Positions 1 to 64,000 of a DNA stretch of 64,000 nucleotides are shown here, piece after piece. The position numbers were made by a program, and so were the translations under genes. Below the pieces are notes generated by a model. It had not been told where the DNA came from, did no database searches, and saw nothing but the letters and a program-made list of their open reading frames with translations. Location of the stretch: NCBI RefSeq assembly GCF_049075655.1, contig NZ_CP157522.1, positions 320,001 through 384,000 on the forward strand, in the 5' to 3' direction. How positions within the stretch are numbered: the first letter of the stretch is position 1; each line of letters begins with the position of its first letter. The DNA comes from Methanothermococcus sp. Ax23. Lineage in GTDB: Archaea > AGJL01 > Methanococci > Methanococcales > Methanococcaceae.

Positions 1-89
1 AATAATTAAAAAATAAAAAGAATAAAAATATAATAAAAAATTATTTTCTAAATCACCAAGATGAGCTCTAAAATTTATTAAATAAATAT

Positions 90-1460
90 TTATTTTTTAA
101 ATTTAAGTGATATGTCAGTTGGGTAGTTGCCTGAAACACATGCAAGGCATAGATTTTTTCTACCTATTGCCTTTATTAAACCTTTAATACTCAAATAACC
201 CAATGAATCGGCATGAATATAATCCCTTATTTCATCAACAGATTTTGAGCTGGCAATTAATTCTTCCTTTGTTGGCATATCTATTCCATAAAAACATGGA
301 GATATTATTTTTGGAGAACCCACTCTTAAATGCACTTCCTTTGCTCCTGCCTTTCTAACCATATCTACGATTCTTCTTGATGTTGTCCCTCTAACGATAC
401 TATCGTCAATTAAGACTACTCTTTTACCTTTTAATATGGTCTTAACAGGATTTAATTTTAATCTAACAGCTAAGTTTCTCTCCTCTTGGGAAGGGAGTAT
501 AAATGTTCTTCCTACATACCTGTTCTTTATTAATGCCTCGTAATATGGAATATCCAATTCTTCGGAATATCCTATTGCCGAAGTTATTCCAGAATCGGGA
601 ACTGGCGAGATAATATCCGCATCGCAAGGTTCTTCTTTTGCAAGTATTCTACCAATATTTCGCCTTACATTATATACGCTGATACCGTCAATTACTGAAT
701 CAGGTCTTGCAAAATAGACATATTCAAACATGCATGTTGATGCGTTTTTTAAACAATCATCCTCTGAAACATAATAATTCTCAATACCTTCTTTGTTAAT
801 TACAATGATTTCTCCTGGATTAACATCCCTTATGAGCTCGGCATCAACTACATCTAAGCCACAGCTTTCTGATGAAATATAAAAATTATCTTCATCTTTT
901 CCAATGCACAATGGCTTAAAACCATTTGGGTCTCTAACAGCTATAAGTGTGTTGTTGTATAGTATAATTAAAGAATATGCTCCAATTAACTCTTTTGAAA
1001 CATTTATTATTGACTGGATAATGTCTTCTGTTTTTAGGAGCTCCTTTACAAGCAGGTGTGCTACAACCTCAGAATCTGTTGATGATGTAAATATATGCCC
1101 TTGCTTTTCCAATTCCTCCTTTAAAATATGAGAATTAACAATATCACCGTTGTGAGCTATTGCCAAATTCCCAAGTGAGCTATTTACTATAAACGGCTGG
1201 CAGTTTTCAATTACGGAGCTCCCTGTGGTTGAGTATCTAACATGACCTATTCCAATATGACCTTTAAGGAGCCGGATATTTTCATTATTAAATACCTCGG
1301 GAACCAATCCCAATCCTTTATGGGAGTGTAATTCATGTCCATTGCTTACTACAATTCCTGCTCCTTCCTGCCCTCTATGCTGTAAAGCATAAAGACCATA
1401 GTATATCTTTCTTGCAACATCTTTATCTGAAAAAGAATATATTCCGAATATTCCGCACAT
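90..1460 (-). CDS. purF: Amidophosphoribosyltransferase
   Basis: N-terminal MCGIFG, QHRGQE, GHVRYST, PRPP motif [13 protein letters not shown]. Confidence 0.97.
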
Positions 1461-1639
1461 TTTATCACAGTTTAAATATGTTATAGAAAATATGATATAT
1501 GTTAAATATTAATGAGATATAAATAAAATTAATATTATTAGTTTAATAATCTAATATTTAAAGATTAACTGTAAAAATGTATTTAAAATAAAGTATAAAA
1601 AATAATAAAATAATTTTAATTAATGATTTTTTATATTTT

Positions 1640-3583
1640 TTATCGAGCTCCTGCACCTCCACCTCCAAATCCACCACCTGCACCAAATCCACCACCCATT
1701 CCCGGAGTTCCGCTGGTGGGTTTTATGGTGGCAATATATGCAGTATTTACTGAGGAATGCATGGAGCCGAAGGAATAGTATATTAGAGGATAGTAATTTA
1801 TCATCTCCCGCGTATTTTCAGGTAATTTAACATCTAATGATTTCAATGCCTTTTCAACATTCCTTCCAACACCAAGGGCAGTTCCATATATCAACCATTC
1901 TTTCCACATCAATATATCCTGAGGAGCGTATTTTTTTATCATGGCAATATCTGATAGAAACTTTTTAAATGATTCCCATTCAAGTTTTTCTTTATAATAA
2001 TCCTTTTTCCATTTACCAAATAGAGTTTTAGGGGCTATAATCAATACAACGCACTGCATAATCCACGCAATTGATAGATAGAATATGTGTGCAGTATCTG
2101 GATACAGGATTTTATAGTCTCCTGAGGATAATATGTAAGATACTACTGCAACAATCACCGAACAGGCAAGCAAAGCCCATATTATTATATTTCCCGTATT
2201 GTCCATATATTCATTAACAGAATACGATGATACAGGTGAGCTCATAATACCATTAACTTCATCCCATAGTCGCTGAGCTCCTATTCTGTTTTTGTTATAC
2301 TTATGTTCTGATGCTATTGCCTCAATTGTTGAAGGTTTAAATATGTTATTTTTCGAGTATCTTATTAAGAAAGCCATAATCTTTTTTTCGTAGTTATCTA
2401 AATTGGATAAATCCTTGCTGTGTATCTCTATACTAACATCATCGGTTGATTCCCCTGGCGATATTTTGATATATTTTTTATCATGAAGGTCTAAAAGTGT
2501 GGCATAAAATCCCTCCTTCCCAAACTCACCCACCTTTCCATTGAATATTAAATTAACAACCCAGGGTTTTCTATTTTTGTTTGGAACATAGCTTAGATAT
2601 TCGGGGACAATGTATTTCTTTTCTGCACCATATTTCTTATAAAGAATATATGCCATTAATGGAAAGATTACAACCATTATGGAAAACAGATATTTGATTA
2701 TGGATAATACCCTGTTTATTAAGAAATATCTATTATTTGCAGATAGGGTCTTTTCCTTAACATTATCTACATAATTGTAATACCCTACAACAGATTCTGG
2801 TTTTAAAAGCATCTCTAATTCAATTAATCCGTTTTCTGGACTATGGCCTGTGATTATATACTCATCACCTGTTTTTGATACCTTAAAACCCACTGGATGC
2901 ACAAATAGATTTAAAATATTATCATTTTTATCTACAACATGGATATTTACTTTTTTATATGGGAAATGCTCATCTGCAAGTTTTAGATTTAAATGGGATA
3001 CAGTATTATCGTATTCTATCGGAGGATATATGCTGAATAGATAGGATGTCGAATAATCCCCTGAACTGTATTTGTTCGGATTGTAAAATCCCACTTCATT
3101 TATTACATTGTATTGAACTACTAAGCTTTTTATATCCCTTAAAATCTCGAAGGATTCGGTATCTGCACGTAAAGTTCCATTGTATTCCACCACATAACCC
3201 ACCATATCCCCACTGGACGCGCTTAAATTAAGCAAAGTTATGTGAGGTTGGGAAACTGTTTCACTATAATTTGGATAATTATAATAACTATAATCATGAG
3301 CTCCGATAACCTCAACTTTGGAAATATTGCAACCACAAATTAAAGGCACCTTCCAATCCCTATAAAGCATCCTATATTTTTTATTTTCATATATTTGATA
3401 ATTATAGGTTTCTCTTAGGGATATGTTTTTATCCAATATGAGCTCGGCATTGTAAGAATTTACATCTATTGAACTGAAAGATGAGGAGGGCAGGTATTGA
3501 CTGCCTAAGCTTAAAGCTACCCCCAACATACCAATAACTGCCATTATAATCAATACTATAAACAACTGTTTTTCTTCCCTCAT
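1640..3583 (-). CDS. DUF2207-family membrane protein
   Basis: TM segments, WKEWLIYGTALGV, Gly-rich tail GGGFGGGGAGAR; downstream of lemA as is typical. Confidence 0.8.
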   Translation of the reverse strand: MREEKQLFIVLIIMAVIGMLGVALSLGSQYLPSSSFSSIDVNSYNAELILDKNISLRETYNYQIYENKKYRMLYRDWKVPLICGCNISKVEVIGAHDYSYYNYPNYSETVSQPHITLLNLSASSGDMVGYVVEYNGTLRADTESFEILRDIKSLVVQYNVINEVGFYNPNKYSSGDYSTSYLFSIYPPIEYDNTVSHLNLKLADEHFPYKKVNIHVVDKNDNILNLFVHPVGFKVSKTGDEYIITGHSPENGLIELEMLLKPESVVGYYNYVDNVKEKTLSANNRYFLINRVLSIIKYLFSIMVVIFPLMAYILYKKYGAEKKYIVPEYLSYVPNKNRKPWVVNLIFNGKVGEFGKEGFYATLLDLHDKKYIKISPGESTDDVSIEIHSKDLSNLDNYEKKIMAFLIRYSKNNIFKPSTIEAIASEHKYNKNRIGAQRLWDEVNGIMSSPVSSYSVNEYMDNTGNIIIWALLACSVIVAVVSYILSSGDYKILYPDTAHIFYLSIAWIMQCVVLIIAPKTLFGKWKKDYYKEKLEWESFKKFLSDIAMIKKYAPQDILMWKEWLIYGTALGVGRNVEKALKSLDVKLPENTREMINYYPLIYYSFGSMHSSVNTAYIATIKPTSGTPGMGGGFGAGGGFGGGGAGAR

Positions 3584-3668
3584 ATTATCCCCAATATAAA
3601 AAAATAGTATATTTTTATATTTTTTACTTTTTTGTTTTATTTACTTCTATTTTTGTATTTTTGCAATA

Positions 3669-4262
3669 TTAGAACTCTATTTTTGGTCTTTGACTTAGTT
3701 CCCGCTCCCCCTCTTCAAATTCTAAATAACTCATCTTCTTAAAGTTAAACATGCCTGCAACAATGTTTGATGGAATAACATCGGCTTTTGTGTTGTATTC
3801 CTGCACTATGTTGTTGTATGTATATCTATGCCGTGCTATTTCATTTTCCATATCATTAATGGCATCCATGAGCTCCATTACAGTGGATGAAGTTTTTAAA
3901 TCTGGATAATTCTCAACTGCAACCATTATATTGCCCAATATCTGTCTTGACTGTTTTTCTATATCCTGTATTTCTGAGGTGGACTGAGCTCCTAATACAC
4001 TACTTCGGAGCTCTGTTATTTTTGTCAAAGTCTCTTTTTCAAATGAGACATAGCTTTTAACACTATCAACAAGCTGATTTATCATATCCAGTCTTTTTTT
4101 AAGTGCTACTTTAATTTGACCAAGCGTAGCTTCTGCCCCATTTTTAAGCGTTTTAAATCGATTGTATATCATTGCAACATATATAATTAAAATAATCAGT
4201 AAGATTAAAATTACTCCGCCTATGAATATTCCCAAAATTAACGATGTCATAATAACCCCCAT
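3669..4262 (-). CDS. lemA: LemA family protein
   Basis: N-terminal [29 protein letters not shown]. Confidence 0.93.
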
Positions 4263-4454
4263 GTTATATTCTAAATTATATATTCTAAATTATAATATGT
4301 TTAAGTATAAAATATTTGCAGTATTGGCAAGATATTAGATAGATATCATATAATTACTTAAAAAAATAGAAAACAACTAAAAATAAATTAAAAAAACTAA
4401 AATAAAAAAATTATAAAAATAAAAAAGAATTTTTTTAATCTTGTTCCATTGTGT

Positions 4455-4643
4455 TTATTTTACTCTTGCGCCATTTACTTTTTTGGATTTCCATGAATAT
4501 CTTCTAATTCTTTTACTTGCTCCAAATCCGCATGCAGCACAGGTTTTCTTTTTAACATGGTATGCTCTTCTTCCACATCTTCTACATATCATATGATTTG
4601 AACCTTTGTTATGTTTACCCTGGGAAGGTGTTCCTTTACTCAT
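4455..4643 (-). CDS. rpl37e: 50S ribosomal protein L37e
   Basis: [15 protein letters not shown]...CAACGF. Confidence 0.97.
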
Positions 4644-4704
4644 TTTTTCACCGTGTTTTATTTTTATTTCCTTTAATAATAATTATCGTTTATAAATTTT
4701 ATGC

Positions 4705-4920
4705 TTATAATGATATAAACAATACATTGTCTCCTCTTATAACAATGAGTTGGTATTCTTTTTCATCATTTTCAAATTTTGCATTTTCAAGTGCTACATT
4801 CAAATGTAAATCATAAGCTTTTAATCTACCTTTTACCATACTGCTATCTTTTAAATGAACAACTACATTTGTGTTTATTGATTTACCCAATGCGTCTAAT
4901 GGTCTTTGAGTATCTATCAT
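4705..4920 (-). CDS. Sm-like archaeal protein (SmAP/Lsm)
   Basis: RPLDAL, YDLHLN, IRGDNV Sm motifs; conserved position upstream of L37e. Confidence 0.93.
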   Translation of the reverse strand: MIDTQRPLDALGKSINTNVVVHLKDSSMVKGRLKAYDLHLNVALENAKFENDEKEYQLIVIRGDNVLFISL

Positions 4921-5189
4921 TTATTACACCTCATATAAAACAAATATAAATAATGTATTTAAGATTTAAAAATTATTAAATACTTCTAATATATAAGAGT
5001 TTCCAATATTATGATTAAAAGTAGCTTTATTTTTACATATATATTCAATATAAATTTGTATAAATTTCTACAATATAGAACTATGTTTTAGATTTATGTT
5101 TTTTAAATGATAAATTTATATAATACTATTTTAGTAGTATAATCAAACAAATTTAAATTATCATATATAAAACATACGGAGGTCATATT

Positions 5190-6467
5190 ATGGGAATGAC
5201 ATTACCTGAAAAAATACTTGCAAAGGCGTCAGGAAATAAAACTGTGTCTCCCGGAGACATAGTAATGGCAAAGATAGAAACAGCAATGGCACACGATATT
5301 ACAGGTCCATTGACTGTAAATACATTAAAAAAAGAAGGGATAGATAAAGTCTGGGATAATGAAGAAAAAATAGTCATACTCTTTGACCACCAGATACCTG
5401 CTGACAGTATAACCGCAGCAGAAAACCATATATTAATGAGAAAATTTGTAAAAGAACAGAATATAAAGAACTTCTACGATATAAGAGAAGGAGTATGTCA
5501 TCAAGTATTGCCTGAAAAGGGACATGTTCTCCCAGGAACTGTGGTTGTTGGGGCAGATTCCCACACATGCACACACGGAGCATTTGGAGCATTTGCAACA
5601 GGTATAGGAAGTACAGACATGGCGGCAGTATTTGCAACAGGTGAATTATGGTTTAAAGTGCCCGAAACACTATATTTCAACATTACAGGAGAATTAAAAC
5701 CTCATGTAATGTCAAAAGATGTAATACTTCATATTATTGGAGAAGTTGGATTCGATGGTGCAACATATAAGGCAGCACAATACGGCGGAGAAACAGTTAA
5801 AAACATGAGTATAGCTTCAAGAATGACAATGTCAAACATGGCTATCGAAATGGGAGCTAAAACAGGAATAATCGAACCAGATGAAAAAACAATAAACTAT
5901 GTAAAAAGTGTAATGCAAAAACACGGAACAACAAGACCATTTGAACCACTTAAAGCAGATGAAGATGCAGAATATGAAGAAGTATTTGAAATTGAAGTAA
6001 ATGATTTAGAACCTGTATTTGCATGTCCTCATGCTGTTGATAATGTGAAGCAGGCAAGAGAAGTTGCTGGAAGACCTATTGACCAGGTATTTATTGGTTC
6101 ATGCACAAACGGAAGATTGGAAGATTTAAGAGCTGCCATAAAAGTTATAGAAGAACATGGCGGTATAGCAGATGATATAAGGGTGGTAGTATCTCCTGCT
6201 TCAAGAGAAGTAATGCTTGCTGCAATGGAAGAAGGAATAATCCAGAAGTTCTATAAATATGGATGTGTTGTAACAAACCCATCCTGTTCCGCATGTATGG
6301 GAGCTCTCTATGGTATATTGGGACCTGGTGAAGTTGGAGTTGCTACATCAAATAGAAATTTCAGAGGAAGAGAAGGTTCATTAGATTCAGAAGTATATCT
6401 TGCATCACCAATTACAGCAGCAGCCTGTGCGGTTAAAGGAGAATTAATAGACCCGAGAGACTTATAA
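5190..6467 (+). CDS. leuC: 3-isopropylmalate/citramalate dehydratase large subunit
   Basis: Aconitase-family motifs [26 protein letters not shown]. Confidence 0.88.
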
Positions 6468-6519
6468 AAAAGCTATTAACGATTTTTTTTAATTATAATT
6501 TTTTAGAGGTAGTGTTTTT

Positions 6520-6972
6520 TCAATGAGATAGTTTTTTACATACGCCGTTGTTAAAACTACAATCCCCACATGCGAGACATACGAGCTTTTCTTTCATGCC
6601 AATACCAATAGTATTTAATCCTGCAATAATAGTTTTATCTTTAAAGTTATCAGATATGGTTTTTAATCCTGCTCCGCATGCAAGTACTAGTATGGAATCA
6701 AAAGACTCTCCATCAGTATATTCGGATAATTTTCTGACAGTCCTGTATCGACATGCCCCATCATTCAAAACCTCGGGAATACTTTTATTTTCAAATATTT
6801 TAAAACCTCTTTTTGATAGCATGTTTTTCATAGCTCTTACTTCATCTAATCCCCCCGTTTTGCAACTTTTTGCACACATGCCACAACCGATTATCATTAC
6901 TGTATTTACATTATTCTCTATTAATTTTCTGATGATTTCATTAATATCTTTCTTAGTTGTAACTACAGACAT
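6520..6972 (-). CDS. Cys-rich protein resembling the N-terminal part of MetV (MTHFR-associated Fe-S/Zn subunit)
   Basis: IIGCGMCAKSCKTGG.DEV, LACGAG, CLACGDC motifs. Confidence 0.55.
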   Translation of the reverse strand: MSVVTTKKDINEIIRKLIENNVNTVMIIGCGMCAKSCKTGGLDEVRAMKNMLSKRGFKIFENKSIPEVLNDGACRYRTVRKLSEYTDGESFDSILVLACGAGLKTISDNFKDKTIIAGLNTIGIGMKEKLVCLACGDCSFNNGVCKKLSH

Positions 6973-7198
6973 AGTACCACATACATGGACTTAATTTATT
7001 TTATAATTATTTAATAAAAATCGTTTAATTCCATATATAAACTACTTAATACAAAAAAAGATGATATATGATAATTGTAAGGGGATAGCAAGAGAGTGGT
7101 CAGCCACCAACGAATTGAGCGAAAACATTTTTCTGTTTTCTGTTTCCATTAGCATTAGCATTTCCGAACTCAACGAATATACTCTATTATACTTATTA

Positions 7199-8794
7199 TT
7201 AATGTCCAATCATCTCTTCTTTCTCCTCTTCCGTCAATATTTTAACAATTTCTTCTGGTTTTCCCATTTTTATTATTTTTCCGTTTCTCATCAATGCAGC
7301 CCTATCACAAACATTCAAAACAAAGTCCATATCGTGAGATACTATAATATATGTTTGCTCCAATTCTTTTCTTGATTTTTGAATGGATTCTGCCACCATG
7401 TTTCTTGTGAATGGGTCCATTGTCCCAGTAGGTTCATCGAGAAGTATTACATGAGGCTCCCTTATCAATACCTGAGCAAGTGCCACCCTATGCCTTTCAC
7501 CAACACTGAGCTCCTTTGGATATTTATCCAATATCTTTTCTGCCTCTTCCTCAGTAAATCCTACTGATGCCAAGGTGTGTTCTGCCTTCATTCTTGCAAA
7601 CTCCCCAGGGAGCTCTAACCCTATGGATTCTGTAAGGTTGTATAATATTGTTCTATGTGGGTATAATGTATATTCTTGGAAAAGCATTCCTATGTATCTT
7701 CTTGCTCTACCTCTGTTCATAGGACCTGGTTTTGTCATATCTATCCATTCATCACCAAGTCTAAATTGATATTTCCCTTTTGACGGTGGAAGAACCCCTG
7801 CTATAATCTTTGAAAGTGTGGTCTTTCCTGCACCACTGGTTCCAACAAGTCCAAATATTTCCATTTCTTTTATATCCAATGAGACGCCATCAACAGCCTT
7901 TACAACACCTCTTTCAACTGAACAGTATTTTTTCTCAATATTTTCCAATACTATCTGCTCATCCCTTACCTCTACCTTTTCAAACTTCTTAAACTCCGTC
8001 ATTGTTTCCATGAACTTATTTACGACCTCTTCACTATCTCCACATTCTTTGATTTCTCCACCTTCAAGCCATATTGCCTTGTTTGAGAGCTCCGCTATTA
8101 CCTCAGCCCAGTGGGATGTGATAATCATACCTATGTTGTTTTTGATAACTGTTTCTTTCAATGCATCATGGACAAGTTTGGCAGTTTTTGGGTCGAGTGT
8201 TCCAGTTGGTTCGTCAGCTAAGAAGATTACGGGTTTTTTAGCAATCTGTCTTGCAAGAACAACCCTCTGTTTTTCACCACCACTTAAATCCCTTGCAATA
8301 TGTGTAATTCTATGTTCCAATTTAACCATTTTTATTAATCTCATGGCAATATCTGTTGCTTCCTTGCCATCAAATCCTGCTGAGGATAGAGCCTCCAATA
8401 TGTTTTCAATTACTGATTTTTCACCATATAGTGCAAAAGTTCTTTGAAGCATTATAGCAATTTTTTTCTTTAAGTTATAAGTTATTTCCTTATCATTCCA
8501 GAAATCAACTGAAATCTCATGGAATGTTCCCCCACATTCACATTTTTGACCATCTTTTGAAGGAACATCTACTTCTCCACAATTATCACATTTTGCAATA
8601 TGGTAAATGACTTTTCCTTCCGTAGGTTCATACCCCTCCATACCTCTGAGCATATGGAGTAAAACGGATTTTCCAGAACCACTTCTACCGAGAACACCGA
8701 GAACCTCTCCTTCATTGAGCTCGAAATTTATATTCTTCAATACCTCATTGTCTCCGAACTTTTTTGAAACATTTTTGACTTCCAACAACAGCAT
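7199..8794 (-). CDS. atwA: Methyl-coenzyme M reductase system component A2
   Basis: Two ABC ATPase domains with a Zn-ribbon insert (CDNC..CECG), MLQRTFALYG. Confidence 0.93.
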   Translation of the reverse strand: MLLLEVKNVSKKFGDNEVLKNINFELNEGEVLGVLGRSGSGKSVLLHMLRGMEGYEPTEGKVIYHIAKCDNCGEVDVPSKDGQKCECGGTFHEISVDFWNDKEITYNLKKKIAIMLQRTFALYGEKSVIENILEALSSAGFDGKEATDIAMRLIKMVKLEHRITHIARDLSGGEKQRVVLARQIAKKPVIFLADEPTGTLDPKTAKLVHDALKETVIKNNIGMIITSHWAEVIAELSNKAIWLEGGEIKECGDSEEVVNKFMETMTEFKKFEKVEVRDEQIVLENIEKKYCSVERGVVKAVDGVSLDIKEMEIFGLVGTSGAGKTTLSKIIAGVLPPSKGKYQFRLGDEWIDMTKPGPMNRGRARRYIGMLFQEYTLYPHRTILYNLTESIGLELPGEFARMKAEHTLASVGFTEEEAEKILDKYPKELSVGERHRVALAQVLIREPHVILLDEPTGTMDPFTRNMVAESIQKSRKELEQTYIIVSHDMDFVLNVCDRAALMRNGKIIKMGKPEEIVKILTEEEKEEMIGH

Positions 8795-8829
8795 ACACTA
8801 TCACCAATTATTAAAATATATTTTTTATT

Positions 8830-9243
8830 TTAATCTCCACTATCTTTGACATGAAATGTAGAACACCAATTTGCAGGTTTAAATACACAATATTTGCCTT
8901 TACCGCATATTTCATTCATTCCACATTCTCTTAGTTTGTAATATCCGCCTTCTATTTTTATGACCTTTCCATTAATTAAAAAATCACTTACCTTTTTTCT
9001 TGCAGATTTCAGAATGTTCCAGAATACTCTTCTTGATACGCCCATGGCATTTGCAGCTTCTTCATGGGAATAACCTAAATAATCTACAAGTCTTATGGAC
9101 TCCAATTCTTCGAAACTTAGATTTAAAACGTCTATTTCTTTATTATCTAAAATATCTTCTGGTTTGAATATTCTTGCTTTTGGTTCTTCTGATATAATTC
9201 TTGGAATTTTTGGCCTTCCCTTTCTGAATCTCATAAAAATCAC
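8830..9243 (-). CDS. DUF134 HTH protein
   Basis: [29 protein letters not shown]. Confidence 0.85.
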
Positions 9244-9246
9244 AGG

Positions 9247-9576
9247 TTAGTCTGTTCTATTCACTTTTAAGCCACCAATTGGAACTTCTGCAATAGTGTA
9301 TCTTTCATTTGAAAGTCTTTCATAAATACATTTTTTTATTAAATTTAGATTTTTCTCATCTACTATAGTGCCTATCATTACGGCATTACGGGACATATCG
9401 TTAATTATCTTCAAAGCCTTTTCAGGTTCTTCATCCAACAAAAAGCCGCTCCAATCTTGGGGGGACATTCCTTTATATTCCGTCAGAAAGAATCCTGAGA
9501 TTCCTCCTTCGGATAAAGCATTTATCGCTTTTCCAATATTTTCCGTTTCAACAAAGAGATAGAGTAATATTTTCAT
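9247..9576 (-). CDS. MJ1244-like conserved methanogen protein (PII-like fold)
   Basis: LFVETENIGKAINAL, EYKGMSPQDW. Confidence 0.6.
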   Translation of the reverse strand: MKILLYLFVETENIGKAINALSEGGISGFFLTEYKGMSPQDWSGFLLDEEPEKALKIINDMSRNAVMIGTIVDEKNLNLIKKCIYERLSNERYTIAEVPIGGLKVNRTD

Positions 9577-9744
9577 AATAGCCCTCCAATTATTTAGCCC
9601 TTATGTGCAAAATTTATTAAATAAAATTATATATATACTTATCTATGTAGCAATAGCTTAAAATTGCAGATTTTAAATTTTATTATTAAATTATGATATA
9701 TAATTTATTATGATATAATTATTAGACACAATTTTATAAATAAC

Positions 9745-10383
9745 TTAATGTATTATATCAATACCTTTTTTTACTATTTTGTATCTAATCCTTTCCCCCT
9801 CTTCTGAATATCTGTGCTTTTCCAGTATTAATTCTCTTGATTTGTCTAGTTTTTCCATTCTAATTATTGTTTTACTCCAATATTCAAGTAGTTTCCCCCC
9901 AGTTGCTTTGAATCCATTTGATGTATCGCTAACTTGATTTGTAATTAAAACTGCCACATTCTTTTTTTTAGCAATATTTAACAGTGTGAGTATCTGCTTA
10001 CCAAGTATTCTGTTTAGTCTAGTGTTTTCATTTACATTGTCCGAGAGCTCTAACCTATATAAAGAAGAAATACCATCGACAACAACCAACCCTAAATTAT
10101 CAATAAAAAATAATTTTTCAAGTATTGCCGACTGCTCTTCAAAGCTTTCAGGCTCGTAAATAATTAGGTTATCGAGAATGTTTTCAATGTCATTTCCAGA
10201 TATTTGTTTTATTCTTTCAATGGATAATCCGCCTTCTGTATCTACATATACAACTTTAAAACCTTTTTTTATAAAATTTATTGCTGAAATTATGCCTATG
10301 TTGGTTTTTCCAACTCCCGGTGGTCCGTAAATTTGAGTAATTGTTTTTCTTTCGATATTTCCCTTTAAAATTTCATTTAACAT
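9745..10383 (-). CDS. radB: DNA repair protein RadB
   Basis: QIYGPPGVGKT, DTEGG, C-terminal LEKHR. Confidence 0.93.
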   Translation of the reverse strand: MLNEILKGNIERKTITQIYGPPGVGKTNIGIISAINFIKKGFKVVYVDTEGGLSIERIKQISGNDIENILDNLIIYEPESFEEQSAILEKLFFIDNLGLVVVDGISSLYRLELSDNVNENTRLNRILGKQILTLLNIAKKKNVAVLITNQVSDTSNGFKATGGKLLEYWSKTIIRMEKLDKSRELILEKHRYSEEGERIRYKIVKKGIDIIH

Positions 10384-10437
10384 TATATCACTTAATTAAT
10401 ATTAATTTTGAGATTGGAGATATAATCTTAACAACGC

Positions 10438-11691
10438 TTAAAATAAAATTAACGGCTTGCTTAAATGCCTTCTTGCAGATGGTGGAACTTCATAAAATCC
10501 TTCCTTTATATCTCTTTTAACTTCTATTAATTTTATTTCATCATATTTTATTTTTTTACCGCATTTATTACATACATAACCGCTTTTAACTCCTTTTGAT
10601 TTTAATGTTCCACCGCAGGAGCATTTTTTGTCTTTCATATACTGTTTGGATAGTTTTAATATCTTTAATTTTTCAATATTTATTCCAAGTGGTTCCTCCC
10701 TAACTGTTCCATATACTCCTACAATATCGCCTTTTTTCAATTTTCTTATTAAATTCCTAAAATCCTTCGTAGGTTCATAAGCTACGCAGTTTATTTTTCC
10801 AGTTCCATCATCTATTTCAAATACTACAATTCCGCCTGCAATGTCTTTTGGATTATTTACCACTATTCCATAAACTATTACTCCCGTGTTTGGATATATG
10901 TCCTTTATTTTCATATATCTTAAATGAACATCGGTTCCCTGATTTGTTTTGTATATCATGTATCTGTCTATTTCTTCCCCGCATTTAACCATATTCATGG
11001 CATCTATTAAAACATCCTTTTTTATTCCACGAATGCCGTATAGAACTGGACATTTTGTTCGCGGTGCAATTATCTGCTTCTCGCCATCTACATTATTAAA
11101 TGTAAATGGAATAGTTTTTTCATCCATTTCAACAACTGATTTACTGTCTATTGCTCTTTTCTTTCCCCAGTTTTCCCTTTTCCTATATGTTAGGAGCTCA
11201 TATGTATATGGTCCAACTGATGCTATACTTCCCAATGCCCCTATTATACCATGTCCTTTTTTATATGCTTTATATTCTCCGCCGATTTTGCCTATTATTT
11301 CCTTTGCATAATCTACGGTGATTATATCATAAAGCACTTTTTTGTAGTAATCATCTAAAATCTTTCTGTTTTTTGTATAATTTTCTTCACTTAAAAACAC
11401 TATTCCAGGGTTTGTGTTCTCGCATTCAAAATCAGAGTATTCTTCAACAAGATTTATTACAGTTTCTTTTATGTAATTTATATCCTTTTCAGTTAGTTTC
11501 TTTTCATCTTCAATAATCCTTAAACTAACTCCCCCGTTTCCACGAGTTTTATATTTAACCATGGGGTTCATTCTTATTAACTTTGGAGTGTCCATTTTGT
11601 ATTTCTCTCCGAGCTCATCCATTAAAAGCATTCCAATATATGTTGTGCAATACCTATCCCTACTATCTGTGTCATCAAGTCCTATGAACAT
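10438..11691 (-). CDS. tiaS: tRNA(Ile2) agmatinylcytidine synthetase
   Basis: IGLDDTDS..CTTY, KTRGNG, OB fold, Zn ribbon, ARRHLSKP. Confidence 0.95.
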   Translation of the reverse strand: MFIGLDDTDSRDRYCTTYIGMLLMDELGEKYKMDTPKLIRMNPMVKYKTRGNGGVSLRIIEDEKKLTEKDINYIKETVINLVEEYSDFECENTNPGIVFLSEENYTKNRKILDDYYKKVLYDIITVDYAKEIIGKIGGEYKAYKKGHGIIGALGSIASVGPYTYELLTYRKRENWGKKRAIDSKSVVEMDEKTIPFTFNNVDGEKQIIAPRTKCPVLYGIRGIKKDVLIDAMNMVKCGEEIDRYMIYKTNQGTDVHLRYMKIKDIYPNTGVIVYGIVVNNPKDIAGGIVVFEIDDGTGKINCVAYEPTKDFRNLIRKLKKGDIVGVYGTVREEPLGINIEKLKILKLSKQYMKDKKCSCGGTLKSKGVKSGYVCNKCGKKIKYDEIKLIEVKRDIKEGFYEVPPSARRHLSKPLILF

Positions 11692-11832
11692 TTTTTCACC
11701 GAATAAAATATAAAATTAGAATTAAAGTGATACAATGAATAATTATAACTATAATATAGCATAACATTATAAAATATTTATCAAAGATATTTTTAATAAA
11801 GAATAATACAAAACAAATTTAAGGACGATATT

Positions 11833-13149
11833 ATGAGAAACTACTTAATAAATAAAAGAAAAGCGGAATCGCAGGAAAATTTAAACAATTATCGTAAAAA
11901 TATCATATTAAAATTTAGAAAAAGTAAAATTTATAGCACAATAGATGAAATGAAACCGAATTTAAACAAATACCTTTTAAATCTAAAAATAAACGGAGGT
12001 ATAAAAAAATATCCTGAAGATTTTATTGTGGAAGAAATTACAGAAGATGGAATTGTTTTAGAACATGGAAAAGACTTAAAAGACATTTATTTTAAAGATA
12101 CGCCAAATTGGAACGGTTCTTTTATACACTTCACATTGGAAAAAATAAACTGGAACACAATGGATGCCATAAGGGAACTGGCAAAAAGAACAGGCACTAA
12201 GAGAAAAAACTTTGGTTTTGCAGGAACAAAGGATAAATTTGCCTTAACAACTCAAAGGGTTGGTTGTTTTGGAATAAAACCGGAGAAACTGGAAAAAATA
12301 AAGGACAGTATAAAAGATATAAAAATAAGGGATATTCAAAAAACAAATATTAAACTTAGAATGGGAAGTTTATGGGGTAATAGATTTACAATAAGGATAA
12401 GATTAAAAGATAATGGTAATAATAAAAATAATAATATCGAAGAAATAGCCAACTCCTTAAAAAATACCAAATTGGATTATGTTTTAAACTACTACGGCAT
12501 GCAGAGATTTGGAACATATCGTCCTATTACTCATGTGGTGGGAAAATTCATATACAATAGGGATTTTGAAAGTGCATTTTATACATATTGCGGAGCTCCG
12601 ATAAATGAAACTGGAAAAACACTTGAAGCAAGAAAGCTTGTAGATGAAGGGGACTTTAAAAATGCCTTAAAAATATACCCTAAGAGCCAGTATTATGAAA
12701 GAAAGATGATAAGGCACTACTTAAAAACGGGGAGTTTTAAGGAAAGCTTTAAAGTCCTCCCGCCACAGTTAAAAAGCATGTTTGTAAATGCCTACCAGTC
12801 CTATTTATTCAATGAAATGATAAATAAAAGATATGAATATGGATTTGAAGCAATGGAAGGGGATATTTTAATAGACGGCATTCCAACAGGAATATTAATT
12901 GGTAGTAATTCAGAATTATCTGGCGGAATTCAGGGAGAAATTGAAAAAGAAATAATAGATAGGGAAAATCTCGATTTAAAAGCATTTAAAATTGAAGACT
13001 TTGGGAACTTTCCCGGAGCTCGGAGGAAGTTAATCACAAAAGTTTATGATTTCAACTATTATATAGATAATGAAGGAATTGTCTTAAAATTCAAAATGGA
13101 AAGAGGAAACTATGCCACTGTGGTTTTGAGAGAGTTTATAGGGATATGA
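11833..13149 (+). CDS. truD: tRNA pseudouridine(13) synthase
   Basis: PEDFIVEE, FAGTKDK, GNRF, NYYGMQRFG, YATVVLRE. Confidence 0.95.
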   Translation: MRNYLINKRKAESQENLNNYRKNIILKFRKSKIYSTIDEMKPNLNKYLLNLKINGGIKKYPEDFIVEEITEDGIVLEHGKDLKDIYFKDTPNWNGSFIHFTLEKINWNTMDAIRELAKRTGTKRKNFGFAGTKDKFALTTQRVGCFGIKPEKLEKIKDSIKDIKIRDIQKTNIKLRMGSLWGNRFTIRIRLKDNGNNKNNNIEEIANSLKNTKLDYVLNYYGMQRFGTYRPITHVVGKFIYNRDFESAFYTYCGAPINETGKTLEARKLVDEGDFKNALKIYPKSQYYERKMIRHYLKTGSFKESFKVLPPQLKSMFVNAYQSYLFNEMINKRYEYGFEAMEGDILIDGIPTGILIGSNSELSGGIQGEIEKEIIDRENLDLKAFKIEDFGNFPGARRKLITKVYDFNYYIDNEGIVLKFKMERGNYATVVLREFIGI

Positions 13150-13200
13150 AGTAATAGATAATAATGATAAAATATAATAAATAATATAAAGAGGTGCAGA

Positions 13201-14571
13201 ATGTCAAAGAATATGAAGAATATTATAATTTTATTTTTCAGTTTTTTGTTAATGATATTAATATTAATGTTCTTTCCTGCACACGATGGAGTAAAAAAAG
13301 GATTAGCGATATTGTTATTCATATCTATTCTGTGGATATCCGAGGTTTTCCCTCTATCCATATCTGCATTATTTATTCCAGTATTTGCAGTTATTTTTGG
13401 AATCTTTGATGTAAAAGATGCTTTTAAATCATTTGCACATCCCATTATATTTTTATTCTTGGGAGGTTTTGCGTTGGCGTCTGCATTAAAAAAGCACAAT
13501 ATAGATAAAATAATCGCCTATAAGGTTGTTAAACTGGGAAATGGGGATTTTAAAACAGCGAGCTTTTTAATTATGCTGACCGCCTATATTCTCTCAATGT
13601 GGATAAGCAATACTTCGGCAACATTGATAATACTACCTCTCGCACTTGGTTTGTTATCCTACGAAAGTATGAATTTAAATGACAAGGATGAAAATAGAAA
13701 TAGAAATATTAAAAACATTTATTCATTTCTTCTTTTAGGTGTTGCATACTCTGCAAGCATTGGGGGAATTGCAACTATAATTGGAAGCCCTCCTAATGCC
13801 ATTACAAGCAGCTCATTAAATATGGGTTTTTCAGAGTGGTTTAAAGTAGGTTTTCCAGTAAGTTTAATACTAATGCCTGTAATTTATGCCATATTATATC
13901 TTTACTTTAAGCCAAATGTAAAAAATTATAAAATTAATTTAAATAATGATTTTAAATATACAAATAAAACAATTTTAACATTTATTGTATTTTTATTAAT
14001 TGCCATTTTATGGATGATTAGTGGAAAAATTGCAAATTTAATTGGCGTAAGTAGTTATATGGATTCCATAATTGCCGTAATTGGTATAATTCTATTGTTT
14101 TCCCTAAAACTAATTAATTGGAAGGATTTGGACGACTCTACTGATTGGGGAGTATTGATGCTTTTTGGAGGAGCTCTATCTCTAAGCAGTATAGTATCCA
14201 CAACAGGAACGGGAGAATTTATTGCAAACATTTTAATAAGTTTTATAAATAGCGTTCCAATTTCTATATTCATATTTGGAATAATCGTATTTTCCATGCT
14301 ATTAACTAATATTATGAGCAACACAGGAGTTGCAAGCGTTCTAATGCCTGTATTAATGGCAGCCGCAATGGAACTGAATATAAGTCCAGAATTAATTGCT
14401 TTACCAGTTGGGATTGCCGTATCCTGTGCATACATGCTCCCTGTGGGAACTCCCCCAAATGCCATAGTTTTTGCAGAGGGGCATTTAAGTGAAAAGGACA
14501 TGATAAAAGTAGGTTTTATATTATCGTTAGTATCATCGATTATTATTGCAGGTTATTTTTTAATGTTGTAA
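13201..14571 (+). CDS. DASS/SLC13 family sodium-coupled anion symporter
   Basis: SMWISNT, IGSPPNA, MSNT, LPVGTPPNAI. Confidence 0.9.
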   Translation: MSKNMKNIIILFFSFLLMILILMFFPAHDGVKKGLAILLFISILWISEVFPLSISALFIPVFAVIFGIFDVKDAFKSFAHPIIFLFLGGFALASALKKHNIDKIIAYKVVKLGNGDFKTASFLIMLTAYILSMWISNTSATLIILPLALGLLSYESMNLNDKDENRNRNIKNIYSFLLLGVAYSASIGGIATIIGSPPNAITSSSLNMGFSEWFKVGFPVSLILMPVIYAILYLYFKPNVKNYKINLNNDFKYTNKTILTFIVFLLIAILWMISGKIANLIGVSSYMDSIIAVIGIILLFSLKLINWKDLDDSTDWGVLMLFGGALSLSSIVSTTGTGEFIANILISFINSVPISIFIFGIIVFSMLLTNIMSNTGVASVLMPVLMAAAMELNISPELIALPVGIAVSCAYMLPVGTPPNAIVFAEGHLSEKDMIKVGFILSLVSSIIIAGYFLML

Positions 14572-14641
14572 ATTTCAGAAAAAATCGAAAAAGCCCTATA
14601 AAAATGGAAGATTTTAAAAATAAAATTCTAAGATTCTAAAA

Positions 14642-14732
14642 GTGAATTACTCCTCTCTTACGGAAGGAGCTTCCTGCTTCATTAAGCTTTTGCCCTCCAC
14701 AGGCACAACGGACTCTCCCAGCCCTGACTTTA
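14642..14732 (-). ncRNA. Stand-alone TnpB omegaRNA (reRNA)-like scaffold; guide would be the flank below 14641
   Basis: Homology to the 3' end/RE of tnpB1; AT-rich TATA-like segment upstream (about 14790-14825). Confidence 0.65.
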
Positions 14733-14980
14733 TTATATCTTAGAAAAGATTTGTAAGTCCTGCATATACTTCTAGGGACTATAACGCATCCAATATATTT
14801 TATAACAAAAACTAATATAAATATTTTTCGTCGGATTTCCGAGCGATAGCGAAGGAAAGTAATGAAATGCGAAGCATTTCATCTGATTTCATCTCCTCCC
14901 TTACGGAAGGGGATGTCTGAGCGATAGCGAAGACATTTATAAATTCCGAAGGAATTTATCAAACTTCCCGCCGACATTAG
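14642..14980 (-). mobile_element. Non-autonomous IS200/IS605 derivative (LE + omegaRNA/RE, no ORF) related to the tnpB element at 16373-17786
   Basis: 14700-14732 is the exact reverse complement of 17600-17632. The RE ends GAGTAATTCAC like 17776-17786. The LE hairpin CCCCTTCC-GTAA-GGGAGGAG resembles 16390-16409. Both are preceded by TTTTAAC. Confidence 0.85.
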
Positions 14981-15024
14981 TTAAAAAATAAAAAAATTAG
15001 ATGTTATTAATAAATACTATTAAT

Positions 15025-16170
15025 TTATTCCATGTCTCCCCTATCTCTTACACTATCCAATTTTTTAACTTTTTCAGCATCTACAAATCTATCTTTTAAT
15101 GTTTCCAATATCTGTGGAACGGATGTGTATTCCATCATAGCTTCTGGCAATCTGTGAGGCTGGAATGGTCCCATGCTTCTTATCATGTCTGCCATATCCA
15201 ATGCTTTCTGTCTTGCATTGTCGAATGAAATATCTGCGAATAAGTCATTAGGTCCTACCAATCTTCCTTCTGAGAGCTGGAATCCTAATGCCATTACTCT
15301 CGCAGGACCATCGAATCTTGAAGGTCTTGCGTCATCTTCACCAACAGGCATTAACGGTCCCCAGTGGCATCCTCTCATCCATCCTGGAACAAGATGTGGT
15401 ATTGCAAATGCCTCTAAAATTTCTCCAACTGCTGGCATACCACTCTGAGCTCTCACAATTGCAACAGGGTCGTCTTTACCAACATATTCACCAGCTATTT
15501 TATTCAATTTTTCGGAGCTCGCTATTGCTGCAATTTCATTATCTTTTGCTCTGAATACTCTTTTTACAGCATATTTTTCTAAGTTTCCGATTAATGCCAA
15601 TAAGGAGTAGGATTCTTCTGGTGTTTTTAAGGTAATTTGTTTGTTTTCATACATGTCCAATACATCGAATTTAAATCCGCCAGTCATGGATTTATCATAA
15701 ACAAGACCTGCTGTATGGAATGGGTCTGCAAACATCTTGTAGAATGGCATGTTGAATGCTGTTGGGTCTGTTTTATCACAGCAAAATACTATTACAGGTT
15801 CGCTTGGTCTTTCAACAAATTCCATTTCAGCACATCCTGGTCCCATACCTTTTACATTTCCTGTAAAACCTTCTGCAAGTAAATCCTGACCTGCACCATA
15901 TAATTTTAATTCCTTTGCAACTTCTGTTGCTTCTTCAAATGCTTTCCATGCCAATCCATGTATTTTTTCATTATCTGTTCCAAGCTTATGGGTCATGATT
16001 AAGTCTATATCATCCCCACATCTTGTAACATAATAATCAATCAATAGCTCATCGATAGCTTCTTCAAGAACATATTCACATGCATCCAACAATTCTTCTG
16101 GTGCCAATGTGTGTCCGCACAATCCTCCAACATCCGCTTTGATAACACTTAGAGTTATTTTTTCTTCCAT
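15025..16170 (-). CDS. fbp: Fructose-1,6-bisphosphate aldolase/phosphatase (class V)
   Basis: SVIKADVGG, LYGAGQDLL, YVGKDDPV, GWMRG, RFDGP. Confidence 0.95.
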   Translation of the reverse strand: MEEKITLSVIKADVGGLCGHTLAPEELLDACEYVLEEAIDELLIDYYVTRCGDDIDLIMTHKLGTDNEKIHGLAWKAFEEATEVAKELKLYGAGQDLLAEGFTGNVKGMGPGCAEMEFVERPSEPVIVFCCDKTDPTAFNMPFYKMFADPFHTAGLVYDKSMTGGFKFDVLDMYENKQITLKTPEESYSLLALIGNLEKYAVKRVFRAKDNEIAAIASSEKLNKIAGEYVGKDDPVAIVRAQSGMPAVGEILEAFAIPHLVPGWMRGCHWGPLMPVGEDDARPSRFDGPARVMALGFQLSEGRLVGPNDLFADISFDNARQKALDMADMIRSMGPFQPHRLPEAMMEYTSVPQILETLKDRFVDAEKVKKLDSVRDRGDME

Positions 16171-16372
16171 ACAATCACGCTCTCTTTTTTATTTTTTCTT
16201 TTATATTTTTTCTATAATCTTGGTTAATAAGGATTTCACACGAAAGGGTGAAATTTGTTTACGGGCATTTTTTATTTTAATTTATCCAAAATCAATATAT
16301 CGTTTAAAAATATTTATACTTAATGATTTCGTTGATAAGGTATATTCCATATTTATAATTTTCAAATTTTAA

Positions 16373-17786
16373 CATATTCCGCAAGAAGTCCCCTCCCGTA
16401 AGGGAGGGGATGAATTATGATAAAAACCTTCGGTTTTTATATATTTCCTTCGCTTCGCTCGGAAATGCGGGCATTATTTATATATAGCATAAGTAGCAAC
16501 ATACTATTTATAAGTTATCAAACTGTGAGGCAAATGTTGAAAAGGACTTATAGGTTCAGAATTTATCCTTCAAAGAGTATCCAAAGAACAATAGAGGAAC
16601 ATCTAAATATATGTAGATACCTCTATAACTATCTTTTGGAACAGAAAACCAAAAATCCAAAACTAAACAAAATGAATACTCAAAAACTAATAACCGAACA
16701 TAAAAAGGAAAATCCTGAACTTAAAAAAGTCCATTCAAAAGTCCTTCAAATGGTAAATAATAAACTCTGGGGAAACCTCAAAGCATTAGGCAAACTAAAA
16801 CAGAATGGGCATAAAGTCGGTAAGTTAAGATTCAAATCATCAAAGAATCGATATAAAACATTAGAATACAATCAATCAGGTTTTAAGATTAAGGATAACA
16901 AACTTCACCTATCTAAGATAGGAGAAATTCCTATAAAACTACACCAAAACATTAAAGGAAAGATTAAAAGTGTAATCATAAAAAAAGAACCAACAAACAA
17001 ATGGTTTGCTTTCTTCCAAGTTGAGGAAGAACCTAAACCACTGCCTAAAACTAATAAGGTTGTAGGTATCGATTTAGGAATCGATGGTTATACCATCGAT
17101 TCAGACGGGAACAAGTTTGAAAATCCAAAGTTTATAGATAAAACATTGGATAAAATAAAGAGAGTCCAAAAGAACCTATCACGAAAGGTTAAAGGTTCTA
17201 ACAATTGGAATAAAACTAAACTAAAACTTATCAAGGTTTATGACAAGTTAAAGAATCAGAAAAACGATTTTCTACATAAACTATCAAGATATTACATAAA
17301 TAACTACGATAAAATAGTTTTAGAGGACTTAAATATAAAATCAATGGTTGAAAATGGAAAAGGTAAGACCTTAAACCGTCATATTCTTGACAGTTCTTGG
17401 AAAAAATTTATAAATCAACTTCTCTACAAGGCGGAGGGTGCTGGTAGAGAAGTAATATTAGTAAATCCGTCTTATACTTCCAAAAAGTGTTCCAACTGCG
17501 GGCATGTTGTTAAAGACTTAAAACTTTCAGATAGAACCTTTTTTTGTCCTGTCTGCGGTTGGAAAATTGATAGGGATTATAACGCATCTCTAAATATATT
17601 AAAGTCAGGGCTGGGAGAGTCCGTTGTGCCTGCCGAGAGAAAACCTCTACTCCAAACCATTTCTTATAAAGAAGTGGTTTTGGGGCAAGTTTTCTCAATG
17701 AATCAGGAAGCCTTGCCCGAAGGGCGAGGGCTACGAAAACCGAAAGGTTTTCGTTTAACCCCGTCCGTAAGGGCAGAGTAATTCAC
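16373..17786 (+). mobile_element. IS200/IS605-family (IS1341-type, tnpB-only) element 1
   Basis: LE hairpin TCCCCTCCC-GTAA-GGGAGGGGA after TTTTAA(C); RE hairpin ending TCAC; no tnpA; left boundary uncertain by 1 nt. Confidence 0.85.
16534..17781 (+). CDS. tnpB: RNA-guided endonuclease TnpB
   Basis: TYRFRIYP, RuvC-I GIDLG, RuvC-II LEDL, Zn finger CSNC/CPVC, RuvC-III DRDYNAS. Start moved to 16534 because the ATG at 16417 lies in a hairpin insert. Confidence 0.93.
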   Translation: MLKRTYRFRIYPSKSIQRTIEEHLNICRYLYNYLLEQKTKNPKLNKMNTQKLITEHKKENPELKKVHSKVLQMVNNKLWGNLKALGKLKQNGHKVGKLRFKSSKNRYKTLEYNQSGFKIKDNKLHLSKIGEIPIKLHQNIKGKIKSVIIKKEPTNKWFAFFQVEEEPKPLPKTNKVVGIDLGIDGYTIDSDGNKFENPKFIDKTLDKIKRVQKNLSRKVKGSNNWNKTKLKLIKVYDKLKNQKNDFLHKLSRYYINNYDKIVLEDLNIKSMVENGKGKTLNRHILDSSWKKFINQLLYKAEGAGREVILVNPSYTSKKCSNCGHVVKDLKLSDRTFFCPVCGWKIDRDYNASLNILKSGLGESVVPAERKPLLQTISYKEVVLGQVFSMNQEALPEGRGLRKPKGFRLTPSVRAE

Positions 17787-17921
17787 TGGATATGGATGTA
17801 ATTTAGTATATATTGTATTTATTATATTATGGGTTTTAGGACAATATATGAATATATAAATAGCGGCTTCCATAATATATTTAACTGACATATATGTTCA
17901 TCGACTAAAAAAGGGGAGATT

Positions 17922-18944
17922 ATGCAATCGTTTAAAATCGCAAGAATTATGGGAATTCCAATTGAACTTCATATTACGTTTATTTTACTTCTAATGCTGG
18001 TATATTATCTTTGGGGCATTGGGGGCTTTATATTATATGTATTTCTATTTACATCAGTAGTTTTGCACGAATTAGGTCATTCATATGTGGCTAAAAAATA
18101 TGGAGTATATATAGAAAAGATTCTTCTTCTTCCAATCGGCGGAATGGCTATGATGGATAGAATTCCCAAAGAAGGGGAGTTTAAAATAGCCATTGCTGGA
18201 CCTGCTGTAAGCATTATTTTGGGAATTTTATTCCTGGGCCTATCAAATTTTATGGATTTCAATATTTTAAAAATTGATAATATGGTATATCCATTATTTA
18301 TGACAGTTGGAGTGTTAAATTTTATGCTCGGGATATTTAATTTACTTCCTGCATTTCCAATGGATGGTGGAAGGATATTGAGAGCTCTGATTTCACATAA
18401 AGTAGGTTATATAAAAGCCACAAAGATTGCATCCACCATTGGACAGTATCTTTCATTTATTATGCTTGGTTTTGGTATTATATCGTTAAATATTATCTTG
18501 ATTTTGATAGCTCTGTTTATATACTATGGGGCTTCTCAGGAATATAGTGCATTACTTGCCTATGATGTATTCAATAAAATAAAAGTTAAAGATATAATGT
18601 CAAAAAATATCGTATCGGTTTCGCCAGAAGATTCTGTTAAAGATTTGGTGGATTTAATGTTTAAATACAAATATCTGGGTTATCCCGTAATTAAAAATGG
18701 GAAACTCGTGGGTAGCGTTTCTTTTGACGATATAACAAATGTTGATGAAAATATATTGGTAAAAGATATTATGACTCCCCCAGTTATAGTGCCTGAACAT
18801 ATGGATTTAAACGACCTTTTGCTTAAAATAAATAATTCTGAAAGGGTTTATGTTGTAGATAACAATGAATTAAAAGGAATAATCTCAAAAACAGATGTGA
18901 TTAGAATATTGAAACTATTGGGACTAAAAAACAATTATAAGTAA
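17922..18944 (+). CDS. Site-2 protease (M50) with CBS domains
   Basis: HELGH, AGP, NLLPAFPMDGGR, C-terminal CBS pair. Confidence 0.93.
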   Translation: MQSFKIARIMGIPIELHITFILLLMLVYYLWGIGGFILYVFLFTSVVLHELGHSYVAKKYGVYIEKILLLPIGGMAMMDRIPKEGEFKIAIAGPAVSIILGILFLGLSNFMDFNILKIDNMVYPLFMTVGVLNFMLGIFNLLPAFPMDGGRILRALISHKVGYIKATKIASTIGQYLSFIMLGFGIISLNIILILIALFIYYGASQEYSALLAYDVFNKIKVKDIMSKNIVSVSPEDSVKDLVDLMFKYKYLGYPVIKNGKLVGSVSFDDITNVDENILVKDIMTPPVIVPEHMDLNDLLLKINNSERVYVVDNNELKGIISKTDVIRILKLLGLKNNYK

Positions 18945-18963
18945 AAATAAAAATTAAATTAAA

Positions 18964-19140
18964 TTATTCATTTTTCTTCCATTCTGTGTATCCGCATTTT
19001 CCGCATGCGTATCTGTTTAAATGTTCAGCCATGAACACACCAGGACCGCATTTTGGGCACACTTTTTTTATTCTTTCTACGCTGTCTCCTTCAACTTTGT
19101 AGTATTTGTATTTTTGAACGCCTGTATTTTTTGTAGCCAT
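18964..19140 (-). CDS. rps27ae: 30S ribosomal protein S27ae (58 aa, not in ORF track)
   Basis: Translated by hand: [58 protein letters not shown]. Confidence 0.95.
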
Positions 19141-19451
19141 TATTCTCCCTCCGCTTCAATTTCTTCTTTTTCTTCTTCAATTTTATTTTTTTCTAAAACT
19201 GATTTCTTTTCAATTAAATTCATCATTTTTTCGTCGTTGTATATTTTTGCATATCCATTGGATTCCATTTTACCGAATTCCTGATTAAGCGTATCTACTA
19301 TAACCATGTTTTTATCTGCATTTAACATTGCAACGAGTTTCATCTTTACATCTTTTATTGAAGGTGTAGCTCCTTCATATTCTACTAGGAATTTAATTTC
19401 CCTTCTATTTAATAATGGATTTTCTCTGTCTGAAATTATTTTTATCTCCAT
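19140..19451 (-). CDS. rps24e: 30S ribosomal protein S24e
   Basis: [21 protein letters not shown]. Confidence 0.96.
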
Positions 19452-19695
19452 GACCATCACCATGATATTTTATGCAAATGTTTGATATAATATAAAAAGT
19501 GTAATTTTTAGATATTTAATATATAATATTTTTTATGTTAAAATCTTTTATATATTCTCAGATTTTTCACCGAATGTTTAGATTATTAATTCATCGGTTA
19601 TATAATATTTAATAGTTTATATTATTATCCTTTTGAAAGGTTTTAACATAACTTCAAATAAGTATGGACATATAATTATTTATTATAATTATTTA

Positions 19696-20172
19696 TTATT
19701 TTTCATCCATCATACTTAATATTTCATCTATTTTAGTCTTCAAATCCTTGTTTATTTTTAGCAATACTACGCCTTCATCAGGTTGTCCATACAATACAAT
19801 AGTATCCTCAGGAAAATATTTGATAACAGGTATGGTGAGCAAATCTTCTTCACCATCTACCTTTAAAGCAACATTTTCATTGTTTTTTGTGGAAAGGTAT
19901 TTAATTTTTTCCATGGCTTCATCAGATATACATCCCGGAGGATTCTTTATTTCAAAAACCTTTTTAAATTTGTGGCTTATATCCACAGAGATATCTCTTT
20001 TAGTTTTTAAATCGAAAATTGATAAATTTGGTATTATGTTTTTTGATAAAAGATTTTTTGTAGTAATATCACCAATAGAAACGACCTTTCCATTTATAGG
20101 AGGTAGTTCTTTATATACTTTTCCAAAGGGTTTTTTAAGTATTTCCCTTAATCTCTCAGTTAATATATACAT
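19696..20172 (-). CDS. GTP-dependent dephospho-CoA kinase (DUF359)
   Basis: IGDITT, D.KTKR, NPPG, VDGEEDL, YGQP.EG; conserved rpoE-s24e context. Confidence 0.88.
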
Positions 20173-20196
20173 AATGTCCCTGCTCTATGTAAATTT

Positions 20197-20373
20197 TCAT
20201 TTTACACTTAATGCATATTTTCCTTTGCAGTCTGCCTTAATCTTTTTGGCAACTTCTGAGTTCAAAGGGTCCAATATAATTAAAAGACCTCTCCAATTTT
20301 CAGAAGTTTCAGAGCCGCAAAGAGGGCATTTATCTTCATTGGTTAAATATTTACACCTTAAACAAGCATTCAT
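20197..20373 (-). CDS. spt4: Transcription elongation factor Spt4 (RpoE'') (58 aa, not in ORF track)
   Basis: Translated by hand: MNACLRCKYLTNEDKCPLCGSETSENWRGLLIILDPLNSEVAKKIKADCKGKYALSVK. Confidence 0.93.
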   Translation of the reverse strand: MNACLRCKYLTNEDKCPLCGSETSENWRGLLIILDPLNSEVAKKIKADCKGKYALSVK

Positions 20374-20438
20374 AAATAATTCACCTTGTTTATATTGGAT
20401 TTGTTATTTTACTATTATTTAATTTCCTTCATCATCAT

Positions 20439-20996
20439 TCATTCTTTTTTCTTCTTTTTGTCTTCTTCTATCCATTCTAATTTTCCCAATCCTGGCTGTC
20501 TCATGGTTAGTGCTATTTTACTACCTCTCTTTCTAGCCTCTCTTAAACTGACTGCTACAATTCTTGCTCTTACTTTATCTCCTTTTTCAATTACTCTTCC
20601 AGTTTCTTTTCCAATTATTGCCTCTCTTTTTGGGTCATAGGATACATAATCATCCATAATCTGGGATATGTGTATAAGCCCGTCAAGAGGTCCCAATCTT
20701 ACAAAGACACCGAATTCCACGACATCAACAACTTCCCCTTCTACAACTTCGTAGAGCTCCGGCATATAACATAAAACATCGAAAACTGCTGGGTGGTATG
20801 CTGCACCATCTCCATAAATTACCTTACCATCTCCAATTTCTCGTATTTCTCCGATTGATAATATAAATCCCATATCTTTATCAAGTATGCCCTCGTATTT
20901 TTCCATAAGTATTTTGTGTAGGGACTCGTTTAGCGGAGCTCCGAACATATATGGCGGAACTCTTACGGTATCTGAAATAGTTACTAATCTATACAA
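20439..20996 (-). CDS. rpoE1: RNA polymerase subunit E' (Rpo7)
   Basis: VRVPP..FG, GDGAAY, S1 domain, MRQPGLGK. Confidence 0.96.
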   Translation of the reverse strand: MYRLVTISDTVRVPPYMFGAPLNESLHKILMEKYEGILDKDMGFILSIGEIREIGDGKVIYGDGAAYHPAVFDVLCYMPELYEVVEGEVVDVVEFGVFVRLGPLDGLIHISQIMDDYVSYDPKREAIIGKETGRVIEKGDKVRARIVAVSLREARKRGSKIALTMRQPGLGKLEWIEEDKKKKKE

Positions 20997-21317
20997 ATAA
21001 TCACCTCATATTTTTAAATAGAGCCATTATGATAGAACCATTATACTAATTATAATAATAAATATATTATATGCAAAATGATTTAAAATTAGAAATTTCT
21101 AAAAAAATCAAATATTTTTAATGTTATTTCCTTGGAAATAGTAGAATAGAAAAGTCAAGGTATTTTATACTAAAATAATATGTATTATTTATATGTTATA
21201 TATGTTATTGTATATTTATTTTATTCATATTTTAAATATTTTTTAAATATTACTTAATTATTTTACAAATAATATATTAATTTTATAATATATAAACTCA
21301 ACGATTTTGGTGAGATT

Positions 21318-22970
21318 ATGGTTGATTATGATAATACAGATGCCATTTATAAAAAATTTATAAGGTGTATAATAGATAAATTATTGTTAAATAAGGATAA
21401 GTTAAACTCCCTTCCACCAAAGAGGAAAAAACAAAAGGTTGAAGATATTAAGGCACAGTGTTTGAGAAAATTTGATTTAAATATTGGATTTCCCCCAAAT
21501 TCAGAAATAATAAAATATGCAACAGAAGATGAAAAGAAAGAAATAATACCTCTTCTTAGAAAAAAACCAATTAGAACACTATCAGGGGTTGCAGTGGTGG
21601 CAGTAATGACATCCCCTGACAAATGCCCCCATGGAAAATGCTTCTTCTGTCCCGGGGGGGCTGAAAGCACCTTTGGGGATGTTCCTCAGAGCTATACTGG
21701 TAAGGAGCCCGCCACAATGAGAGGTCTCATGTATGGATTTGACCCATATATTCAGACAAAGGAGAGAATAGAACAGCTTGAAAAAGTGGGGCATCCAACG
21801 GACAAAATAGAATTAATTATAATGGGCGGAACATTTCCTGCAAGACCTATTGAATATCAGGATAGTTTTATAAAGGGATGCCTTGATGCCATGAACGGCA
21901 CAATATCAGAAACACTTGAAGAGGCACAGAAAATAAACGAAACCGCAAAACATAGATGTGTGGCCATTACAATTGAAACAAGACCTGATTACTGTAAAGA
22001 AAAGGAAATAAACCAAATGCTTAAATTAGGTGCTACTAGGGTAGAGCTCGGAGTCCAAACAATATATAACGATATTTTGGAGTATATAAAAAGAGGACAT
22101 ACTGTTGAAGATACCATAAAAGCAACGCAATTATTAAAGGACAGCGGTTTAAAGGTGTCATACCATATTATGCCGGGGCTTCCTAAATCTTCAAAGGAAC
22201 TTGATAAAAAGGTATTTTATGAAGTATTCAATAATCCAGATTTTAAACCGGATTTAATAAAAATATACCCGTGCCTTGTGATAGAAGGAACTGAGTTATA
22301 TGAAATATGGGAAAAAGGAGAATTTAAACCAATAAATGATGATGAAGCAATAGAGCTCATCACCTATGCAAAATCCATAATGCCAAAATGGGTAAGGACT
22401 TCACGAATACAGAGGGATATTCCAGCAACAGTAATTGAGGAAGGAGTTAAGAAAAGCAATTTAGGTGAGCTCGTTTATAAGAACCTTGATAAAAAAGGCA
22501 TAAAATGTAAGTGTATAAGATGTAGGGAAGTAGGGCATGTAATGTATAAAAAAGGAATTATTCCAGATGTTGAGAATATAAAATTATGTAGGGAAGATTA
22601 TATTGCAAGTGGCGGAACAGAGATATTCCTATCCTACGAGGATGTTAAAAATGACATACTTATTGGATATTTAAGATTAAGGATACCGTATAAGCCATTC
22701 AGACCAGAGATAGACGACAAAACCGCATTGGTAAGGCAGTTGCATGTGTGCGGTCAGGAGCAGAAATTAACCGAAAAGGAAGGGAAAGAAACAGCATGGC
22801 AGCATAAAGGATACGGTAAATTATTATTAAAAGAGGCTGAAAGAATAGCAAAAGATGAATTTGATAAAAATAAATTGCTGATTACAAGCGGTATTGGTGC
22901 AAGGGAATATTATAGAAAGTTAGGATATGAACGAGTTGGGGCATACATGGGGAAAATGTTATATAAATAA
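21318..22970 (+). CDS. elp3: Elp3 tRNA uridine(34) acetyltransferase (radical SAM + KAT)
   Basis: RTLSGVAVVAVM, CPHGKCFFCPGG, QHKGYG. Confidence 0.95.
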   Translation: MVDYDNTDAIYKKFIRCIIDKLLLNKDKLNSLPPKRKKQKVEDIKAQCLRKFDLNIGFPPNSEIIKYATEDEKKEIIPLLRKKPIRTLSGVAVVAVMTSPDKCPHGKCFFCPGGAESTFGDVPQSYTGKEPATMRGLMYGFDPYIQTKERIEQLEKVGHPTDKIELIIMGGTFPARPIEYQDSFIKGCLDAMNGTISETLEEAQKINETAKHRCVAITIETRPDYCKEKEINQMLKLGATRVELGVQTIYNDILEYIKRGHTVEDTIKATQLLKDSGLKVSYHIMPGLPKSSKELDKKVFYEVFNNPDFKPDLIKIYPCLVIEGTELYEIWEKGEFKPINDDEAIELITYAKSIMPKWVRTSRIQRDIPATVIEEGVKKSNLGELVYKNLDKKGIKCKCIRCREVGHVMYKKGIIPDVENIKLCREDYIASGGTEIFLSYEDVKNDILIGYLRLRIPYKPFRPEIDDKTALVRQLHVCGQEQKLTEKEGKETAWQHKGYGKLLLKEAERIAKDEFDKNKLLITSGIGAREYYRKLGYERVGAYMGKMLYK

Positions 22971-23079
22971 ATACCATTACAGATATATTTAATCAAAAAT
23001 AAGCATTACTCTATAACTAAAACATATGATAAAAAATAAAAAAAATAAAAATAAAAATAAAACATTAAAAGGTGAAAAA

Positions 23080-23733
23080 ATGAAGTTTTTCTTAGATACT
23101 GCAAATGTTGATAAAATTAGAGAATTCGCTGAATTAGGAATGGTAGATGGCGTTACAACAAACCCAACACTTATTGCAAAGGAAGGCAGAGATTTCCACG
23201 AAGTAATTAAAGAAATATGTTCAATTGTAGATGGCCCAGTAAGTGCCGAGGTAACTGCACTTGATGCAGAAGGTATGATAAATGAAGCAAGAGAGCTCTC
23301 AAAACTTGCAGATAATGTTGTGATTAAAATACCTATGACAAAGGAAGGAATGAAGGCAGTAAATGTTTTATCAAAAGAAGGTATAAAAACAAATGTTACC
23401 CTTATCTTCTCAGCAAATCAGGCATTAATGGCGGCAAAAGCAGGTGCTACCTATGTATCCCCATTCGTTGGAAGATTGGATGATATTGGTCAAAATGGAA
23501 TGCAGTTAATAGCTGAAATTGTTCAGATATTCAGAAACTACGACATAAAAACAGAGATAATTGTGGCATCTGTAAGACATCCAATGCATGTAATAGAAGC
23601 TGCTGAGCTCGGTGCAGACATTGCAACAATTCCATTTGCAGTATTGGATAAAATGTTCAACCACCCATTAACAGATAAGGGTATTGACGCGTTTATGAAG
23701 GATTGGGAAGAATATTTGAAAAATAAAGAGTAA
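23080..23733 (+). CDS. tal: Transaldolase (type 3B)
   Basis: [28 protein letters not shown]; GGTGA RBS before 23080. Confidence 0.93.
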
Positions 23734-23779
23734 AAAATAAAATATCAATTTATTTTTTTATAATATTTTCAGTAATAAA

Positions 23780-24643
23780 TTATAAATATCCTTTTTCTTG
23801 CATTTTTTCTTTATAATATGTTGAGATAGACCTATATAAAGCCACAGAAGTGAAAAATCCTATAAATGATAATAGGACAGAATTAATAACTGCGGAAATG
23901 ATTAATAATATTACATTATTGTCTGATAATGCCGCCCCAACTCCCATAAACAATCCCGGCAATGATGCTATAAATGACAATGCCATCATTATTATGATTA
24001 ATACAATTACCAATAGAACGTATTTTAAAGATAATAGACTAATGATTTTTTTGAATTCAAAGAATCCTTTAAATCCAACATTTGCAAAATTTACAGACGC
24101 CAAGTAGAAATAGAACATATACAATAATGCTATCAACAAATAGGCACCCAATACTGCGAAAAAGTATATTATCAACAGCAGAGGAATTCCAATTAAGTAG
24201 ATTCCGTATCCAATTATTGATGCAATTATTATGAATGGCAGGAATACAATTAAGGCGAGTAATAGGCTTCCAATGTAGAACATTATACCTTTTTTAAATA
24301 GGTCATACCATCCTTCCCATTCTGGCAGTTGAGTATCGTATGATTCCACAGTATTTTTAGCCAATTTCATATAGTATCCATATTGGAGTGAGCCAAATAT
24401 TATGGATAAAAATATAATTAATGCAAATACCCCAAGAAGACCCAACAATATGGAGTAGTCAAAACTTGCTGATGACTCCATATTTTGAACATGGTTATTT
24501 GCACGCAACATGGCATCGAATACTTGGGAAGGTAGCATATACATTAATCCAAATACCCCTCCAACAAATATTTTTTTCCAATCGGACATGGCATATTTAA
24601 ATGGTTCTTTAATGTATTTTTCAACAAACATATTTTCTCCCAT
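23780..24643 (-). CDS. DUF4013 membrane protein (paralog 1)
   Basis: EPFKYA.SDWKK, GY.., LPEWE.W..LF.KG. Confidence 0.8.
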   Translation of the reverse strand: MGENMFVEKYIKEPFKYAMSDWKKIFVGGVFGLMYMLPSQVFDAMLRANNHVQNMESSASFDYSILLGLLGVFALIIFLSIIFGSLQYGYYMKLAKNTVESYDTQLPEWEGWYDLFKKGIMFYIGSLLLALIVFLPFIIIASIIGYGIYLIGIPLLLIIYFFAVLGAYLLIALLYMFYFYLASVNFANVGFKGFFEFKKIISLLSLKYVLLVIVLIIIMMALSFIASLPGLFMGVGAALSDNNVILLIISAVINSVLLSFIGFFTSVALYRSISTYYKEKMQEKGYL

Positions 24644-24764
24644 TTATATAACCACCTTTTTTGATATTAAATATTACTTAGGTATTCAAATAATATATTT
24701 TTAAGTAATCAATAAAAAGTTTATTAACAGAAATGTTTATATGTGAGTTAATCATATTGTTTAA

Positions 24765-24915
24765 TGTCCAGCTCTCATCAACTTCAACTTAAACTTTAAA
24801 CGCTCCATTGACATCTGCATGGAATATTTTTTTAAGCAACTCCCGAGCTGTTCCCTTATAGAACAGTAGGGAGGATGGACAGTCCCATAATAATACGGGA
24901 GCGGGTGTCGATGAT
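24765..24915 (+). ncRNA. Candidate structured non-coding RNA
   Basis: BRE/TATA GAAATGTTTATA at about 24731. TGTCCA (24765) can pair with TGGACA (about 24877). Internal hairpin CTCCC-GAG-CTGTTC/GAACAG-TA-GGGAG. No ORF. Confidence 0.45.
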
Positions 24916-25049
24916 AAAGGTATTCAAAATATATCGGATATAATTACATGAAACTTATGGTATATTTTAAATATCTTTTGAGATACCTTCACACCCTCTT
25001 ATTTTTAATTTTTCTTTTTCTTATTTTTATTTTTTTAATTATTATTTAA

Positions 25050-26026
25050 TAGTATGGGTCAAAATATATAAACTATACTAAATATAACATTATAAAAAAG
25101 ACGATATTATGAGGGCTGAGGAAGTAGTAAATGAGATAATTACATCAGATTTAATTGACCAAATCCCTAAACGAAGAAAGGTAGGGAGGAAAGGATATAA
25201 TTTAGAGTTGAGGCTTAAACTATTAGTGTATGCCTTTTTAAAAGGCATACACTCAAATAGAGCGTTAGTATTACACTTACAAAATAATCCACAGATTTTA
25301 ACTGCATTAGGATTTAAATCCTGCCCTGGTAGAAGAACCATCGATAGATGGAAAAAATCCCTAGATGAAGAATTGCATGCAATAATTACTTTATTAGGTG
25401 ATAAATATATTGAACTGAATAATCCTGAATGGTCAATATACGATAGCACCCCAATCAAAGACGAACAAGATGAGGATGGAAAGATAGGATATAACAGTGA
25501 AGGAATGTTTAAAGGCTTCAAATTACATTTAGCAGTGGATAAAAAGGGGATACCATTAAGAGCAGAATTTACCACAGCAAATACTCATGATTGTAAAGTG
25601 GCTGATAAATTATTAGTATGCACTAAGAAATCCTGTGCAGATGCGGGTTATGATTCAAAAGATTTAAAAAAATTTCACAAATCCTTTGGATTTGCTTATT
25701 TCCTCGCTATCGCTCGGAAAAGCCATGGAATTATACCAAAACGAACTAATAACTGCCCACAATCCAAGAAGATTAGGTAAGAAAAATAAAAAGAAACTTC
25801 CGAAGGAAATTTCTAAGATAAGAGTTAAAATAGAACATACCAATTCGATATTAAAGAACAGATTTATGAATAAGTTTTGGATTAACATTAAAGGCTATAT
25901 CCGTAAAAAAGTATTCTGTCTCTGTGCAGTGGCTTCTGCACAGGTTTTAGCGTTATATAATCTCATTACCAGAGGTTACCCTTATATGAAAGTCTTAGAG
26001 GTTAGGGTGTAATATGACCCACACTA
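25050..26026 (+). mobile_element. IS5/IS982-like DDE insertion sequence
   Basis: TIRs TAGTATGGGTCA / TGACCCACACTA (11/12). 11-bp direct repeat TTATTATTTAA at 25039-25049 and 26027-26037. Confidence 0.85.
25109..26012 (+). pseudogene. DDE transposase frameshifted by a hairpin insertion at about 25673-25721
   Basis: IYDSTPI, GFKLHL, ADAGYDS in ORF1; RVKIEHTNS in ORF2. Removing 49 bp fuses them into about 284 aa. Confidence 0.85.
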
Positions 26027-26029
26027 TTA

Positions 26030-26908
26030 TTATTTAATTTTATTTATTTTATCAACATAGTAGTTTGAAAAGGATTTATAATATACCACATAAATAAAGA
26101 AAGAAATAAATGCAACTACTGACTCCCCAATAATATTTAATGATTCATTAATTACAATGTTTGGCAATACCATATCAAAAATAAATCCAAATATTGCAAA
26201 TATCATGGATATTGCAGAGATTATAATAAATATTCCAATGATATATATAATAACCAACAATAGATATTCAAGAGACATTAATTTTAAAATATACTTAAAT
26301 TCAAAAAATCCTTTAAATCCTTTTTTAGCAAAATTCACCGTTGCCAATGGTTCGTATATTGTATATATTACAAATCCCACCATATACAGCAATATGGCAA
26401 ATATAAATGTAATCCAAACCAATGGTTCAGGAGCTCCGATAGGTGGTATGTTGTAGGGCAAATTTCCATGAGCTCCTGAGAGATTATGAATAAATGAAAT
26501 ATATAAATATATCCCGATACCTAAAACAATAGTTGGTATTGCAAAAATTATTATTCCCAACAGTATCATTCCAACAGTCCATTTAATTCCATTTAGAAAC
26601 AAATCTTTAAAATTTTCCCATTTTGGTAAATGCCCTCCCCCATCTACCGTATTTTTTGCTATTTTTATTAAATATCCTGTTTGAATTATCAATAACATCA
26701 ATCCCAATAGTGCCAATATTCCCAAAATTGCGGCAATAATTTGCTCCACGATGGATAATTGATAAAATAATGAAAAATCTGGTAATATTAAACTTAATAA
26801 ATCAATAGATATATAAAATATCAATCCAAATACGCCACCAACAAATATCTTTTTCCAGTCTGATATTGCGTATTTTATCGGTTCTTTAAAATATCGTTCT
26901 ATAAACAT
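26030..26908 (-). CDS. DUF4013 membrane protein (paralog 2)
   Basis: Same motifs as paralog 1 (EPIKYAISDWKKIFVGGVFGL, LPKWE, NFA..GFKGFFEFK). Confidence 0.8.
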   Translation of the reverse strand: MFIERYFKEPIKYAISDWKKIFVGGVFGLIFYISIDLLSLILPDFSLFYQLSIVEQIIAAILGILALLGLMLLIIQTGYLIKIAKNTVDGGGHLPKWENFKDLFLNGIKWTVGMILLGIIIFAIPTIVLGIGIYLYISFIHNLSGAHGNLPYNIPPIGAPEPLVWITFIFAILLYMVGFVIYTIYEPLATVNFAKKGFKGFFEFKYILKLMSLEYLLLVIIYIIGIFIIISAISMIFAIFGFIFDMVLPNIVINESLNIIGESVVAFISFFIYVVYYKSFSNYYVDKINKIK

Positions 26909-27013
26909 ACTCCACCCCCTTTCTTTTAATAATACTATAAATAAAATATATATAAATTTTTTTAATATTAAATTGAATGCGTTAATAAAATGTAAAATAG
27001 ATTTTAAATTTGA

Positions 27014-27861
27014 TTAGTTCCTTCTTCTGTTTATTAAATACAATATAGATGCTGAGGATATAATTAAAGCACCAATTGGAATTGGAGTAGGAATGGAAAT
27101 AAGAGAATTGCTTGGAAGGAAGAAAGGAGAACCATCGGGATTAGTAGGAGGAGCATATGTTAAAGTTTTATTTGCATCTGGTGTATTACCGCTTATATTA
27201 TATATAGTTGCATTAGAACCATTTAATGGAATTATAGCCCTGTATGTCTCACCGCCTCCACGATTTTTGTATGGCATTGTGACATTCCAAGTTTCATTTG
27301 TATCAATATCAGTAAATACAAATGATGAGTTATGGAAATATCCTCCTGATTGATGAGCATCAAGGATTTCTACTCCATTTTCAGTTATGTTTAAGTTCCA
27401 ATGCCCATCGGCGTAGTTATCATCCCTCCAATTATCATTCATAATTACGATACCTGTGAGCCTATGGGAATCTCTGTCACATAGGGCAAAGAAGTAACAT
27501 TATTAGTATTACCCCCTGACTGTTCAAATATTGTGTATGTAGTTCCATTTGGTGCAGTCCATGATAATGCGGCTGTTGGTGCTGGGTCGGTTGTTCCTTT
27601 ATTATCCGTTAAAGGTATTGTTTGCCTAATGGTTTGCCCGTTGTCTAATTCATAAACCATTACTGCATAGTTGTAATCCCAACCTAGATATTTGCTTTCC
27701 CCTTCAAAAGTATTATTCAATGGGTCGTAGTATGTTCCATTGTATTCATACACTCCAAGATATGCTTTAACCACTTTTGGAGGGGTATCTGCATACACAT
27801 AGGAAGAGGTTAAAAGCATTATTCCAATTAAGGGTAATGCATAGTTGGATTTAAATATCAT
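27014..27861 (-). pseudogene. Secreted surface protein with PIP-CTERM-like sorting signal, split by one frameshift
   Basis: Signal peptide in the upstream ORF; TPIP-TM-RRRN tail in the downstream ORF. The downstream frame is open upstream (..LTGIVIMND), overlapping the upstream ORF end. Confidence 0.6.
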
Positions 27862-27913
27862 AGTATCACTTTTATGATTTAAATGACATATCACAAATAT
27901 ACATATTTTGAAC

Positions 27914-29131
27914 TTACAACATATAAACTTTTACCTCGTCCCCCTTTTCATAACCTTCAATATTCTCATCGATAATTACATAGCCGTCTGCTTTTGTCAT
28001 TGAAGATAAAACACCACTCCCCGTTATTCTTAATGGTTCAATATAGGTTTTATTGTCTTTATTTATTAATTTTATTCTAACAATGTCGGTTCTTCCAAGT
28101 GTGGATGCAATATTTCTATTTAATGGAAGATAAACATGTTTTCGAGCTCTAAAATAACTTCTAAAAAACAGCTCAAATTGAACCGCAGAAGCGACCGGAT
28201 AGCCTGATAGTATGAATATGAATTTTTCTTCATCATTTAGAACACATTTTGCAAATCCAAATGGTTTTCCCGGTCTTATTTGAACTCCGTGCAATATTAC
28301 ATTTCCCATCTCTTTAATCACTTCAATTGTGTAATCCCTATCTCCAACAGATGTTCCGCCAGTTGTGATTATTATATCGTTCTCATTAAGTGCCTTCAAT
28401 ATTGTATTTTTTATTTCTTCCCTATTGTCCCTTGCTCTTTTGTATATTTTTGGAGTGAGCCCAGTTTCACATATCAATGAATAAAGCATTGGTGAGTTTG
28501 AATTTACTATTTTATATTCATTTTTTAATTCATCTATATTAGTAAAATCATCTAAATCAACCAATTCATCCCCTGTGGATATTAATCCGATTTTTAAATC
28601 ATAAACTTTAATATTTTTTATCCCTAATGACAATAATAGTGCTATGTGGTATGGTGTAATTACTTCCCCTTTTTTTATTATTAAATCTCCCTTTTTTACA
28701 TCTTCCCCAACCCTTGCAACATTCTCATAGGGATGAGCTCCCTTTCTAACTTCCACAAATCCATCTTCTTCAATACAGTATTCCTTCATCACTACGGCAT
28801 TTGCCCCTTTCGGAATGGGCATTCCAGTAGATACCTTTATGCACTCATCAGTTCCAATTTCTGCATTATTTGGGCTTTCATCAACTAAATTTAAGATTAT
28901 CGGATTATTTTCAGAAGCTCCAAATGTATCTTCCGCTATTACGGCATATCCATCCATTGCGGATTTGTTGAACATGGGCAAATCTATCGGAGCTCTTATA
29001 TCTTCAAAAGAAATTTTATTATGTGAGCTCAGGATATCAACAGTTTTATATTTATATTTCATCATTTCATTAAAGCTGTTGAATACGATATTTTTAGCCT
29101 CATTGTAGCTAATTAGATTTTTTAGAAGCAT
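27914..29131 (-). CDS. moeA: Molybdopterin molybdenumtransferase
   Basis: SAMDGYAV, TGMPIP.GA, STGDEL, TTGGTSVG.RD, RPGKP. Confidence 0.95.
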   Translation of the reverse strand: MLLKNLISYNEAKNIVFNSFNEMMKYKYKTVDILSSHNKISFEDIRAPIDLPMFNKSAMDGYAVIAEDTFGASENNPIILNLVDESPNNAEIGTDECIKVSTGMPIPKGANAVVMKEYCIEEDGFVEVRKGAHPYENVARVGEDVKKGDLIIKKGEVITPYHIALLLSLGIKNIKVYDLKIGLISTGDELVDLDDFTNIDELKNEYKIVNSNSPMLYSLICETGLTPKIYKRARDNREEIKNTILKALNENDIIITTGGTSVGDRDYTIEVIKEMGNVILHGVQIRPGKPFGFAKCVLNDEEKFIFILSGYPVASAVQFELFFRSYFRARKHVYLPLNRNIASTLGRTDIVRIKLINKDNKTYIEPLRITGSGVLSSMTKADGYVIIDENIEGYEKGDEVKVYML

Positions 29132-29250
29132 GTTGAACACCTAAAATTTTAATATAAATTAATTACAATTATAATGGTTAATATAATGACAATATTATTA
29201 TTTTACTTAAACTATAAAATATTATATAAAAAATAAAAAGGCGATGGATA

Positions 29251-30219
29251 ATGGATAAAGATTTAAGACCTATAATATGGGATGATGAAAATAACCAGTT
29301 AATATTGATTGACCAAAGAAAACTCCCAAATAGTTTGGAATACTTCACATGCAAAGATTACAATGATGTGGCATTTGCTATAAAAGATATGGTTGTAAGG
29401 GGAGCTCCTGCAATAGGAGTATCCGCGGCATACGGTATGGCACTTGCTGAATTAAATGATGATAATATAGAAAAAGCATATGAACAGTTAAAAAACACAC
29501 GACCAACTGCTGTAAATTTATTTTGGGCTTTGGATAGATGTATTAATGCATATAAAAGCAATAAATCAATATTGGACGAAGCAAAAAAGATTCACGAAGA
29601 AGATATTGAAGTATGTAGGAAAATAGGACAGATTGGGGAAAAAATTATCGATGATGGAGATACCATTCTAACCCATTGCAATGCAGGAGCTCTTGCCACT
29701 TCGGCATATGGAACAGCTTTAAGTGTAATTAGGTTTGCACACTACAACAACAAAAAAATCAATGTCATAGCAGATGAAACAAGACCAAGACTTCAAGGTG
29801 CAAAATTAACGGCATTTGAGCTTAACTATGAAGGTATTCCAGTTAAAGTAATTTCCGACAACACGGCGGGCTTTTTAATGAAAAAGGGAATGATTGATAA
29901 AATCATAGTTGGAGCAGATAGAGTTTTAAAAGATTACACAGTATTTAATAAAATAGGAACATATTCCCTTGCCGTTCTTGCAAAATACCACAACATACCT
30001 TTTTATGTGGCGGCTCCTTATTCAACATTTGATTTTAAAAACGATTTAGAGGATATTGTAATTGAAGAGAGGGATGAAAAGGAGGTTATATATATCGACG
30101 GCGTTAGAATAATTCCAGAAGGAGTTTCAGCATATAACTATGCCTTTGATAGCACACCGCCGGAGTTGATTGCAGGCATAATTACTGAGAAGGGGATAAT
30201 TTACCCCAATGAGAAATAA
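29251..30219 (+). CDS. mtnA: Methylthioribose-1-phosphate isomerase
   Basis: DQRKLP, MVVRGAPAIG, RPTAVNL, THCNAGALAT, ETRP.LQG. Confidence 0.93.
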   Translation: MDKDLRPIIWDDENNQLILIDQRKLPNSLEYFTCKDYNDVAFAIKDMVVRGAPAIGVSAAYGMALAELNDDNIEKAYEQLKNTRPTAVNLFWALDRCINAYKSNKSILDEAKKIHEEDIEVCRKIGQIGEKIIDDGDTILTHCNAGALATSAYGTALSVIRFAHYNNKKINVIADETRPRLQGAKLTAFELNYEGIPVKVISDNTAGFLMKKGMIDKIIVGADRVLKDYTVFNKIGTYSLAVLAKYHNIPFYVAAPYSTFDFKNDLEDIVIEERDEKEVIYIDGVRIIPEGVSAYNYAFDSTPPELIAGIITEKGIIYPNEK

Positions 30220-30441
30220 ATGATAAAATGAAAGTTAAAGAATAATATAAAAAACAATATCATAAATATAATTATAAAATTAACGAAAAATTATTTATAA
30301 TGCAAATTACTTTTAAGTTATGGCTAATTGTCATTTTGTAAATATTAAATTAAATATAACTATAAATCAATTATTTAATTTTATAGATATCATTATAATC
30401 AAAAATAAAAATAATACATTAAAAAATAAAAGGATGATAAT

Positions 30442-31758
30442 ATGTATGTATTGGGCGATTGGAGAAGAACGCACTTTTCAAATGAGATAACACCTGAAAT
30501 GGATGGAGAAGAAATTATCGTTATGGGATGGACCCATTCCATAAGAAAATTGGGAAAATTGGTATTTATCATATTGAGAGATAGAGAAGGAACAGTCCAA
30601 ATAGTAGTTCCTAAGCAGAAGGTATCAGAAGAAGTATTTACAACGGCAAAATCCGTAGGAAGAGAGGATGTTCTCGCTGTAAAGGGAAAAGTTGTGGCAA
30701 ATGAAAAGGCACCAGCGGGATATGAGGTAATACCTATTGAAATTAGAATATTGAACAAGGCAGATACTCCGCTTCCATTAGACCCATCAGAGAAGGTTCC
30801 TGCGGATATTGATACAAGATTGGACAAAAGATTTTTGGATTTAAGAAGACCAAAAATACAGGCATTATTTAAATTAAGGTCTGAAATGTTCAAATCAGTA
30901 AGAGATACATTTTATGACAATGGATTTATTGAGGTAAATACTCCAAAGCTTGTGGCAAGTGCAACAGAGGGAGGAACAGAATTATTCCCTATATCCTACT
31001 TTGAGAAAGAGGCATTTTTAGGTCAAAGTCCGCAGTTATACAAGCAGATGATGATGGCAGCAGGATTTGACAGAGTGTTTGAAATTGGTCCTATATTCAG
31101 GGCAGAGGAACACAACACAAGAAGACACTTAAACGAAGCTATATCAATTGACTGTGAAATGTCATTCTCAGATGAAAAGGATGCAATGAATGTTCTTGAA
31201 AAGATAGTCCATAATGTGTTTGCTGACTTGTATGAAAATAACCAGAAGGAGCTCCAAACATTAGGCATAAATTTGACTGTTCAAGAAACACCATTCCCAA
31301 GATTATCCTACACAGAAGCAGTTGATATTGTAAATTCAAAAGGAATAGAAATGGAATGGGGCGAAGACTTTTCAAGAGCTGCTGAAAAAGCGCTTGGAGA
31401 CTCCATGGAAGGATTCTATTTCATCACAGACTGGCCAACTGAAACAAGACCATTCTACACCCTTCCAAACCAGGAAGACCCTAAACTCTGTAAGGCATTT
31501 GACTTAATGTATAAGGATTTGGAGATTTCATCCGGAGCTCAGAGGAACCACAAATACGACTTACTTGTTGAAGGCATAAAAAGAATGGGACTCAACCCAG
31601 AAGGCTTTGGAACCTACTTAGAGGCATTTAAATACGGTATGCCACCGCATGCAGGTTGGGGATTAGGTGCAGAAAGATTTATGATGATAATCACCTGCCA
31701 AGAAAACATTAGAGAGTGTGTCTTATTCCCAAGAGACAGGCAGAGATTGACCCCATAA
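30442..31758 (+). CDS. aspS: Aspartyl-tRNA synthetase
   Basis: [33 protein letters not shown]. Confidence 0.97.
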
Positions 31759-31842
31759 TATTTAAAGGACTATTTGTAAAAACAATTACAGATTTTTTAA
31801 TTTTTTAAAATACCTAATAAAATAAAAAAGCTGGTGAAAATT

Positions 31843-32124
31843 ATGGTTTCAAAAGATGATGTTTTAAATGCTTTGAAAAAAGTTGCAGACCCCCACATGG
31901 GAATTAGCATAGTAGATATGGGATTGATAAAAAATGTAGAAATCGACGAAGAAAATAATGTTTCATTTGATTTAATTCCTACAAACCCAGGATGTATGAG
32001 TGTAATGGGCATGGCTATGGGAGCAAAAGAAGTTGTTAAAGAGATTGAAGGCGTAAAGGATGTAAAGGTAACTGTAAAAGGGCATATGATGGAAGAAGAC
32101 ATAAACAAAATCATTAACGGATAA
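31843..32124 (+). CDS. DUF59/SufT metal-sulfur cluster assembly factor
   Basis: LKKVADPH..SIVDMGLI, TNPGC. Confidence 0.85.
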   Translation: MVSKDDVLNALKKVADPHMGISIVDMGLIKNVEIDEENNVSFDLIPTNPGCMSVMGMAMGAKEVVKEIEGVKDVKVTVKGHMMEEDINKIING

Positions 32125-32230
32125 ATTTTTTATTTATTTTTTATTTTTCATATATACAATATTTTTTATATAATTATTTTTATTATTTTTATCACTATTT
32201 TAGATTATAATTATAAATTTATCTGGTGAA

Positions 32231-33481
32231 ATGATGTTTAAAAAACCAAAAGGAACAAGGGACTTTACACCTATTGAGATGAAAAAAAGAAGAATTATTG
32301 AAGATAAGCTAAGAACTGTATTTGACAGCTACAATTTCAAGGAAATAAACACCCCAACATTTGAGAGCTTCGAGCTTCTATCAAAAAAAACTGGTGAAGA
32401 TATAAGAAAGCAGTTGTTTGTTTTCAAAGACCATGGAAACAGAGAGATGGGACTTAGACCGGAGCTCACATCATCAGTTGTAAGATTCTATATAAATGAG
32501 CTTAAAAACCTTCCAAAGCCGTTAAAATTATACTACTTTGCAAACTGTTTTAGATACGAGAACCCGCAGGCTGGTAGATACAGAGAATTCTGGCAAATGG
32601 GATGTGAATTAATAGGTAGTAAATACCCAATAGCAGATGCAGAGATTATAAATTTGGCAATGGATGGGCTGAATAAAATAAATATGGATTATGAAATACA
32701 CATAGGACATTTAGGAGTATTAAAAGGAATATTTAAGGAATTTGAACTTCCAGAGGAAGAAGAATTAAAAATAAGAAGATTGATTGATAAGGAAGATTAC
32801 GAAGGTTTGGAAAATTATTTATCCGAACTTAAATCATCCGATGATTTAAAGGACATAATATTTAAAATACTAAATTCAAAAGGAGATAAATCTGTAATAT
32901 CTGATTTAAAAGAAGTTTTAAAGGATTATCCAACATCAATTGAAGCATTGAATAATTTAGAGGAAATTCTCGAATTTGTAAAGCACGATAATATTGTAAT
33001 AAATTTCGGTATAGCCAGAGGATTGGATTATTATACTGGGATGGTATTTGAAATCTACGGAAAGAGGGAAGGAGCTCGGCAGGTGTGCGGTGGTGGAAGA
33101 TACGACAATTTAATTGAGTTATTTGGAGAACAACCCACACCAGCAGTTGGTTTTGCCTACGGATTTGACAGAGTTATGCTGAATATCGATGATTTTGAAG
33201 TTGAAGATGAAAGCATACTAATAATACCAATTAAAAAAGATAAAAAACTTTTAAAAGAGTGCTTAAATATTGCAGATGTGCTTAGAGAAAGCGGAAAGAG
33301 TGTAGAAGTTGATTTAATGAACAGAAAATTAAATAAAGCTCTGAATTATGCCAATACCGTTGGAATTAATAAGGTAATTATAGTTGGTGAGAAGGAGCTC
33401 AGCGAAGGTAAGGTTTCATTGAAGAATATGAAAACAGGTGAACAAATATTAATTGATTTGGAGGATTTGAGCAGCATTTAA
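32231..33481 (+). CDS. hisS: Histidyl-tRNA synthetase
   Basis: [38 protein letters not shown]. Confidence 0.97.
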
Positions 33482-33652
33482 TTTTTTAATTATCTTTTTT
33501 AACCTTTACTTTTTAGTTATTACTTGTTTTTAAAATAGTCAAATCATATTATCCCACAATGATTAGAAAAATAGAACGAAGAAGGGACAACTCATTCATT
33601 TAAAATAATTTACTGTAATTTAAATAAGTATCGACGATATTTAGGTGAGCTC

Positions 33653-36600
33653 ATGGTATATTACGATTATCAATTTTTAAAGGAAAGAGGATTTTTTGAA
33701 AATCAGGGGAAATTTAATGAAGATAGGAAGGATATAATCGTAGATACTGATAACTATCTTGCATATATGGAAGTAAATAACAACAATGAAGTAGAAGAAT
33801 TAAAAAAACTTATTTTAAACAAGTATCCAAAAATAGAATTATTATACTTCCATTATCAAACTGACAACAAAATAAAAGTATTTAGAAGAACTGGAGGGAT
33901 TAAATGGTTTTATTACTCTGATACTATATCAAAACTTGAAAGAAAAAAGAGCAAACAAGATAAACTTAAAAAATTTTCACCAGATGATGTAGATACATTA
34001 TTTGATATTAAAGATGTAATGGATAAATTTTATAAGGACCTATGGGCTCACAGGTTAGAAATGGCTAAAAGCATAACTGAATCACTCACTGACAATGATA
34101 AATTATTCATTGCTCAACATTTTATTGACAGGCTAGTATTCTTTTACTTTTTAGCACAATTAGGAGTTATTGAAGTTAATATTGATAATAACGGAAGAAC
34201 CTACAATTACAAACTAAACAAAACTGGAACAAAAGACTTTTTTAACTTATTACTCAGCAGTTTTGAAGATGATAAATTACACCAGCTATTAAATAAAATA
34301 TTCTTTGAAGGATTGGGAAATAATGAGAATGCAGTTGATGGTTTTGTTGAGCTCACAATTCCAATGAATAATATGAATATTATAATTAAAGCCCCATACT
34401 TAAACGGTGGATTATACCGGGTAAAAAAATTTAACGGCATTGATGAGACCAATATAAAATTTGATGGAATTAAAAACTTAATAGAAACACTAAACCAGTA
34501 TGATTGGGTAATTGGTGAGTATGCAGAAGAGGATGACGATTCCGTAGGCAGTTTAACGCCAGAAGTAATGGGGTATGTTTATGAAAAATTTGTTGTTGGT
34601 TTAGAGAATATTGGGGAAATAAAATTAGATGAAATAGAGGTTGGTAAAGAAGTTAAAATCGGTAGGAAAAAAGTTGGTGCATTCTATACTCCAGAAGAAA
34701 TAACCAAATACATTTCAGAGAATACTATTACACCATACTTATTTGATAGGTTGAAAGTCAGCGAAAAGTATGATGATTTTAACGAGTTTGTAGATAACGG
34801 AACACCTGAGCTCCTAAAAAAATCATTGGAAGTTTTGAATGATATTAAGATTTTAGACCCTGCATGTGGTAGTGGGCATTTTTTAGTATGTGCAGGGGAG
34901 CTCCTATTTAATATGAAGAATACTATTTGTGAAAAGTTAGAAAAAAAGGATGATTCATTTAATAGAAAGCATAATGCCTATATTGAGATTAAAAATATTA
35001 TAGTGGATAATTTGTATGGGGTGGATATTTGTGATAGTGCTGTTGAGATTACTAAATTAAGATTATGGTTATGGTTGATAAGCCAGTTAAATGATAGTTC
35101 CTCTAAATTAGAACCATTGCCTAATTTGGAGTATAATATCAAATGTGGGAATAGTCTTATTGGCTGGGTTGATGAGGAATTAGCACAGATTTCATTAAAC
35201 AACCCTTACAATGATGAAGTAAAGGGTATTTTAAAAGGTTTAAGAGTAGCATTTAAAGGAAAAGATAGGGAAGATATTGATAACGCCAAAGATTTTTTTA
35301 ATAGTCATGATTTAAATAAATATATTGACTGCTATTGCCTATTATATAAACTTTATAGGAAATCTCACGGTGAGGAAGCTAACTATTTAAAAAAAATACT
35401 AGAAACAATAAGAGTTTCAATGTATAATAGCATAACTTCTGCATTTTTAGATTATATAAATATGAAAATAAAGCCCAAATACAGCAAAAATAAACCGCCA
35501 ATTGCAAAAGAAGAGTTTGATAAACTTCAAGTGTTCCATTGGAAAGTTGATTTTGGTTGGATTATTAAAAACGGAGGATTTGATATTGTAATTGGTAATC
35601 CACCTTATGGTAATATATTAAAAGGTATTGAAAAAAAGATTCTGGAAGAAGGAAAAATATTGGATGTAATTAAAACTGATAAAAAAGGAAAGGGGACGAA
35701 GAATGCTGCTGCAATATTTATCGAAAGGTCAAAAAGTCTTTTAAATAGTAGCGGCTATTTTGGTTTTATTGTCCCAAAAGCAATTTTATATGTTTCTGAA
35801 TGGGAAAAGACTAGAAAATTTCTATTGGAAAAAGTTAATATTAAAAGGGTTGTGGATAATGGTAAGGCGTTCAAAGATGTTAAATTAGAAATGGCTACTA
35901 TAATTTTTAAAAATAATAGTGGCTATAAAAATACCAATAATGTTGTTGTTCATAGTTTATATCTTGATAATTATTCCAAATATTCCACTAATCCATACTC
36001 CATTAATATAAAATATCTCACGAGCAAAAGATTTATTACTGAAATGGATGAGGAAAAAGAAAAAATAATATCTATCATTTTAAAAGATTCTGTATTGTTA
36101 GGAGATATTTCGGAAAATTATAAGGGATTGTCAGTAAATAATAAAGTTTCCAGTGAAAAAACTGAAAATTCGGTTGAGATATTGAGGGGAAATGATATAC
36201 AGAGGTGTTATTTGCGTTCAAAATCATATATTGACAAAAAATATTTAGAAAATATTAATTTTAAAGGTTCAAACCTACAATTTCAAGAAATACTTGCCCA
36301 TATTCAAAATCCAAAACCTCATATAAAAATAACCGGAGTTTATTTAGAGGAACCGTTATTAAATTTAAATACAATTACAAATATCAAATTAACATCTGAT
36401 GAAATTAACGATAAATACTTATTATTACTTCTTCATTCAGAATTAATTAATTGGTATGTGTATAAATATATATACATTAATTCAATAAGAACCATGCACT
36501 TTTCTGGGTCATATATAGAGGATATTCCAATTAAGTTATCAGATAACCAAGATATGTTTGTTAAATTGTGCAATTGCCTTATACTATTAAATCAGACAGA

Positions 36601-36862
36601 ATATAGATATAAATATAATGAAATAATAACATATATTGAAAATATAGCAAACCTCTTAATATATGAGCTCTACTTGGGGGAGGAGGTTATTGGTCATGAA
36701 TTAACTAAATTATTAAGTGGGAAGATATTAAAACTAAAACTTGAGGATATATCATCGATTGAAAAATTTATTTTGGAGTTAAAAGATAATCAAGATATTC
36801 AAAGAATAATAAATGATATAAAAAACAATAATTATGTTAAAATCATAAGGGGGTTATTGTAA
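33653..36862 (+). CDS. Large gamma-class N6-adenine DNA methyltransferase (Eco57I/TaqI-like)
   Basis: PYLNGGL, GAFYTP, ILDPACGSGHFL, YGVDI, IGNPPY, TaqI_C-like TRD. Confidence 0.88.
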   Translation: MVYYDYQFLKERGFFENQGKFNEDRKDIIVDTDNYLAYMEVNNNNEVEELKKLILNKYPKIELLYFHYQTDNKIKVFRRTGGIKWFYYSDTISKLERKKSKQDKLKKFSPDDVDTLFDIKDVMDKFYKDLWAHRLEMAKSITESLTDNDKLFIAQHFIDRLVFFYFLAQLGVIEVNIDNNGRTYNYKLNKTGTKDFFNLLLSSFEDDKLHQLLNKIFFEGLGNNENAVDGFVELTIPMNNMNIIIKAPYLNGGLYRVKKFNGIDETNIKFDGIKNLIETLNQYDWVIGEYAEEDDDSVGSLTPEVMGYVYEKFVVGLENIGEIKLDEIEVGKEVKIGRKKVGAFYTPEEITKYISENTITPYLFDRLKVSEKYDDFNEFVDNGTPELLKKSLEVLNDIKILDPACGSGHFLVCAGELLFNMKNTICEKLEKKDDSFNRKHNAYIEIKNIIVDNLYGVDICDSAVEITKLRLWLWLISQLNDSSSKLEPLPNLEYNIKCGNSLIGWVDEELAQISLNNPYNDEVKGILKGLRVAFKGKDREDIDNAKDFFNSHDLNKYIDCYCLLYKLYRKSHGEEANYLKKILETIRVSMYNSITSAFLDYINMKIKPKYSKNKPPIAKEEFDKLQVFHWKVDFGWIIKNGGFDIVIGNPPYGNILKGIEKKILEEGKILDVIKTDKKGKGTKNAAAIFIERSKSLLNSSGYFGFIVPKAILYVSEWEKTRKFLLEKVNIKRVVDNGKAFKDVKLEMATIIFKNNSGYKNTNNVVVHSLYLDNYSKYSTNPYSINIKYLTSKRFITEMDEEKEKIISIILKDSVLLGDISENYKGLSVNNKVSSEKTENSVEILRGNDIQRCYLRSKSYIDKKYLENINFKGSNLQFQEILAHIQNPKPHIKITGVYLEEPLLNLNTITNIKLTSDEINDKYLLLLLHSELINWYVYKYIYINSIRTMHFSGSYIEDIPIKLSDNQDMFVKLCNCLILLNQTEYRYKYNEIITYIENIANLLIYELYLGEEVIGHELTKLLSGKILKLKLEDISSIEKFILELKDNQDIQRIINDIKNNNYVKIIRGLL

Positions 36863-37512
36863 TGACTCAAAGTAGATTTGAACACGGATCTGAAAATAAT
36901 GAAATGGAGTTATTTAAATTGTCCTTGGAATATTTGGAGGGATGCAAAGATTTTAAAGGAATTAAAAATCTAATTGAGAAATACGATAAAATTAAAACCA
37001 ATAAGGAGGATATGCAACATCCTAATAAAGATATACTCGTAAAATTTAAGGATACAACGAAACCTATTATTATGGAACTTCAACAATCCTCCATAGATGA
37101 TTTTAGAAAGTATGGGGATATAAGACTCGATTATGTCTCAGCATATATTCCATATATTAAAATTTGGGGAGGTTTAAAAAATTTCAATAAGAAAATAAAC
37201 AATAAAGAAATAACTATTAATAAATGGGGAAAATTAAAAGAATGTGATGCAGATATTTTAATTTATGTTATTTGTGAGTACGAGAATAATACCAAGACAT
37301 ATAAAAATGTTGATAAAATTTTGATATTGGATATAGAAGAATTACAAAACCATTTGAATTATTGGGAGAATACCTATGGATATAATCTAAAAACAAATAA
37401 TAAAAAGGATGAATACTGGGGTTCAGCGTTTATCCCCATACCTGAGAATGATGAAGTTTTACAACAATGCAAAATCAGGTCATTACAGGATTTAAAAACA
37501 AAGTTTTTATAA
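36862..37512 (+). CDS. Hypothetical protein, putative restriction endonuclease
   Basis: Translationally coupled to the MTase (TAATG overlap); D..E-x-Q spacing reminiscent of PD-(D/E)xK. Confidence 0.45.
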   Translation: MTQSRFEHGSENNEMELFKLSLEYLEGCKDFKGIKNLIEKYDKIKTNKEDMQHPNKDILVKFKDTTKPIIMELQQSSIDDFRKYGDIRLDYVSAYIPYIKIWGGLKNFNKKINNKEITINKWGKLKECDADILIYVICEYENNTKTYKNVDKILILDIEELQNHLNYWENTYGYNLKTNNKKDEYWGSAFIPIPENDEVLQQCKIRSLQDLKTKFL

Positions 37513-37583
37513 ATCCGCAACTTTTGTTGCAGGCTATGAAAATCCTTCGGATTTTCATTTAATTAGTCGTTGGGCTAGGTCAA
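37513..37583 (+). repeat. Double-hairpin unit plus IS200/IS605 right-end remnant
   Basis: CCGCAAC-TTTT-GTTGCAGG and ATGAAAATCC-TTCG-GATTTTCAT, then TTAGTCGTTGGGCTAGGTCAA (compare 45269-45289). Confidence 0.7.
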
Positions 37584-37584
37584 A

Positions 37585-38934
37585 TTATCCATTCAACCCT
37601 TCAATAATCCTTTTTATCTCTTCGATTTTTTCGTTCATAAGCTCCTCAGTATCAGCCTCCAAATTCAATCTTAAAAGCGGTTCTGTGTTTGAAGGTCGGA
37701 CATTAAACCACCAATTGTCGCAGTATATAGATATTCCATCGATTTCTTCAATTTTGCATTTACTGTATCTATTTTTTAGCTCATCCATTATCAATTTTTG
37801 GTCTTTTACCTTAAAGTTTATCTCTCCGCTGTGGAAGTATTTTTTATACTCCTTCGATAATTCAGAAAGTGGCTTTCCCATATCCTTTATAGCACATAAT
37901 ATGTAATTTAAAGCAAGCAGTGGGCTTTCAAAATATCCAACTTCTTTAAAGTAAAAGTGATTTGAGAGCTCACCTGCAAATTCTGCATCTACTTCGTGCA
38001 TAAGTTTTTTTATAAAATAATGCCCAACTCGTGTTTTTATCGGAGCTCCGCCATATTTTTCAATCATTTCAGGAACAATCTTACTACATCTTAAATCATA
38101 AACTATTTTTATTTCCTTTTCATTTCCATTCTTAGTTTCCTTTTTCTCCTTCAATATCTCTATGGCTATTAAGACCGTTAATATATCCCCCTGCAAGACA
38201 TTGCCTTTTTCATCAATTATTCCAATTCTATCTCCGTCTCCATCAAATATTACTCCAATATCGCAATTTTCATTTTTAACGGCATTTATTATATCCACTA
38301 AGCAGGATTTTTTCAATGTGTCAGGCTGATGTGCAGGAAATGTTCCATCTGGGTAGTCGTTTATAAATACATGATTAGGTGCTAAATTCTTCAATATCTC
38401 CTTTTCTGCAATAGCTGTGCTTCCATTTGCAAAATCAACTGCTATTTTTATATCGCAGGATACACACCTGTTTAAAAAGAATTTTTTATAATCTGTGATT
38501 ATATCCACCTTTAATTTATCCAAATCGATTTCTTCAATTTCCTTTTTCTGAGCTTCATTTAGTTCATGTTCTTCAAAAATTGGTTTTATTTCATCTATTG
38601 GAGATATTGGAATAGCTTTTTTATCACACATTTTAAATCCAGTATATTCCGGCGGATTGTGGGATGCCGTTAAAATTACCCCCAAATCATAATTATCCTT
38701 TGTTCCAAAATACATCAATGGTGTGGATATTGTTCCAGCATAGGATACTTTTGCACCTGATTCAAGTAGTCCATATATAAATGGCTTGGTGAGCTCCTTT
38801 GAACCTATCCTTACGTCGTTTCCAACCAGTATATTTTTATACTTTTTTCCAAGGGATTTTCCAAGAGAATATGCAAAATTTTCGTCAATTTGTTCTTTAA
38901 AAACGCCCCTAATATCATAAGCTTTAAATACCAC
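37585..38934 (-). CDS. Phosphomannomutase/phosphoglucomutase
   Basis: FKAYDIRG, TASHNP, DGDGDR, GELSNH, RPSNTEP. Confidence 0.95.
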   Translation of the reverse strand: MVFKAYDIRGVFKEQIDENFAYSLGKSLGKKYKNILVGNDVRIGSKELTKPFIYGLLESGAKVSYAGTISTPLMYFGTKDNYDLGVILTASHNPPEYTGFKMCDKKAIPISPIDEIKPIFEEHELNEAQKKEIEEIDLDKLKVDIITDYKKFFLNRCVSCDIKIAVDFANGSTAIAEKEILKNLAPNHVFINDYPDGTFPAHQPDTLKKSCLVDIINAVKNENCDIGVIFDGDGDRIGIIDEKGNVLQGDILTVLIAIEILKEKKETKNGNEKEIKIVYDLRCSKIVPEMIEKYGGAPIKTRVGHYFIKKLMHEVDAEFAGELSNHFYFKEVGYFESPLLALNYILCAIKDMGKPLSELSKEYKKYFHSGEINFKVKDQKLIMDELKNRYSKCKIEEIDGISIYCDNWWFNVRPSNTEPLLRLNLEADTEELMNEKIEEIKRIIEGLNG

Positions 38935-39161
38935 ATTATCACCACTTGGTAAGAATTATAAGATTTATATTTTTTATTCCCAATTAATTATTGTTAATAT
39001 GTTATTTTAATATATTATTTCTTTTTATTTTTATATGTCTTTATTTATCTTAATTATCTCTTAACTATCTTAGTTAATTGGAATATATCGTGAATAATAG
39101 AAATCTTTAAATAATTTATAATCAAATTAATTAAAGGTTAATTTTTATGGAGGTCTAAGCG

Positions 39162-40172
39162 ATGACATGCACCATAGTAGTAGGTGGCCAGTGGGGCGAC
39201 GAAGGAAAAGGTAAAATTATTAGTTATTTATGCGATAAAGACAATCCCTCAATAGTTGCAAGAGGGGGCGTAGGTCCTAATGCAGGGCATACTGTTGAAG
39301 TTGATGGTGAAAAGTACGGTATAAGAATGATTCCAACAGGATTTCCAAACAAGAGCTCCAAACTTGCAATCGGTGCAGGAGTGTTGGTTGACCCTGAGGT
39401 ACTTTTGAAAGAGATTGAAATGCTCGATAAGTTTAATATAAAGGATAGATTGATTGTTGATAAAAATTGTGGAATAATCGAGGAAAAACATAAGGAAATG
39501 GACAAATCAAACAGCCATTTATCAAAGGAAATCGGCTCCACTGGAACAGGATGCGGTCCAGCAAATGTTGATAGGGCAATGAGAACATTAAAACTTGCTA
39601 AGGATATTGATGCTTTAAAACCATTTTTAGGCGATGTATCAGATGCAGTAAATGATGCACTTGACAATGACGAGAATGTTTTGATTGAAGGAACACAGGG
39701 AACACTTTTATCTTTATACTATGGAAGCTACCCTTATGTTACCTCAAAAGACACAACTGCATCATCCTTTGCTGCTGATGTTGGTGTCGGACCTACAAAG
39801 ATTGATGAAGTTGTAGTTGTTTTTAAATCATACCCTACAAGAGTTGGAGAAGGTCCATTCCCTACTGAGATGTCATTTGAAGAATCTGAAAAATTAGGAC
39901 TTGTGGAGTATGGAACAGTTACAGGTAGGAGAAGAAGAATAGGGTTCTTTGACTATGAGCTCGCAAAAAGAGTATGTAGATTAAACGGTGCTACTCAGAT
40001 AGCATTAACCTGTTTGGATAAATACGACGAAGAATGCTACGGAATCACCAACTACGATGATTTAACTGAAAAAGGAAAGGCATTTATAAAAGAAATCGAA
40101 GAAAAAGTAGGAGTTCCTGTTACTCTTATATCCACAGGACCTGAGCTCCACCAGACAATAGATTTAAGATAA
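39162..40172 (+). CDS. purA: Adenylosuccinate synthetase
   Basis: [28 protein letters not shown]. Confidence 0.97.
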
Positions 40173-40323
40173 ATACATCCATATGCAGTAATACATTTAC
40201 TTTATTTTTTATATTATTTAGTTTTGCATTATTTTTTTACTGTTAATATTGATTAATTTTTTATAGATTATTTTTTATATATGGATTAGTTTAGTTTTTA
40301 ATAAAATATTATAAAGGGATATT

Positions 40324-41271
40324 ATGAATTTTAAAACCATAACGGATAAAATAATCGTGATTGATAAAAATTATGAGATGCCCTTTTCCAAAGGTCTTCT
40401 TGCAAGGTCACTAACAGCTGCGGGAATGAAGCCAAGTGAGGCATATATGGTGGCAAAGGAAATTGAAAAAACATTGGAAGATGAGGGGCTTGACACCATT
40501 ACAAAGGATGACCTTAGAAAAAGAGTATATTACTACTTGCTAGTTAAAAATTATGAGCATATCGCTGAGAAATATCTTCTATGGAGACGAATTTTGAAAA
40601 AACACCCAATTGTTATATTAATTGGGGGGGCAAGTGGTGTTGGAACATCGACGATAGCTTTTGAACTGGCTTCACGATTGGGTATCCCTAGCGTTATGGG
40701 GACTGATTCAATTAGGGAGGTAATGAGGAGAAGCATATCAAAAGATTTAGTTCCAATGCTTTACGAATCTTCATATACCGCATGGAAGGCTCTAAGAATT
40801 CCAAGTATGGATGATAAAGAAACCTGCGATAAACATATATTGGGATTCGAAAGGCATATAGAACCTGTATTAATTGGAATTGAAAGTTTAATTGATAGAA
40901 GCTTAACTGAGGGATTGAGCATTATCATAGAGGGAACACACATAGTCCCCGGATTTATGAAGGAGAAATATACATCAATGCCAAATATCATTACCATTAT
41001 ATTAACACTGAGCTCTGAAAAAATGCATAAAAAGAGATTTTCAGCAAGGGCAAAGGTTAGTGCAAGACCTATGGAGAGATATTTAAAAAACTTTAAAATA
41101 ATAAGAAAGATAAACCAATATATTGTTGAACGGGCGGAAGAAAATGATGTTCCAGTAATTGAGAATGTTTCCATAAGCCAGAGTGTAGAGAAATGTTTGG
41201 AAATTATAACTGAGAGATTTAATTATTTGGATAAAACCGAAAACGAAGATAATGACGAGGATATTTATTAA
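40324..41271 (+). CDS. pgk2: 2-phosphoglycerate kinase
   Basis: ATP-cone [33 protein letters not shown]. Confidence 0.9.
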
Positions 41272-41406
41272 AATAAGGTATAAATAAATTTATAATTAAA
41301 ATCCTGATAAATCACGGTAAATTGTGATTAAACTTATAATAATTTATAACCTTGGAAAATAAACTTAAAAAGGTTATCTATTAGCTTTGGCATTATTTGG
41401 GATAGT

Positions 41407-42843
41407 ATGGAAGTATTTAAAAAAAAGGACATTTTGGGTATTCTCCATGAGCTCGGTATATTAATATCATCTATTGGGCTCATTATGATGATGCCGGTGT
41501 TTGTTGGATTGTATTTCAACGAACCTATTTATTATTTTTTTTATCCCAGTTTAATATTTACTTTACTGGGAATTTTAATAAATAAATTTACAAAACCGAT
41601 ATCTATTAAATTAAAACATGCTATGGTTGTATCTGCGCTAGCATGGTTATTTGCATCATTAATTGGAGCAATTCCTTTTTATTTAGGAATAACCCATTTT
41701 GGATATATAGATGGCGTTTTTGAAAGCATGTCCGCATGGACTACAACGGGATTTACGCTGATAAATGATGTGGAAGCCCTTCCCCACACACTGCAATTTT
41801 GGAGGAGTTTGGAGCAATGGGTTGGGGGAATAGGGGTTCTTGTAATGGTAATTACCATTCTATCAAAAACAGGAGCTTCGGCATATTATCGAGCTGAGGC
41901 TAGAGAGGAAAAGATACTTCCAAGCACATCAAGCACAGTTAAAAAAATCTGGCAGATTTATTTATTATATACCTCCATAGGAATAAGTCTCCTTTATTTA
42001 AGCGGATTATCACTTTGGGAGGCAGTGAATATCTGTATGTGCGGCATATCAACTGGTGGAATGAGTATAAGCAATTCAAGTTTTCCATATAATGATTTTG
42101 CAAAGATTGTAATGATATTAATTATGACAATTGGAGGTATTGTTTCATTTGCAGTTCATCACAAAATTTTAACTGGAAGATGGATAGATGATATTCAAAC
42201 TAAGGTGGCAATCCCAATTATTATTGTAGCCTCTTTTATTCTTGTGGCATCATCCAATATTAATCCAATTGATGCAATTTTTACAGTAGTTTCTGCTATG
42301 ACAAGCACTGGATACTCCACAGTTAATATTCCAAATTTAAGCAACCTATCTCTTGCTATTTTAATAATTATTATGATGATTGGAGGTTCCACAGGAACAA
42401 CAACGGGAGGTATAAAACTTATAAGATTCGTGATAATGGTAAAAAGTTTTTACTATAAACTAAAAGAAGCTGTGTATCCCCACAATGCAGTTATATATAA
42501 AAAACTTGGAAATAATCCACTAACACCAAATCTTATTGTGGATGCCTATATTGTGGGTTTTATTTATGTATTGCACTATGTGCTTGGAACACTTTTTCTT
42601 ATATCTCTTGGATACGACCCCTTCAAATCAATCTTTGAATCGGTTTCACTTGTGGCAAATATGGGTCTTTCTGTGAATATAGTAAATCATGATTTAAATC
42701 CAATTGGAAAACTATTTGGCATATTTTCCATGTGGGTTGGAAGATTGGAGATAATCCCAGTATATGTTCTTATAATATTGCCGATGATACTAAAAATAAA
42801 AGACTCAAAAAAAGTAATATCTAAAAAAGATATTGTCAAATAA
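41407..42843 (+). CDS. trkH: TrkH potassium uptake membrane protein
   Basis: FESMSAWTTTG, W.GGIG, STGG, GGSTGTTTGGIK, GRLE. Confidence 0.92.
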   Translation: MEVFKKKDILGILHELGILISSIGLIMMMPVFVGLYFNEPIYYFFYPSLIFTLLGILINKFTKPISIKLKHAMVVSALAWLFASLIGAIPFYLGITHFGYIDGVFESMSAWTTTGFTLINDVEALPHTLQFWRSLEQWVGGIGVLVMVITILSKTGASAYYRAEAREEKILPSTSSTVKKIWQIYLLYTSIGISLLYLSGLSLWEAVNICMCGISTGGMSISNSSFPYNDFAKIVMILIMTIGGIVSFAVHHKILTGRWIDDIQTKVAIPIIIVASFILVASSNINPIDAIFTVVSAMTSTGYSTVNIPNLSNLSLAILIIIMMIGGSTGTTTGGIKLIRFVIMVKSFYYKLKEAVYPHNAVIYKKLGNNPLTPNLIVDAYIVGFIYVLHYVLGTLFLISLGYDPFKSIFESVSLVANMGLSVNIVNHDLNPIGKLFGIFSMWVGRLEIIPVYVLIILPMILKIKDSKKVISKKDIVK

Positions 42844-42860
42844 TTATCAAATGCTGAAAT

Positions 42861-43228
42861 CTGACCTACTCCAACGAGTGAACTCGTTGGGTTCTCGCTT
42901 ACGGTAGTAAGCGAGCAACGAAATCACGAAGTGATTTCGTCTAATTTTAGCAGGGTTTAACCCTACATGGGTGGCCAAGCCCACTACCCCTATCCCCGTT
43001 TAGGAGATTCAGGGCTACGCTGTATCACTAAGATTACTCTATCAAAACAAACCACGATACCAACCACTACCAGCGGTAGAGTTTTCACTAACCCTACCCA
43101 TTAGAACTTGGACTGGTAGCGTTACTTACTATTAATCTTCTCATATTTATATTTTACTACTTACTAGCCGATATAATGTCCGCCTCTCATCCAACGATTA
43201 AAATCGTTGGCTTTCTCGGCGGTTTATC
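42861..43228 (-). mobile_element. Non-autonomous IS200/IS605 MITE copy A carrying an omegaRNA-like right end
   Basis: Near-identical to 44432-44806. LE hairpin CCAACGAT-TTTA-ATCGTTGG follows a TTAC flank. RE hairpin CCAACGAG-TTCA-CTCGTTGG ends TCAG. Confidence 0.85.
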
Positions 43229-43344
43229 GTAAAATCCCAAAATTCTAAATTTATAAGTAAAATTTTAGCATAAGGTCATGCAATTGGTTTCATTTGTTTC
43301 AAAGTATATCATTTGATAGTATCAAATTAACCAATTGCTTTATA

Positions 43345-43435
43345 AGTCCCATTGCTGGTTTCGTTGCCGTCCCCAACTCGACTTAATGGGTGTGACCCGC
43401 ACCCCCCTACCCGCTACTGGATTCGCGGTTTGCTT
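43345..43435 (-). ncRNA. GC-rich intergenic island, candidate ncRNA or mobile-element remnant
   Basis: Markedly higher GC than its AT-rich spacer; TATA-like AAATATATAC just upstream on the minus strand; CCCATT/AATGGG pairing. Confidence 0.35.
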
Positions 43436-43806
43436 ACTTTGTATATATTTTTCATTTAAAGTCGGAAGAAATAGTATTAAAGTGATACTTACTATAAAAC
43501 ATAGTTCGTAATAGTATTTAAAACTTATGATATTATTATTTGACAATATTTGAAACATTTGGTTCAAAAGTGTAGATGATATTATTTTTACAATAATATA
43601 GGATAATAAGTTATTTCAAAGAATTCATATTTCAACAACCTCTAACATATCATAACATTTATATATGTGTAGTATATACACAAATGTAATATCAAAGAAA
43701 TCTTTAAAAATGCGGTAGTTGATGCAGTTCCATCAAATTTAAGAATTAAACTTAAAGGGCACGGAAAAGGGTTTGAATTAGGCGATAATATAAAAAGGTG
43801 ATATTT

Positions 43807-44412
43807 ATGGAAAATATACTGCCCAACATTGAGGGAAAAACTCCAAAAATAGATAAAAATGTGTTTGTTGATAAAAGTGCAGTAATTATAGGAGATGTTA
43901 TCATAGAAAAAGATGTTTATGTAGGTCCAAACGCTGTTATAAGATGTGATGAACCTCCAACTAAGAACATATTAATAAAGGAAGGAGCTAATATTCAAGA
44001 TTTAGTGGTGATACACTGCCTTAGAAACGCACCAATAGTTGTTGGAAGAGAAACTTCAATTGCCCATTCCTCAGTAATTCATGGCCCTGCAAAAATTGGA
44101 GATAATGCATTTATTGGATTTAATTCAGTCATATTTGGAGCTGAAATTGGAAATAATGCCGTAGTAGGGCATAACTCAGTTATAGATGGAGTTGGTGGCA
44201 ATTTAAAAATACCGGATAATAAATGGATCCCTCCAAACACTTCCATATATAAAGACTCAGATGGTGTAATAAGAGCATTTTTGCCCGATGGAACTGTTCT
44301 AACGGATTTTAATAATCTTCCCGATATCCCAGAATGGTACAGGGAAGTTCCCGGGGAGGTTGTGAAAGTAAATAAGGAATTAAATTTAGGATATAAAAAA
44401 TTTATTAAATAA
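43807..44412 (+). CDS. Gamma-class carbonic anhydrase (Cam-like)
   Basis: Hexapeptide repeats, IRCDE, NIQD.VVIH, SIAHSSVIHGP (three His ligands). Confidence 0.88.
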   Translation: MENILPNIEGKTPKIDKNVFVDKSAVIIGDVIIEKDVYVGPNAVIRCDEPPTKNILIKEGANIQDLVVIHCLRNAPIVVGRETSIAHSSVIHGPAKIGDNAFIGFNSVIFGAEIGNNAVVGHNSVIDGVGGNLKIPDNKWIPPNTSIYKDSDGVIRAFLPDGTVLTDFNNLPDIPEWYREVPGEVVKVNKELNLGYKKFIK

Positions 44413-44431
44413 TTTTTAGTTTCAAGTTAAG

Positions 44432-44806
44432 CTGACCTACTCCAACGAGTGAACTCGTTGGGTTCTCGCTTACGGTAGTAAGCGAGCAACGAAATCACGA
44501 AGTGATTTCGTCTAATTTTAGTAGGGTTTAACCCTACAAGGGTGGCCAAGCCCACTACCCCTATCTCCGTTTAGGAGATTCAGGGCTACCTTTTGAACTT
44601 CCAACCACTACCAGCGGTAGAGTTTTCGATAACCCTACCCATAGATACTTGGACTGGTAGCGTTACTTACTACTAATCTTCACATATTTATATTTTACTA
44701 CTTACTAGCCGATATAATGTCCGCCTCTAATCCAATCTCATAAGAGATTTTACAAAACTATGTTTTGTATAACGATTAAAATCGTTGGCTTTCTCGGCGG
44801 TTTATC
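44432..44806 (-). mobile_element. Non-autonomous IS200/IS605 MITE copy B (with 37-bp insert in LE hairpin)
   Basis: Near-identical to 42861-43228, with extra 44735-44771. Confidence 0.85.
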
Positions 44807-44989
44807 GTAAAATGTTTTTAAATAAGCATGTCGAATATATAATGTTATCATATAATCGCAAAAACCTGAGCTCGCACTATGGCAACATAAAAATCAAATG
44901 GATTAGGGATATAGTCTGTATTAATTAATATTACTTTTAATATAATTTATTCAATATATCATCGTTAAATTAACAGGTTTATTTTTTAC

Positions 44990-45289
44990 CGGCCATGTGG
45001 ATTTAACAAAAACCTACGGTTTTTATTACTGTCCTTCGCTATCGCTCGGACATCAGATAAAATTCCTTGGAATTTTATTACGTTCTTCACTACGTTCAGA
45101 AATCTCAAAACCTTCGGATTTTTTCGATTTACTCATTTCACTCATAAATTAGATGAAAACCTTCGGTTTTCATTACTTTCCTAGCTATCGCTCGGAAATG
45201 CTACAAAAACGAGGTTTGTTCAACCACGAGTGGCGAGTGAGCTACAAATTCCAAAGGAATTTGTTCAATTAGTCGTTGGAATAGGTCAG
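44990..45289 (+). repeat. Tandem array of about 50-bp double-hairpin units inside IS605-like ends
   Basis: Units 45003-45053, 45054-45103, 45104-45149, 45150-45199, then inverted units. Preceded by TTAC and ends TCGTTGGAATAGGTCAG. Confidence 0.75.
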
Positions 45290-45425
45290 TTATTTATATA
45301 TTGTTTATTTTCTAATTAACAACTGAAAATTTCATGATAAATAATATATATTATTTTATAAGTTTTATATAATACCACTTATTAATAGTATATTATATAT
45401 TCAAATATAAAAAGAGGGGGATATT

Positions 45426-46952
45426 ATGCATTACATCCATAAAGAAGTTAATGAACCTTTCAAAGACGGTATGGAATTGGCAAGAGAATTGAAAAATAAA
45501 ATAAAGAATCCGTCTTTAATGATATTATTAACATCCATCACAAAAAAAGACGATATTGAAGAATTAATAAATGGATTAAAAACCCACGTAGATGTTAATA
45601 ATTTAATAGGCTGCACCACAGCAGGAGAGTTTTCAAAGGAAAGATGCACCATGCAAAATGGCGTTTTATTAATGGCATTTGATGAAACATGTAAAGTAGC
45701 CATAGGGCATAAAAAAGTAGAAGGGAACCCTACAAATGTGGGCATCTCCTTAGCAGAGGATATTAAAGAAAAATTAAAAGCTAAATACCCAAAAATAAAT
45801 ATAGATGAAAAATTTTTGGGATTTGTATTCCATGATTGGAATGCAGATAATGAGAATGGTATTATAAATGGTTTAGCTGAAAGACTTTCATTTCCTATGA
45901 TTGGAGGAACCGCGGGTGATGATTTAAAATTTAATAAAACATATCAAATATATCAAGATAAGGTATTATCCGGTCACGTTTTATTGGGCGTAATTTCCCA
46001 TAAAAAAAGATTTGAAATATTATATGGTCATGGATACGAACCAACAGAATATTATGCAAGAGTAACTAAGGCAAAAGGAAATATAATTTATGAACTGGAT
46101 GGAAAACCTGCATACGATGTATATCAAGAGATGATAAGCAAAGTTTCAGGAATCCCACTGGACGATGTTAAGAACTATGCACCCTGTGATTTTAAAAATC
46201 TCGACTTTAAAATATTATATCCTTTGGGTGTTCAAGATGCCTATGGAAATTATAGAATTTTATTCTTGAATAATGTTGATGATGACCATCTCAGATTTAA
46301 ACATGAGGTAAATGAAGGAACATTCTTAGTACTAATGAAAACCTCCCCTGAAAAAACTGTTGATTCATTATATCGAGAAATTTCTAAACTAAAAAATTTC
46401 AAAAAACCATTTATATTTATTGCTGAATGTGTATGTAGAGAATTTATAAAGAATTCAAAATATGGTAATGAATTGGTTTCAAAAGATTTTGAAAGATGGT
46501 TTAACAATAAATCACATAATTCGAATATTATTAATAATTGCGTAGGATTTCTATGTTATGGAGAAAGCATCGTAAAAGATATTTTAAGATTCCATAATAC
46601 TCTAACATTTGTTGGGGTGGCATTTGATTTAGAAAGCGATGACAATATTAATTGGAAAAAAGCCTTACAGTATTTTGAATTTTCTGAGGAAGAGCTCAGC
46701 ATAATATTGGAGTTAATGAATTCAAGACTAAGTGCAAAAGAGTTATTACATAGGCTGAATATTTCTCAAACTAAATTATATGCAACATTGAATCATTTGG
46801 AAGAAAAAGGAATAATAAAATCATATGGCAAGAAACCAAAGATGTATTATATAGACAATATAAAGGAAGTTTTGAAAAAAATACATGTCGAACTGGAAAG
46901 TCAATATCGATTTAAAAAAGAAAAAAGAGAGGAGTTATTGTCCCTTCTCTAA
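45426..46952 (+). CDS. FIST-domain sensor with C-terminal TrmB-type winged HTH
   Basis: GCTTAGE, IGGTAGD, ELDGKPA, GFLCYGE, FHNTL; C-terminal ISQTKLYATLNHLEEKGII. Confidence 0.82.
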   Translation: MHYIHKEVNEPFKDGMELARELKNKIKNPSLMILLTSITKKDDIEELINGLKTHVDVNNLIGCTTAGEFSKERCTMQNGVLLMAFDETCKVAIGHKKVEGNPTNVGISLAEDIKEKLKAKYPKINIDEKFLGFVFHDWNADNENGIINGLAERLSFPMIGGTAGDDLKFNKTYQIYQDKVLSGHVLLGVISHKKRFEILYGHGYEPTEYYARVTKAKGNIIYELDGKPAYDVYQEMISKVSGIPLDDVKNYAPCDFKNLDFKILYPLGVQDAYGNYRILFLNNVDDDHLRFKHEVNEGTFLVLMKTSPEKTVDSLYREISKLKNFKKPFIFIAECVCREFIKNSKYGNELVSKDFERWFNNKSHNSNIINNCVGFLCYGESIVKDILRFHNTLTFVGVAFDLESDDNINWKKALQYFEFSEEELSIILELMNSRLSAKELLHRLNISQTKLYATLNHLEEKGIIKSYGKKPKMYYIDNIKEVLKKIHVELESQYRFKKEKREELLSLL

Positions 46953-47328
46953 TTCTGTATATTATATCATTATATCCATATTTTATTATTTTTAAAATAA
47001 AAAAAATAGAAAAGTATATATATGCGAGAGTATATAATTAAATGTGGGTGGCGTATACACTAATTTTAAAAAATATTATTAATAGGGGTATTAAGTCCTA
47101 TAATGGACAAAATTAATCCAGGGAGGGTTAATTTAAAACTATAAGGGATTATTTACTATCCCACTTAATACTTTAACTATTTTTAAAATAATAATATAAT
47201 TATTTTAATTAATGTTTAGAATGATTTTGCCGTTTAAAACTGTTTAGTTTTTTGTGAGTATTTGTGAGTGTATGGGAGCATTTAGTTTTCGAAATGTTTA
47301 TATAGTATTTTCATGCATAGTTTATAGT

Positions 47329-47550
47329 GTCAATCTAATCAACCCCAAGACTTTCCTAAACCTCTTTTAAACATGTTAAAACATCCAACAAATTGTCGAA
47401 TTGATGGGTGGAGCTGGGGTCCCCACGACAGGGGAGGAGACTGATGACATGCTCCCAATGAACCCAGAGGGAGATGAAGTTGATGACGCCCAAGTCCAAT
47501 GTGAGCATTTACTCACCAACGCTCACATTGGACAGACCCCATAAAGGGCA
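47329..47550 (+). ncRNA. Candidate structured non-coding RNA
   Basis: BRE/TATA GAAATGTTTATA at 47291. GC-rich stems (TGGGTG/CGCCCA, CCCC/GGGG, CTCCC/GGGAG), TGATGA motifs, 13-bp stem GTCCAATGTGAGC/GCTCACATTGGAC. Confidence 0.55.
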
Positions 47551-47572
47551 TATATTAATTTTTTAGTTTAAT

Positions 47573-48544
47573 TCACAATGTTAGTTCTTTAAGCTTTGAT
47601 ACTACTTCATAAAAGTCTTCCTCAGAAATGTTTAAAACATCCATTTTCTTTATTTCAACCACAATGCCACTTTTTAATATTCTTTCATATATTGGACATT
47701 TGGTAATTACGGATTTTCCATTGTCTAATTTTATAACTGAGTTTATATTTTTAGATATTTCTTTTGGGTTGTTATATTCTAAAAATACGCATACTCCTTC
47801 ATTATCTTTAAAATAGGCATTTTCAAATTCATTTTTTAAAATATTTGAAAATCTAACACATTTTTTATACGTTTTTTTTGCTTTGATGGTTTCTTCCTTC
47901 ATTAAACCATAGATATTTGGAACTTTATATGTTTTCAACAGGTTTTTTAAATCATTTATTTTGTTTTTTTCAATTAACTGTTCACTTATTTTATCACTTA
48001 TTCCTATGAATCCACCATACTCACAATTTATTATTTTTGGGGAGCCCGTTGAACAAACTACCATGTCTCCATACCCACAATCTCCACCAATACCTCCTGA
48101 AATGTCCTCCACGAATATAACCTCGTTTTCTTCACAGATTTTTTTTATTTCCTTCAATGGTTGATGTGCTAAGTATCCTGCAAGGGATGTTAAAAACAAC
48201 GCATGTATATTATTTTTTTTAATTTCTTCATCCAATGTATTTATATCAACAATACCATAATTTGTTCGGAGCTCTACAATATTAAAATTAAACATTTTTG
48301 GATAAGTCATAAAACCTTTCCATCCCCCCATATCTGGAACAAGAACATTACAGTTGCTTGAAGATGTGTCTATAATGTTGTATAATATATTTGAAGCAAC
48401 ATATATTCCAGCATTCCCAGAGGGAAGAATGGATATATTTTTTTTAGAATACATTAAATCATTTATTGCATGCTTTAACTCTTCAATATTTCCTTCAACA
48501 TTTAATCTTCCTTCTAAACATGGTTTTCTATGAGGGACTATCAT
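47573..48544 (-). CDS. Uncharacterised PLP-dependent transferase (fold type I, DegT-like)
   Basis: VPDMGGW, VEDISG, STGSPK..N..GGF. Confidence 0.6.
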   Translation of the reverse strand: MIVPHRKPCLEGRLNVEGNIEELKHAINDLMYSKKNISILPSGNAGIYVASNILYNIIDTSSSNCNVLVPDMGGWKGFMTYPKMFNFNIVELRTNYGIVDINTLDEEIKKNNIHALFLTSLAGYLAHQPLKEIKKICEENEVIFVEDISGGIGGDCGYGDMVVCSTGSPKIINCEYGGFIGISDKISEQLIEKNKINDLKNLLKTYKVPNIYGLMKEETIKAKKTYKKCVRFSNILKNEFENAYFKDNEGVCVFLEYNNPKEISKNINSVIKLDNGKSVITKCPIYERILKSGIVVEIKKMDVLNISEEDFYEVVSKLKELTL

Positions 48545-48735
48545 TAAATCACCTTTTCATACATTTTATTTAGTATTGATATAATGTATAAAATTTATTA
48601 GAAAAATTCATACCAAGTTTTCATTTAAATAGTAGTTAGTATTCAATAACTATATATATTAGTTTTTTTAATAATATATACAACATTTTGAATAGGTTTC
48701 AATTTAAAGTTTTAACTACATAATTTGGTGATTAT

Positions 48736-49623
48736 ATGGACCCAAAGATAAGTTATTTTAAAACATTTATATCGGCTACAAGGACAAAAAGTTTTTCAAA
48801 AGCTGCGAAAAAACTAGGAGTTACCCAAGGGACCGTTAGCAACCACATATCAGCTCTTGAAAAGTATTTTGATGCCCAGTTGTTTTTAAGAACGCCCGAA
48901 GGTGTGGATTTGACTCCGGAGGGTAAGATACTATATGAAAAGGCTGAAAAAATACTCGACCATATAAACGATGCAAAACAGTATATGAGAATACTTCACG
49001 AGCATCCAGAAGGTATTGTTAGGATTGCTGCAAGTACAACACCTGGGGAACATTTACTACCTAGCATCATAAGCGAATATAAGAAAGAATTTAAAGATGT
49101 TGATTTTAATATAGAAATAACCGATTCAGAAAAGTGTTTTAAATTACTGGAAACAGGTGCAGTGGATATTATTGCAGTAGGAAATATTTATGATAAAAGC
49201 TATGAAAGTGTAGTTATAGGCAAGGATAGGTTAGTTTTAATAGTGCCACCTAATCACAATCTCGCTAAAAAAGGCATAGCAAAACTTTCAGATATTTTGA
49301 AAGAGGATTATATAGATAGAGAAGAAGGTTCAGGAACAAGGGAAATATTGATGAAGGCACTAACTGATAAAGGCTATTCAATGATGGATTTACACACCAT
49401 AATGAGTTTAGGTAGTCACTCATCAGTAATTACTGCGGTTTCAGAAGGATATGGCGTAAGTATAGTATCGGAAATTCCTGCAAAAAAAGCTGCGGAAGCA
49501 GGTTTGGTAAAAATCGTTCCAATCGAAGATTTGGACTTAACGAGGTATTTATATTTGGTTAAAGGTAGAAAACCTAGAAATCCAAGTGCCGTAAAATCAT
49601 TCTGGGATTTTGTGGGCGAATAA
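48736..49623 (+). CDS. hrsM: Selenium-metabolism LysR regulator (HrsM-like)
   Basis: LysR HTH SFSKAAKKLGVTQGTVS, ASTTPGEH, REEGSGTR; Methanococcales context. Confidence 0.75.
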   Translation: MDPKISYFKTFISATRTKSFSKAAKKLGVTQGTVSNHISALEKYFDAQLFLRTPEGVDLTPEGKILYEKAEKILDHINDAKQYMRILHEHPEGIVRIAASTTPGEHLLPSIISEYKKEFKDVDFNIEITDSEKCFKLLETGAVDIIAVGNIYDKSYESVVIGKDRLVLIVPPNHNLAKKGIAKLSDILKEDYIDREEGSGTREILMKALTDKGYSMMDLHTIMSLGSHSSVITAVSEGYGVSIVSEIPAKKAAEAGLVKIVPIEDLDLTRYLYLVKGRKPRNPSAVKSFWDFVGE

Positions 49624-49806
49624 ATATTATCGATTTATTTTTATAATATAAACATATAATATTTTTTTAGTTTTAGATTATATAAATTATATAATATTAT
49701 GCTATGTTATATTGTATTTTTCACTGCAACACCCAAATGATTTATAGGGGATGTAAAGGATAGATATATGCATTAGATAGGATATAAATAATTTTTTGGT
49801 GAAATA

Positions 49807-50550
49807 ATGTTTAAAGCCACAATTAATGCAAAGGATTTTAAAAAAATCATAGATGCAACAAGCAATTTGGTAGATGAAATCTGTTTTGAAGTAGATGAAA
49901 ATAATATAAAGGCTAGTGCAATGGACCCATCTCATGTTGCATTGGTAAGCGTGGATATTCCAAAAGAGGCTTTCGAAGAATATATCTCCGATATCCATGA
50001 TATAGGAGTTGATTTGGAGGCACTTAAAAAAATAATGGGAAGGGCAAAAACTAATGAAAAACTTACATTGGAATTGGATGAAGAAAGAAATAAACTAAAT
50101 CTTATTCTTAAAAATGATGCCATAAGGAAGTTTTCAGTTTCACTTTATGATGTGAGCTCTACAAATCTTAAAGTTCCTGACATAGAATATCCTAATGAAG
50201 TAATGATTAAAGCAGGGGCATTTGTCGAAGCATTAAAGGATGCTGAATTAGTTAATGACCATGTTTCCTTGAAAATAAGTGAAGATGGTAAGTTTATAGT
50301 TTATTCAAAAGGAGACATAAACCAAAGTGAAACAACCTATGATAATGATAGCGAGTCCATATTAGATTTGAAAATTACAGAATCTTCAAGAAGCACATTT
50401 AATTTAGCCTATTTGAAAGATATCACAAAGGCGACATCATCAGATGATGTTTTACATATCCATCTTGGTTCAGACATGCCTGTAAAAATAGAGTATAACA
50501 TAGGAAACGCAAAGATATTATTCCTTCTCGCTCCAAGAATAGAAACATAA
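49807..50550 (+). CDS. pcn: PCNA sliding clamp
   Basis: [17 protein letters not shown]. Confidence 0.96.
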
Positions 50551-50598
50551 ACTAAATAATTAATTTTGTTTTTTACTATTATACAAACGTGTGAAATT

Positions 50599-51195
50599 AT
50601 GTATAAAAAAATAATGAATACATTTTTTAATGAGCTAAAAAGCGATGATTTACTGAAGCTATCTGATGATTTCTATGATATGGTTAAAAATTACATAAAA
50701 AATCAGGAATATGAGGATGAAACAGAACTTGAACGGATAAAATATTACATTAAAGAATTAAGAAAGTTAAGATTGTATAAGGCATTTTTTGGAGATAGAA
50801 AGAACCTTCTTGAAGAGGAAAAGGAGCTCCTAAAATTAATTGAAGATATAGAATATTATGATAATTTTAAAAGTAATATAAAAAATGCAGAATGTAGATT
50901 AAAAGAAGATAGTATTTTGGATAAATATCATGAGCTCATATCTAAGAACCAAGAATTATCACATTCAGAACCAAAACCTATAAATACCCAAAAAGATATT
51001 GATATTGTAAGAGTCATTACAAGGTTCCCAGAATTTACAGATGGGAAATTCACTTATGTATTGAATAAAAACGATATAATTACATTAAACAAAAAATTTT
51101 CGAGAATTCTGGAAAAACACAACATAGTTAAAAAAATAAATGGTGGATATCATGAAGATGAAAAAGAAGATAAAAAGATATTGTCCATACTGTAA
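50599..51195 (+). CDS. GINS-family (Gins51-like) replication protein
   Basis: Follows pcn; L..L..DFY, LRLYK, C-terminal B-domain VRV...PEF.D. Confidence 0.65.
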
Positions 51196-51433
51196 AAAAC
51201 ACACACTTCACACAGTAGAAAGAGCAAAAAAGAGAAAAGCAAGTGAATTAACTTGGGGTCAGAGGCAGTTCAGAAGAGTTACTGCTGGATACGGAGGTTA
51301 TCCAAGACCTTTACCAAGTGGTGCTAAGCCAGTTAAAAAATTGGATTTAAGATACAAATGTTCAGAATGCGGAAAAATGCACGTAAGAAGCAACGGCGGA
51401 TTTAGAGCAAGAATATTTGAATTAGTAGAATAA
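51152..51433 (+). CDS. rpl44e: 50S ribosomal protein L44e
   Basis: [25 protein letters not shown]. Confidence 0.96.
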
Positions 51434-51474
51434 TTTAAAAAATATTTTAATTATTTAAATATAGAGGTGGAATA

Positions 51475-51660
51475 ATGGCATTAGTGCAAAAACCAAGAAG
51501 TAGGTTTTTAAGAATCCAGTGTCCAGATTGCGGTACAGAGCAGGTAATATTCGGATGTCCAGCAACAGTTGTAAAATGTATAACATGCGGAAAAACACTT
51601 GCTGAACCAAAAGCTTCAAAAGGATTAATTAAAGCAAAAATATTAGAAGTTTTAGAATAA
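51475..51660 (+). CDS. rps27e: 30S ribosomal protein S27e
   Basis: PRSRFL..CPDC..EQ..F, CITCG..L. Confidence 0.96.
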
Positions 51661-51687
51661 AATCTTTTTAACTCTCTTTTTTATTTA

Positions 51688-51785
51688 TCCAATCGAGCGA
51701 AGCTAGTATCGGATTTTCGAAATCCCCATGACTTTACGAAGTAATTTGTAAGATTTTTAAAGGTTTCGTTTGAATCTTCGCCTCA
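51688..51785. repeat. Degenerate hairpin-unit remnant
   Basis: CGAGCGAAGCTAG, GGATTT-TCG-AAATCC and TTAC-GAA-GTAA resemble the double-hairpin family. Confidence 0.45.
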
Positions 51786-52238
51786 CTACTTTTTATCTTT
51801 ATAGTATAATATTTATTAATTCAAATTAATAAATTTAATATATTAAAAATAATTAAAAAATAAAAAGAATAAATTATTTATTTTTATCTCCGCAGGTGCA
51901 TACAACATTTCCTTTTTTAAGTGGCGTGTGAGTTCCAAATACGATTGGTATTTCCAATTCTTTCATTAACTTCTCAGCTACTTCTTCAAAGTTTATATGC
52001 GGACATTCAGGAACTAAGAATGTGCAGTTTGCTATATGAACAGCTTCCGCACCGCTTGCGTTTTTAAGGAGTTTTACCCTCATTGGAAACCTTCTTCCAG
52101 GGCATCCGCCACATGTTGCAAATGCAACTAATTCAACATCTTTATATCTTTCAAATGTTCCGCTTTTTTCATTTATTGCCTTAAAACATGAAAAACATGC
52201 CTCTTTTCCAGGACATCCCATTTGAACCATTTTTTCAC

Positions 52239-53553
52239 GACTCATTAGGCAGGAAGCCCACGATTTCAATCGTTATACAAAACAATGTTTTGTAAAATCT
52301 CTTACGAGATGGGAGGAATGCCGTTTTTTAGCATACATCATACTTAAAACCACCAAAAACTTTTTATATATTGAATGATATACTCAATAGTATGGTGATA
52401 CCATGCTATTAACACTAAAATCTAAACTAATAACAACACCAGAACAAAAAACCACACTATTAAAAACAATGGAACGATTCAATTCAGCATGCAATTACAT
52501 ATCAAAAATAGCATTCAAAACCAAAACCTTTGGAAAAGTAAAACTACAAAAACTCGTATATTATGATGTAAGAGAAAAATACGGTTTATCATCTCAAATG
52601 GTGGTAAGAGCAATAGGAAAAGTATCAGAAAGTTATAAAACAGATAAAAAAACACTTCATAAATTCAAACCACACGGTGCAATAATATACGATGAAAGAA
52701 TACTAACAATCAAAACACCAGACACAATATCAATACTAACAATAAACGGTAGAATAAAACTACCAATCAAATTTGGAGATTATCTACCATTGGAAAATAA
52801 AAGAGTGAGAGGGCAGGCGGATTTAATCTACAAAAACGGTGAATTTTACCTAATGCTTGTTGTAGATATTCCAGAAGAGCCTCCAAACTCTTCATTTTCT
52901 AATGTGTTAGGTGTTGATTTAGGTATTGTTAATTTAGCAACTACGAGCGATGGAGTAAAATACTCGGGAGAAAAATGCACGAAAGTAAGAAAACGATACG
53001 AGAGATTAAGAGCAGAATTACAAAAGAAGAACACTTGGAGTGCTAAAAGAAAGCTTAAAAAAATAAGTGGTAGAGAAAGACGATTTAAACGGGATATAAA
53101 CCATTGTATTTCTAAACAAATCGTCATAACTGCCAAAGGCACGAACCGAGCGATTGCCTTAGAAGATTTGAAAGGCATTCGAAACGGTGGCACGGTTAAT
53201 AAGGCAGTTAAAAAACTTATTGACAGATGGGCATTCTATGAGTTAGCACAATTTATCCAGTATAAAGCAAAATTATACGGTGTTCCAGTATTCTTTGTTA
53301 ATCCACGATACACGAGCCAAACTTGCAGTAATTGCGGTCATGTGTCTAAAAATAACCGTAAAAGTCAGTCAGTATTCGTTTGTGAAAAATGTGGTTTTTC
53401 AGAGAATGCTGATGTTAATGCCGCTTTGAACATTGCCCACCGAGCAGAACAATACTATTTAGGGCTGTCCTGTCAGCCAGCCTAATGTCCTCCGCCCTAA
53501 TTATTAAGGGAGTTGGAAGGACAAGCCAACGGATTTATCCGTTGGTAGCTGAC
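52239..53553 (+). mobile_element. IS200/IS605-family (IS1341-type, tnpB-only) element 2
   Basis: Inserted 3' of TTCAC without TSD. LE hairpin CCCACGAT..ATCGT[insert]GGG. RE hairpin CCAACGGA-TTTA-TCCGTTGG ends TGAC. Confidence 0.92.
52403..53485 (+). CDS. tnpB: RNA-guided endonuclease TnpB
   Basis: GVDLG, ALEDL, YTSQTCSNCG..CEKCG, NADVNAA. Confidence 0.94.
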   Translation: MLLTLKSKLITTPEQKTTLLKTMERFNSACNYISKIAFKTKTFGKVKLQKLVYYDVREKYGLSSQMVVRAIGKVSESYKTDKKTLHKFKPHGAIIYDERILTIKTPDTISILTINGRIKLPIKFGDYLPLENKRVRGQADLIYKNGEFYLMLVVDIPEEPPNSSFSNVLGVDLGIVNLATTSDGVKYSGEKCTKVRKRYERLRAELQKKNTWSAKRKLKKISGRERRFKRDINHCISKQIVITAKGTNRAIALEDLKGIRNGGTVNKAVKKLIDRWAFYELAQFIQYKAKLYGVPVFFVNPRYTSQTCSNCGHVSKNNRKSQSVFVCEKCGFSENADVNAALNIAHRAEQYYLGLSCQPA

Positions 53554-53603
53554 ATGCAATTATGGCAACTTTCATTTTATCACTTATTTTGTTATTTTTA
53601 TAA

Positions 53604-53846
53604 TTATTTTATGTAATCTTCTAATTCTTTTTTAATCTCTTCAACGGTCGGCAGTTTTCCTTCAAATACTATTTCATCATCAAAAGCAACACCGGGGGCT
53701 ACGAAAATCCATTCAGATATTTCATTTATGTCGGTGACTTTCACAACCTCGGCATCAATACCCAATTCTTCAACAGCTTTTTTAACATTTTCGTATGTTT
53801 GGTTACATTTTGGACATCCTGTTCCAAATACTCTAATTATCATCAT
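53604..53846 (-). CDS. Small redox-active disulfide protein (MTH895-like thioredoxin)
   Basis: GTGCPKC, VVKVTD, PG..D. Confidence 0.85.
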   Translation of the reverse strand: MMIIRVFGTGCPKCNQTYENVKKAVEELGIDAEVVKVTDINEISEWIFVAPGVAFDDEIVFEGKLPTVEEIKKELEDYIK

Positions 53847-53893
53847 ATCACCGTTTTTTTTATAATATAGGATAATCCCCATATAATTTATAA

Positions 53894-53913
53894 TTTTCGA
53901 TTAATTGATAGAT
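53894..53913. promoter_or_regulatory. Putative operator, copy 2
   Basis: TTTTCGATTAATTGATAGAT, 18/20 match to 55306-55325. Confidence 0.45.
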
Positions 53914-53977
53914 TTTAATATATTTTAAGAATATTTGAATATACTGTAATATGGTTATATTTAAAGAATTTGAAGAT

Positions 53978-55066
53978 TTATAAAATTATTCCAGTAATTA
54001 CTCCTGCAATAGTTGAGAATGCCACTACAATTCCAAGATAGGTTAATGCTTTTTTAGAGCCGAGCACCCTTGAAATTGTGAGCACCGTTGGAATACTAAG
54101 ACTTGGACCTGCAAGAAGTAATGCCATTGCTGGACCAACGCCCATACCGAGCTCCATTAAAGACTTTATAATTGGAACCTCAGTAAGTGTTGCGAAATAC
54201 ATGAGAGCTCCTATAAACGATGCAATAAAGTTTGACATTATGGAGTTTCCACCAACATATTGGCCAACATATTCAGGAGGAACAAATGCGTTTATCAACC
54301 CTGCAATTGCTACACCAAGTATCAATAGTGGAAATACGATTTTACCAAGTGTAAATGTCTCTCTAAGCCATGCTTTTGTTTCTTCCGGTTTAAACCATTT
54401 TTTAACCACAACTATAAGAATGGCACCCAATATTGCAGTTAATATATGTTTAACAAGAATTCCCCCATAAACTGGAACACTCAGTGCAGGTATTAATTTT
54501 GGTGAGGCAGTTATTGTAAGCAACATCCCCAACTGTATTAGGAAAAATATTGCGGTTTGATACGCCGGTCTAACTGAGATATGGTCTGCCTTTCCAACTC
54601 TGAAATTTCTCTTTTTTTCATCTGATTTGAATATAAATGCCATTGATAAACCAATTAATACGGACATTGTCACTGCGAAAAATGCCCTTGTGAAACCAAT
54701 GTCCCATCCAAGAAGTGCCGCAGAGTAGAATACCGCAAGCACATTTATGGCAGGACCTGAGAATAAAAATGTCGTAGCAGGACCTATCCCGGCACCCCTT
54801 CGGTATATTCCTGCAAATAACGGCAGAATTGTGCATGAACATACTGCAAGAAGACATCCGCTTATAGATGCCACTAAATAAGATATATGCTTTGGAGTAT
54901 TTGGACCAAAATATTTTATTATAAAGTTTTTATTTATCATGGAGGATATGCCCCCTGCCATAAAAAATGCTATTATAAGGGCTATGGTTCTATTTACATT
55001 TAAATAATCCACAAGAGTATTAATCATTATATTTACTGCGTAAATTATTGTTCCCATTACATCCAC
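53978..55066 (-). CDS. DUF318/ArsP-type permease
   Basis: AVCSCTILPLF, FLFSGPAIN, YFATLTEVP, LLAGPSLS. Confidence 0.85.
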   Translation of the reverse strand: MDVMGTIIYAVNIMINTLVDYLNVNRTIALIIAFFMAGGISSMINKNFIIKYFGPNTPKHISYLVASISGCLLAVCSCTILPLFAGIYRRGAGIGPATTFLFSGPAINVLAVFYSAALLGWDIGFTRAFFAVTMSVLIGLSMAFIFKSDEKKRNFRVGKADHISVRPAYQTAIFFLIQLGMLLTITASPKLIPALSVPVYGGILVKHILTAILGAILIVVVKKWFKPEETKAWLRETFTLGKIVFPLLILGVAIAGLINAFVPPEYVGQYVGGNSIMSNFIASFIGALMYFATLTEVPIIKSLMELGMGVGPAMALLLAGPSLSIPTVLTISRVLGSKKALTYLGIVVAFSTIAGVITGIIL

Positions 55067-55233
55067 TATTTCACCCTTCTTCTACCTTTTAGAGCTCCTA
55101 CATCATAGGTCATTTTTTCACCACAATTTGGACATTCTGGCAAAGGCACCTCAGAAGCCATACATGGACATACATCTACTTCATATCTCATTCTTTTATC
55201 ACATTTTGGACATTTTAAATTCCATATAATCAT
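55066..55233 (-). CDS. Small Cys-rich Zn-ribbon protein (55 aa, not in ORF track)
   Basis: MIIWNLKCPKCDKRMRYEVDVCPCMASEVPLPECPNCGEKMTYDVGALKGRRRVK; GGTGG RBS; stop overlaps permease start. Confidence 0.75.
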   Translation of the reverse strand: MIIWNLKCPKCDKRMRYEVDVCPCMASEVPLPECPNCGEKMTYDVGALKGRRRVK

Positions 55234-55306
55234 TTAACCACCACCATTTTAACATAATACTTAACATAATAATATATATAAAATAATAAATTATTATATT
55301 TATACT

Positions 55307-55330
55307 TTTCGATTAATTAATAAATCGAAA
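55307..55330. promoter_or_regulatory. Putative operator inverted repeat
   Basis: TTTCGATT-N8-AATCGAAA upstream of the Zn-ribbon/permease/thioredoxin operon. Confidence 0.5.
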
Positions 55331-55398
55331 TATATTTTAAAAATATGTGAATATATTAATGTAATATAATAAAATAAAATTAAAACAGTATTTATTTA

Positions 55399-55800
55399 TT
55401 ATTCATTTTTAAAAATCTTAACTATTCCCTTGTTTCCATCGATTAATACTCTATCCCCAGTTTTTATATCATCCATATCTATTTTATCAATCATTGGAAT
55501 CTTTCCAAGTATTGCACCTGTGGCAACAATCGGCTCGCATTCTTTGTTTATTATGCCTTTTAAAATTCCCTTTTTTGCAAGTCCGTATATTACATAAGAC
55601 CCCACAGTGCTTCCTTTACCTGTTGGGAAAACAAATATTTTGTCTTTAATGCTTTGTCCGTATAATTCGTTTTCTTTATCGGTGATAATGCCGTCCTCAT
55701 TTACACCACCTAAAAATGATATTGGAGCATCTGAAACAATAGCTTCCGCCTCAACCTGTCCTTTTGATATAATTCTTCCCTTTAATTCGATAACTTCCAT
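55399..55800 (-). CDS. DUF126 / AcnX small subunit (phosphomevalonate dehydratase small subunit)
   Basis: ISFLGGV, FPTGKGSTVGSYVIY, EPIVATGAI. Confidence 0.88.
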   Translation of the reverse strand: MEVIELKGRIISKGQVEAEAIVSDAPISFLGGVNEDGIITDKENELYGQSIKDKIFVFPTGKGSTVGSYVIYGLAKKGILKGIINKECEPIVATGAILGKIPMIDKIDMDDIKTGDRVLIDGNKGIVKIFKNE

Positions 55801-55906
55801 AATTTCACCTAATTACAACATTCACATTTATAATTTATAAAAACTACATATTTATAATATTATTTACAGTTATAATTTAGTATATTATTTATAAATTGGT
55901 GAGCTC

Positions 55907-56074
55907 ATGGTAAAGGACGTAAATTTACAAGATGATGAATTGTGCAAATGGACAATTATTGATTTGGACGAATTAAAAACAAAAAAAGTCAAATGCAACT
56001 GCGGATATGTGTTTAACTGCGTCGGTAAAAGAATATTATGTCCCAAATGCAAAAAAATTTTTGAAGTGGAATAG
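55907..56074 (+). CDS. Small Zn-ribbon protein (55 aa, not in ORF track)
   Basis: MVKDVNLQDDELCKWTIIDLDELKTKKVKCNCGYVFNCVGKRILCPKCKKIFEVE; GGTGA RBS. Confidence 0.65.
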   Translation: MVKDVNLQDDELCKWTIIDLDELKTKKVKCNCGYVFNCVGKRILCPKCKKIFEVE

Positions 56075-56089
56075 ATTTGTTGATTCATA

Positions 56090-56968
56090 TTAGATTATTA
56101 TTTTATCAATTACAAATCCAATTAACCCACTTGCTAAAATAACGCTAAATAAATATTTTAGTGTTAGTTTTTTACCGTAGCATTTTTTCATAGACAGCAG
56201 TAGCGGAAGCCCGAGAGTTGGGGCTGAAATTAAAAATGAAATTATTAATCCCCTTGAAACTCCATCTATTGCAACCGATTTTATAATTGGAATTAAAGCA
56301 TGGGGGCATAAAAATATAAATATCCTTATTATAGAAACATAAAAATACGAAGCTATATCGTTGGAAAGAATAAGCAAAATGGTATCTTTTGGAATATATG
56401 TCATTATAAATCCTGAAATAATAAATCCCAACACCATTGAAGGAAATAACTTTTTAAACTGGTTAATGAATATGCTGAAAAAATCATTTTTATGGATATT
56501 TTCCTCAAATCCGCAAAATATTACTTTATTATTGTAAAATACCAAACCAATAAGCATTGATAATATAAGGGATGCAATTATTTGCATGATAACCAATTTA
56601 TAACCTAACAATGAGTAGGACAGCATTATACCGATGGGATTTATAGAAGATGCAGACACAATAAATGCCATGGCAACTCCTAAATTTGCACCTCTTGAAT
56701 TTAAGGCATTTGCCACTGGAACCCCACTTGCAGAGCACAACGGCAGAGCTCCGCCAATAAGTGATGCCAATACTATGGATTTTTTGCTACTGCTTAACCT
56801 ATGAACAAATTTTTTTCTTAAATCTCCCTTTAATTTTACCTTCAAATATGCGGATAAAATAAACCCAAATAGAATATATGGAAGGGCATCTAAAAAGAAA
56901 TTAAGAGAATGCTCCAATGCTATGCCAATTGTAGATATTGTTATATTGGATATAAGTGGGCTAATCAT
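56090..56968 (-). CDS. DUF318-type permease
   Basis: LPLCSASGVP, SSINP, FLCPHALIP, ISAPTLG. Confidence 0.75.
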   Translation of the reverse strand: MISPLISNITISTIGIALEHSLNFFLDALPYILFGFILSAYLKVKLKGDLRKKFVHRLSSSKKSIVLASLIGGALPLCSASGVPVANALNSRGANLGVAMAFIVSASSINPIGIMLSYSLLGYKLVIMQIIASLILSMLIGLVFYNNKVIFCGFEENIHKNDFFSIFINQFKKLFPSMVLGFIISGFIMTYIPKDTILLILSNDIASYFYVSIIRIFIFLCPHALIPIIKSVAIDGVSRGLIISFLISAPTLGLPLLLSMKKCYGKKLTLKYLFSVILASGLIGFVIDKIII

Positions 56969-57614
56969 TTTTTTCACACATAGCACATTTTTGACATGTT
57001 TGCTGTTTTGTAAGTTTTATACCTTTTTTTGTCAGTTGAATTCCAGTTCCCAATGGACATATATATCTGCACCAAAACCTTGGGATTAATATACCCAATA
57101 GCAGAGCTCCGATTATGATATACAATCTGGTAAAATATGCATTTCCAGCAGTTAGGTAGATTAACTTTATAGATGCCATCAACTCAGATGTGTGAATTGG
57201 AATATAATATCTCGGGTTACCATATAATAACGCCAGTATGGCAAATAGAAACACCACATACTTTAAAAATTCCAGTATTAATTTTGACTCATGGGACAGT
57301 TTAAGGGGTTTTTTTGAAATCTTCCTTCTAACTCTGTAAATTAAATCATTCAGAGTTCCAAATGGGCAAATCTTACTGCAAAAATCTTTTCTAAAAACTA
57401 TCATATATCCAACGATAAATGCAACAAATGGCTTTCTGTAATATTTAGATGGGCAATCTACCACTGGACACATATCACAGGCTAAAAATGGCAGTATATA
57501 TGGACACCTAAATATCGCTAGAATTATGGTTTCAAGTGCCACAATGAAAATTCCATACTTCATAACAATTGGAAACCATTTTTTTAATTTTTTCATCGAC
57601 TCTTTAAATTCCAT
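56961..57614 (-). CDS. Membrane 4Fe-4S (NapH-like) protein
   Basis: CDMCPVVDCP, FCSKICPFG, WCRYICPLG. Confidence 0.8.
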   Translation of the reverse strand: MEFKESMKKLKKWFPIVMKYGIFIVALETIILAIFRCPYILPFLACDMCPVVDCPSKYYRKPFVAFIVGYMIVFRKDFCSKICPFGTLNDLIYRVRRKISKKPLKLSHESKLILEFLKYVVFLFAILALLYGNPRYYIPIHTSELMASIKLIYLTAGNAYFTRLYIIIGALLLGILIPRFWCRYICPLGTGIQLTKKGIKLTKQQTCQKCAMCEKND

Positions 57615-57684
57615 AAATCTCACCAGTGAAACACCAGATAATAATAAAAAACATAAAACTCATTAAAAAATAAAAAAGAAGATT

Positions 57685-58563
57685 TCATTGGCTGATTGGA
57701 GCCAAATCTTTGTATTCTGGATAATAGTTGTTTAATATTTCCTGACCTTTTTCAGATTTTACAGGGTAGAACCCATGTTTTGCTAAAATTGCCTGTCCTT
57801 CATCAGAGAGCACAAATTCCTTATATTTGTATGCTAAGTCTTTTTCTTTTGAGTTTTTCATAACACCTATTGTGAAAACACAATCCTGTTTTTTAAGATA
57901 TTCTCTTGGAATTTCTACAATCTCAACATTCCCTTTTATTCCATCCAATGTCGTGCATCTTCTTTCAACAATTGCCGCATCGCAATTTCCATCTGCAACA
58001 TCTTTTAACATCTTTCTATAACAGTCAAAATCCTTCGCACTTTTTTCATATATTTTATTTATTAATTCTTTTTCTGAGTTCAGCACTCTTATTTCTGGGA
58101 TTGCCGCTTTTGAATTTGTATAAACTTTAACATCGTCTCTTAACAAATCCTCTAATTTAGTTATATTCTTTGGATTACCTTTTGGAGTTACTATTACCCA
58201 TCCGGTAAATTGGTAGATATTATAATCAGGCTCCATTAAACTTTTGTTTGTTAATATTTCTGAATGTTTGGTGCTTCTAGGTAAAAATACATCGCAATAT
58301 GCACCATTTTCTATTGCTTTCCTTAATGTTCCAGCGGAAGCTCCTGTAAAATCTACCTTGCAATTGTATTTTTTTTCAAACTCTTTATTCACTTCTTGAA
58401 GAGCTTCTGTTGGACCTCCACAACTATAAACCACCAATGTTTTCTGAGCTCCTGCTGTTGCTGTTGAAACATCTGCTGATGCTGAACTATTGGTGGATGT
58501 GCATCCACAAAGCATTACACTCAATCCTATAATCCCTATCAATATAAGAGTTAATTTTTTCAT
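57685..58563 (-). CDS. ModA-like substrate-binding lipoprotein with Cys at the binding motif
   Basis: Lipobox LCGC, VYSCGGP, GASAG, PKGNPKNI, EGQAILAKHGF. Confidence 0.78.
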   Translation of the reverse strand: MKKLTLILIGIIGLSVMLCGCTSTNSSASADVSTATAGAQKTLVVYSCGGPTEALQEVNKEFEKKYNCKVDFTGASAGTLRKAIENGAYCDVFLPRSTKHSEILTNKSLMEPDYNIYQFTGWVIVTPKGNPKNITKLEDLLRDDVKVYTNSKAAIPEIRVLNSEKELINKIYEKSAKDFDCYRKMLKDVADGNCDAAIVERRCTTLDGIKGNVEIVEIPREYLKKQDCVFTIGVMKNSKEKDLAYKYKEFVLSDEGQAILAKHGFYPVKSEKGQEILNNYYPEYKDLAPISQ

Positions 58564-58755
58564 AATTTCACCATATTAGATTTTTTAATATCTATTTGGT
58601 ATGAAACATAAGTATTTTAACAAAATCCTTATAAAAATCTTTTTATTTAGAAATTTTTATAGTTATACTATATATTAATTAAATTAATATGAGATAGATT
58701 AAAATAAATTAAAAAGATAATCATTAATAAAAAGAAAAAAATAAAAAAATAAAAA

Positions 58756-58785
58756 AGCATTCCTCCTAAAAAGGTTCGGAATGCT
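58756..58785 (-). promoter_or_regulatory. Archaeal SECIS element in the selD 3' UTR
   Basis: AGCAUUCC-GAA-CCU-UUUU-AGG-A-GGAAUGCU, with the GAA/A internal loop, 7 nt after the selD stop. Confidence 0.88.
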
Positions 58786-58792
58786 GCCAAAG

Positions 58793-59851
58793 TTAAATCT
58801 CTAAAATCTTTACATCTTCACTTAAATAAGCCTTCCCAACACCTGATTTTTTAACTTTTCCAACTTCAAATGCGTAGCATCCGTTTTTATGAAGTTTTTC
58901 TATTAAATTCTGAGCATATTCTTGTTTTATGGAAATAAACAGCCCACCAGCAGTTTCAGCACCATATCCTTTTAACAGGGCATGTCCAAATAAAGAAGCT
59001 AATTCACCAGTTCCTTTAATTATAGGAAGTGTATTGATTTCAATTTCAACTGAGCTCTGCTCCGCCATTTCATTACTATGCCCCAAAATACCAAAGCCGG
59101 TAATATCTGTCATGGCATTGGCAACTTTTTCTCCGAGCTCATCTTCAAGTTCCCGAAGTGCTAAAAGGGGTTTTCTATTGGATGAAGTCATCAGTTCAAT
59201 AGCTTTGTTTATTATTCTATCCTTTTCTGATTTTTCAATGTCAAGTAAATCGTCATATTCAGGACCTACTCTTGATAGTGCCATTGCCGTCTGGGTGCCC
59301 AATGGTTTTGTTAATATTAAAACATCCCCTTCTTTTGCACCGCTTTTTGTTAAAATATCTTCTTTTTTTCCAACCCCTGAAACAGCACCGCCTATCAATG
59401 GCCATGGATTTAAGATTGTGTGCCCGCCTATAATGGTTGTTTCATTTTCCCTGCAAAAGTCCTGAAATCCCTTTAACATCTCTCTTGAAATATCTATTGG
59501 AAGAGTTTCTGGAATTCCCATAATTACCAATACGCCTATTATATCCAATATACCCATAGCATACACATCACTTGTGGAATTGCACGCCGCAATCCTTCCC
59601 TGCAAATATGGGTCATCTACTATTGGAGTGAATACATCGACGGTTTTCACTATTGCCATATCGTTTCTGATAATTACTGCGGCATCATCACCTAATCCAA
59701 CATATGCTTTTTTTAAGTCCTCTTCTGAAACTATTCCTTTTACTAAAAATTCTAATTCGGTGTTGGGAAGTTTGCATGCTCATCCGTGAAGTTGCACCAT
59801 TTCGGTGAGTTTTATATCTCTCTTTTCTGTTGTATTCTCATTTATTTCCAT
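58793..59851 (-). CDS. selD: Selenophosphate synthetase, selenoprotein (UGA=Sec at 59780-59782)
   Basis: In-frame upstream extension MEINE..LHG-U-ACKLP..GDDAAV joins the ORF-track ORF; DVYAMG, GGHT, DITGFG. Confidence 0.95.
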
Positions 59852-60019
59852 AGATTATCACCGTTAATATATGGCATATTTATATAATATATTATCAAAA
59901 ATATTTATAATTACATATACCTACTACTTATTAATTTATGGATAAGTATAATTTATAGATATTCATTTAAAAATTTAATAATCACTCAAAGATATTAATT
60001 TTTTTAATATAGTGATATT

Positions 60020-60469
60020 ATGATAAGCATTCCAAACTACAAAGATATAAATGCTAAAACTGTTGTTTTTGATTTAAACGGCACCCTTGCAGTAGATGGA
60101 AAAGTAGATAATGAAATAAAGGAGCTCCTAAATGAATTGAATAAAAAGTATGATATAGTTGTATTAACCGCAGATACATTTGGAACTATAAGGAAAGAAT
60201 TTGAAGGATACAATGTAGTTATTGAAATAATAAAAAATACCGAAGAAAAGATGAATAAAGCAAAAGAGCATGCTCCATATATTGGAGTTGGTAATGGAAA
60301 TAACGACATAGATATGCTTAAAAATGCTGAGCTCGGAATAGCAGTAATTGGAAAAGAAGGATGCAGTGTTAAAACCCTGTTATCCGCAGATATTGTTGTA
60401 AATAATATTATAGATGCCATAAATTTACTGTTAAACGAAAAAAGAATGATAGCAACCCTTAGAAAGTAA
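60020..60469 (+). CDS. HAD hydrolase (soluble P-type ATPase-like)
   Basis: DLNGT, TADTFG, GNGNND. Confidence 0.85.
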   Translation: MISIPNYKDINAKTVVFDLNGTLAVDGKVDNEIKELLNELNKKYDIVVLTADTFGTIRKEFEGYNVVIEIIKNTEEKMNKAKEHAPYIGVGNGNNDIDMLKNAELGIAVIGKEGCSVKTLLSADIVVNNIIDAINLLLNEKRMIATLRK

Positions 60470-60497
60470 ATGTATAAGAAAAATTAAATTATACCTA

Positions 60498-61094
60498 TTA
60501 CTCTTCATCTATTTTCTTTTTATCTCTCGGCATGCAGATGAGCTCCCTCAGTTCGATATTAAAGAAGTTGTTTAAATTTGCCGGTTTGATTACAACCGCA
60601 GTATCTGCCCCCCTGCTTCTTCCACCTATTGCTATCACTTCGTTTTTTGTTTTAATCAATCCTGCATCTGCTGCCATTAATGTGATTTCATAGCAAACCT
60701 TTAATCCATGTCCAAATGTCCTAAGGGTGTGTGCGATTATTTCAACTGGATATGCTCCTCCAAACTTATTGGATATCGCTCTTTCAACACCACTTAGTGC
60801 ATGAGCTCCCATGAATACCTTTGCCCCTCTTTCCTTCAACTCATTCATTGTTTCTTCGCTCATTGTAATTACATCTTCACCATGAAATCCTTGATGGTAG
60901 GAAACCACAACCACATTTAAATCAAGATTTTTACTTTCAACTACATCCAATAATTTTTTTGCAGTATCCCCGTAGGATGATGCCACAACAATATCTTTTA
61001 TATTCAATTCCTGAGCTCTCTCAACAGCAAGTTTTAAAGTTTCCTCTGTGTTTTGAACTCCTGCCTTTTCAAAGTATGTAATTGATTTTTCCAC
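60498..61094 (-). CDS. Pyruvate kinase C-terminal-like (MTH1675-like) protein
   Basis: [36 protein letters not shown]. Confidence 0.8.
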
Positions 61095-61202
61095 AATATC
61101 ACCTCATTTTGTTTTTTAGTTTTAGTTTATTAGTTTTTTATTTTATTTTTTTATTGTATTTTCCTATTATTTTCCTTATTTCTTATTTTTTTGTTATATT
61201 AA

Positions 61203-62144
61203 TTACTTTTTTGGTTTTAAAGGATATTCCATAAAATCCTCAGCAATAATGATATTAAGATTATCGTTTTCTGCATTAAGGTTATTAACCTCATTTATAT
61301 AATCATCCATTTTGTCATCATACCTTGCAGATATGTGGGTAAGTATGAGCTCCTCAACCCCCGCAATTTTTGCAATATTTACTGCATCCCCCACTGTTGA
61401 GTGCATTGTTTCTATGGCATTATTTTTTCTTGAACTGTCGAAAGTTGCCTCATGGATTAATATCCTACATCCCAATGATTTTAAAAATTCTCCAAAATCT
61501 TCAAGTGGTGTTGAATCTCCACTGTATCCTATACAAATTCCTTTTTTTGGTGGAAGAAGGACATCCTCTGGATACACTATTTTTCCATCCTTTGTTTTTA
61601 CTGGATTCCCATCCTTCAATCTTTTTAAATTTGGACCAACTTCAACTCCCAGTTCAATGGCTTTTTTTAAGTTTAACTGTGGTTTCTTTTTTTCTCTAAA
61701 AACATACCCTACTGTTGGAACTGAATGATTCATTGGATAGCAGTATATTTCGTATTTCTCAGTATCTACTATTTTCATAGGTGTTTCAGTAGATAATTCA
61801 TGCACTTGTATATTAAAATTTATTGAATGATACCCTATTTTTAAAATATTTTCAATGGTTTCCTTTGTTTCAGGTGGGCCATATATGTTAATAGGTTCCG
61901 TTCTTCCATTAAACCCTATTGATTGAAGAAGCCCCGGAAGTCCTAAAATATGGTCTCCATGAAGGTGGGTAATAAATATGTTGCTTATTTTCATGGGGGA
62001 TATATCTGTATATATTATTTGTCGCTGAGCTCCTTCACCGCAGTCAAATAAAAATATTTCTCCATCAAATTTAAGACCTATTGATGAATGATTCCTATTC
62101 TTCGTAGGAACAGCCGCCCCAGTCCCTAAAAAAACAATTTTCAT
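61203..62144 (-). CDS. rnz: Ribonuclease Z
   Basis: FLGTGA..P, DCGEG, THLHGDH, HEAT, THISARY. Confidence 0.96.
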
Positions 62145-62194
62145 AGTATCCCACTTTGTTGATAGTGATGATGATAACGATAATAATATTTCAT

Positions 62195-62587
62195 TTACAG
62201 CATATCCTTAGTAATGTTTTCTAAATCCTCTTCATTCATCTCATCAATCCATCCCGTAACTTCTTTACACCATTTTTCCATTGTATCCTTTATAACCTCT
62301 TTCACTTCTGAAAAAGGAACTGCTTCATATTTGTAAAAATATCCGCCTTCTTTGAGATTTATCTGTTTTCTTTTTACAAGCCCTGCATTTACTAAGCTTT
62401 GGACAGACCTTTGGATGGTGCTTCTATCTCTATTGAGTAATTCTGCTATATCATTTACCCTTGATGCACCATTTTTTAACAGTGAGAGATACACTGCTAC
62501 ATCAAATGTTTTAATACCGAACATACAACACATTATACTCTCCAATGTAAATGTGGAGCAGGGTGTTTTAATCATTAATTTAGCCAC
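62195..62587 (-). CDS. TrmB/ArsR-like HTH regulator
   Basis: [25 protein letters not shown]. Confidence 0.8.
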
Positions 62588-62737
62588 AATATCACCAAAA
62601 CTTAATTTATACTTAATAATTTAGTATATGATTGAATAATTTAGTATTATGGAAATTTATATATATTATTTTTTATAATATATAGATATAATACAATAAA
62701 ATGTTTAATTATATTCAATTGTAAATTGGGGGAAATT

Positions 62738-63127
62738 ATGAAAGTAAAAGAAGTTATGAATCCCATGATATATAAAATAAATGAAAATGAATCATTATAT
62801 GACGCATTTAAACTTATGAATGATAAGGGAATTAAAAGAATTTTTGTGGAAAATAAAGGCGAAATTGTAGGGGTTATAAGTTATAGGGATTTAGTAAATA
62901 TAATCATGAATAAAAGTATATCTGAATTACTAAATATAAACAGTAAAATTGAAGATATTGCTACAAAGGAAATTTTAAAGATAAATGAAAATGAAGATAT
63001 AAAAGACGTAGCTAAAATAATGGTTCATGCAGATGTATCCGCCATTCTTGTTGTAGATAATGATGATAATCCTGTGGGAGTAATATCTCAAACTGATATT
63101 TTACGTTCAATAGTTAAAGAATATTAA
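62738..63127 (+). CDS. CBS-domain protein
   Basis: Tandem CBS motifs GVISYRD / GVISQTD. Confidence 0.85.
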   Translation: MKVKEVMNPMIYKINENESLYDAFKLMNDKGIKRIFVENKGEIVGVISYRDLVNIIMNKSISELLNINSKIEDIATKEILKINENEDIKDVAKIMVHADVSAILVVDNDDNPVGVISQTDILRSIVKEY

Positions 63128-63220
63128 TAAAAAATAATTAAGAAATAATGAACAAAAAATTAAGAAATAAAAAATAAAAACCATAGAATTTTTAACATTA
63201 TAAAAAGAAAAGATGGAATT

Positions 63221-63694
63221 ATGGATTTGTATTTAATTGCACAAAATTTAATAAATGATTATGGATATTGGGGGATATTTCTCATAGCTTTTACTGAGTC
63301 ATTTATTCAACCTGTGCCACCGGATATATTTATAATGGGAGCTCCTGCATTTGGTTTAGACCCATTAACTTGTGCCATTATATCAACTATTGGTTCAATG
63401 TTTGGTGGGTTAACTGGACATTTTTTAGGCTATCGACTTGGAACACCTGCATTTATTAAACTTTTTGGAGAAAAATATTTAATAAAGGGAGAGGAATTCT
63501 TTGACAAATACGGCATTTGGGGTGTTTTAATAGCTGGATTTTCACCACTACCTTATAAAGTTGTGGCATGGCTTGCTGGAATCTTTGAAATGAAGATTTT
63601 GCATTTTAGTATAGGGACACTCATTGGTAGATTTCCAAGATTTTTACTTGTAGCATACTTCGGACATAGTGTTGCAGTATTCTTTGGGCTTTAA
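63221..63694 (+). CDS. YqaA/DedA (VTT) family membrane protein
   Basis: [24 protein letters not shown]. Confidence 0.85.
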
Positions 63695-63868
63695 AAAAAT
63701 ATACGATTATAAGATGATAAAATTCATATAATCTCTTTTTACAGTCTTTTCCTTTTAAACATAACTTTTATTCTATTTTACACATTTCATTTTATCACAA
63801 AAATATGCCTATATCATCAATAGCAACAATATTTATATAAAATATTTAAACAAGTTGTTAGGGGTATC

Positions 63869-64000
63869 ATGGAAAAAATAAAAATAGATACTGCGATATT
63901 TTTAATGTTTATAATTGTTGCAGTTTTGTTTTTACTGACAATAATTGAACCTTATAAGGTTGTATCCATAGTGGAGTGGAAAACCATATTTACATTATTC
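63869..64000 (+). CDS. Membrane transporter, N-terminal fragment (runs off window)
   Basis: MEKIKIDTAIFLMFIIVAVLFLL..IVEWKTIFTLF, ArsB/NhaD/SLC13-like start. Confidence 0.45.
   Translation, partial: MEKIKIDTAIFLMFIIVAVLFLLTIIEPYKVVSIVEWKTIFTLF

Follow-up and report, generated by a model that had tools for sequence, protein, structure and literature searches.

In this work we asked why a stretch of 64,000 nucleotides (the window) is so crowded with the palindrome GAGCTC, and what could have built up and kept this word. The window belongs to genome G000 (the other G numbers used below denote genomes of the same order with which it was compared). A preliminary description had taken GAGCTC for an archaeal counterpart of the highly iterated palindrome HIP1, which is linked to DNA methyltransferases, and had proposed methylation-directed repair, DNA uptake or chromosome organisation as what maintains it. 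The DNA is indeed archaeal, the nearest named records being Methanothermococcus. The term HIP1-like also fits, because the word is a palindrome in about 20-fold excess, is dispersed over all reading frames and non-coding DNA, is missing from mobile DNA, is better conserved than under neutrality and comes in lineage variants; the link to methylation, however, found no support in the enzyme searches.

Abundance of GAGCTC and codon usage

The window contains 82 GAGCTC sites, the first at position 63 and the last at 63339-63344, against 3.58 expected from 100 dinucleotide-preserving shuffles (sd 1.84, largest 11). This excess of about 23-fold accords with the earlier estimate of about 80 sites, some 4 expected and a near 20-fold enrichment, and all twelve positions given then for the first 4 kb carry the word. 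The sites and the other features are collected in Table 1, in which frame 0 is GAG-CTC (Glu-Leu), frame 1 xGA-GCT-Cxx and frame 2 xxG-AGC-TCx; the genes are our own ORF-based calls, so sites classed as non-coding may include small genes and RNA genes.

Table 1. Positions of GAGCTC sites, mobile DNA and selected genes in the window
Feature	Position	Strand	Remarks
All GAGCTC sites	63..63344	.	82 sites: 40 frame 0, 29 frame 1, 8 frame 2, 5 non-coding
Non-coding GAGCTC, example	63..68	.	frame assignment by ORF-based calls
Remaining non-coding GAGCTC sites	start at 33647, 44868, 55092, 55901
Extended decamer CGGAGCTCCG	12591..12600	.	3 in window, 0 expected
Extended decamer CGGAGCTCCG	20934..20943	.	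same count
Extended decamer CGGAGCTCCG	38041..38050	.	same count
Three frame-0 sites (22044, 22353, 22467)	22044..22472	+	in ELP3-like gene 21318-22970; turnover example
TnpB (IS605 OrfB) gene	16417..17781	+	Pfam; no GAGCTC
Second TnpB gene	52403..53485	+	Pfam; no GAGCTC
DDE transposase ORF	25109..25780	+	Pfam; no GAGCTC
MITE-like repeated element, ~337 nt	42858..43194	.	no GAGCTC; second copy 44429-44735
Eco57I/MmeI-like type IIG restriction-modification gene	33653..36862	+	Pfam; 1,069 aa, 4 GAGCTC sites

The whole G000 genome holds 2,089 copies in 1.67 Mb (1.25 per kb), which is 17-20 times expectation and makes GAGCTC its top hexamer by a wide margin. The observed count divided by the expected one was 16.7, 19.7 and 13.1 under Markov models of order 0, 1 and 2, and 4.9 and 1.6 under orders 3 and 4; the higher-order expectations are inflated because GAGCTC itself supplies much of the AGCT count. 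On the main contig 2,085 of the 5,049 AGCT tetramers sit within GAGCTC, and the other 15 NAGCTN words have 126-325 copies each. A spacer test showed enrichment of GAG followed by CTC at zero spacer only. Density along the genome is near-Poisson, about one site per 0.8 kb, and spacing between sites is exponential rather than regular, long gaps being more frequent than expected (11 above 5 kb, 3.9 expected). Of the ten largest gaps without a site, most lie over low-GC stretches with few or no genes that have a G012 orthologue.

Could the excess simply follow, as a by-product, from codon usage, codon-pair bias or the amino-acid composition of the proteins, with no signal in the DNA itself? The single codon pair GAG-CTC accounts for 56% of coding sites, and the order-4 ratio is low, although the pentamers behind that expectation mostly belong to GAGCTC itself. 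Against this, 1,945 coding sites were counted in G000 where synonymous-codon shuffling leaves 194±13, a 10-fold excess that is found in all three frames (13-fold in frame 0, 7-fold in frame 1 and 9-fold in frame 2), and non-coding DNA genome-wide holds 141 sites with 4.8-8.5 expected (17-29-fold). The enrichment thus persists under both tetramer-aware and codon-shuffled nulls, and the earlier remark that sites occur in several reading frames is confirmed and extends to non-coding DNA. Outside this pair GAG and CTC are seldom used as codons, yet 1,095 of the 2,844 CTC codons directly follow GAG and 28% of Glu-Leu pairs are written GAG-CTC (1.7% expected); this share is 27-30% in every codon-usage class. 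The excess is missing from relatives whose GC content and codon usage are similar. We therefore reject the by-product explanation, which is almost certainly wrong.

Flanks, dialects and turnover of the word

GAGCTC forms the strict centre of a longer palindrome, roughly sGGAGCTCCs, whose outer positions are only weakly specified. The flank preferences are graded, weak and symmetric out to about ±5 bp, and they hold at non-coding sites, where G stands at -1 in 53% of cases (background 12%). The extended sites noted earlier in the window are exactly CGGAGCTCCG, a decamer found 24-56 times per genome in the five that are rich in GAGCTC and 0-2 times per genome in the remaining 35. The rich lineages speak two dialects: the octamer GGAGCTCC makes up 1,259 of the 1,645 GAGCTC sites in G010 and only 13-16% of those in G000, G003, G012 and G013. 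Among the 40 genomes of the order that were compared, 5 show the enrichment, and these do not form one clade in a three-protein tree. Several sister genomes deplete the word to 4-16 copies only. In the genus group g3 (seven genomes, including G014 and G016) we found 11-19 copies of the octamer in each genome and about 100 GAGCTC in each of the three genomes counted for the hexamer.

The sites turn over, although their conservation exceeds the neutral level. Among 875 orthologues of G000 and G012, 942 sites are shared, 280 are found only in G000 and 273 only in G012. Where Glu-Leu is conserved, GAGCTC persists with a frequency of 0.86 (n=619), the best other codon pairs reaching 0.62 and the rest 0.05-0.39. 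The ortholog comparison proposed earlier did reveal lineage-specific sites at both synonymous and non-synonymous positions, the peptide being changed at 341 of the 553 non-shared ones. With an outgroup, 42 and 40 lineage-specific sites were seen in the two lineages against 13 clear losses, although the inference of ongoing gain depends on outgroup states at positions that evolve fast, and those sites that the outgroup shares may just be the most stable ones. Turnover is fast even between genomes with 87% amino-acid identity. In the ELP3-like gene, for example, all three sites are missing from the close relative G003, and relatives carry other Glu-Leu codon pairs or Asp-Leu, Glu-Ile or Glu-Val at the same codons. 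The word also alters protein sequences: Glu-Leu stands at 1.14-1.26 times expectation in the rich genomes, compared with 0.92 in G005, and the tripeptide Gly-Ala-Pro reaches 6.6 times expectation in the octamer lineage.

Is it possible that these are selected binding sites, dense along the chromosome, for a chromosome-organising or nucleoid protein? The palindrome with its symmetric flanks suggests a dimer with a footprint of about 16 bp, sites are spread along all of the chromosome and on the small second contig, and their conservation would be in line with such a role. However, the exponential gaps with their excess of long ones, the lack of 10-bp periodicity in the flanks, the quick turnover and the fact that close relatives manage with about 100 or fewer than 20 sites all speak against it, and we find this role improbable.

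Recently arrived DNA offers another view. The preliminary description had seen no sites in the two tnpB genes, the DDE insertion sequence or the MITEs of the window, which is true there and extends to copies genome-wide: there was no GAGCTC in 16 TnpB copies or fragments (15.5 kb), in 8 DDE transposase copies or fragments (4.7 kb) or in 38 BLAST matches of the MITE-like element (7,287 bases), together 27.5 kb. Could the word then be a functional watermark of self, either a sequence by which DNA is recognised or taken up in natural transformation or a Chi-like signal by which a machine for recombination or degradation tells own DNA? Resident DNA would become enriched in it by selection or by recombination that is biased through uptake, and lineages would hold their own dialects. 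The pattern suits such a role: mobile elements lack the word and the resident small contig has 4 copies where 0.35 are expected (11 times), the sites are evenly dispersed at about the density given above, the core is strict with graded flanks and no sharp edges, both dialects exist, proteins bear the imprint, and the few copies in several sister genomes would be expected if GAGCTC is restricted there. HIP1 in cyanobacteria is now argued to be an uptake sequence or watermark (PMC13756078), and natural transformation is present in Methanococcus maripaludis (PMC10133366). On the other hand, a 6-bp word gives little discrimination, spacing is not regular, and the octamer and hexamer counts of the g3 genomes given above also tell against it. 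ComEC (PF03772) was not found in the 5 genomes searched, in a search that left archaeal control genomes unmatched too. Such a watermark seems to us rather unlikely, but worth serious attention.

The search for a putative protein reader of the word

More questions are raised by the proposed kinship with HIP1. In a true analogue, following Elhai's model, an orphan methyltransferase would methylate GAGCTC, and methylation-linked repair would make and keep the sites. The pattern is very like that of HIP1 and the alternate HIPs, such as the 6-mer GGCGCC with an observed/expected ratio of 15.5 (PMC4390886), and G000 encodes several N6/N4 methyltransferases. None of these occurs in all five rich genomes, and within the families searched no methyltransferase common to the five was found. 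G000 has no C5-methyltransferase (PF00145), Vsr was not found in G000, and neither MutS nor NucS was found in G000, G010, G013, G005 and G016. The deamination product GAGTTC/GAACTC is not depleted genome-wide (0.88 observed/expected). The lack of a detectable enzyme has a precedent, because Elhai lists cyanobacteria with abundant HIP1 but no recognisable CGATCG methyltransferase (PMC4390886). Taken together, we give this analogue little credence.

Every candidate reader that we tried failed a presence/absence test. For a 300-aa N4/N6 methyltransferase, presence is confined to G000, G003 and five members of the other family; for PF02384, G010 has small housekeeping-sized enzymes only; G012 lacks a DNA methyltransferase of PF01555. 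The type IIG enzyme has a full-length homologue in G013 (78% identical), but the relative on the second contig of G012 matches only its N-terminal part (74% identity over residues 1-514 and 47% over 556-726) and none was found in G010 or G003. In G000 there was no phage Dam enzyme and no D12-class enzyme, the sole weak match being a Trm5-type tRNA methyltransferase; the MT-A70 search was blank, as was its control, and a catalytic-motif scan for further methyltransferases gave nothing more. The SacI-type endonuclease family PF09566 had no match in the 31 genomes searched, nor in the control genomes.

A proposed sequence-specific bias and known systems

GAGCTC is a genuinely hyper-abundant word at the level of DNA. 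We tentatively favour the reading that it built up in a few Methanothermococcus-related lineages, and continues to arise and be kept there, by a sequence-specific bias acting on duplex DNA, most likely a molecular drive; this is plausible, though our confidence stops short of even. A putative protein would read the palindrome as a dimer and bias repair or gene conversion in favour of the full word, and the partner in conversion could be another copy of the genome or DNA that comes in. Near-matches would be converted and full sites shielded from the AT-biased decay acting on the rest of the genome, and recent DNA (insertion sequences, MITE-like elements, genomic islands and restriction-modification genes) would have yet to gain sites. 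Both biased repair or conversion as the cause and the dimeric reader are our inference. Within Glu-Leu codon pairs GAA-CTC and GAG-CTT stand at 0.30 and 0.31 of expectation; conversion of near-matches is clearly seen only there, because genome-wide the one-mismatch neighbours are mildly depleted or not at all (0.6-1.2 observed/expected, except where they contain GATC or GCGC). For a single potential site the bias is modest, with log-odds of about 3 for Glu-Leu codon pairs; it does not vary from gene to gene and suffices to change amino acids. All these patterns would be equally expected if the sites were selected because they serve, for example, uptake, self-marking or protein binding, and sequence data do not separate drive from selection here.

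How does such a bias compare with known systems? Restriction-site avoidance is the usual fate of palindromes, and G000 strongly avoids GATC, CTAG and GTAC as well as the hexamers CTCGAG, CTGCAG, CTTAAG, CTATAG, GTCGAC, GTGCAC, GTTAAC and GTATAC. For GAGCTC the sign is reversed in G000, while several sister genomes do avoid it. Very-short-patch repair of the Vsr type shapes the frequencies of CCWGG and CTAG in E. coli. Like the proposed bias, context-specific repair of T:G to C:G would protect or create a GC-containing palindrome against AT bias; in E. coli, however, the effect is far smaller than the GAGCTC excess, and G000 has neither a Vsr homologue nor a C5-methyltransferase, its GAGTTC count not being depleted genome-wide. 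The DUS of Neisseriaceae and the USS of Pasteurellaceae resemble GAGCTC in their density of about 1 per kb, their core with weaker flanks, their lineage dialects, their imprint on proteins and their scarcity in recently acquired DNA, and a molecular-drive model has been proposed for their accumulation. They differ in being 9-12 nt long and not palindromic, and their uptake function was shown by experiment, with the receptor known in Neisseria; the ComEC search described above bears on the same comparison.

A close likeness is to HIP1 (GCGATCGC), although that word is cyanobacterial and GAGCTC is archaeal, different and shorter; the available text of Elhai's survey, which covers 97 cyanobacteria, does not mention archaea (PMC4390886). 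HIP1 spacing is described as quasi-periodic (PMC13756078), which was not seen for GAGCTC; for GAGCTC, moreover, no cognate orphan methyltransferase was found in all the rich genomes, and no MutS in those searched. HIP1 and the alternate HIPs are, like GAGCTC, palindromes that are GC-rich for their genome, at tens of times expectation and with hundreds to thousands of copies in each Mb. Both words are spread through coding and non-coding DNA, occur in some relatives and not in others, and have variants or longer forms in certain lineages.

Abundance of GAGCTC and its character as a DNA-level signal

The excess of GAGCTC that the preliminary description had claimed for the window is borne out, including the positions of its sites: the word occurs there 82 times, and dinucleotide-preserving shuffles of the window give 3.58 (sd 1.84, largest 11). 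Across the whole genome of Methanothermococcus sp. Ax23 (G000; 1.67 Mb in two contigs, 31.9% G+C), of which the window is C1:320001-384000, there are 2,089 copies, i.e. 1.25 per kb, and among all 4,096 hexamers GAGCTC ranks first by observed/expected ratio. This ratio is 16.7 on base composition and 19.7, 13.1, 4.9 and 1.6 with Markov models of order 1, 2, 3 and 4. The higher-order expectations are raised because their sub-words mostly belong to GAGCTC itself: it contains 2,085 of the 5,049 AGCT tetramers on the main contig, where the fifteen other NAGCTN words have 126-325 copies apiece. Split half-sites were rejected as the true motif, since among the GAG-Nk-CTC spacings strong enrichment (14-fold) is confined to k=0.

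Could the excess simply reflect the encoded proteins or their codon usage? In our gene set, called by our own ORF script without reference to an annotation (1,593 genes, 85.7% of the genome), 1,095 sites lie in frame 0 (GAG-CTC, Glu-Leu), 625 in frame 1 (xGA-GCT-Cxx) and 224 in frame 2 (xxG-AGC-TCx), with excesses of 13-, 7- and 9-fold, respectively, in accord with the several reading frames originally reported. Shuffling of synonymous codons within genes, a check proposed at that time, leaves 194±13 GAGCTC against 1,945 observed, and permutation of whole codons leaves 116. As many as 1,095 of the 3,940 Glu-Leu pairs are written GAG-CTC, against 67 expected, and the same 1,095 account for the CTC codons (2,844 in all) which are preceded by GAG; GAA-CTC and GAG-CTT, each a single step away from the word, occur within Glu-Leu pairs at 0.30 and 0.31 of expectation. 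By our own arithmetic, a Glu-Leu pair is spelt GAGCTC at odds about 22 times those predicted from codon usage, which puts the log-odds at about 3. Outside the called genes, in non-coding DNA of 25% G+C, 141 sites are found where 4.8-8.5 are expected, and the second contig (7.7 kb) has 4 instead of 0.35. Counts per 20 kb are near Poisson (mean 24.8, variance 34.8) and the spacing is near exponential. A link to expression was rejected, as the GAGCTC share of Glu-Leu pairs is 27-30% in every codon-usage class. The GAGCTC excess is a DNA-level signal.

The sites reported to be missing from the tnpB genes, the DDE insertion sequence and the MITEs are missing from such elements throughout the genome. 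No GAGCTC was found in 27.5 kb of such sequence, to which TnpB contributes 15.5 kb (16 copies or fragments), the DDE transposase 4.7 kb (8 copies or fragments) and a MITE-like element of ~337 nt 7.3 kb (38 matches), where the genome average predicts about 34, the copies not being independent of each other. GAGCTC-free gaps longer than 5 kb number 11 against 3.9 expected. The ten largest were examined and are mostly low in GC with few or no orthologues in the related rich genome G012, or carry type III restriction-modification genes; one lies over conserved genes.

Distribution, turnover and dialects among relatives

The hexamer was counted in 31 relatives, and an extended decamer and an octamer in all 40 genomes, all of one order. 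GAGCTC counts are bimodal among the 31. Besides Ax23, the rich genomes are G012 (2,070), G010 (1,645), G013 (1,515) and the 90% complete G003 (1,321), and the non-rich ones have 4-229 copies apiece, with the lowest numbers in G007 (4), G008 (9), G005 (14), G002 (16) and G015 (26). Genomes with 4-26 copies lie in or near the sister clade, and the remaining poor ones have about 50-230; in the depleted sister-clade genomes it is as if GAGCTC were restricted. A 400-kb sample of G005 holds 3 GAGCTC and no comparably enriched word, the top observed/expected ratio there being about 5. The decamer and octamer counts over the 40 genomes added no further rich genome. In a FastTree phylogeny of ELP3, AspRS and partial HisRS from 30 taxa (the fragmented G001 was left out, and G007 has no ELP3 match), ((G000,G003),G012),G010 are grouped with support of 0.97 and are sister to the poor genomes of their own genus (1.0), and G013 is placed with a poor genus (0.99). 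If this tree is right (with three proteins it is thinly based), at least two events are required: the word was gained twice, or it was gained once and lost twice.

How stable are individual sites? The comparison of Ax23 with its relatives drew on 1.2 Mb from G012 and on 400-kb samples from each of G010, G013 and G005. The 875 orthologues of Ax23 and G012, whose amino-acid identity is 87%, have 942 sites in common, beside 280 found only in Ax23 and 273 only in G012. At conserved Glu-Leu positions the retention of GAGCTC is 0.86 (n=619), compared with 0.62 for GAATTA and GAACTT, the highest among the other spellings, and 0.05-0.39 for the rest; GAGCTC is thus preserved, despite consisting of otherwise rare codons. 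The 553 non-shared sites differ by one, two, three, four, five or six bases in 131, 181, 165, 61, 13 and 2 cases, respectively, and at 341 of them the peptide differs as well. With G010 as the outgroup (190 genes), 61 sites are present in all three genomes and 148 in Ax23 and G012 but not the outgroup; 42 are confined to Ax23 and 40 to G012, while the outgroup shares 8 sites with G012 alone and 5 with Ax23 alone. This suggests that gains are continuing in both lineages with losses roughly in balance, with the caveat that those sites which the outgroup also has could be the stablest subset. Ax23 sites are also present in the more distant rich genomes, at 106 of 398 positions in G010 and 89 of 399 in G013, against 1 of 343 in the poor G005. 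Where a conserved Glu-Leu carries the site in Ax23, the chance of a site rises from 0.086 to 0.34 in G010 and from 0.117 to 0.28 in G013. The ELP3 gene of the window repeats the pattern of conservation and turnover on a small scale.

The information in the sequence around GAGCTC does not exceed 0.22 bits at any position. Among the fully non-coding sites of four genomes (308 in all), position -1 is G in 53% (background 12%), -2 is C or G in 55%, -3 is T in 48% and -5 is T in 47%, and coding sites have the same tendencies. We found no 10-bp phasing or histone positioning in the flanks, only the 3-bp codon period. The extended decamer CGGAGCTCCG, which had already been noted, is present in the window in 3 copies; each rich genome has 24-56 and each of the other 35 of the order 0-2. 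In G010 the octamer GGAGCTCC contains 1,259 of the 1,645 GAGCTC (77%), as compared with 333 of 2,089 in Ax23, 184 of 1,321 in G003, 335 of 2,070 in G012 and 191 of 1,515 in G013, and its observed/expected ratio in the G010 lineage is near 300. At G010 sites -1 is G in 84%, and non-coding density is no lower than coding density. These preferences leave an imprint on the proteome: Gly-Ala-Pro (GGA-GCT-CCn) reaches 6.6 times expectation in G010, 2.3-2.6 in Ax23 and G012 and 0.7 in G005, and the observed/expected ratio of Glu-Leu is 1.14-1.26 in four rich genomes and 0.92 in G005.

Methyltransferases, repair proteins and other candidate readers

The link of the word to DNA methyltransferases, as the preliminary description had it, found no support in the searches made: no member of PF00145, PF01555, PF02384 or PF07669 was found in all five rich genomes. 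According to Elhai's model of 2015, in the accessible text of the article (PMC4390886), an abundant HIP word is accompanied by a cognate orphan DNA methyltransferase; within those four families no such companion of GAGCTC was found throughout the rich genomes. The Ax23 genome was searched for PF01555, PF00145, PF02384, PF02086, PF05063 and PF05869. As DNA methyltransferases it encodes a 300-aa N4/N6 enzyme, a type III Mod and a type I HsdM, beside three Eco57I-family proteins of 567, 1,078 and 1,069 aa, the last of these in the window, and none was found in all five rich genomes. C5-methyltransferase (PF00145) is absent from Ax23, the sole D12-class match is actually a Trm5-type tRNA methyltransferase, and the MT-A70 search of this genome gave no match, a weak negative given that its control matched nothing either.

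Several enzymes were considered and rejected as readers. The 300-aa methyltransferase occurs in Ax23, G003 and five genomes of the other family and is missing from G010, G012 and G013; its homologues in those five are 74-77% identical. It may have a restriction partner in the 245-aa ORF beside it. For PF02384 enzymes (31 genomes) and PF01555 enzymes (five genomes), only housekeeping-sized matches were found in G010 and G012, respectively. The type IIG enzyme of the window has a full-length homologue in G013 only (78% identical). A relative on the second contig of G012 aligns in its N-terminal part alone (residues 1-514 at 74%, 556-726 at 47%), and there are hints that such genes may have been exchanged among the GAGCTC-rich lineages. 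A scan of the 1,593 Ax23 ORF products for the catalytic motif [DNS]PP[YFWH] gave 20 matches; the new ones among them comprised BpsA, a nitrogenase-like protein and one for nickel insertion, an ion channel, surface proteins, a PD-(D/E)XK nuclease and small methyltransferases of RNA or protein. RE_SacI (PF09566) matched in 0 of 31 genomes, in a search lacking a positive control. Other palindromes are avoided in Ax23, at about 0.03-0.15 of expectation. They include words with GATC, CTAG, GTAC or CGCG and the hexamers CTCGAG, CTGCAG, CTTAAG, CTATAG, GTCGAC, GTGCAC, GTTAAC and GTATAC, which suggests that CTNNAG-like and GTNNAC-like sites are, or once were, restricted in this genome.

Features of the window and of the Ax23 genome (G000)
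Feature	Location	Strand	Description
DDE transposase ORF	window 25109-25780		between two DUF4013 paralogues, 23780-24643 and 26030-26908
Type IIG restriction-modification gene	window 33653-36862	+	Eco57I/MmeI-like; between HisRS and phosphoglucomutase-family gene
216-aa ORF	window 36862-37512		no known family; accompanies type IIG gene
~337-nt MITE-like element, two direct copies	window 42858-43194 and 44429-44735		flank hexapeptide-repeat transferase gene 43798-44412; relatively GC-rich; at least a dozen near-full-length genomic copies, 88-100% identity; may be a MITE or a TnpB-associated RNA region
Surface protein pair	G000:C1:107906-110394		adjacent paralogous secreted/surface proteins, 332 and 496 aa, without Pfam family; N-terminal ~165 residues near-identical
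Topoisomerase I ORF	G000:C1:1177428-1183004		1,858 aa; intein-splicing and LAGLIDADG domains, two stretches each
300-aa methyltransferase and 245-aa ORF	G000:C1:1437541-1439159		SPPY-type N4/N6 enzyme; convergent, overlapping; ORF without Pfam match

Neither MutS_V (PF00488; control matched in 11 of 14) nor NucS (PF01939; control matched) was found in five genomes (G000, G010, G013, G005 and G016), so both known mismatch-repair routes are apparently missing there, including the MutS/MutL repair on which the methyl-directed model of HIP1-like words relies. Vsr endonuclease was not found in Ax23, the one genome searched, and the deamination neighbour GAGTTC/GAACTC is not depleted genome-wide (observed/expected 0.88). 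A Vsr-type signature, in which Vsr, a C5-methyltransferase and a depleted T-for-C neighbour go together, is not seen in Ax23. Since MutS and NucS were found in none of the five genomes, Vsr was not found in Ax23 and no methyltransferase was found in all five rich genomes, methylation-directed mismatch repair is unlikely for GAGCTC. HhH-GPD glycosylases are present in 1-2 copies in every genome, unrelated to GAGCTC richness. ComEC (PF03772) had no match in five genomes nor in archaeal control genomes, and archaeal transformation may use other parts. A synteny screen for genes present in Ax23, G012 and G010 but not at the corresponding position of the G005 sample, covering about a quarter of the genome, gave 28 candidates; two of them were looked up in Pfam and proved to be a P-type ATPase and a further TnpB.

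Maintenance of GAGCTC and its likeness to known systems

A weak, persistent sequence-specific bias would create and protect GAGCTC genome-wide. The graded, symmetric flanks and the hexamer and octamer dialects suggest as reader a dimeric DNA-binding protein whose specificity would have evolved. Methanococcales are reported to be polyploid, with gene conversion between genome copies. The reading we favour, at chances we would put just short of even, is that GAGCTC may be maintained by molecular drive, via biased repair or gene conversion. We prefer it because it would account for the uniform density, random spacing and turnover of the sites, and for the lag of foreign DNA, without a function for each site.

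Is it possible that the word instead has a function in uptake or recombination, as a 'self watermark'? We think this rather unlikely. It would explain the same facts as drive, and also the purging of GAGCTC by sister lineages, and the current HIP1 literature, as far as the accessible text of PMC13756078 goes, leans towards it. The two explanations are inseparable by sequence analysis alone. In its full form, which we likewise consider doubtful, GAGCTC, and GGAGCTCC in one lineage, would be a methylation-independent archaeal self-DNA watermark, with a dimeric reader drawn from the uptake, recombination or defence machinery; the dialects would channel gene flow among vent methanogens, and the purging sisters would restrict DNA carrying GAGCTC. 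If true, archaea would have their first described signal of the uptake or Chi type.

HIP1, the highly iterated palindrome of cyanobacteria, DNA uptake sequences (DUS/USS) and Chi are among the few genome-wide signals which reveal how a cell treats its own DNA, and the function of HIP1 has been debated for three decades. To our knowledge, the well-studied hyper-abundant short words are all bacterial. The archaeal example, with some 2,000 copies, is sharply either on or off in each of 40 related genomes; it has two dialects and measurably affects protein sequences, and rich, neutral and depleting genomes side by side offer a comparative route to the reader protein. A literature search, whose scope stopped at subscription journals and supplementary tables, turned up no paper that connects GAGCTC with Methanococcales and none with GGAGCTCC. 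Elhai's HIP survey deals with cyanobacteria only, and the word 'archaea' does not occur in its main text, as far as that is accessible (PMC4390886). We regard GAGCTC as a word of the HIP type in an archaeon, which has dialects and apparently does not depend on methyltransferases.

The pattern of GAGCTC is that of a highly iterated palindrome in the HIP1 sense. Like HIP1, it is a palindrome with an observed/expected ratio of at least 10, and its copies run into the hundreds or thousands per Mb; it is dispersed over all frames and non-coding DNA, outside longer repeats, and between related genomes it is conserved above neutral positions. With DUS/USS it shares a frequency of about one copy per kb, the presence of dialects, an imprint on the proteome and scarcity in foreign DNA.

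Follow-up and report, generated by a model that had tools for sequence, protein, structure and literature searches.

What are the paired hairpins that recur, with differing stems, in and beside the mobile elements of Methanothermococcus sp. Ax23, and how do they arrive there? The question is raised by a window of 64,000 nt (GCF_049075655.1, NZ_CP157522.1 positions 320,001-384,000; coordinates below refer to the window unless given as genome positions). A sequence-only reading had seen in it a minimal, structure-defined module aimed at the ends of IS200/IS605 elements, acting as a hyperparasite or as a host brake.

The units and their structure

A covariance model, R1, was trained on 13 units from the Ax23 genome and used to scan the window without filters. 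Six matches are strong (E 5e-14 to 5e-8), as is partly expected by construction since R1 was trained on the same genome: 14832-14887(-), 14910-14964(-), 16415-16469(+), 25672-25724(+), 45001-45056(+) and 45148-45202(+). Six more are weak (E 0.004-0.03): 45057-45104, 37532-37590, 42890-42944(-), 44461-44515(-), 45234-45269(-) and 17707-17759(-). Beyond these 12, R1 gives no match at E <0.1 in the window; those at 44735-44771 and 52274-52310 are of another subfamily, outside what R1 models. The Ax23 genome contains 44 R1 matches at E<=0.01. The features of the window are as follows.

14832..14887 (-): AB-type unit with hairpins A (ATGAAATGC/TTC) and B (TTTCC, loop TTCGCTATCGCTC); R1 76 bits; fold z -3.2 and -3.4; located in a truncated IS200/IS605 left end, where it separates the central GTAA-loop hairpin from the 3' arm of the outer stem
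14910..14964 (-): second AB-type unit; R1 73 bits; on the opposite side of the same central GTAA-loop hairpin, within the outer stem GTCGG..CCGAC (14831-14976)
16415..16469 (+): AB-type unit; R1 73.8 bits; within a TnpB-only IS (about 16380-17800; TnpB by Pfam), at its left end, flanked by the CCCCTCCC/GTAA hairpin and TGCGG
17707..17759 (-): unit-like double hairpin at the tnpB 3' end and IS right end; R1 20.3 bits, E 0.029
25673..25720 (+): 48-nt AB-type unit in a DDE transposase gene of IS4/5 type (Pfam DDE_Tnp_1), at its A-run frameshift site
37513..37562 (+): double hairpin, TGCAAC/TTTT then ATGAAAATCC/TTC; weak R1 match 37532-37590, E 0.005; on its 3' side a remnant (37566-37582) resembling a MITE right-end tail (TCGTTGGGCTAGGTCA)
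42861..43234 (-): IS200/IS605-derived MITE, copy 1; unit 1 filled, unit 2 site (43194) empty
42896..42944 (-): unit 1 of copy 1, 49-50 nt; ATTAG, A hairpin ACGAAATCAC/TTC, TGC, hairpin TCGCTTAC/TACC; 5 nt inward of the right-end hairpin; fold z -7
44430..44812 (-): MITE copy 2; both unit sites filled
44467..44515 (-): unit 1 of copy 2
44736..44770 (+): unit 2, 35 nt plus 2 ambiguous A; TCTC/ATAA/GAGA then TACAAAAC/TAT; within the left-end hairpin arm, CCAA^CGATTAAAATCGTTGG; fold z -5
45001..45269 (+): array of at least four to five units in unique intergenic DNA, based on R1 matches 45001-45056, 45057-45104, 45148-45202 and 45234-45269; 3' remnant like the right-end tail (TCGTTGGAATAGGTCAG)
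52274..52310 (-): unit 2-type module in the left-end hairpin CCCACGAT..ATCG^TGGG of the TnpB element 52403-53485 (TnpB by Pfam)

The units measure 35-57 bp and share one plan: a short tag and two hairpins, unlike in stem, loop and length, separated by a linker of 2-5 nt. Several subfamilies can be told apart by tag and linker, a large subset having TTAG or TCAG as its 5' tag, and both orientations occur. Every unit previously claimed does fold as two adjacent paired hairpins, at positions that agree to within 1-3 nt, and stems vary from unit to unit with pairing preserved, as had been said. When five units were folded as single-stranded DNA on both strands, all ten folds consisted of two hairpins (z -2.8 to -7.2). 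The supposed cTTCGg tetraloop needs correction, the A loop being a TTC triloop closed by a C-G pair; relative to the B-loop strand, 14 of 26 non-redundant AB units have TTC at this position and none GAA. The B loop motif stays constant as stems vary. It also caps another recurrent family of hairpins, found beside TATA-like sequences.

Pairing reaches 91.6% of cells across the 13 units, compared with 73.7% in shuffles, a test that is circular because the set was picked for perfect stems. The independent structural evidence is a genome-wide excess of C-NNN-G hairpins with stems of at least 6, which number 311 against 56-72 in five shuffles. Their commonest combinations of loop and closing pair are CTTCG (59) and CGAAG (51).

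Filled and empty sites

A genome-wide scan of paralogous repeats yielded 59 clean indels of 35-57 nt at 8 independent sites. All 59 are two-hairpin units, their junctions having 0-3 nt of ambiguity and no target duplication. Filled and empty alleles are found in four settings: MITE copies, IS4/5 copies, autonomous tnpA+tnpB IS200/IS605 elements of relatives, and two housekeeping genes compared with their orthologues. Unit ends also recur across independent insertions within a subfamily, ATTAG...AAGCG and ATTGA...GCTACG at two sites each.

The MITE copy at 42861..43234 reads as a TTAC target, a left-end hairpin and a right-end hairpin with a 10-nt tail. Among 22 full copies both units are present in 15, the unit 1 site is empty in four and that of unit 2 in five, and all four filled/empty combinations are seen; altogether five or six empty copies are known for unit 2, the window's own at 43194 among them. 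On the MITE tree this amounts to at least four changes at site 1 and at least three at site 2, some of them between otherwise identical copies joined by zero-length branches. In relatives, the left end of autonomous tnpA+tnpB copies is empty in two (genomes G032 and G024) and filled, at the same point, in a third. The idea that units are a fixed part of every IS end is ruled out by these empty MITE and autonomous copies.

Elsewhere, seven paralogues of the IS4/5 element are empty at the exact insertion point of unit 25673. This 48-nt unit is in frame, but sits in an A8 run where all seven unit-free copies also shift frame; its removal therefore restores the A8 run, not one continuous open frame. 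The earlier proposal that deleting a unit restores its host thus fits the structures at 25673, 42896, 44467 and 44736 and fails for the transposase reading frame. The unit at 14832..14887 is missing from a paralogue at genome position 1036379. A paralogue (genome 199628) of the TnpB-only IS has its unit elsewhere, inside the hairpin, and genomes G010 and G012 have different variants at the same point as unit 16415..16469. No empty allele was found for the 17711 unit, both of whose paralogues are filled, nor for 37513, a locus unique in the genome with intergenic DNA unalignable with five relatives; two close paralogues of module 52274..52310 (genome 77936 and 1599290) are likewise filled. Judged from these alignments, the units are discrete modules that enter or leave DNA exactly, without target-site duplication, and with variable, still-paired stems and empty alleles the notion of a minimal, structure-defined insertion module stands.

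Genomic contexts and distribution

Units are also found outside transposons. Although, as first noted, none lies in a housekeeping ORF of the window, at least nine Pfam-named non-IS genes elsewhere in the genome hold one in frame, two of them confirmed as insertions against orthologues and seven further. A 48-nt unit (16 aa) is present in YjeF in four of 13 aligned orthologues, where the A stem gathers uncompensated mismatches, unfixed over about 10-20% divergence. The 57-nt unit (19 aa) of an M20 peptidase occurs in one of nine orthologues and is absent from the nearest species (91% identity); its junction, TTAAAA^TATG, has 1 nt of ambiguity. Units in housekeeping ORFs are multiples of three in length and translated, and those borne by ORFs lie in both orientations. 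One further unit is found in the homing-endonuclease part of an intein, others in unique intergenic DNA and, in relatives, within CRISPR repeats.

Of the 311 hairpins, 202 lie outside repeats. Their density per 10 kb is 11.2 in the repeat compartment, where copies rather than independent events are counted, against 5.05 for unique intergenic and 0.77 for coding DNA. Of 82 hairpins, 19 fall in convergent intergenic regions, which make up 12% of intergenic bp, and 10 in divergent ones, which make up 27%, a skew that points to selection on where they lie. A rough, normalisation-dependent count of independent events puts IS-end DNA at roughly 2-fold enrichment over other non-coding DNA.

With R1 at E<=0.01 the family is detected in 20 of 40 other Methanococcales genomes, from both families of the order; for example, genus g3 has no positive genome among seven and genus g5, of the sister family, 12 among 17. 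On these sequence searches the family is order-wide, with a patchy presence. Units and TnpB over the cut-off occur together in 15 genomes, units only in five, TnpB only in three and neither in 17; two of the five units-only genomes are drafts (54% and 89% complete) and the other three have a single borderline match. Unit presence tracks that of IS200/IS605 (TnpB), a relationship that follows in part simply from units being carried within those elements, and that is drawn from non-independent genomes. A resident TnpA or RAYT homologue, which had been suggested as something to look for, is absent: PF01797 (Y1 transposase) has no match in the complete Ax23 genome, and tblastn with the TnpA of a relative returns a 23-aa remnant only. 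Nor was a reverse transcriptase found when searched for, which leaves no RNA route.

Kinship and possible means of movement

Several known systems resemble the units. MJRE1-3 are palindromic repetitive elements of Methanocaldococcus jannaschii, reportedly described by Suyama, Lathe and Bork in 2005, and are said to average about 100 bp, with 141 elements making up 14.3 kb. Since the modules described here measure only 35-57 bp, MJRE may be arrays of such modules. MJRE, which are cited in PMC2229807 and PMC2996958, are described as short palindromic repeats, mostly extragenic, with a few in protein genes whose frame is unbroken, and with no known transposase. By this description the units are alike: short, palindromic, mostly extragenic, from the same archaeal order, and they too lie in protein genes with the frame kept (YjeF, M20 peptidase). 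We know of no account of MJRE nested in IS200/IS605 ends or CRISPR repeats, or with exact filled and empty alleles. Rickettsia palindromic elements (RPE), which are bacterial and about 100-150 bp long, are similarly inserted in frame in housekeeping genes and translated, but their sequences are unrelated to those of the units, and no link with IS200/IS605 has been reported for them.

REP, BIME and REPIN sequences share with the units short hairpins with a tetranucleotide-like 5' tag, compensated stems, arrays, a preference for the 3' side of genes and co-occurrence with a family bearing a Y1 transposase. Unlike the REP/RAYT system, the units sit in a genome with no RAYT or Y1 gene; each consists of two unlike hairpins side by side rather than an inverted REP doublet, and ORFs are invaded too. 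Finally, the 380-bp host of units 1 and 2 is itself one of the IS200/IS605 MITEs (PATE-like deletion derivatives): 18 nt separate the left-end hairpin from a TTAC target on its 5' side, the hairpin at the right end matches, and there is no duplication. The units resemble such non-autonomous elements in inserting without target-site duplication and leaving a seamless empty site, but have neither end hairpins nor a TTAC target and are ten times smaller. The best reading is that the closest kin of the units are MJRE, RPE and REP, and that they resemble known selfish palindromes rather than a dedicated transposon parasite.

We think it reasonably probable, from comparative sequence evidence, that each unit is one copy from a family of miniature palindromic elements, non-autonomous and 35-57 bp long. 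A unit would probably move as single-stranded DNA in its folded form. The loops of one strand give a GAA triloop and a GCGAAGC/GCGATAGC mini-hairpin flanked by G.A pairs, both of them especially stable structures. Copying might be limited to copies with intact stems, which would explain stems that vary yet remain paired, as well as the decay of copies fixed in genes. The leading candidate for the enzyme is the Y1 (HUH) TnpA of co-resident IS200/IS605 elements, working in trans by analogy with RAYTs and REPs, but this is a tentative suggestion. It would since have been lost from the Ax23 genome, and near-identical MITE copies may therefore differ by precise loss or ectopic gene conversion.

Several observations sit uneasily with this favoured account. 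MITE copies on zero-length branches vary in their units, yet there is no Y1 transposase. The unit hairpins are unlike the TnpA-binding hairpins of resident IS (GC-rich with a GTAA loop, or CCAACGA). For 10 events the empty site is known, and their 5' flanks show no TTAC or TTAAC target; in four an A-run or GAA precedes the unit, no more than a loose tendency, and no conserved cleavage motif is visible at the unit ends. The characterised IS608, moreover, reportedly needs ends longer than 35-57 bp.

Some of these features would be expected if no transposase were involved, with very stable hairpins stalling replication, microhomology-guided template switching copying units and slippage past the folded module losing them, ectopic gene conversion shuffling IS and MITE states, and quasipalindrome template switching keeping stems perfect. 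The 0-3 nt junctions without duplication or target motif, the variety of MITE states in a genome lacking TnpA and the several insertions in or beside host hairpins or A-runs fit that process. We nevertheless hold it to be improbable: the recurrent unit ends suggest defined termini, not arbitrary switch points, the YjeF mismatches have been left uncorrected, and 17 genomes in which the family is not found have no TnpB either, although they include the seven g3 genomes, themselves small and with comparable first-look candidate numbers. The hyperparasite or host-encoded brake of the sequence-only reading, aimed at IS200/IS605 TnpA-binding hairpins, is less probable again. Several units are indeed in or beside IS200/IS605 end hairpins: unit 2 interrupts an arm of the left-end hairpin in two subfamilies (the MITE and the IS at 52403), unit 1 is only 5 nt away from the right-end hairpin, and in the GTAA-loop IS family units occupy four or five positions about the left-end hairpin. 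Hairpin density also peaks in repeats, and the intein has its unit. Such targeting is not exclusive, given the hairpins outside repeats, the units in ordinary genes and those in CRISPR repeats; the repeat density tallies copies, and in the GTAA-loop family most units sit inward of the TnpA hairpin rather than on its cleavage side. Nor do the units look like a brake, since filled copies are the majority of MITEs, meaning that insertions failed to stop their spread, and one autonomous tnpA+tnpB copy bears a unit. Immobile modules kept by selection on structure, such as 3'-end stabilisers, terminators or protein-binding sites, could account for the 2-fold enrichment in convergent intergenic regions, for a B loop conserved over variable stems and for its reuse near TATA-like sequences. 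This is very unlikely, as in-frame copies within enzymes decay uncompensated, presence varies among near-identical repeats and close species, ORFs hold both orientations, and Rfam has no match in the window.

How palindromic micro-elements of the MJRE/RPE type move has been a standing question since about 2000, and Ax23 makes it tractable: the genome is complete, unit ends are exact, near-identical MITE copies differ by a unit alone, and one insertion postdates the divergence from a species of 91% identity. The order-wide link to IS200/IS605 supplies a concrete candidate enzyme to test. More speculatively, and with slightly less confidence than in the choice of enzyme, no smaller mobile DNA with defined ends may exist than these single-stranded hairpin pairs of 35-57 bp, whose core would be the ultra-stable GAA-triloop and GCGAAGC mini-hairpins. 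The units might then be an archaeal, thermophile-specific counterpart of REP/RAYT, moved in trans by the Y1 TnpA of IS200/IS605 or another enzyme, preferring folded DNA (IS ends, with the TnpB guide-RNA scaffolds among them, CRISPR repeats and other units) and adding peptides to enzymes. Their effects are visible already: units remodel transposon ends and the right-end region that gives rise to TnpB guide RNAs, alter CRISPR repeats in relatives and provide conserved enzymes with peptides of 16-19 residues, and are therefore a source both of annotation artefacts and of real protein variation in thermophilic methanogens.

Paired hairpins as exact modules

All clean gaps of 20-90 nt between paralogous repeats were collected in a self-comparison of the complete Methanothermococcus sp. 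Ax23 genome (1.66 Mb, 32% GC, plus a 7.7-kb plasmid), of which the window covers chromosomal positions 320001-384000. There were 59 such gaps, at eight independent sites, and every one was 35-57 nt long and consisted of a two-hairpin unit, hairpins A and B being joined by a linker. Junction ambiguity amounts to 0-3 nt, rising to 7-8 nt at two sites; target duplication is absent. The window contains the following genes, assigned with Pfam, and no Rfam match at gathering thresholds.

Genes in the window
16417-17781: TnpB gene
25109-26012: IS4/5-type DDE transposase, in two frames
52403-53485: TnpB gene
Ordinary neighbours: CitMHS transporter, fructose-1,6-bisphosphatase, phosphoglucomutase, hexapeptide transferase

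The unit at 25673 corresponds to an empty site in seven other IS4/5 copies. A 380-bp element (hereafter the MITE; window copies at 42861-43234 and 44430-44812) has two unit sites: unit 1 (42896 and 44467) is missing from four copies and unit 2 (44736) from five of the 22 full copies, including the window's first, at 43194. At 14831-14976 an outer stem encloses two units, one on either side of a central GTAA-loop hairpin, and the paralogue at genome position 1036379 holds one of the two. The unit at 16415 follows a left-end hairpin; the paralogue at 199628 instead has a unit within that hairpin. At 37513, comparison with five relatives met unalignable intergenic DNA and a missing neighbouring gene. 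Units tend loosely to follow A-runs or GAA, a pattern seen in four of the ten events with a known empty site, and we claim no such target motif.

The pairing of adjacent hairpins proposed from the sequence alone is borne out when each window copy is read. Folding of five units as single-stranded DNA, on both strands, gave two hairpins in all ten folds (z-scores -2.8 to -7.2), slightly better on the strand bearing GAA and GAGCGA(T)AGCGA loops, which match what we take to be exceptionally stable DNA mini-hairpin motifs. The supposed cTTCGg tetraloop of hairpin A is better described as a TTC triloop with a C-G closing pair. Hairpin B often ends in a TTCGCT(A)TCGCTC loop, while its stem varies between copies. 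With the strand set by the B loop, 14 of 26 non-redundant units have TTC as their A loop and not one has GAA, so that the asymmetry between A and B loops is conserved.

Since the exact 13-mer of the B loop, searched in 40 relatives, is present in Ax23 alone, we switched to a covariance model. Alignment of 24 units with MAFFT and RNAalifold placed the variable stems out of register and missed the A helix; the model, R1, was built from 13 in-register units with a manually supplied structure. Run unfiltered on the window, R1 gave strong matches (E 5e-14 to 5e-8) to six of the claimed units and weak ones (E 0.004-0.03) to six more, with no further match below E 0.1. Two units of 37 nt, at 44735 and 52274, are members of a subfamily other than that of R1. 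Paired cells make up 91.6% of the total in the 13 units against 73.7% in shuffles, a circular comparison because the units were chosen for perfect stems. Independent evidence comes from genome-wide counts: 3295 perfect hairpins with a stem of at least 7, against 2074 in a block-shuffled genome, an excess that is strongest in triloops (594 against 221). The most frequent combinations of loop and closing pair are CTTCG (59) and CGAAG (51), and C-NNN-G hairpins with a stem of at least 6 number 311, against 56-72 across five shuffles. On the plasmid, no hairpin resembles a unit and none of the six ORFs belongs to a HUH or Rep family.

Units in transposon hosts

The MITE is a deletion derivative of IS200/IS605. 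Read in the direction of tnpB, which longer copies carry, it starts right after TTAC, has its left-end hairpin 18 nt in, and ends in a matching hairpin and a 10-nt tail, a geometry like that of IS608. Its orientations in the genome look mixed. Unit 2 interrupts the left-end hairpin in its 3' arm; unit 1 lies inward of the right-end hairpin by 5 nt, a position that, given how such elements are known to be organised, would fall within the region giving rise to TnpB guide RNAs. In a second IS family the hairpins are GC-rich and their loops GTAA or TTTA; three autonomous copies, in which both tnpA and tnpB are intact, were taken from relatives (G032, G024 and G015). The left end in G032 and G024 reads GGGCGGTGATGAATT joined directly to AGGGGAGG, with no unit, and in G015 a 48-nt unit sits precisely at this join, so the unit is not integral to the IS end. 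Different unit variants occupy the same point in four further genomes (G010, G012, G029 and G037). These empty left ends and the empty MITE copies rule out units as fixed IS parts, and on this point the sequence-only reading, which treated the units as separable, was right.

The 22 full MITE copies are filled at both sites in 15 cases, at site 1 alone in three, at site 2 alone in two and at neither in two. On a tree built with the unit columns removed, site 1 must have changed at least four times and site 2 at least three, and zero-length branches join two copies filled only at site 1 with one empty at both. Every major clade includes doubly filled copies, so that at least some of the empty sites probably arose by precise loss; ectopic gene conversion among MITE copies would give the same filled and empty pattern. 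The copies differ also by a non-hairpin segment of about 30 nt, in 4 of the 22 (alignment columns 165-195), the window positions that differ being 43010-43050 in the first copy and 44575-44590 in the second; this is a replacement or deletion and involves no unit. Solo remnants resembling the MITE right-end tail (TCGTTGGnnTAGGTCA), but lacking that end's 5' hairpin arm, lie at 37566-37582 and 45270-45286, each right after a hairpin unit or array, and the arrays before them may be the residue of decayed IS ends.

Deletion of the unit at 25673 had been thought to restore a transposase reading frame. This is inaccurate: all IS4/5 copies, with or without a unit, have the transposase in two overlapping frames, and the window copy's 48-nt unit sits in the A8 run (GATTTAAAAAAAAGC) at which these frames meet in seven of seven unit-free copies. 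The run resembles a site of programmed frameshifting or of slippage.

Units in genes, intergenic DNA and CRISPR repeats

The transposon-centred picture of the sequence-only reading fails, since units also occur in non-IS genes, in unique intergenic DNA and in CRISPR repeats of relatives. Outside repeats lie 202 of the 311 hairpins; densities per 10 kb, which rest on crude in-house ORF calls, are 11.2 in repeats, 5.05 in unique intergenic DNA and 0.77 in unique coding DNA. Among 82 unique intergenic hairpins, 19 are in convergent regions (12% of bp) and 10 in divergent ones (27%). Housekeeping ORFs of the window are free of units, as had been noted from the sequence alone, but those of the genome are not: at least nine non-IS genes named by Pfam carry one in frame.

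Non-IS genes with an in-frame unit (Pfam)
NAD(P)HX epimerase/dehydratase (YjeF)
Anthranilate phosphoribosyltransferase
P-type ATPase
M20 peptidase
Two radical-SAM proteins
QueC-like protein
TPP enzyme
Helicase, with the unit in the LAGLIDADG part of an intein

Of 13 aligned YjeF orthologues, nine lack the 48-nt unit (ISKSFGFLRFPSLRSE), which is found in Ax23, G003, G010 and G012; its A stem has uncompensated mismatches in G003 and G012. The unit of the M20 peptidase, 57 nt (19 aa), is present in Ax23 only: eight of the nine orthologues aligned lack it, among them that of G003 (91% identity). The empty site is TTAAAA/TATG, with one base ambiguous. Units in ORFs measure 48, 48 and 57 nt and non-coding ones 37, 45, 47 and 50 nt, as expected if copies in genes are translated and filtered for keeping the frame; these lengths speak against excision from the RNA.

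Two relatives, G007 and G008, have an AB-type unit within a terminal CRISPR repeat, as CATCCCAC-unit-ATGGTCTGATTTTAAC (locus L034, 1490-1640, and locus L036, 1490-1570, respectively). The next repeat in L034 retains just the 3' part of the unit, and the same R1 match recurs in several other arrays of both genomes. None of the 95 CRISPR repeats of Ax23 holds a unit; one of its 91 spacers (chromosome 149489-149527) has a B-like hairpin, ATTGGC/TCGCTTCGCTC/GCCAAT.

A separate recurrent structure on the Ax23 chromosome comprises a hairpin with a TATA-box-like TTTAAAAAA loop, a second hairpin, TCCAAAAC..GTTTTGGA, and then ACCTA. Examples lie at 46591, 155676, 256675, 535975 and 1600240, and one array (869127-869799) contains seven identical tandem copies, repeating every 112 bp. 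The second hairpin is variable in its distal part, often with the TCGCT(A)TCGCTC loop found in units, and some copies have units inserted in the TTTAAAAAA loop. Both flanks of a copy of about 95 bp near 470576-470700 are the same 17-nt tRNA 3'-end sequence (AAATCCCTCCGGGTCCG), which looks like integration with a duplicated target. In IMG/VR, 43 AT-rich viral contigs (30-36% GC, 24-148 kb; 36 from one metagenome) each have one near-identical locus of two tandem B-like motifs, TTTCCTCGCTTCGCTCAGAG then TTCCTTCGCTTCGCTCGGAA, whose likeness to the units may come only from a stable mini-hairpin motif that both have.

Distribution, mobilization and kinship

At E<=0.01, 20 of 40 other Methanococcales genomes have R1 matches; they come from both families of the order, with one genus (g3) at 0/7. 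A search labelled phylum-wide covered the same 40 genomes and added only a stricter threshold, E<=0.001, at which 16 of 39 relatives matched. Units and TnpB over cut-off occur together in 15 genomes, units only in five, TnpB only in three and neither in 17, counts in which related genomes are not independent and the link is partly automatic because units ride inside IS200/IS605. Two of the five units-only genomes are drafts (54% and 89% complete) and three have single borderline matches.

The evidence shows the units to be exact modules, inserted without duplication, in both orientations and in a wide range of targets, which decay once fixed in a gene. They would travel as folded single strands. 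If a copy had to fold in order to be copied, young copies would have varied but paired stems and old copies would be decayed. Our best guess for the mobiliser, a tentative one, is IS200/IS605 TnpA acting in trans, given the co-distribution, the lack of duplication, the logic of single-strand movement and the precedent of REP and RAYT. Against it, the hairpins of the units are unrelated, there is no TTAC target and the enzyme is missing from Ax23, where the expected TnpA or RAYT homologue was not found: there is no Y1 gene, and tblastn with the G032 protein gave a 23-aa remnant adjoining a tnpB. Intact Y1 TnpA is found in G015, G024, G032 and the outgroup G040, with fragments in G003, G010 and G029. 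The main rival, which strikes us as rather unlikely, dispenses with a transposase and combines template switching, slippage and conversion. An RNA or retro route was rejected, Ax23 having no reverse transcriptase (RVT_1). Ax23 does have two IS607-type serine recombinases, but unit junctions share no common core dinucleotide. Separately, Ax23 has 21 TnpB matches and no Y1 TnpA, yet some of its MITE copies are separated by branches of zero length; the loss of TnpA may be very recent, the enzyme may be supplied from outside, or these TnpB-only elements may have another route.

The nearest described kinds are the MJRE of Methanocaldococcus jannaschii, Rickettsia palindromic elements, REP/REPIN and IS200/IS605 MITEs. 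The units differ on defining points from REP/RAYT and, in themselves, from IS200/IS605 MITEs, and the features tested, which are descriptive ones, fit the MJRE as described. We therefore file them, on that comparison, with miniature palindromic repeats with coding potential. A literature search turned up no account of the units, only works citing the 2005 MJRE paper. What they add to this known kind is their behaviour as exact indel modules, their nesting in transposon ends and CRISPR repeats, and their tracking of IS200/IS605 across the order.

What the first reader, a model, noticed from the sequence alone, without database searches (positions are those of the whole stretch)
44735..44771. 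Same 37-bp insert at the same hairpin position in two different IS605 left ends; absent from the sibling MITE
Seen: MITE copy B has ATCTCATAAGAGATTTTACAAAACTATGTTTTGTATA inside the LE hairpin, and copy A (about 43190-43210) lacks it exactly. Its reverse complement matches 52274-52310 in the tnpB2 LE at 34/37 nt, with all differences in loops. Both sit immediately after AATCGT in the 3' arm of the subterminal hairpin, with no clear TSD. Inference: this is direct evidence of site-specific, independent insertion of a micro-element into the TnpA recognition hairpin, which probably immobilises the host element.
Basis: seen in the sequence. Interest (0 to 1): 0.8.

Follow-up and report, generated by a model that had tools for sequence, protein, structure and literature searches.

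The report
Optional two-hairpin block in transposon ends
The 37-base block is a regular but optional two-hairpin part of the left end of a family of small single-strand transposons; it comes and goes exactly and does not stop the elements from moving.

Summary
The 37 nt at 44735-44771 are missing exactly from the sibling MITE, and they recur (34/37, differences in loops only) at the same hairpin position in the tnpB element at 52274-52310.

The block is the rule, not the exception. 33 of 46 left ends (LEs) in the genome carry it, always between ATCGT and KGG of the 3' arm of an IS608-type transposase hairpin. It never occurs at a right end or anywhere else.

It splits the hairpin into a predicted four-way junction, and the foot still covaries across it.

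Otherwise identical copies differ by exactly these 37 nt in at least three sublineages, so gain or loss is exact and recurrent.

"Immobilises the host" is refuted:
- Block-bearing copies at different loci differ by 1 substitution in about 370 nt.
- Sister strains carry block-bearing elements at seven loci where this genome has only an unoccupied TTAC.
- The three autonomous copies found (LE, tnpA, tnpB, in metagenome contigs) all carry it.

Best reading: a native, dispensable accessory LE module, a nested counterpart of the known "second LE hairpin", that is lost exactly and repeatedly. The direction of change is not proven. A site-specific micro-element, as with SMR-A repeats in Haloquadratum, remains possible.

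The parts
44735..44771 (-). 37-nt two-hairpin module in the LE of MITE copy B. On the element strand it reads TA + TACAAAAC-ATA-GTTTTGTA + AA + ATCTC-TTAT-GAGAT.
44772..44788 (-). Copy B: 5' arm, loop and upper 3' arm of the LE transposase hairpin (CCAACGATTTTAATCGT on the element strand). The remaining foot, TGG, lies across the module at 44732-44734.
44432..44806 (-). MITE/PATE copy B (375 nt, family 1). The LE tip is at 44806, the TTAC target (GTAA on +) at 44807-44810, and the RE end ...GGTCAG at 44432.
42861..43228 (-). MITE/PATE copy A (368 nt, family 1) with no module. The uninterrupted LE hairpin is at 43191-43210, the empty site lies between 43193 and 43194 (plus or minus 2 nt), and TTAC is at 43229-43232.
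52274..52310 (+). The same 37-nt module (3 loop differences) in the LE of the family-2 tnpB element.
52239..53553 (+). Family-2 TnpB-only IS. The TTCAC target is at 52234-52238 and the LE hairpin at 52257-52273 plus GGG at 52311-52313. tnpB is at 52403-53485, the RE hairpin at 53526-53545, and the RE end ...CTGAC at 53553.
42894..42945 (-). Copy A: a second optional block, a roughly 50-nt two-hairpin module next to the RE hairpin. The same block is in copy B at 44465-44516. It is absent exactly from otherwise identical MITE copies.

Best explanation
The 37 nt are an accessory two-hairpin module of the left end (LE) of an IS608-like (IS200/IS605) transposon group and its gene-less derivatives. 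The module is nested in the 3' arm of the hairpin that the Y1 transposase TnpA binds, 3 bp above the foot.

On the single-stranded top strand the LE then folds as a four-way junction: the outer stem and foot P1, the original hairpin top P2, and the two module hairpins P3 and P4. The foot still closes across the module. This keeps the guide tetranucleotide (AAAG or GAAG) and the bases 3' of the foot in their IS608-like positions, so the end stays usable.

The module is the normal state. It travels with its host, autonomous copies included, and is dispensable. It is removed as an exact unit again and again, most likely by structure-directed slippage or template jumping across the two folded hairpins between the bordering TT.

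I read it as the positional variant of the known dispensable 'second LE hairpin' of IS608, ISDra2 and IS605. It probably derives from the short two-hairpin palindromic repeats that litter this genome.

Shown: anatomy, counts, exactness, recurrence, and mobility of both forms. Inferred: the four-way fold in vivo, loss as the main direction, the slippage mechanism, the origin, and any regulatory role.
For: IS608-type ends.
- All 38 family-1 LEs follow TTAC and all 8 family-2 LEs follow TCAC. The hairpin foot lies 18 nt inward, preceded by AAAG or GAAG.
- Right ends finish in TCAG (guide GAAC) or TGAC (guide CAAG).
- All four guide/cleavage pairs obey the pairing seen in IS608: TTAC/AAAG and TCAA/GAAT, with A+16:T-3 and A+17:T-4 (passages of PMC5934647 and PMC3201880).

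The module is the majority state and is LE-specific.
- 33 of 46 LEs carry it (30 of 38 in family 1, 3 of 8 in family 2).
- No right end carries it: 45 of 46 have plain hairpins and 1 has a 1-nt deletion.
- No copy lies outside an LE.
- All 36 metagenome contigs with the 24-nt core show the same context.

The foot pairs across the module. Position P1-3 is A-T in 54 and C-G in 9 of 65 LEs. The DNA fold gives the junction at -17.8 kcal/mol, z -5.4.

The change is exact and recurrent.
- 177442 (block-less) vs 1051603: 0 substitutions in 337 nt.
- 363228 = 993415 = 1457011 (block-less, 0 substitutions between them) vs 315098: 2 in 368.
- 948335 vs 524127: 1 in 285.
- The tree of 27 MITEs needs 4 changes of state, and starred branches force 3.
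- No partial module was seen in any LE examined.

The module is not immobilising.
- Block-bearing pairs at different loci differ by 1 in 372 and 1 in 376 nt.
- At 7 loci (11 contigs with flanks 99% identical or more) a sister strain has a block-bearing element where this genome has a bare TTAC.
- 3 of 3 autonomous copies carry it. These are LE-tnpA-tnpB in contigs L058, L069 and L079, at three different TTAC sites; Y1_Tnp scores E 7e-43.

The module is dispensable: three identical block-less copies sit at three different loci.

Precedents.
- A dispensable second LE hairpin 3' of the main palindrome is described for IS608, ISDra2 and IS605 (PMC5934647, discussion passages).
- A related autonomous IS in another genus has a two-hairpin module 10 nt 3' of its LE hairpin.
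Against: Direction is not resolved.
- On the tree, loss-only needs 4 events and gain-only about 5. The gain-only figure is my own count by eye, so parsimony does not decide.
- The alignment is mosaic, which points to recombination.

No mechanism for exact loss is shown. The bordering repeat is only TT (T in family 2), and slippage would be expected to give some imprecise or one-hairpin deletions. None is seen.

Vertical descent alone does not explain the cross-family pattern.
- The two families' TnpB proteins are only 33% identical and their elements share only about 64-67 nt of DNA similarity. Yet all 13 module stem pairs are the same in 65 LEs.
- The host hairpin shows compensatory changes at 3 of 8 pairs.
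- This calls for strict sequence constraint, recent spread between LEs, or conversion.

LE hairpins of this genome do receive foreign repeats. Two family-2 MITEs carry a 94-nt dispersed multi-hairpin repeat in the hairpin loop.

In Haloquadratum, small repeats target exactly such palindromes (PMC3119063).

The fold was computed at 37 C. The runs that hold this stretch are labelled hydrothermal vent, so the real temperature may be far higher.
Confidence: 0.55

Rival explanations
1. The 37-mer is a site-specific mobile micro-element, a hyperparasite of the transposon. It integrates into, and leaves exactly, the 3' arm of LE hairpins and so spreads between LEs of different IS families, like the SMR-A repeats of Haloquadratum.
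For: - Presence or absence is exact between otherwise identical hosts in at least 3 sublineages.
- The module stems are identical across two IS families with 33% TnpB identity, while the host hairpin has diverged with compensation.
- At an orthologous locus the module loop differs (TAT vs CTT) with no other change in about 85 nt of LE.
- Other hairpin repeats have entered LE hairpins.
- SMR-A is a precedent.
Against: - There is no free or differently placed copy anywhere.
- No right-end hairpin carries it (0 of 46), although some are nearly identical in sequence to module-bearing LE hairpins.
- It has no terminal inverted repeats.
- Its borders do not fit the TnpA guide/cleavage rule (my inspection).
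- No candidate enzyme is present in the genome: no Y1 gene and no HUH gene on the small plasmid.
- All 3 autonomous master copies found carry it.
Confidence: 0.2
2. There was one origin. The patchy distribution and the cross-family identity come from short-patch gene conversion or recombination among the roughly 46 resident LEs. The module has no mobility of its own and is not deleted repeatedly.
For: - The MITE copies are visibly mosaic: hairpin variants, GAGAAAG/GGGAAAG, the 50-nt block and internal variants are reshuffled.
- 177442 could be a 363228-type LE joined to a 1051603-type body, since their first ~130 nt are identical.
- The similarity between the two families is limited to hairpin plus module.
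Against: - 948335 keeps its own hairpin top (ACTTCAGT) and GGGAAAG, which no other block-less copy has. A conversion tract would have to end within 4 nt of the module.
- The same argument holds for 432820, which has the ATGATAGG variant 7 nt downstream.
- Only 35 nt of homology lie between the module and the LE tip.
Confidence: 0.2
3. The block acts as a structured RNA, a regulatory RNA or part of a guide RNA, rather than as DNA.
For: Strong predicted hairpins. The right-end part of these MITEs is abundant in a metatranscriptome.
Against: - No Rfam family matches in the window.
- The block lies upstream of the TATA-like boxes and start codons of tnpA and tnpB.
- RNA contig depth over the LE (80-315) is about ten times lower than over the right-end part (1400-3500), whereas in DNA runs the LE is the deeper of the two. 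These are contigs only, with no strand information.
- No compensatory change occurs in any of 13 stem pairs.
Confidence: 0.04

Closest known systems
Second LE hairpin of IS608 / ISDra2 / IS605 (PMC5934647, PMC3201880; passages read)
   Same: An extra small hairpin structure in the left end only, beside the main transposase-binding palindrome. It is dispensable, is reported to have a minor role in stabilising TnpA binding, and is proposed to be regulatory.
   Different: Here there are two hairpins (37 nt). They are nested inside the 3' arm of the main palindrome, 3 bp above its foot, and do not lie 3' of it. This makes a four-way junction. They are also polymorphic by exact unit gain or loss among copies.
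SMR-A small mobile repeats of Haloquadratum walsbyi (PMC3119063; passages read, supplements not seen)
   Same: Short non-coding repeats that sit within the near-terminal palindromes of IS605-type transposons and PATEs. They make no target duplication and their mobilisation mechanism is unknown. In that genome too the IS200-type transposase is missing or broken.
   Different: SMR-A are about 110 bp with prominent terminal inverted repeats and are read as inactivating their hosts. The 37-mer has no terminal inverted repeat, occurs only at one position of left ends, is the majority state, and its hosts are demonstrably mobile.
IS608 (IS200/IS605 family) ends and PATE/MITE derivatives
   Same: TTAC target with guide AAAG. 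The cleavage site lies 18 nt (IS608: 19) from the LE hairpin foot and 10 nt after the RE hairpin foot. There are similar hairpins at both ends and no target duplication. Gene-less derivatives keep both ends and an omega-RNA-like right part.
   Different: The hairpins here are perfect 8-bp stems without the extrahelical T described for IS608. No tnpA is present in this genome. The LE hairpin is usually split by the module.
Palindromic repetitive elements of Methanocaldococcus jannaschii (MJRE; Suyama, Lathe, Bork 2005, seen only in a reference list, content recalled)
   Same: Short dispersed palindromic repeats in an AT-rich genome, some inside ORFs. This genome holds many two-hairpin modules of the same build as the 37-mer: a long A-rich hairpin with a 3-nt loop, a 2-nt linker, and a second hairpin.
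   Different: No sequence similarity of the 37-mer to any dispersed copy was detected, and it is never found outside an LE. Whether the dispersed repeats here are MJRE was not tested, because the paper is not held.

Membership tests
IS200/IS605 (IS608-type) transposon ends - host elements | Similar subterminal hairpins near both ends, no terminal inverted repeats | tested here: met
   CC[AC]ACGnn-loop-nnCGT[TG]GG at LE and RE of both families.
IS200/IS605 (IS608-type) transposon ends - host elements | Insertion 3' of a fixed tetranucleotide without target duplication | tested here: met
   TTAC before 38 of 38 family-1 LEs and TCAC before 8 of 8 family-2 LEs; unoccupied sites in G000 end in TTAC at the junction. 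Only the LE-side flank was available in those contigs.
IS200/IS605 (IS608-type) transposon ends - host elements | Guide tetranucleotide 5' of each hairpin foot pairs with the cleavage site; cleavage about 19 nt before the LE foot and about 10 nt after the RE foot | tested here: met
   AAAG/TTAC, GAAC/TCAG, GAAG/TCAC and CAAG/TGAC all fit the IS608 pairing (rule). Spacing is 18 nt at LE, and 10 nt (family 1) or 8 nt (family 2) at RE.
IS200/IS605 (IS608-type) transposon ends - host elements | Y1 (HUH) transposase TnpA | tested here: inconclusive
   Absent from G000, which has only a 23-aa remnant. Present next to a module-bearing LE in 3 metagenome contigs of close relatives (Y1_Tnp E 7e-43).
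Second LE hairpin of IS608/ISDra2/IS605 | [quoted passage not shown] | tested here: not met
   Extra hairpins are LE-only (0 of 46 REs). However, they are nested in the 3' arm between ATCGT and KGG, not 3' of the foot.
Second LE hairpin of IS608/ISDra2/IS605 | Dispensable for transposition | tested here: met
   Indirect evidence: three identical block-less copies lie at three loci with different flanks. No assay was done.
SMR-A (Haloquadratum small mobile repeats) | About 110 bp with prominent terminal inverted repeats | tested here: not met
   The block is 37 nt. Its ends, TATAC... and ...GAGAT, are not inverted repeats in any of the three possible placements (sequence).
SMR-A (Haloquadratum small mobile repeats) | Inserted within near-terminal palindromes of IS605-type elements and PATEs, no target duplication | tested here: met
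   all 69 copies lie in the LE palindrome. A 1-2 nt T/TT ambiguity at the borders cannot be told from a tiny duplication.
SMR-A (Haloquadratum small mobile repeats) | Independent mobility: copies gained at existing elements | tested here: inconclusive
   The state changes at least 3-4 times on the MITE tree, but the direction is unresolved. All 3 shared orthologous loci show the same state in both strains.
Dispersed two-hairpin palindromic repeats of this genome (possibly MJRE) | Copies dispersed in intergenic regions and ORFs, related in sequence | tested here: not met
   no copy of the 37-mer, nor of its longer hairpin, lies outside LEs; the short ATCTC-N4-GAGAT hairpin has only two stray matches elsewhere (C1 51447 and 493917). 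The architecture is alike.
Any Rfam RNA family | Match at the gathering score | tested here: not met
   0 matches in the 64-kb window.

The most novel reading that the evidence does not exclude
The 37-mer would be the smallest self-propagating DNA passenger known. It would be a two-hairpin unit that moves between transposon left ends through their folded four-way junction. It would be cut out as a 37-nt dumbbell and put back by a junction- or hairpin-specific activity: the transposase itself, or a Holliday-junction-type resolvase plus ligase. This would explain its identical stems in two IS families that otherwise share almost nothing, and its exact, repeated appearance and disappearance.
Probability: 0.15. 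Interest if true: 0.85.

Novelty: new variant of a known kind. Interest (0 to 1): 0.5.

Why it matters
IS200/IS605 ends are the DNA that TnpA reads, and their right ends supply the guide RNA of TnpB, the ancestor of Cas12. A left end whose recognition hairpin is normally split by a 37-nt side branch, yet stays mobile, shows how much structural load the TnpA hairpin tolerates.

It also moves the known "second LE hairpin" into a new, nested position. The result is a natural pair of otherwise identical ends, with and without the module, on which the role of that accessory structure can be tested.

The exact, repeated gain or loss of two-hairpin blocks (37 nt at the LE, about 50 nt at the RE) is an unexplained process. 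It may be general for the palindromic repeats of these genomes.

Tried and rejected
TnpA cleavage at the module borders. I compared the tetranucleotides 5' of both borders, on both strands and in all possible placements, with the IS608 guide/cleavage rule. No consistent fit was found. This was inspection only, not a tool call.

Cruciform or Holliday-junction resolution as the excision route. On paper, cutting the two strands that enter and leave the module and then ligating would give the block-less hairpin plus a 37-nt dumbbell. Nothing here tests this, so it is kept only as the novel reading.

Reads.
- The only raw-read run (X19) laid 0 reads.
- The other runs are contigs that break in the repeats, so no joint at the 37 nt could be seen either way. 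This says nothing about active excision.

Searches outside the genome.
- The 24-nt core was not found in 40 relatives, in genome contigs or in viral contigs. The window's own records may be left out of those scans.

Relatives as outgroup.
- The family-1 IS has no LE match in the other 22 genomes of the family.
- The G015 and G000 "family-3" copies have unrelated LE hairpins, so they cannot polarise the change.

Parsimony: 4 changes, direction not decidable.

Literature.
- Suyama et al. 2005 is not held. I saw it only in a reference list, and what I say of it is recalled.
- Searches found no paper describing a block nested in an IS200/IS605 LE hairpin. These cover only the held library.
- Supplements (for example Table S9 and Text S1 of PMC3119063) are closed and may hold SMR-A insertion positions relevant to the comparison.

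The small contig C2 encodes a helicase-like ORF and no HUH protein.

Folding at high temperature: the script gave no answer and was not repeated.

Rows dropped.
- 3 of 49 pattern hits (559200, 681337, 1120927) had no TTAC and no hairpin.
- 2 of 40 hits (L053:2565, L073:1848) were likewise spurious, and a third (L053:5895) is cut by the contig end after the first bases of the module, so its state cannot be read.
- 11 of the 38 family-1 elements (10 long, 1 truncated) were left out of the MITE alignment and tree.
- 4 of 69 module copies did not parse.

Full report
OBSERVATION

The 37 nt at window 44735-44771 are as described. Copy A (hairpin at 43191-43210) lacks exactly this stretch. The reverse complement at 52274-52310 differs at 3 positions, all in the two loops. 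No comparable match occurred in 100 shuffles of the window. The borders are ambiguous by 2 nt, because TT on the element strand flanks both sides in family 1 (T in family 2).

WHAT THE HOSTS ARE

The window is G000:C1:320001-384000 of a 1.67-Mb, 32% G+C genome with a 7.7-kb second contig. The runs holding this stretch are labelled hydrothermal vent or subsurface.

The genome holds two groups of elements with IS608-type ends.

Family 1 has 38 left ends:
- 10 long copies, 9 of which align over their whole length with the tnpB-only reference copy;
- 27 gene-less MITE/PATE copies of 283-405 nt;
- 1 truncated copy.
Each begins right after TTAC. Then come 18 nt ending in AAAG, then a perfect 8-bp hairpin CCAACGAY-loop-RTCGTTGG. 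The right end is GAAC + hairpin + AGTAGGTCAG.

Family 2 has 8 left ends, including the tnpB element at 52239-53553. It begins after T(T)CAC with guide GAAG, and its right end is CAAG + hairpin + TAGCTGAC.

IS608 has TTAC/AAAG and TCAA/GAAT, cleaved 19 nt before and 10 nt after the hairpin feet, with guide positions 1 and 2 pairing with target positions 2 and 1 (passages of PMC3201880 and PMC5934647). All four guide/cleavage pairs here fit that rule. The hairpin is therefore a TnpA recognition hairpin by every sequence criterion.

The two families' TnpB proteins are 33% identical over 239 residues. Their DNA shares only the 64-67 nt of hairpin plus block.

HOW COMMON THE BLOCK IS

- 33 of the 46 left ends carry the block: 30 of 38 in family 1 and 3 of 8 in family 2. 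It always lies between ATCGT and KGG and always in one orientation.
- Eight family-1 LEs (C1 8389, 177442, 363228 = copy A, 432820, 948335, 993415, 1418402, 1457011) and three family-2 LEs have the plain hairpin.
- Two family-2 MITEs carry a different, 94-nt multi-hairpin insert in the hairpin loop instead. That insert is related to repeats dispersed elsewhere in the genome.
- No right end carries the block: 45 of 46 have a plain hairpin and 1 has a 1-nt deletion.
- No copy of the 37-mer or of its longer hairpin lies outside an LE.
- The 24-nt core is absent from 40 relatives, from genome contigs and from viral contigs. It occurs in 36 metagenome contigs, all in the same LE context.

Copy B is therefore the ordinary form and copy A the minority form.

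STRUCTURE

Folded as single-stranded DNA, the block-bearing LE gives a four-way junction at -17.8 kcal/mol, z -5.4, with 0 of 200 shuffles as good. The arms are:
- the outer stem CCGCC/GGCGG and the foot P1;
- the old hairpin top P2;
- the two block hairpins P3 (8 bp, 3-nt loop) and P4 (5 bp, 4-nt loop).
The block-less LE gives the simple hairpin at -12.8 kcal/mol.

The foot really pairs across the block. In 65 block-bearing LEs, position P1-3 is A-T in 54 and C-G in 9. P2 has two further positions with compensatory pairs.

By contrast, none of the 13 block stem pairs shows any compensatory change. Among 69 block copies the common variants are confined to the loops. Variable columns are 4 of 7 loop positions against 4 of 30 stem and linker positions, the latter all singletons (Fisher p 0.027).

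The block stems are thus held in sequence, not only in structure, or the block is younger or more homogenised than its hosts.

EXACT, RECURRENT CHANGE

In the alignment of the 27 family-1 MITEs, block-less copies pair with block-bearing ones that are otherwise the same:
- 177442 vs 1051603: 0 substitutions in 337 nt;
- 363228 = 993415 = 1457011 (0 substitutions between them) vs 315098: 2 in 368;
- 948335 vs 524127: 1 in 285.

A maximum-likelihood tree with the block columns removed needs 4 changes of state, and starred branches force 3. Together with the block-less long IS copies (432820, 8389) and family 2, the same exact 37 nt have been gained or lost at least about five times.

No partial block was seen in any LE examined. 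One metagenome copy has a 2-nt deletion.

948335 keeps a hairpin top and a guide-region variant that no other block-less copy has. Simple conversion from another block-less LE is therefore unlikely for it.

A second block behaves the same way. It is a roughly 50-nt two-hairpin module beside the right-end hairpin, at window 42894-42945 and 44465-44516. It is present or absent exactly between copies with 0 substitutions. Relatives of it are dispersed in this and related genomes.

NOT IMMOBILISING

- Block-bearing MITEs at different loci differ by 1 substitution in 372 and 1 in 376 nt.
- Eleven metagenome contigs have LE-side flanks 99-100% identical to G000 and place block-bearing elements at 7 loci where G000 has only the bare TTAC. 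At 3 further loci both have a block-bearing element.
- G000 has no Y1 transposase gene (only a 23-aa remnant). Three metagenome contigs of close relatives do carry the autonomous form: TTAC, LE with the 37-mer, tnpA (Y1_Tnp E 7e-43), then tnpB. They sit at three different sites, one of which is unoccupied in G000 inside this window's contig.

The element that encodes the transposase therefore carries the block in its own left end in 3 of 3 cases.

Block-less elements move too: three identical block-less copies lie at three loci with different flanks.

INTERPRETATION

The block is best read as a native, dispensable accessory module of the left end.

A small second hairpin 3' of the main palindrome is described for the LEs of IS608, ISDra2 and IS605. 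It is dispensable, has a minor role in TnpA binding, and is proposed to be regulatory (PMC5934647 discussion; PMC3201880). A related autonomous IS in another genus of the same family has a two-hairpin module 10 nt 3' of its LE hairpin.

Here the module is nested in the 3' arm instead. The closing foot keeps the guide and the A-T just 3' of the foot in place; these are the positions that form base triplets in IS608.

The module lies upstream of the TATA-like boxes of tnpA and tnpB. It is weakly represented in an RNA library compared with the right-end, omega-RNA-like part (contigs only). I therefore place its action at the DNA level.

Its build matches the many two-hairpin repeats of this genome: a long A-rich hairpin with a 3-nt loop, a 2-nt linker, and a second hairpin with a 4-nt loop. 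The genome has 583 perfect hairpins against 220 in a shuffled control, and 70 adjacent pairs. Homology of the 37-mer to these repeats is not shown.

I favour repeated exact loss, by slippage or template jumping across the folded pair between the TT borders, for four reasons:
- the block is the majority state in every sublineage;
- the block is present in all autonomous copies;
- the block is never found at right ends that have nearly the same hairpin;
- loss needs no dedicated enzyme.

WHAT REMAINS OPEN

- Parsimony does not polarise the changes: 4 losses against about 5 gains by my reading of the tree.
- No mechanism is demonstrated.
- The all-or-none behaviour and the identical stems in two deeply diverged IS families are not what plain vertical descent plus random deletion predicts.
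- Strict sequence constraint (for example a protein reading the palindromes), conversion between LEs, or true site-specific mobility are all compatible with the data.

The last has a published precedent. SMR-A repeats of Haloquadratum insert in the near-terminal palindromes of IS605-type elements and PATEs by an unknown mechanism, in genomes where the IS200-type transposase is missing or broken (PMC3119063). The 37-mer fails SMR-A's defining features of size and terminal inverted repeats, and it does not inactivate its hosts.

VERDICT

- It is a new variant of a known kind: an IS200/IS605 left end with a nested, optional two-hairpin module.
- I found no description of it in four literature searches of the held library.

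Noticed in passing
G000 whole genome; metagenome loci L058:79-640, L069:1-706, L079:1542-3343: The genome has about 46 IS608-type elements, some pairs identical or nearly so, but no Y1 transposase gene. Only a 23-aa TnpA remnant remains at C1:947365-947430. The autonomous LE-tnpA-tnpB form exists in metagenome contigs of close relatives, once at a site that is unoccupied in G000 (C1:326537).
   Followed up: partly
window 42894-42945 and 44465-44516: A roughly 50-nt two-hairpin module lies beside the right-end hairpin: ACGAAATCAC-TTC-GTGATTTCGT, linker TG, CTCGCTTAC-TACC-GTAAGCGAG on the element strand. It is present or absent exactly between MITE copies with 0 substitutions. Related modules are dispersed in this genome and in 7 related genomes.
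   Followed up: partly
G000 C1:1457766-1458160 and C1:1587476-1587970 (loci L013, L014): Two family-2 MITEs carry a 94-nt multi-hairpin repeat inserted in the loop of the LE hairpin. They also carry further hairpin modules near the right end. The insert matches dispersed intergenic repeats at 7 or more other loci.
   Followed up: partly
window 45004-45140: Just beside MITE copy B lies an array of short palindromic modules (for example ACAAAAACC-TAC-GGTTTTTAT, TA, CTGTCC...GGACA). It is almost the same two-hairpin unit that sits 10 nt after the LE hairpin of an autonomous IS in another genus (L084:2010-2060).
   Followed up: partly
window 42862-43023 and 44401-44643: In a vent metatranscriptome (coded run X10) the right-end, omega-RNA-like part of these MITEs has contig word depth 840-3570, against about 130 for the neighbouring gene and 80-315 for the LE. 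This suggests abundant guide-RNA-like transcripts from gene-less copies. These are contigs only, with no strand information, and the depth is the sum of all copies.
   Followed up: no
G000 C1:947050-947100 and C1:130886-130935: Two-hairpin modules also lie inside the tnpB reading frames of a divergent IS copy and of several family-1 copies.
   Followed up: no
G000 C1:946080-947560 vs L079: At orthologous loci (94% identity over tnpB and the right flank), G000 has an LE with an unrelated hairpin (CACCGCTTT...) and a tnpA remnant. The metagenome strain has a family-1-type LE with the 37-mer and an intact tnpA. Left ends seem to be exchanged between IS lineages. The right-end guide there (TAAA) does not fit its cleavage site (TCAT).
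   Followed up: no
window 52239-52269: The listed CGGC-domain ORF (51874-52269, minus strand) starts inside the left end of the family-2 IS. A downstream ATG at about 52248 also overlaps the conserved LE tip.
   Followed up: no
module loops, 69 copies: Loop variants behave like hot spots. The P4 loop is TTAC or TTAT (38 vs 27 of 65). The P3 loop has six variants linked by single steps. Some loops are reverse complements of each other (P3 ATA/TAT, P2 TTCA/TGAA). Orthologous copies in sister strains differ in loops only. This fits hairpins that are extruded as single strands, but other readings are possible.
   Followed up: partly
G000 C2 (L088): The 7.7-kb second contig looks circular. One helicase-like ORF (weak DEAD/ResIII matches) runs across its ends. 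No HUH or Rep family was detected.
   Followed up: partly
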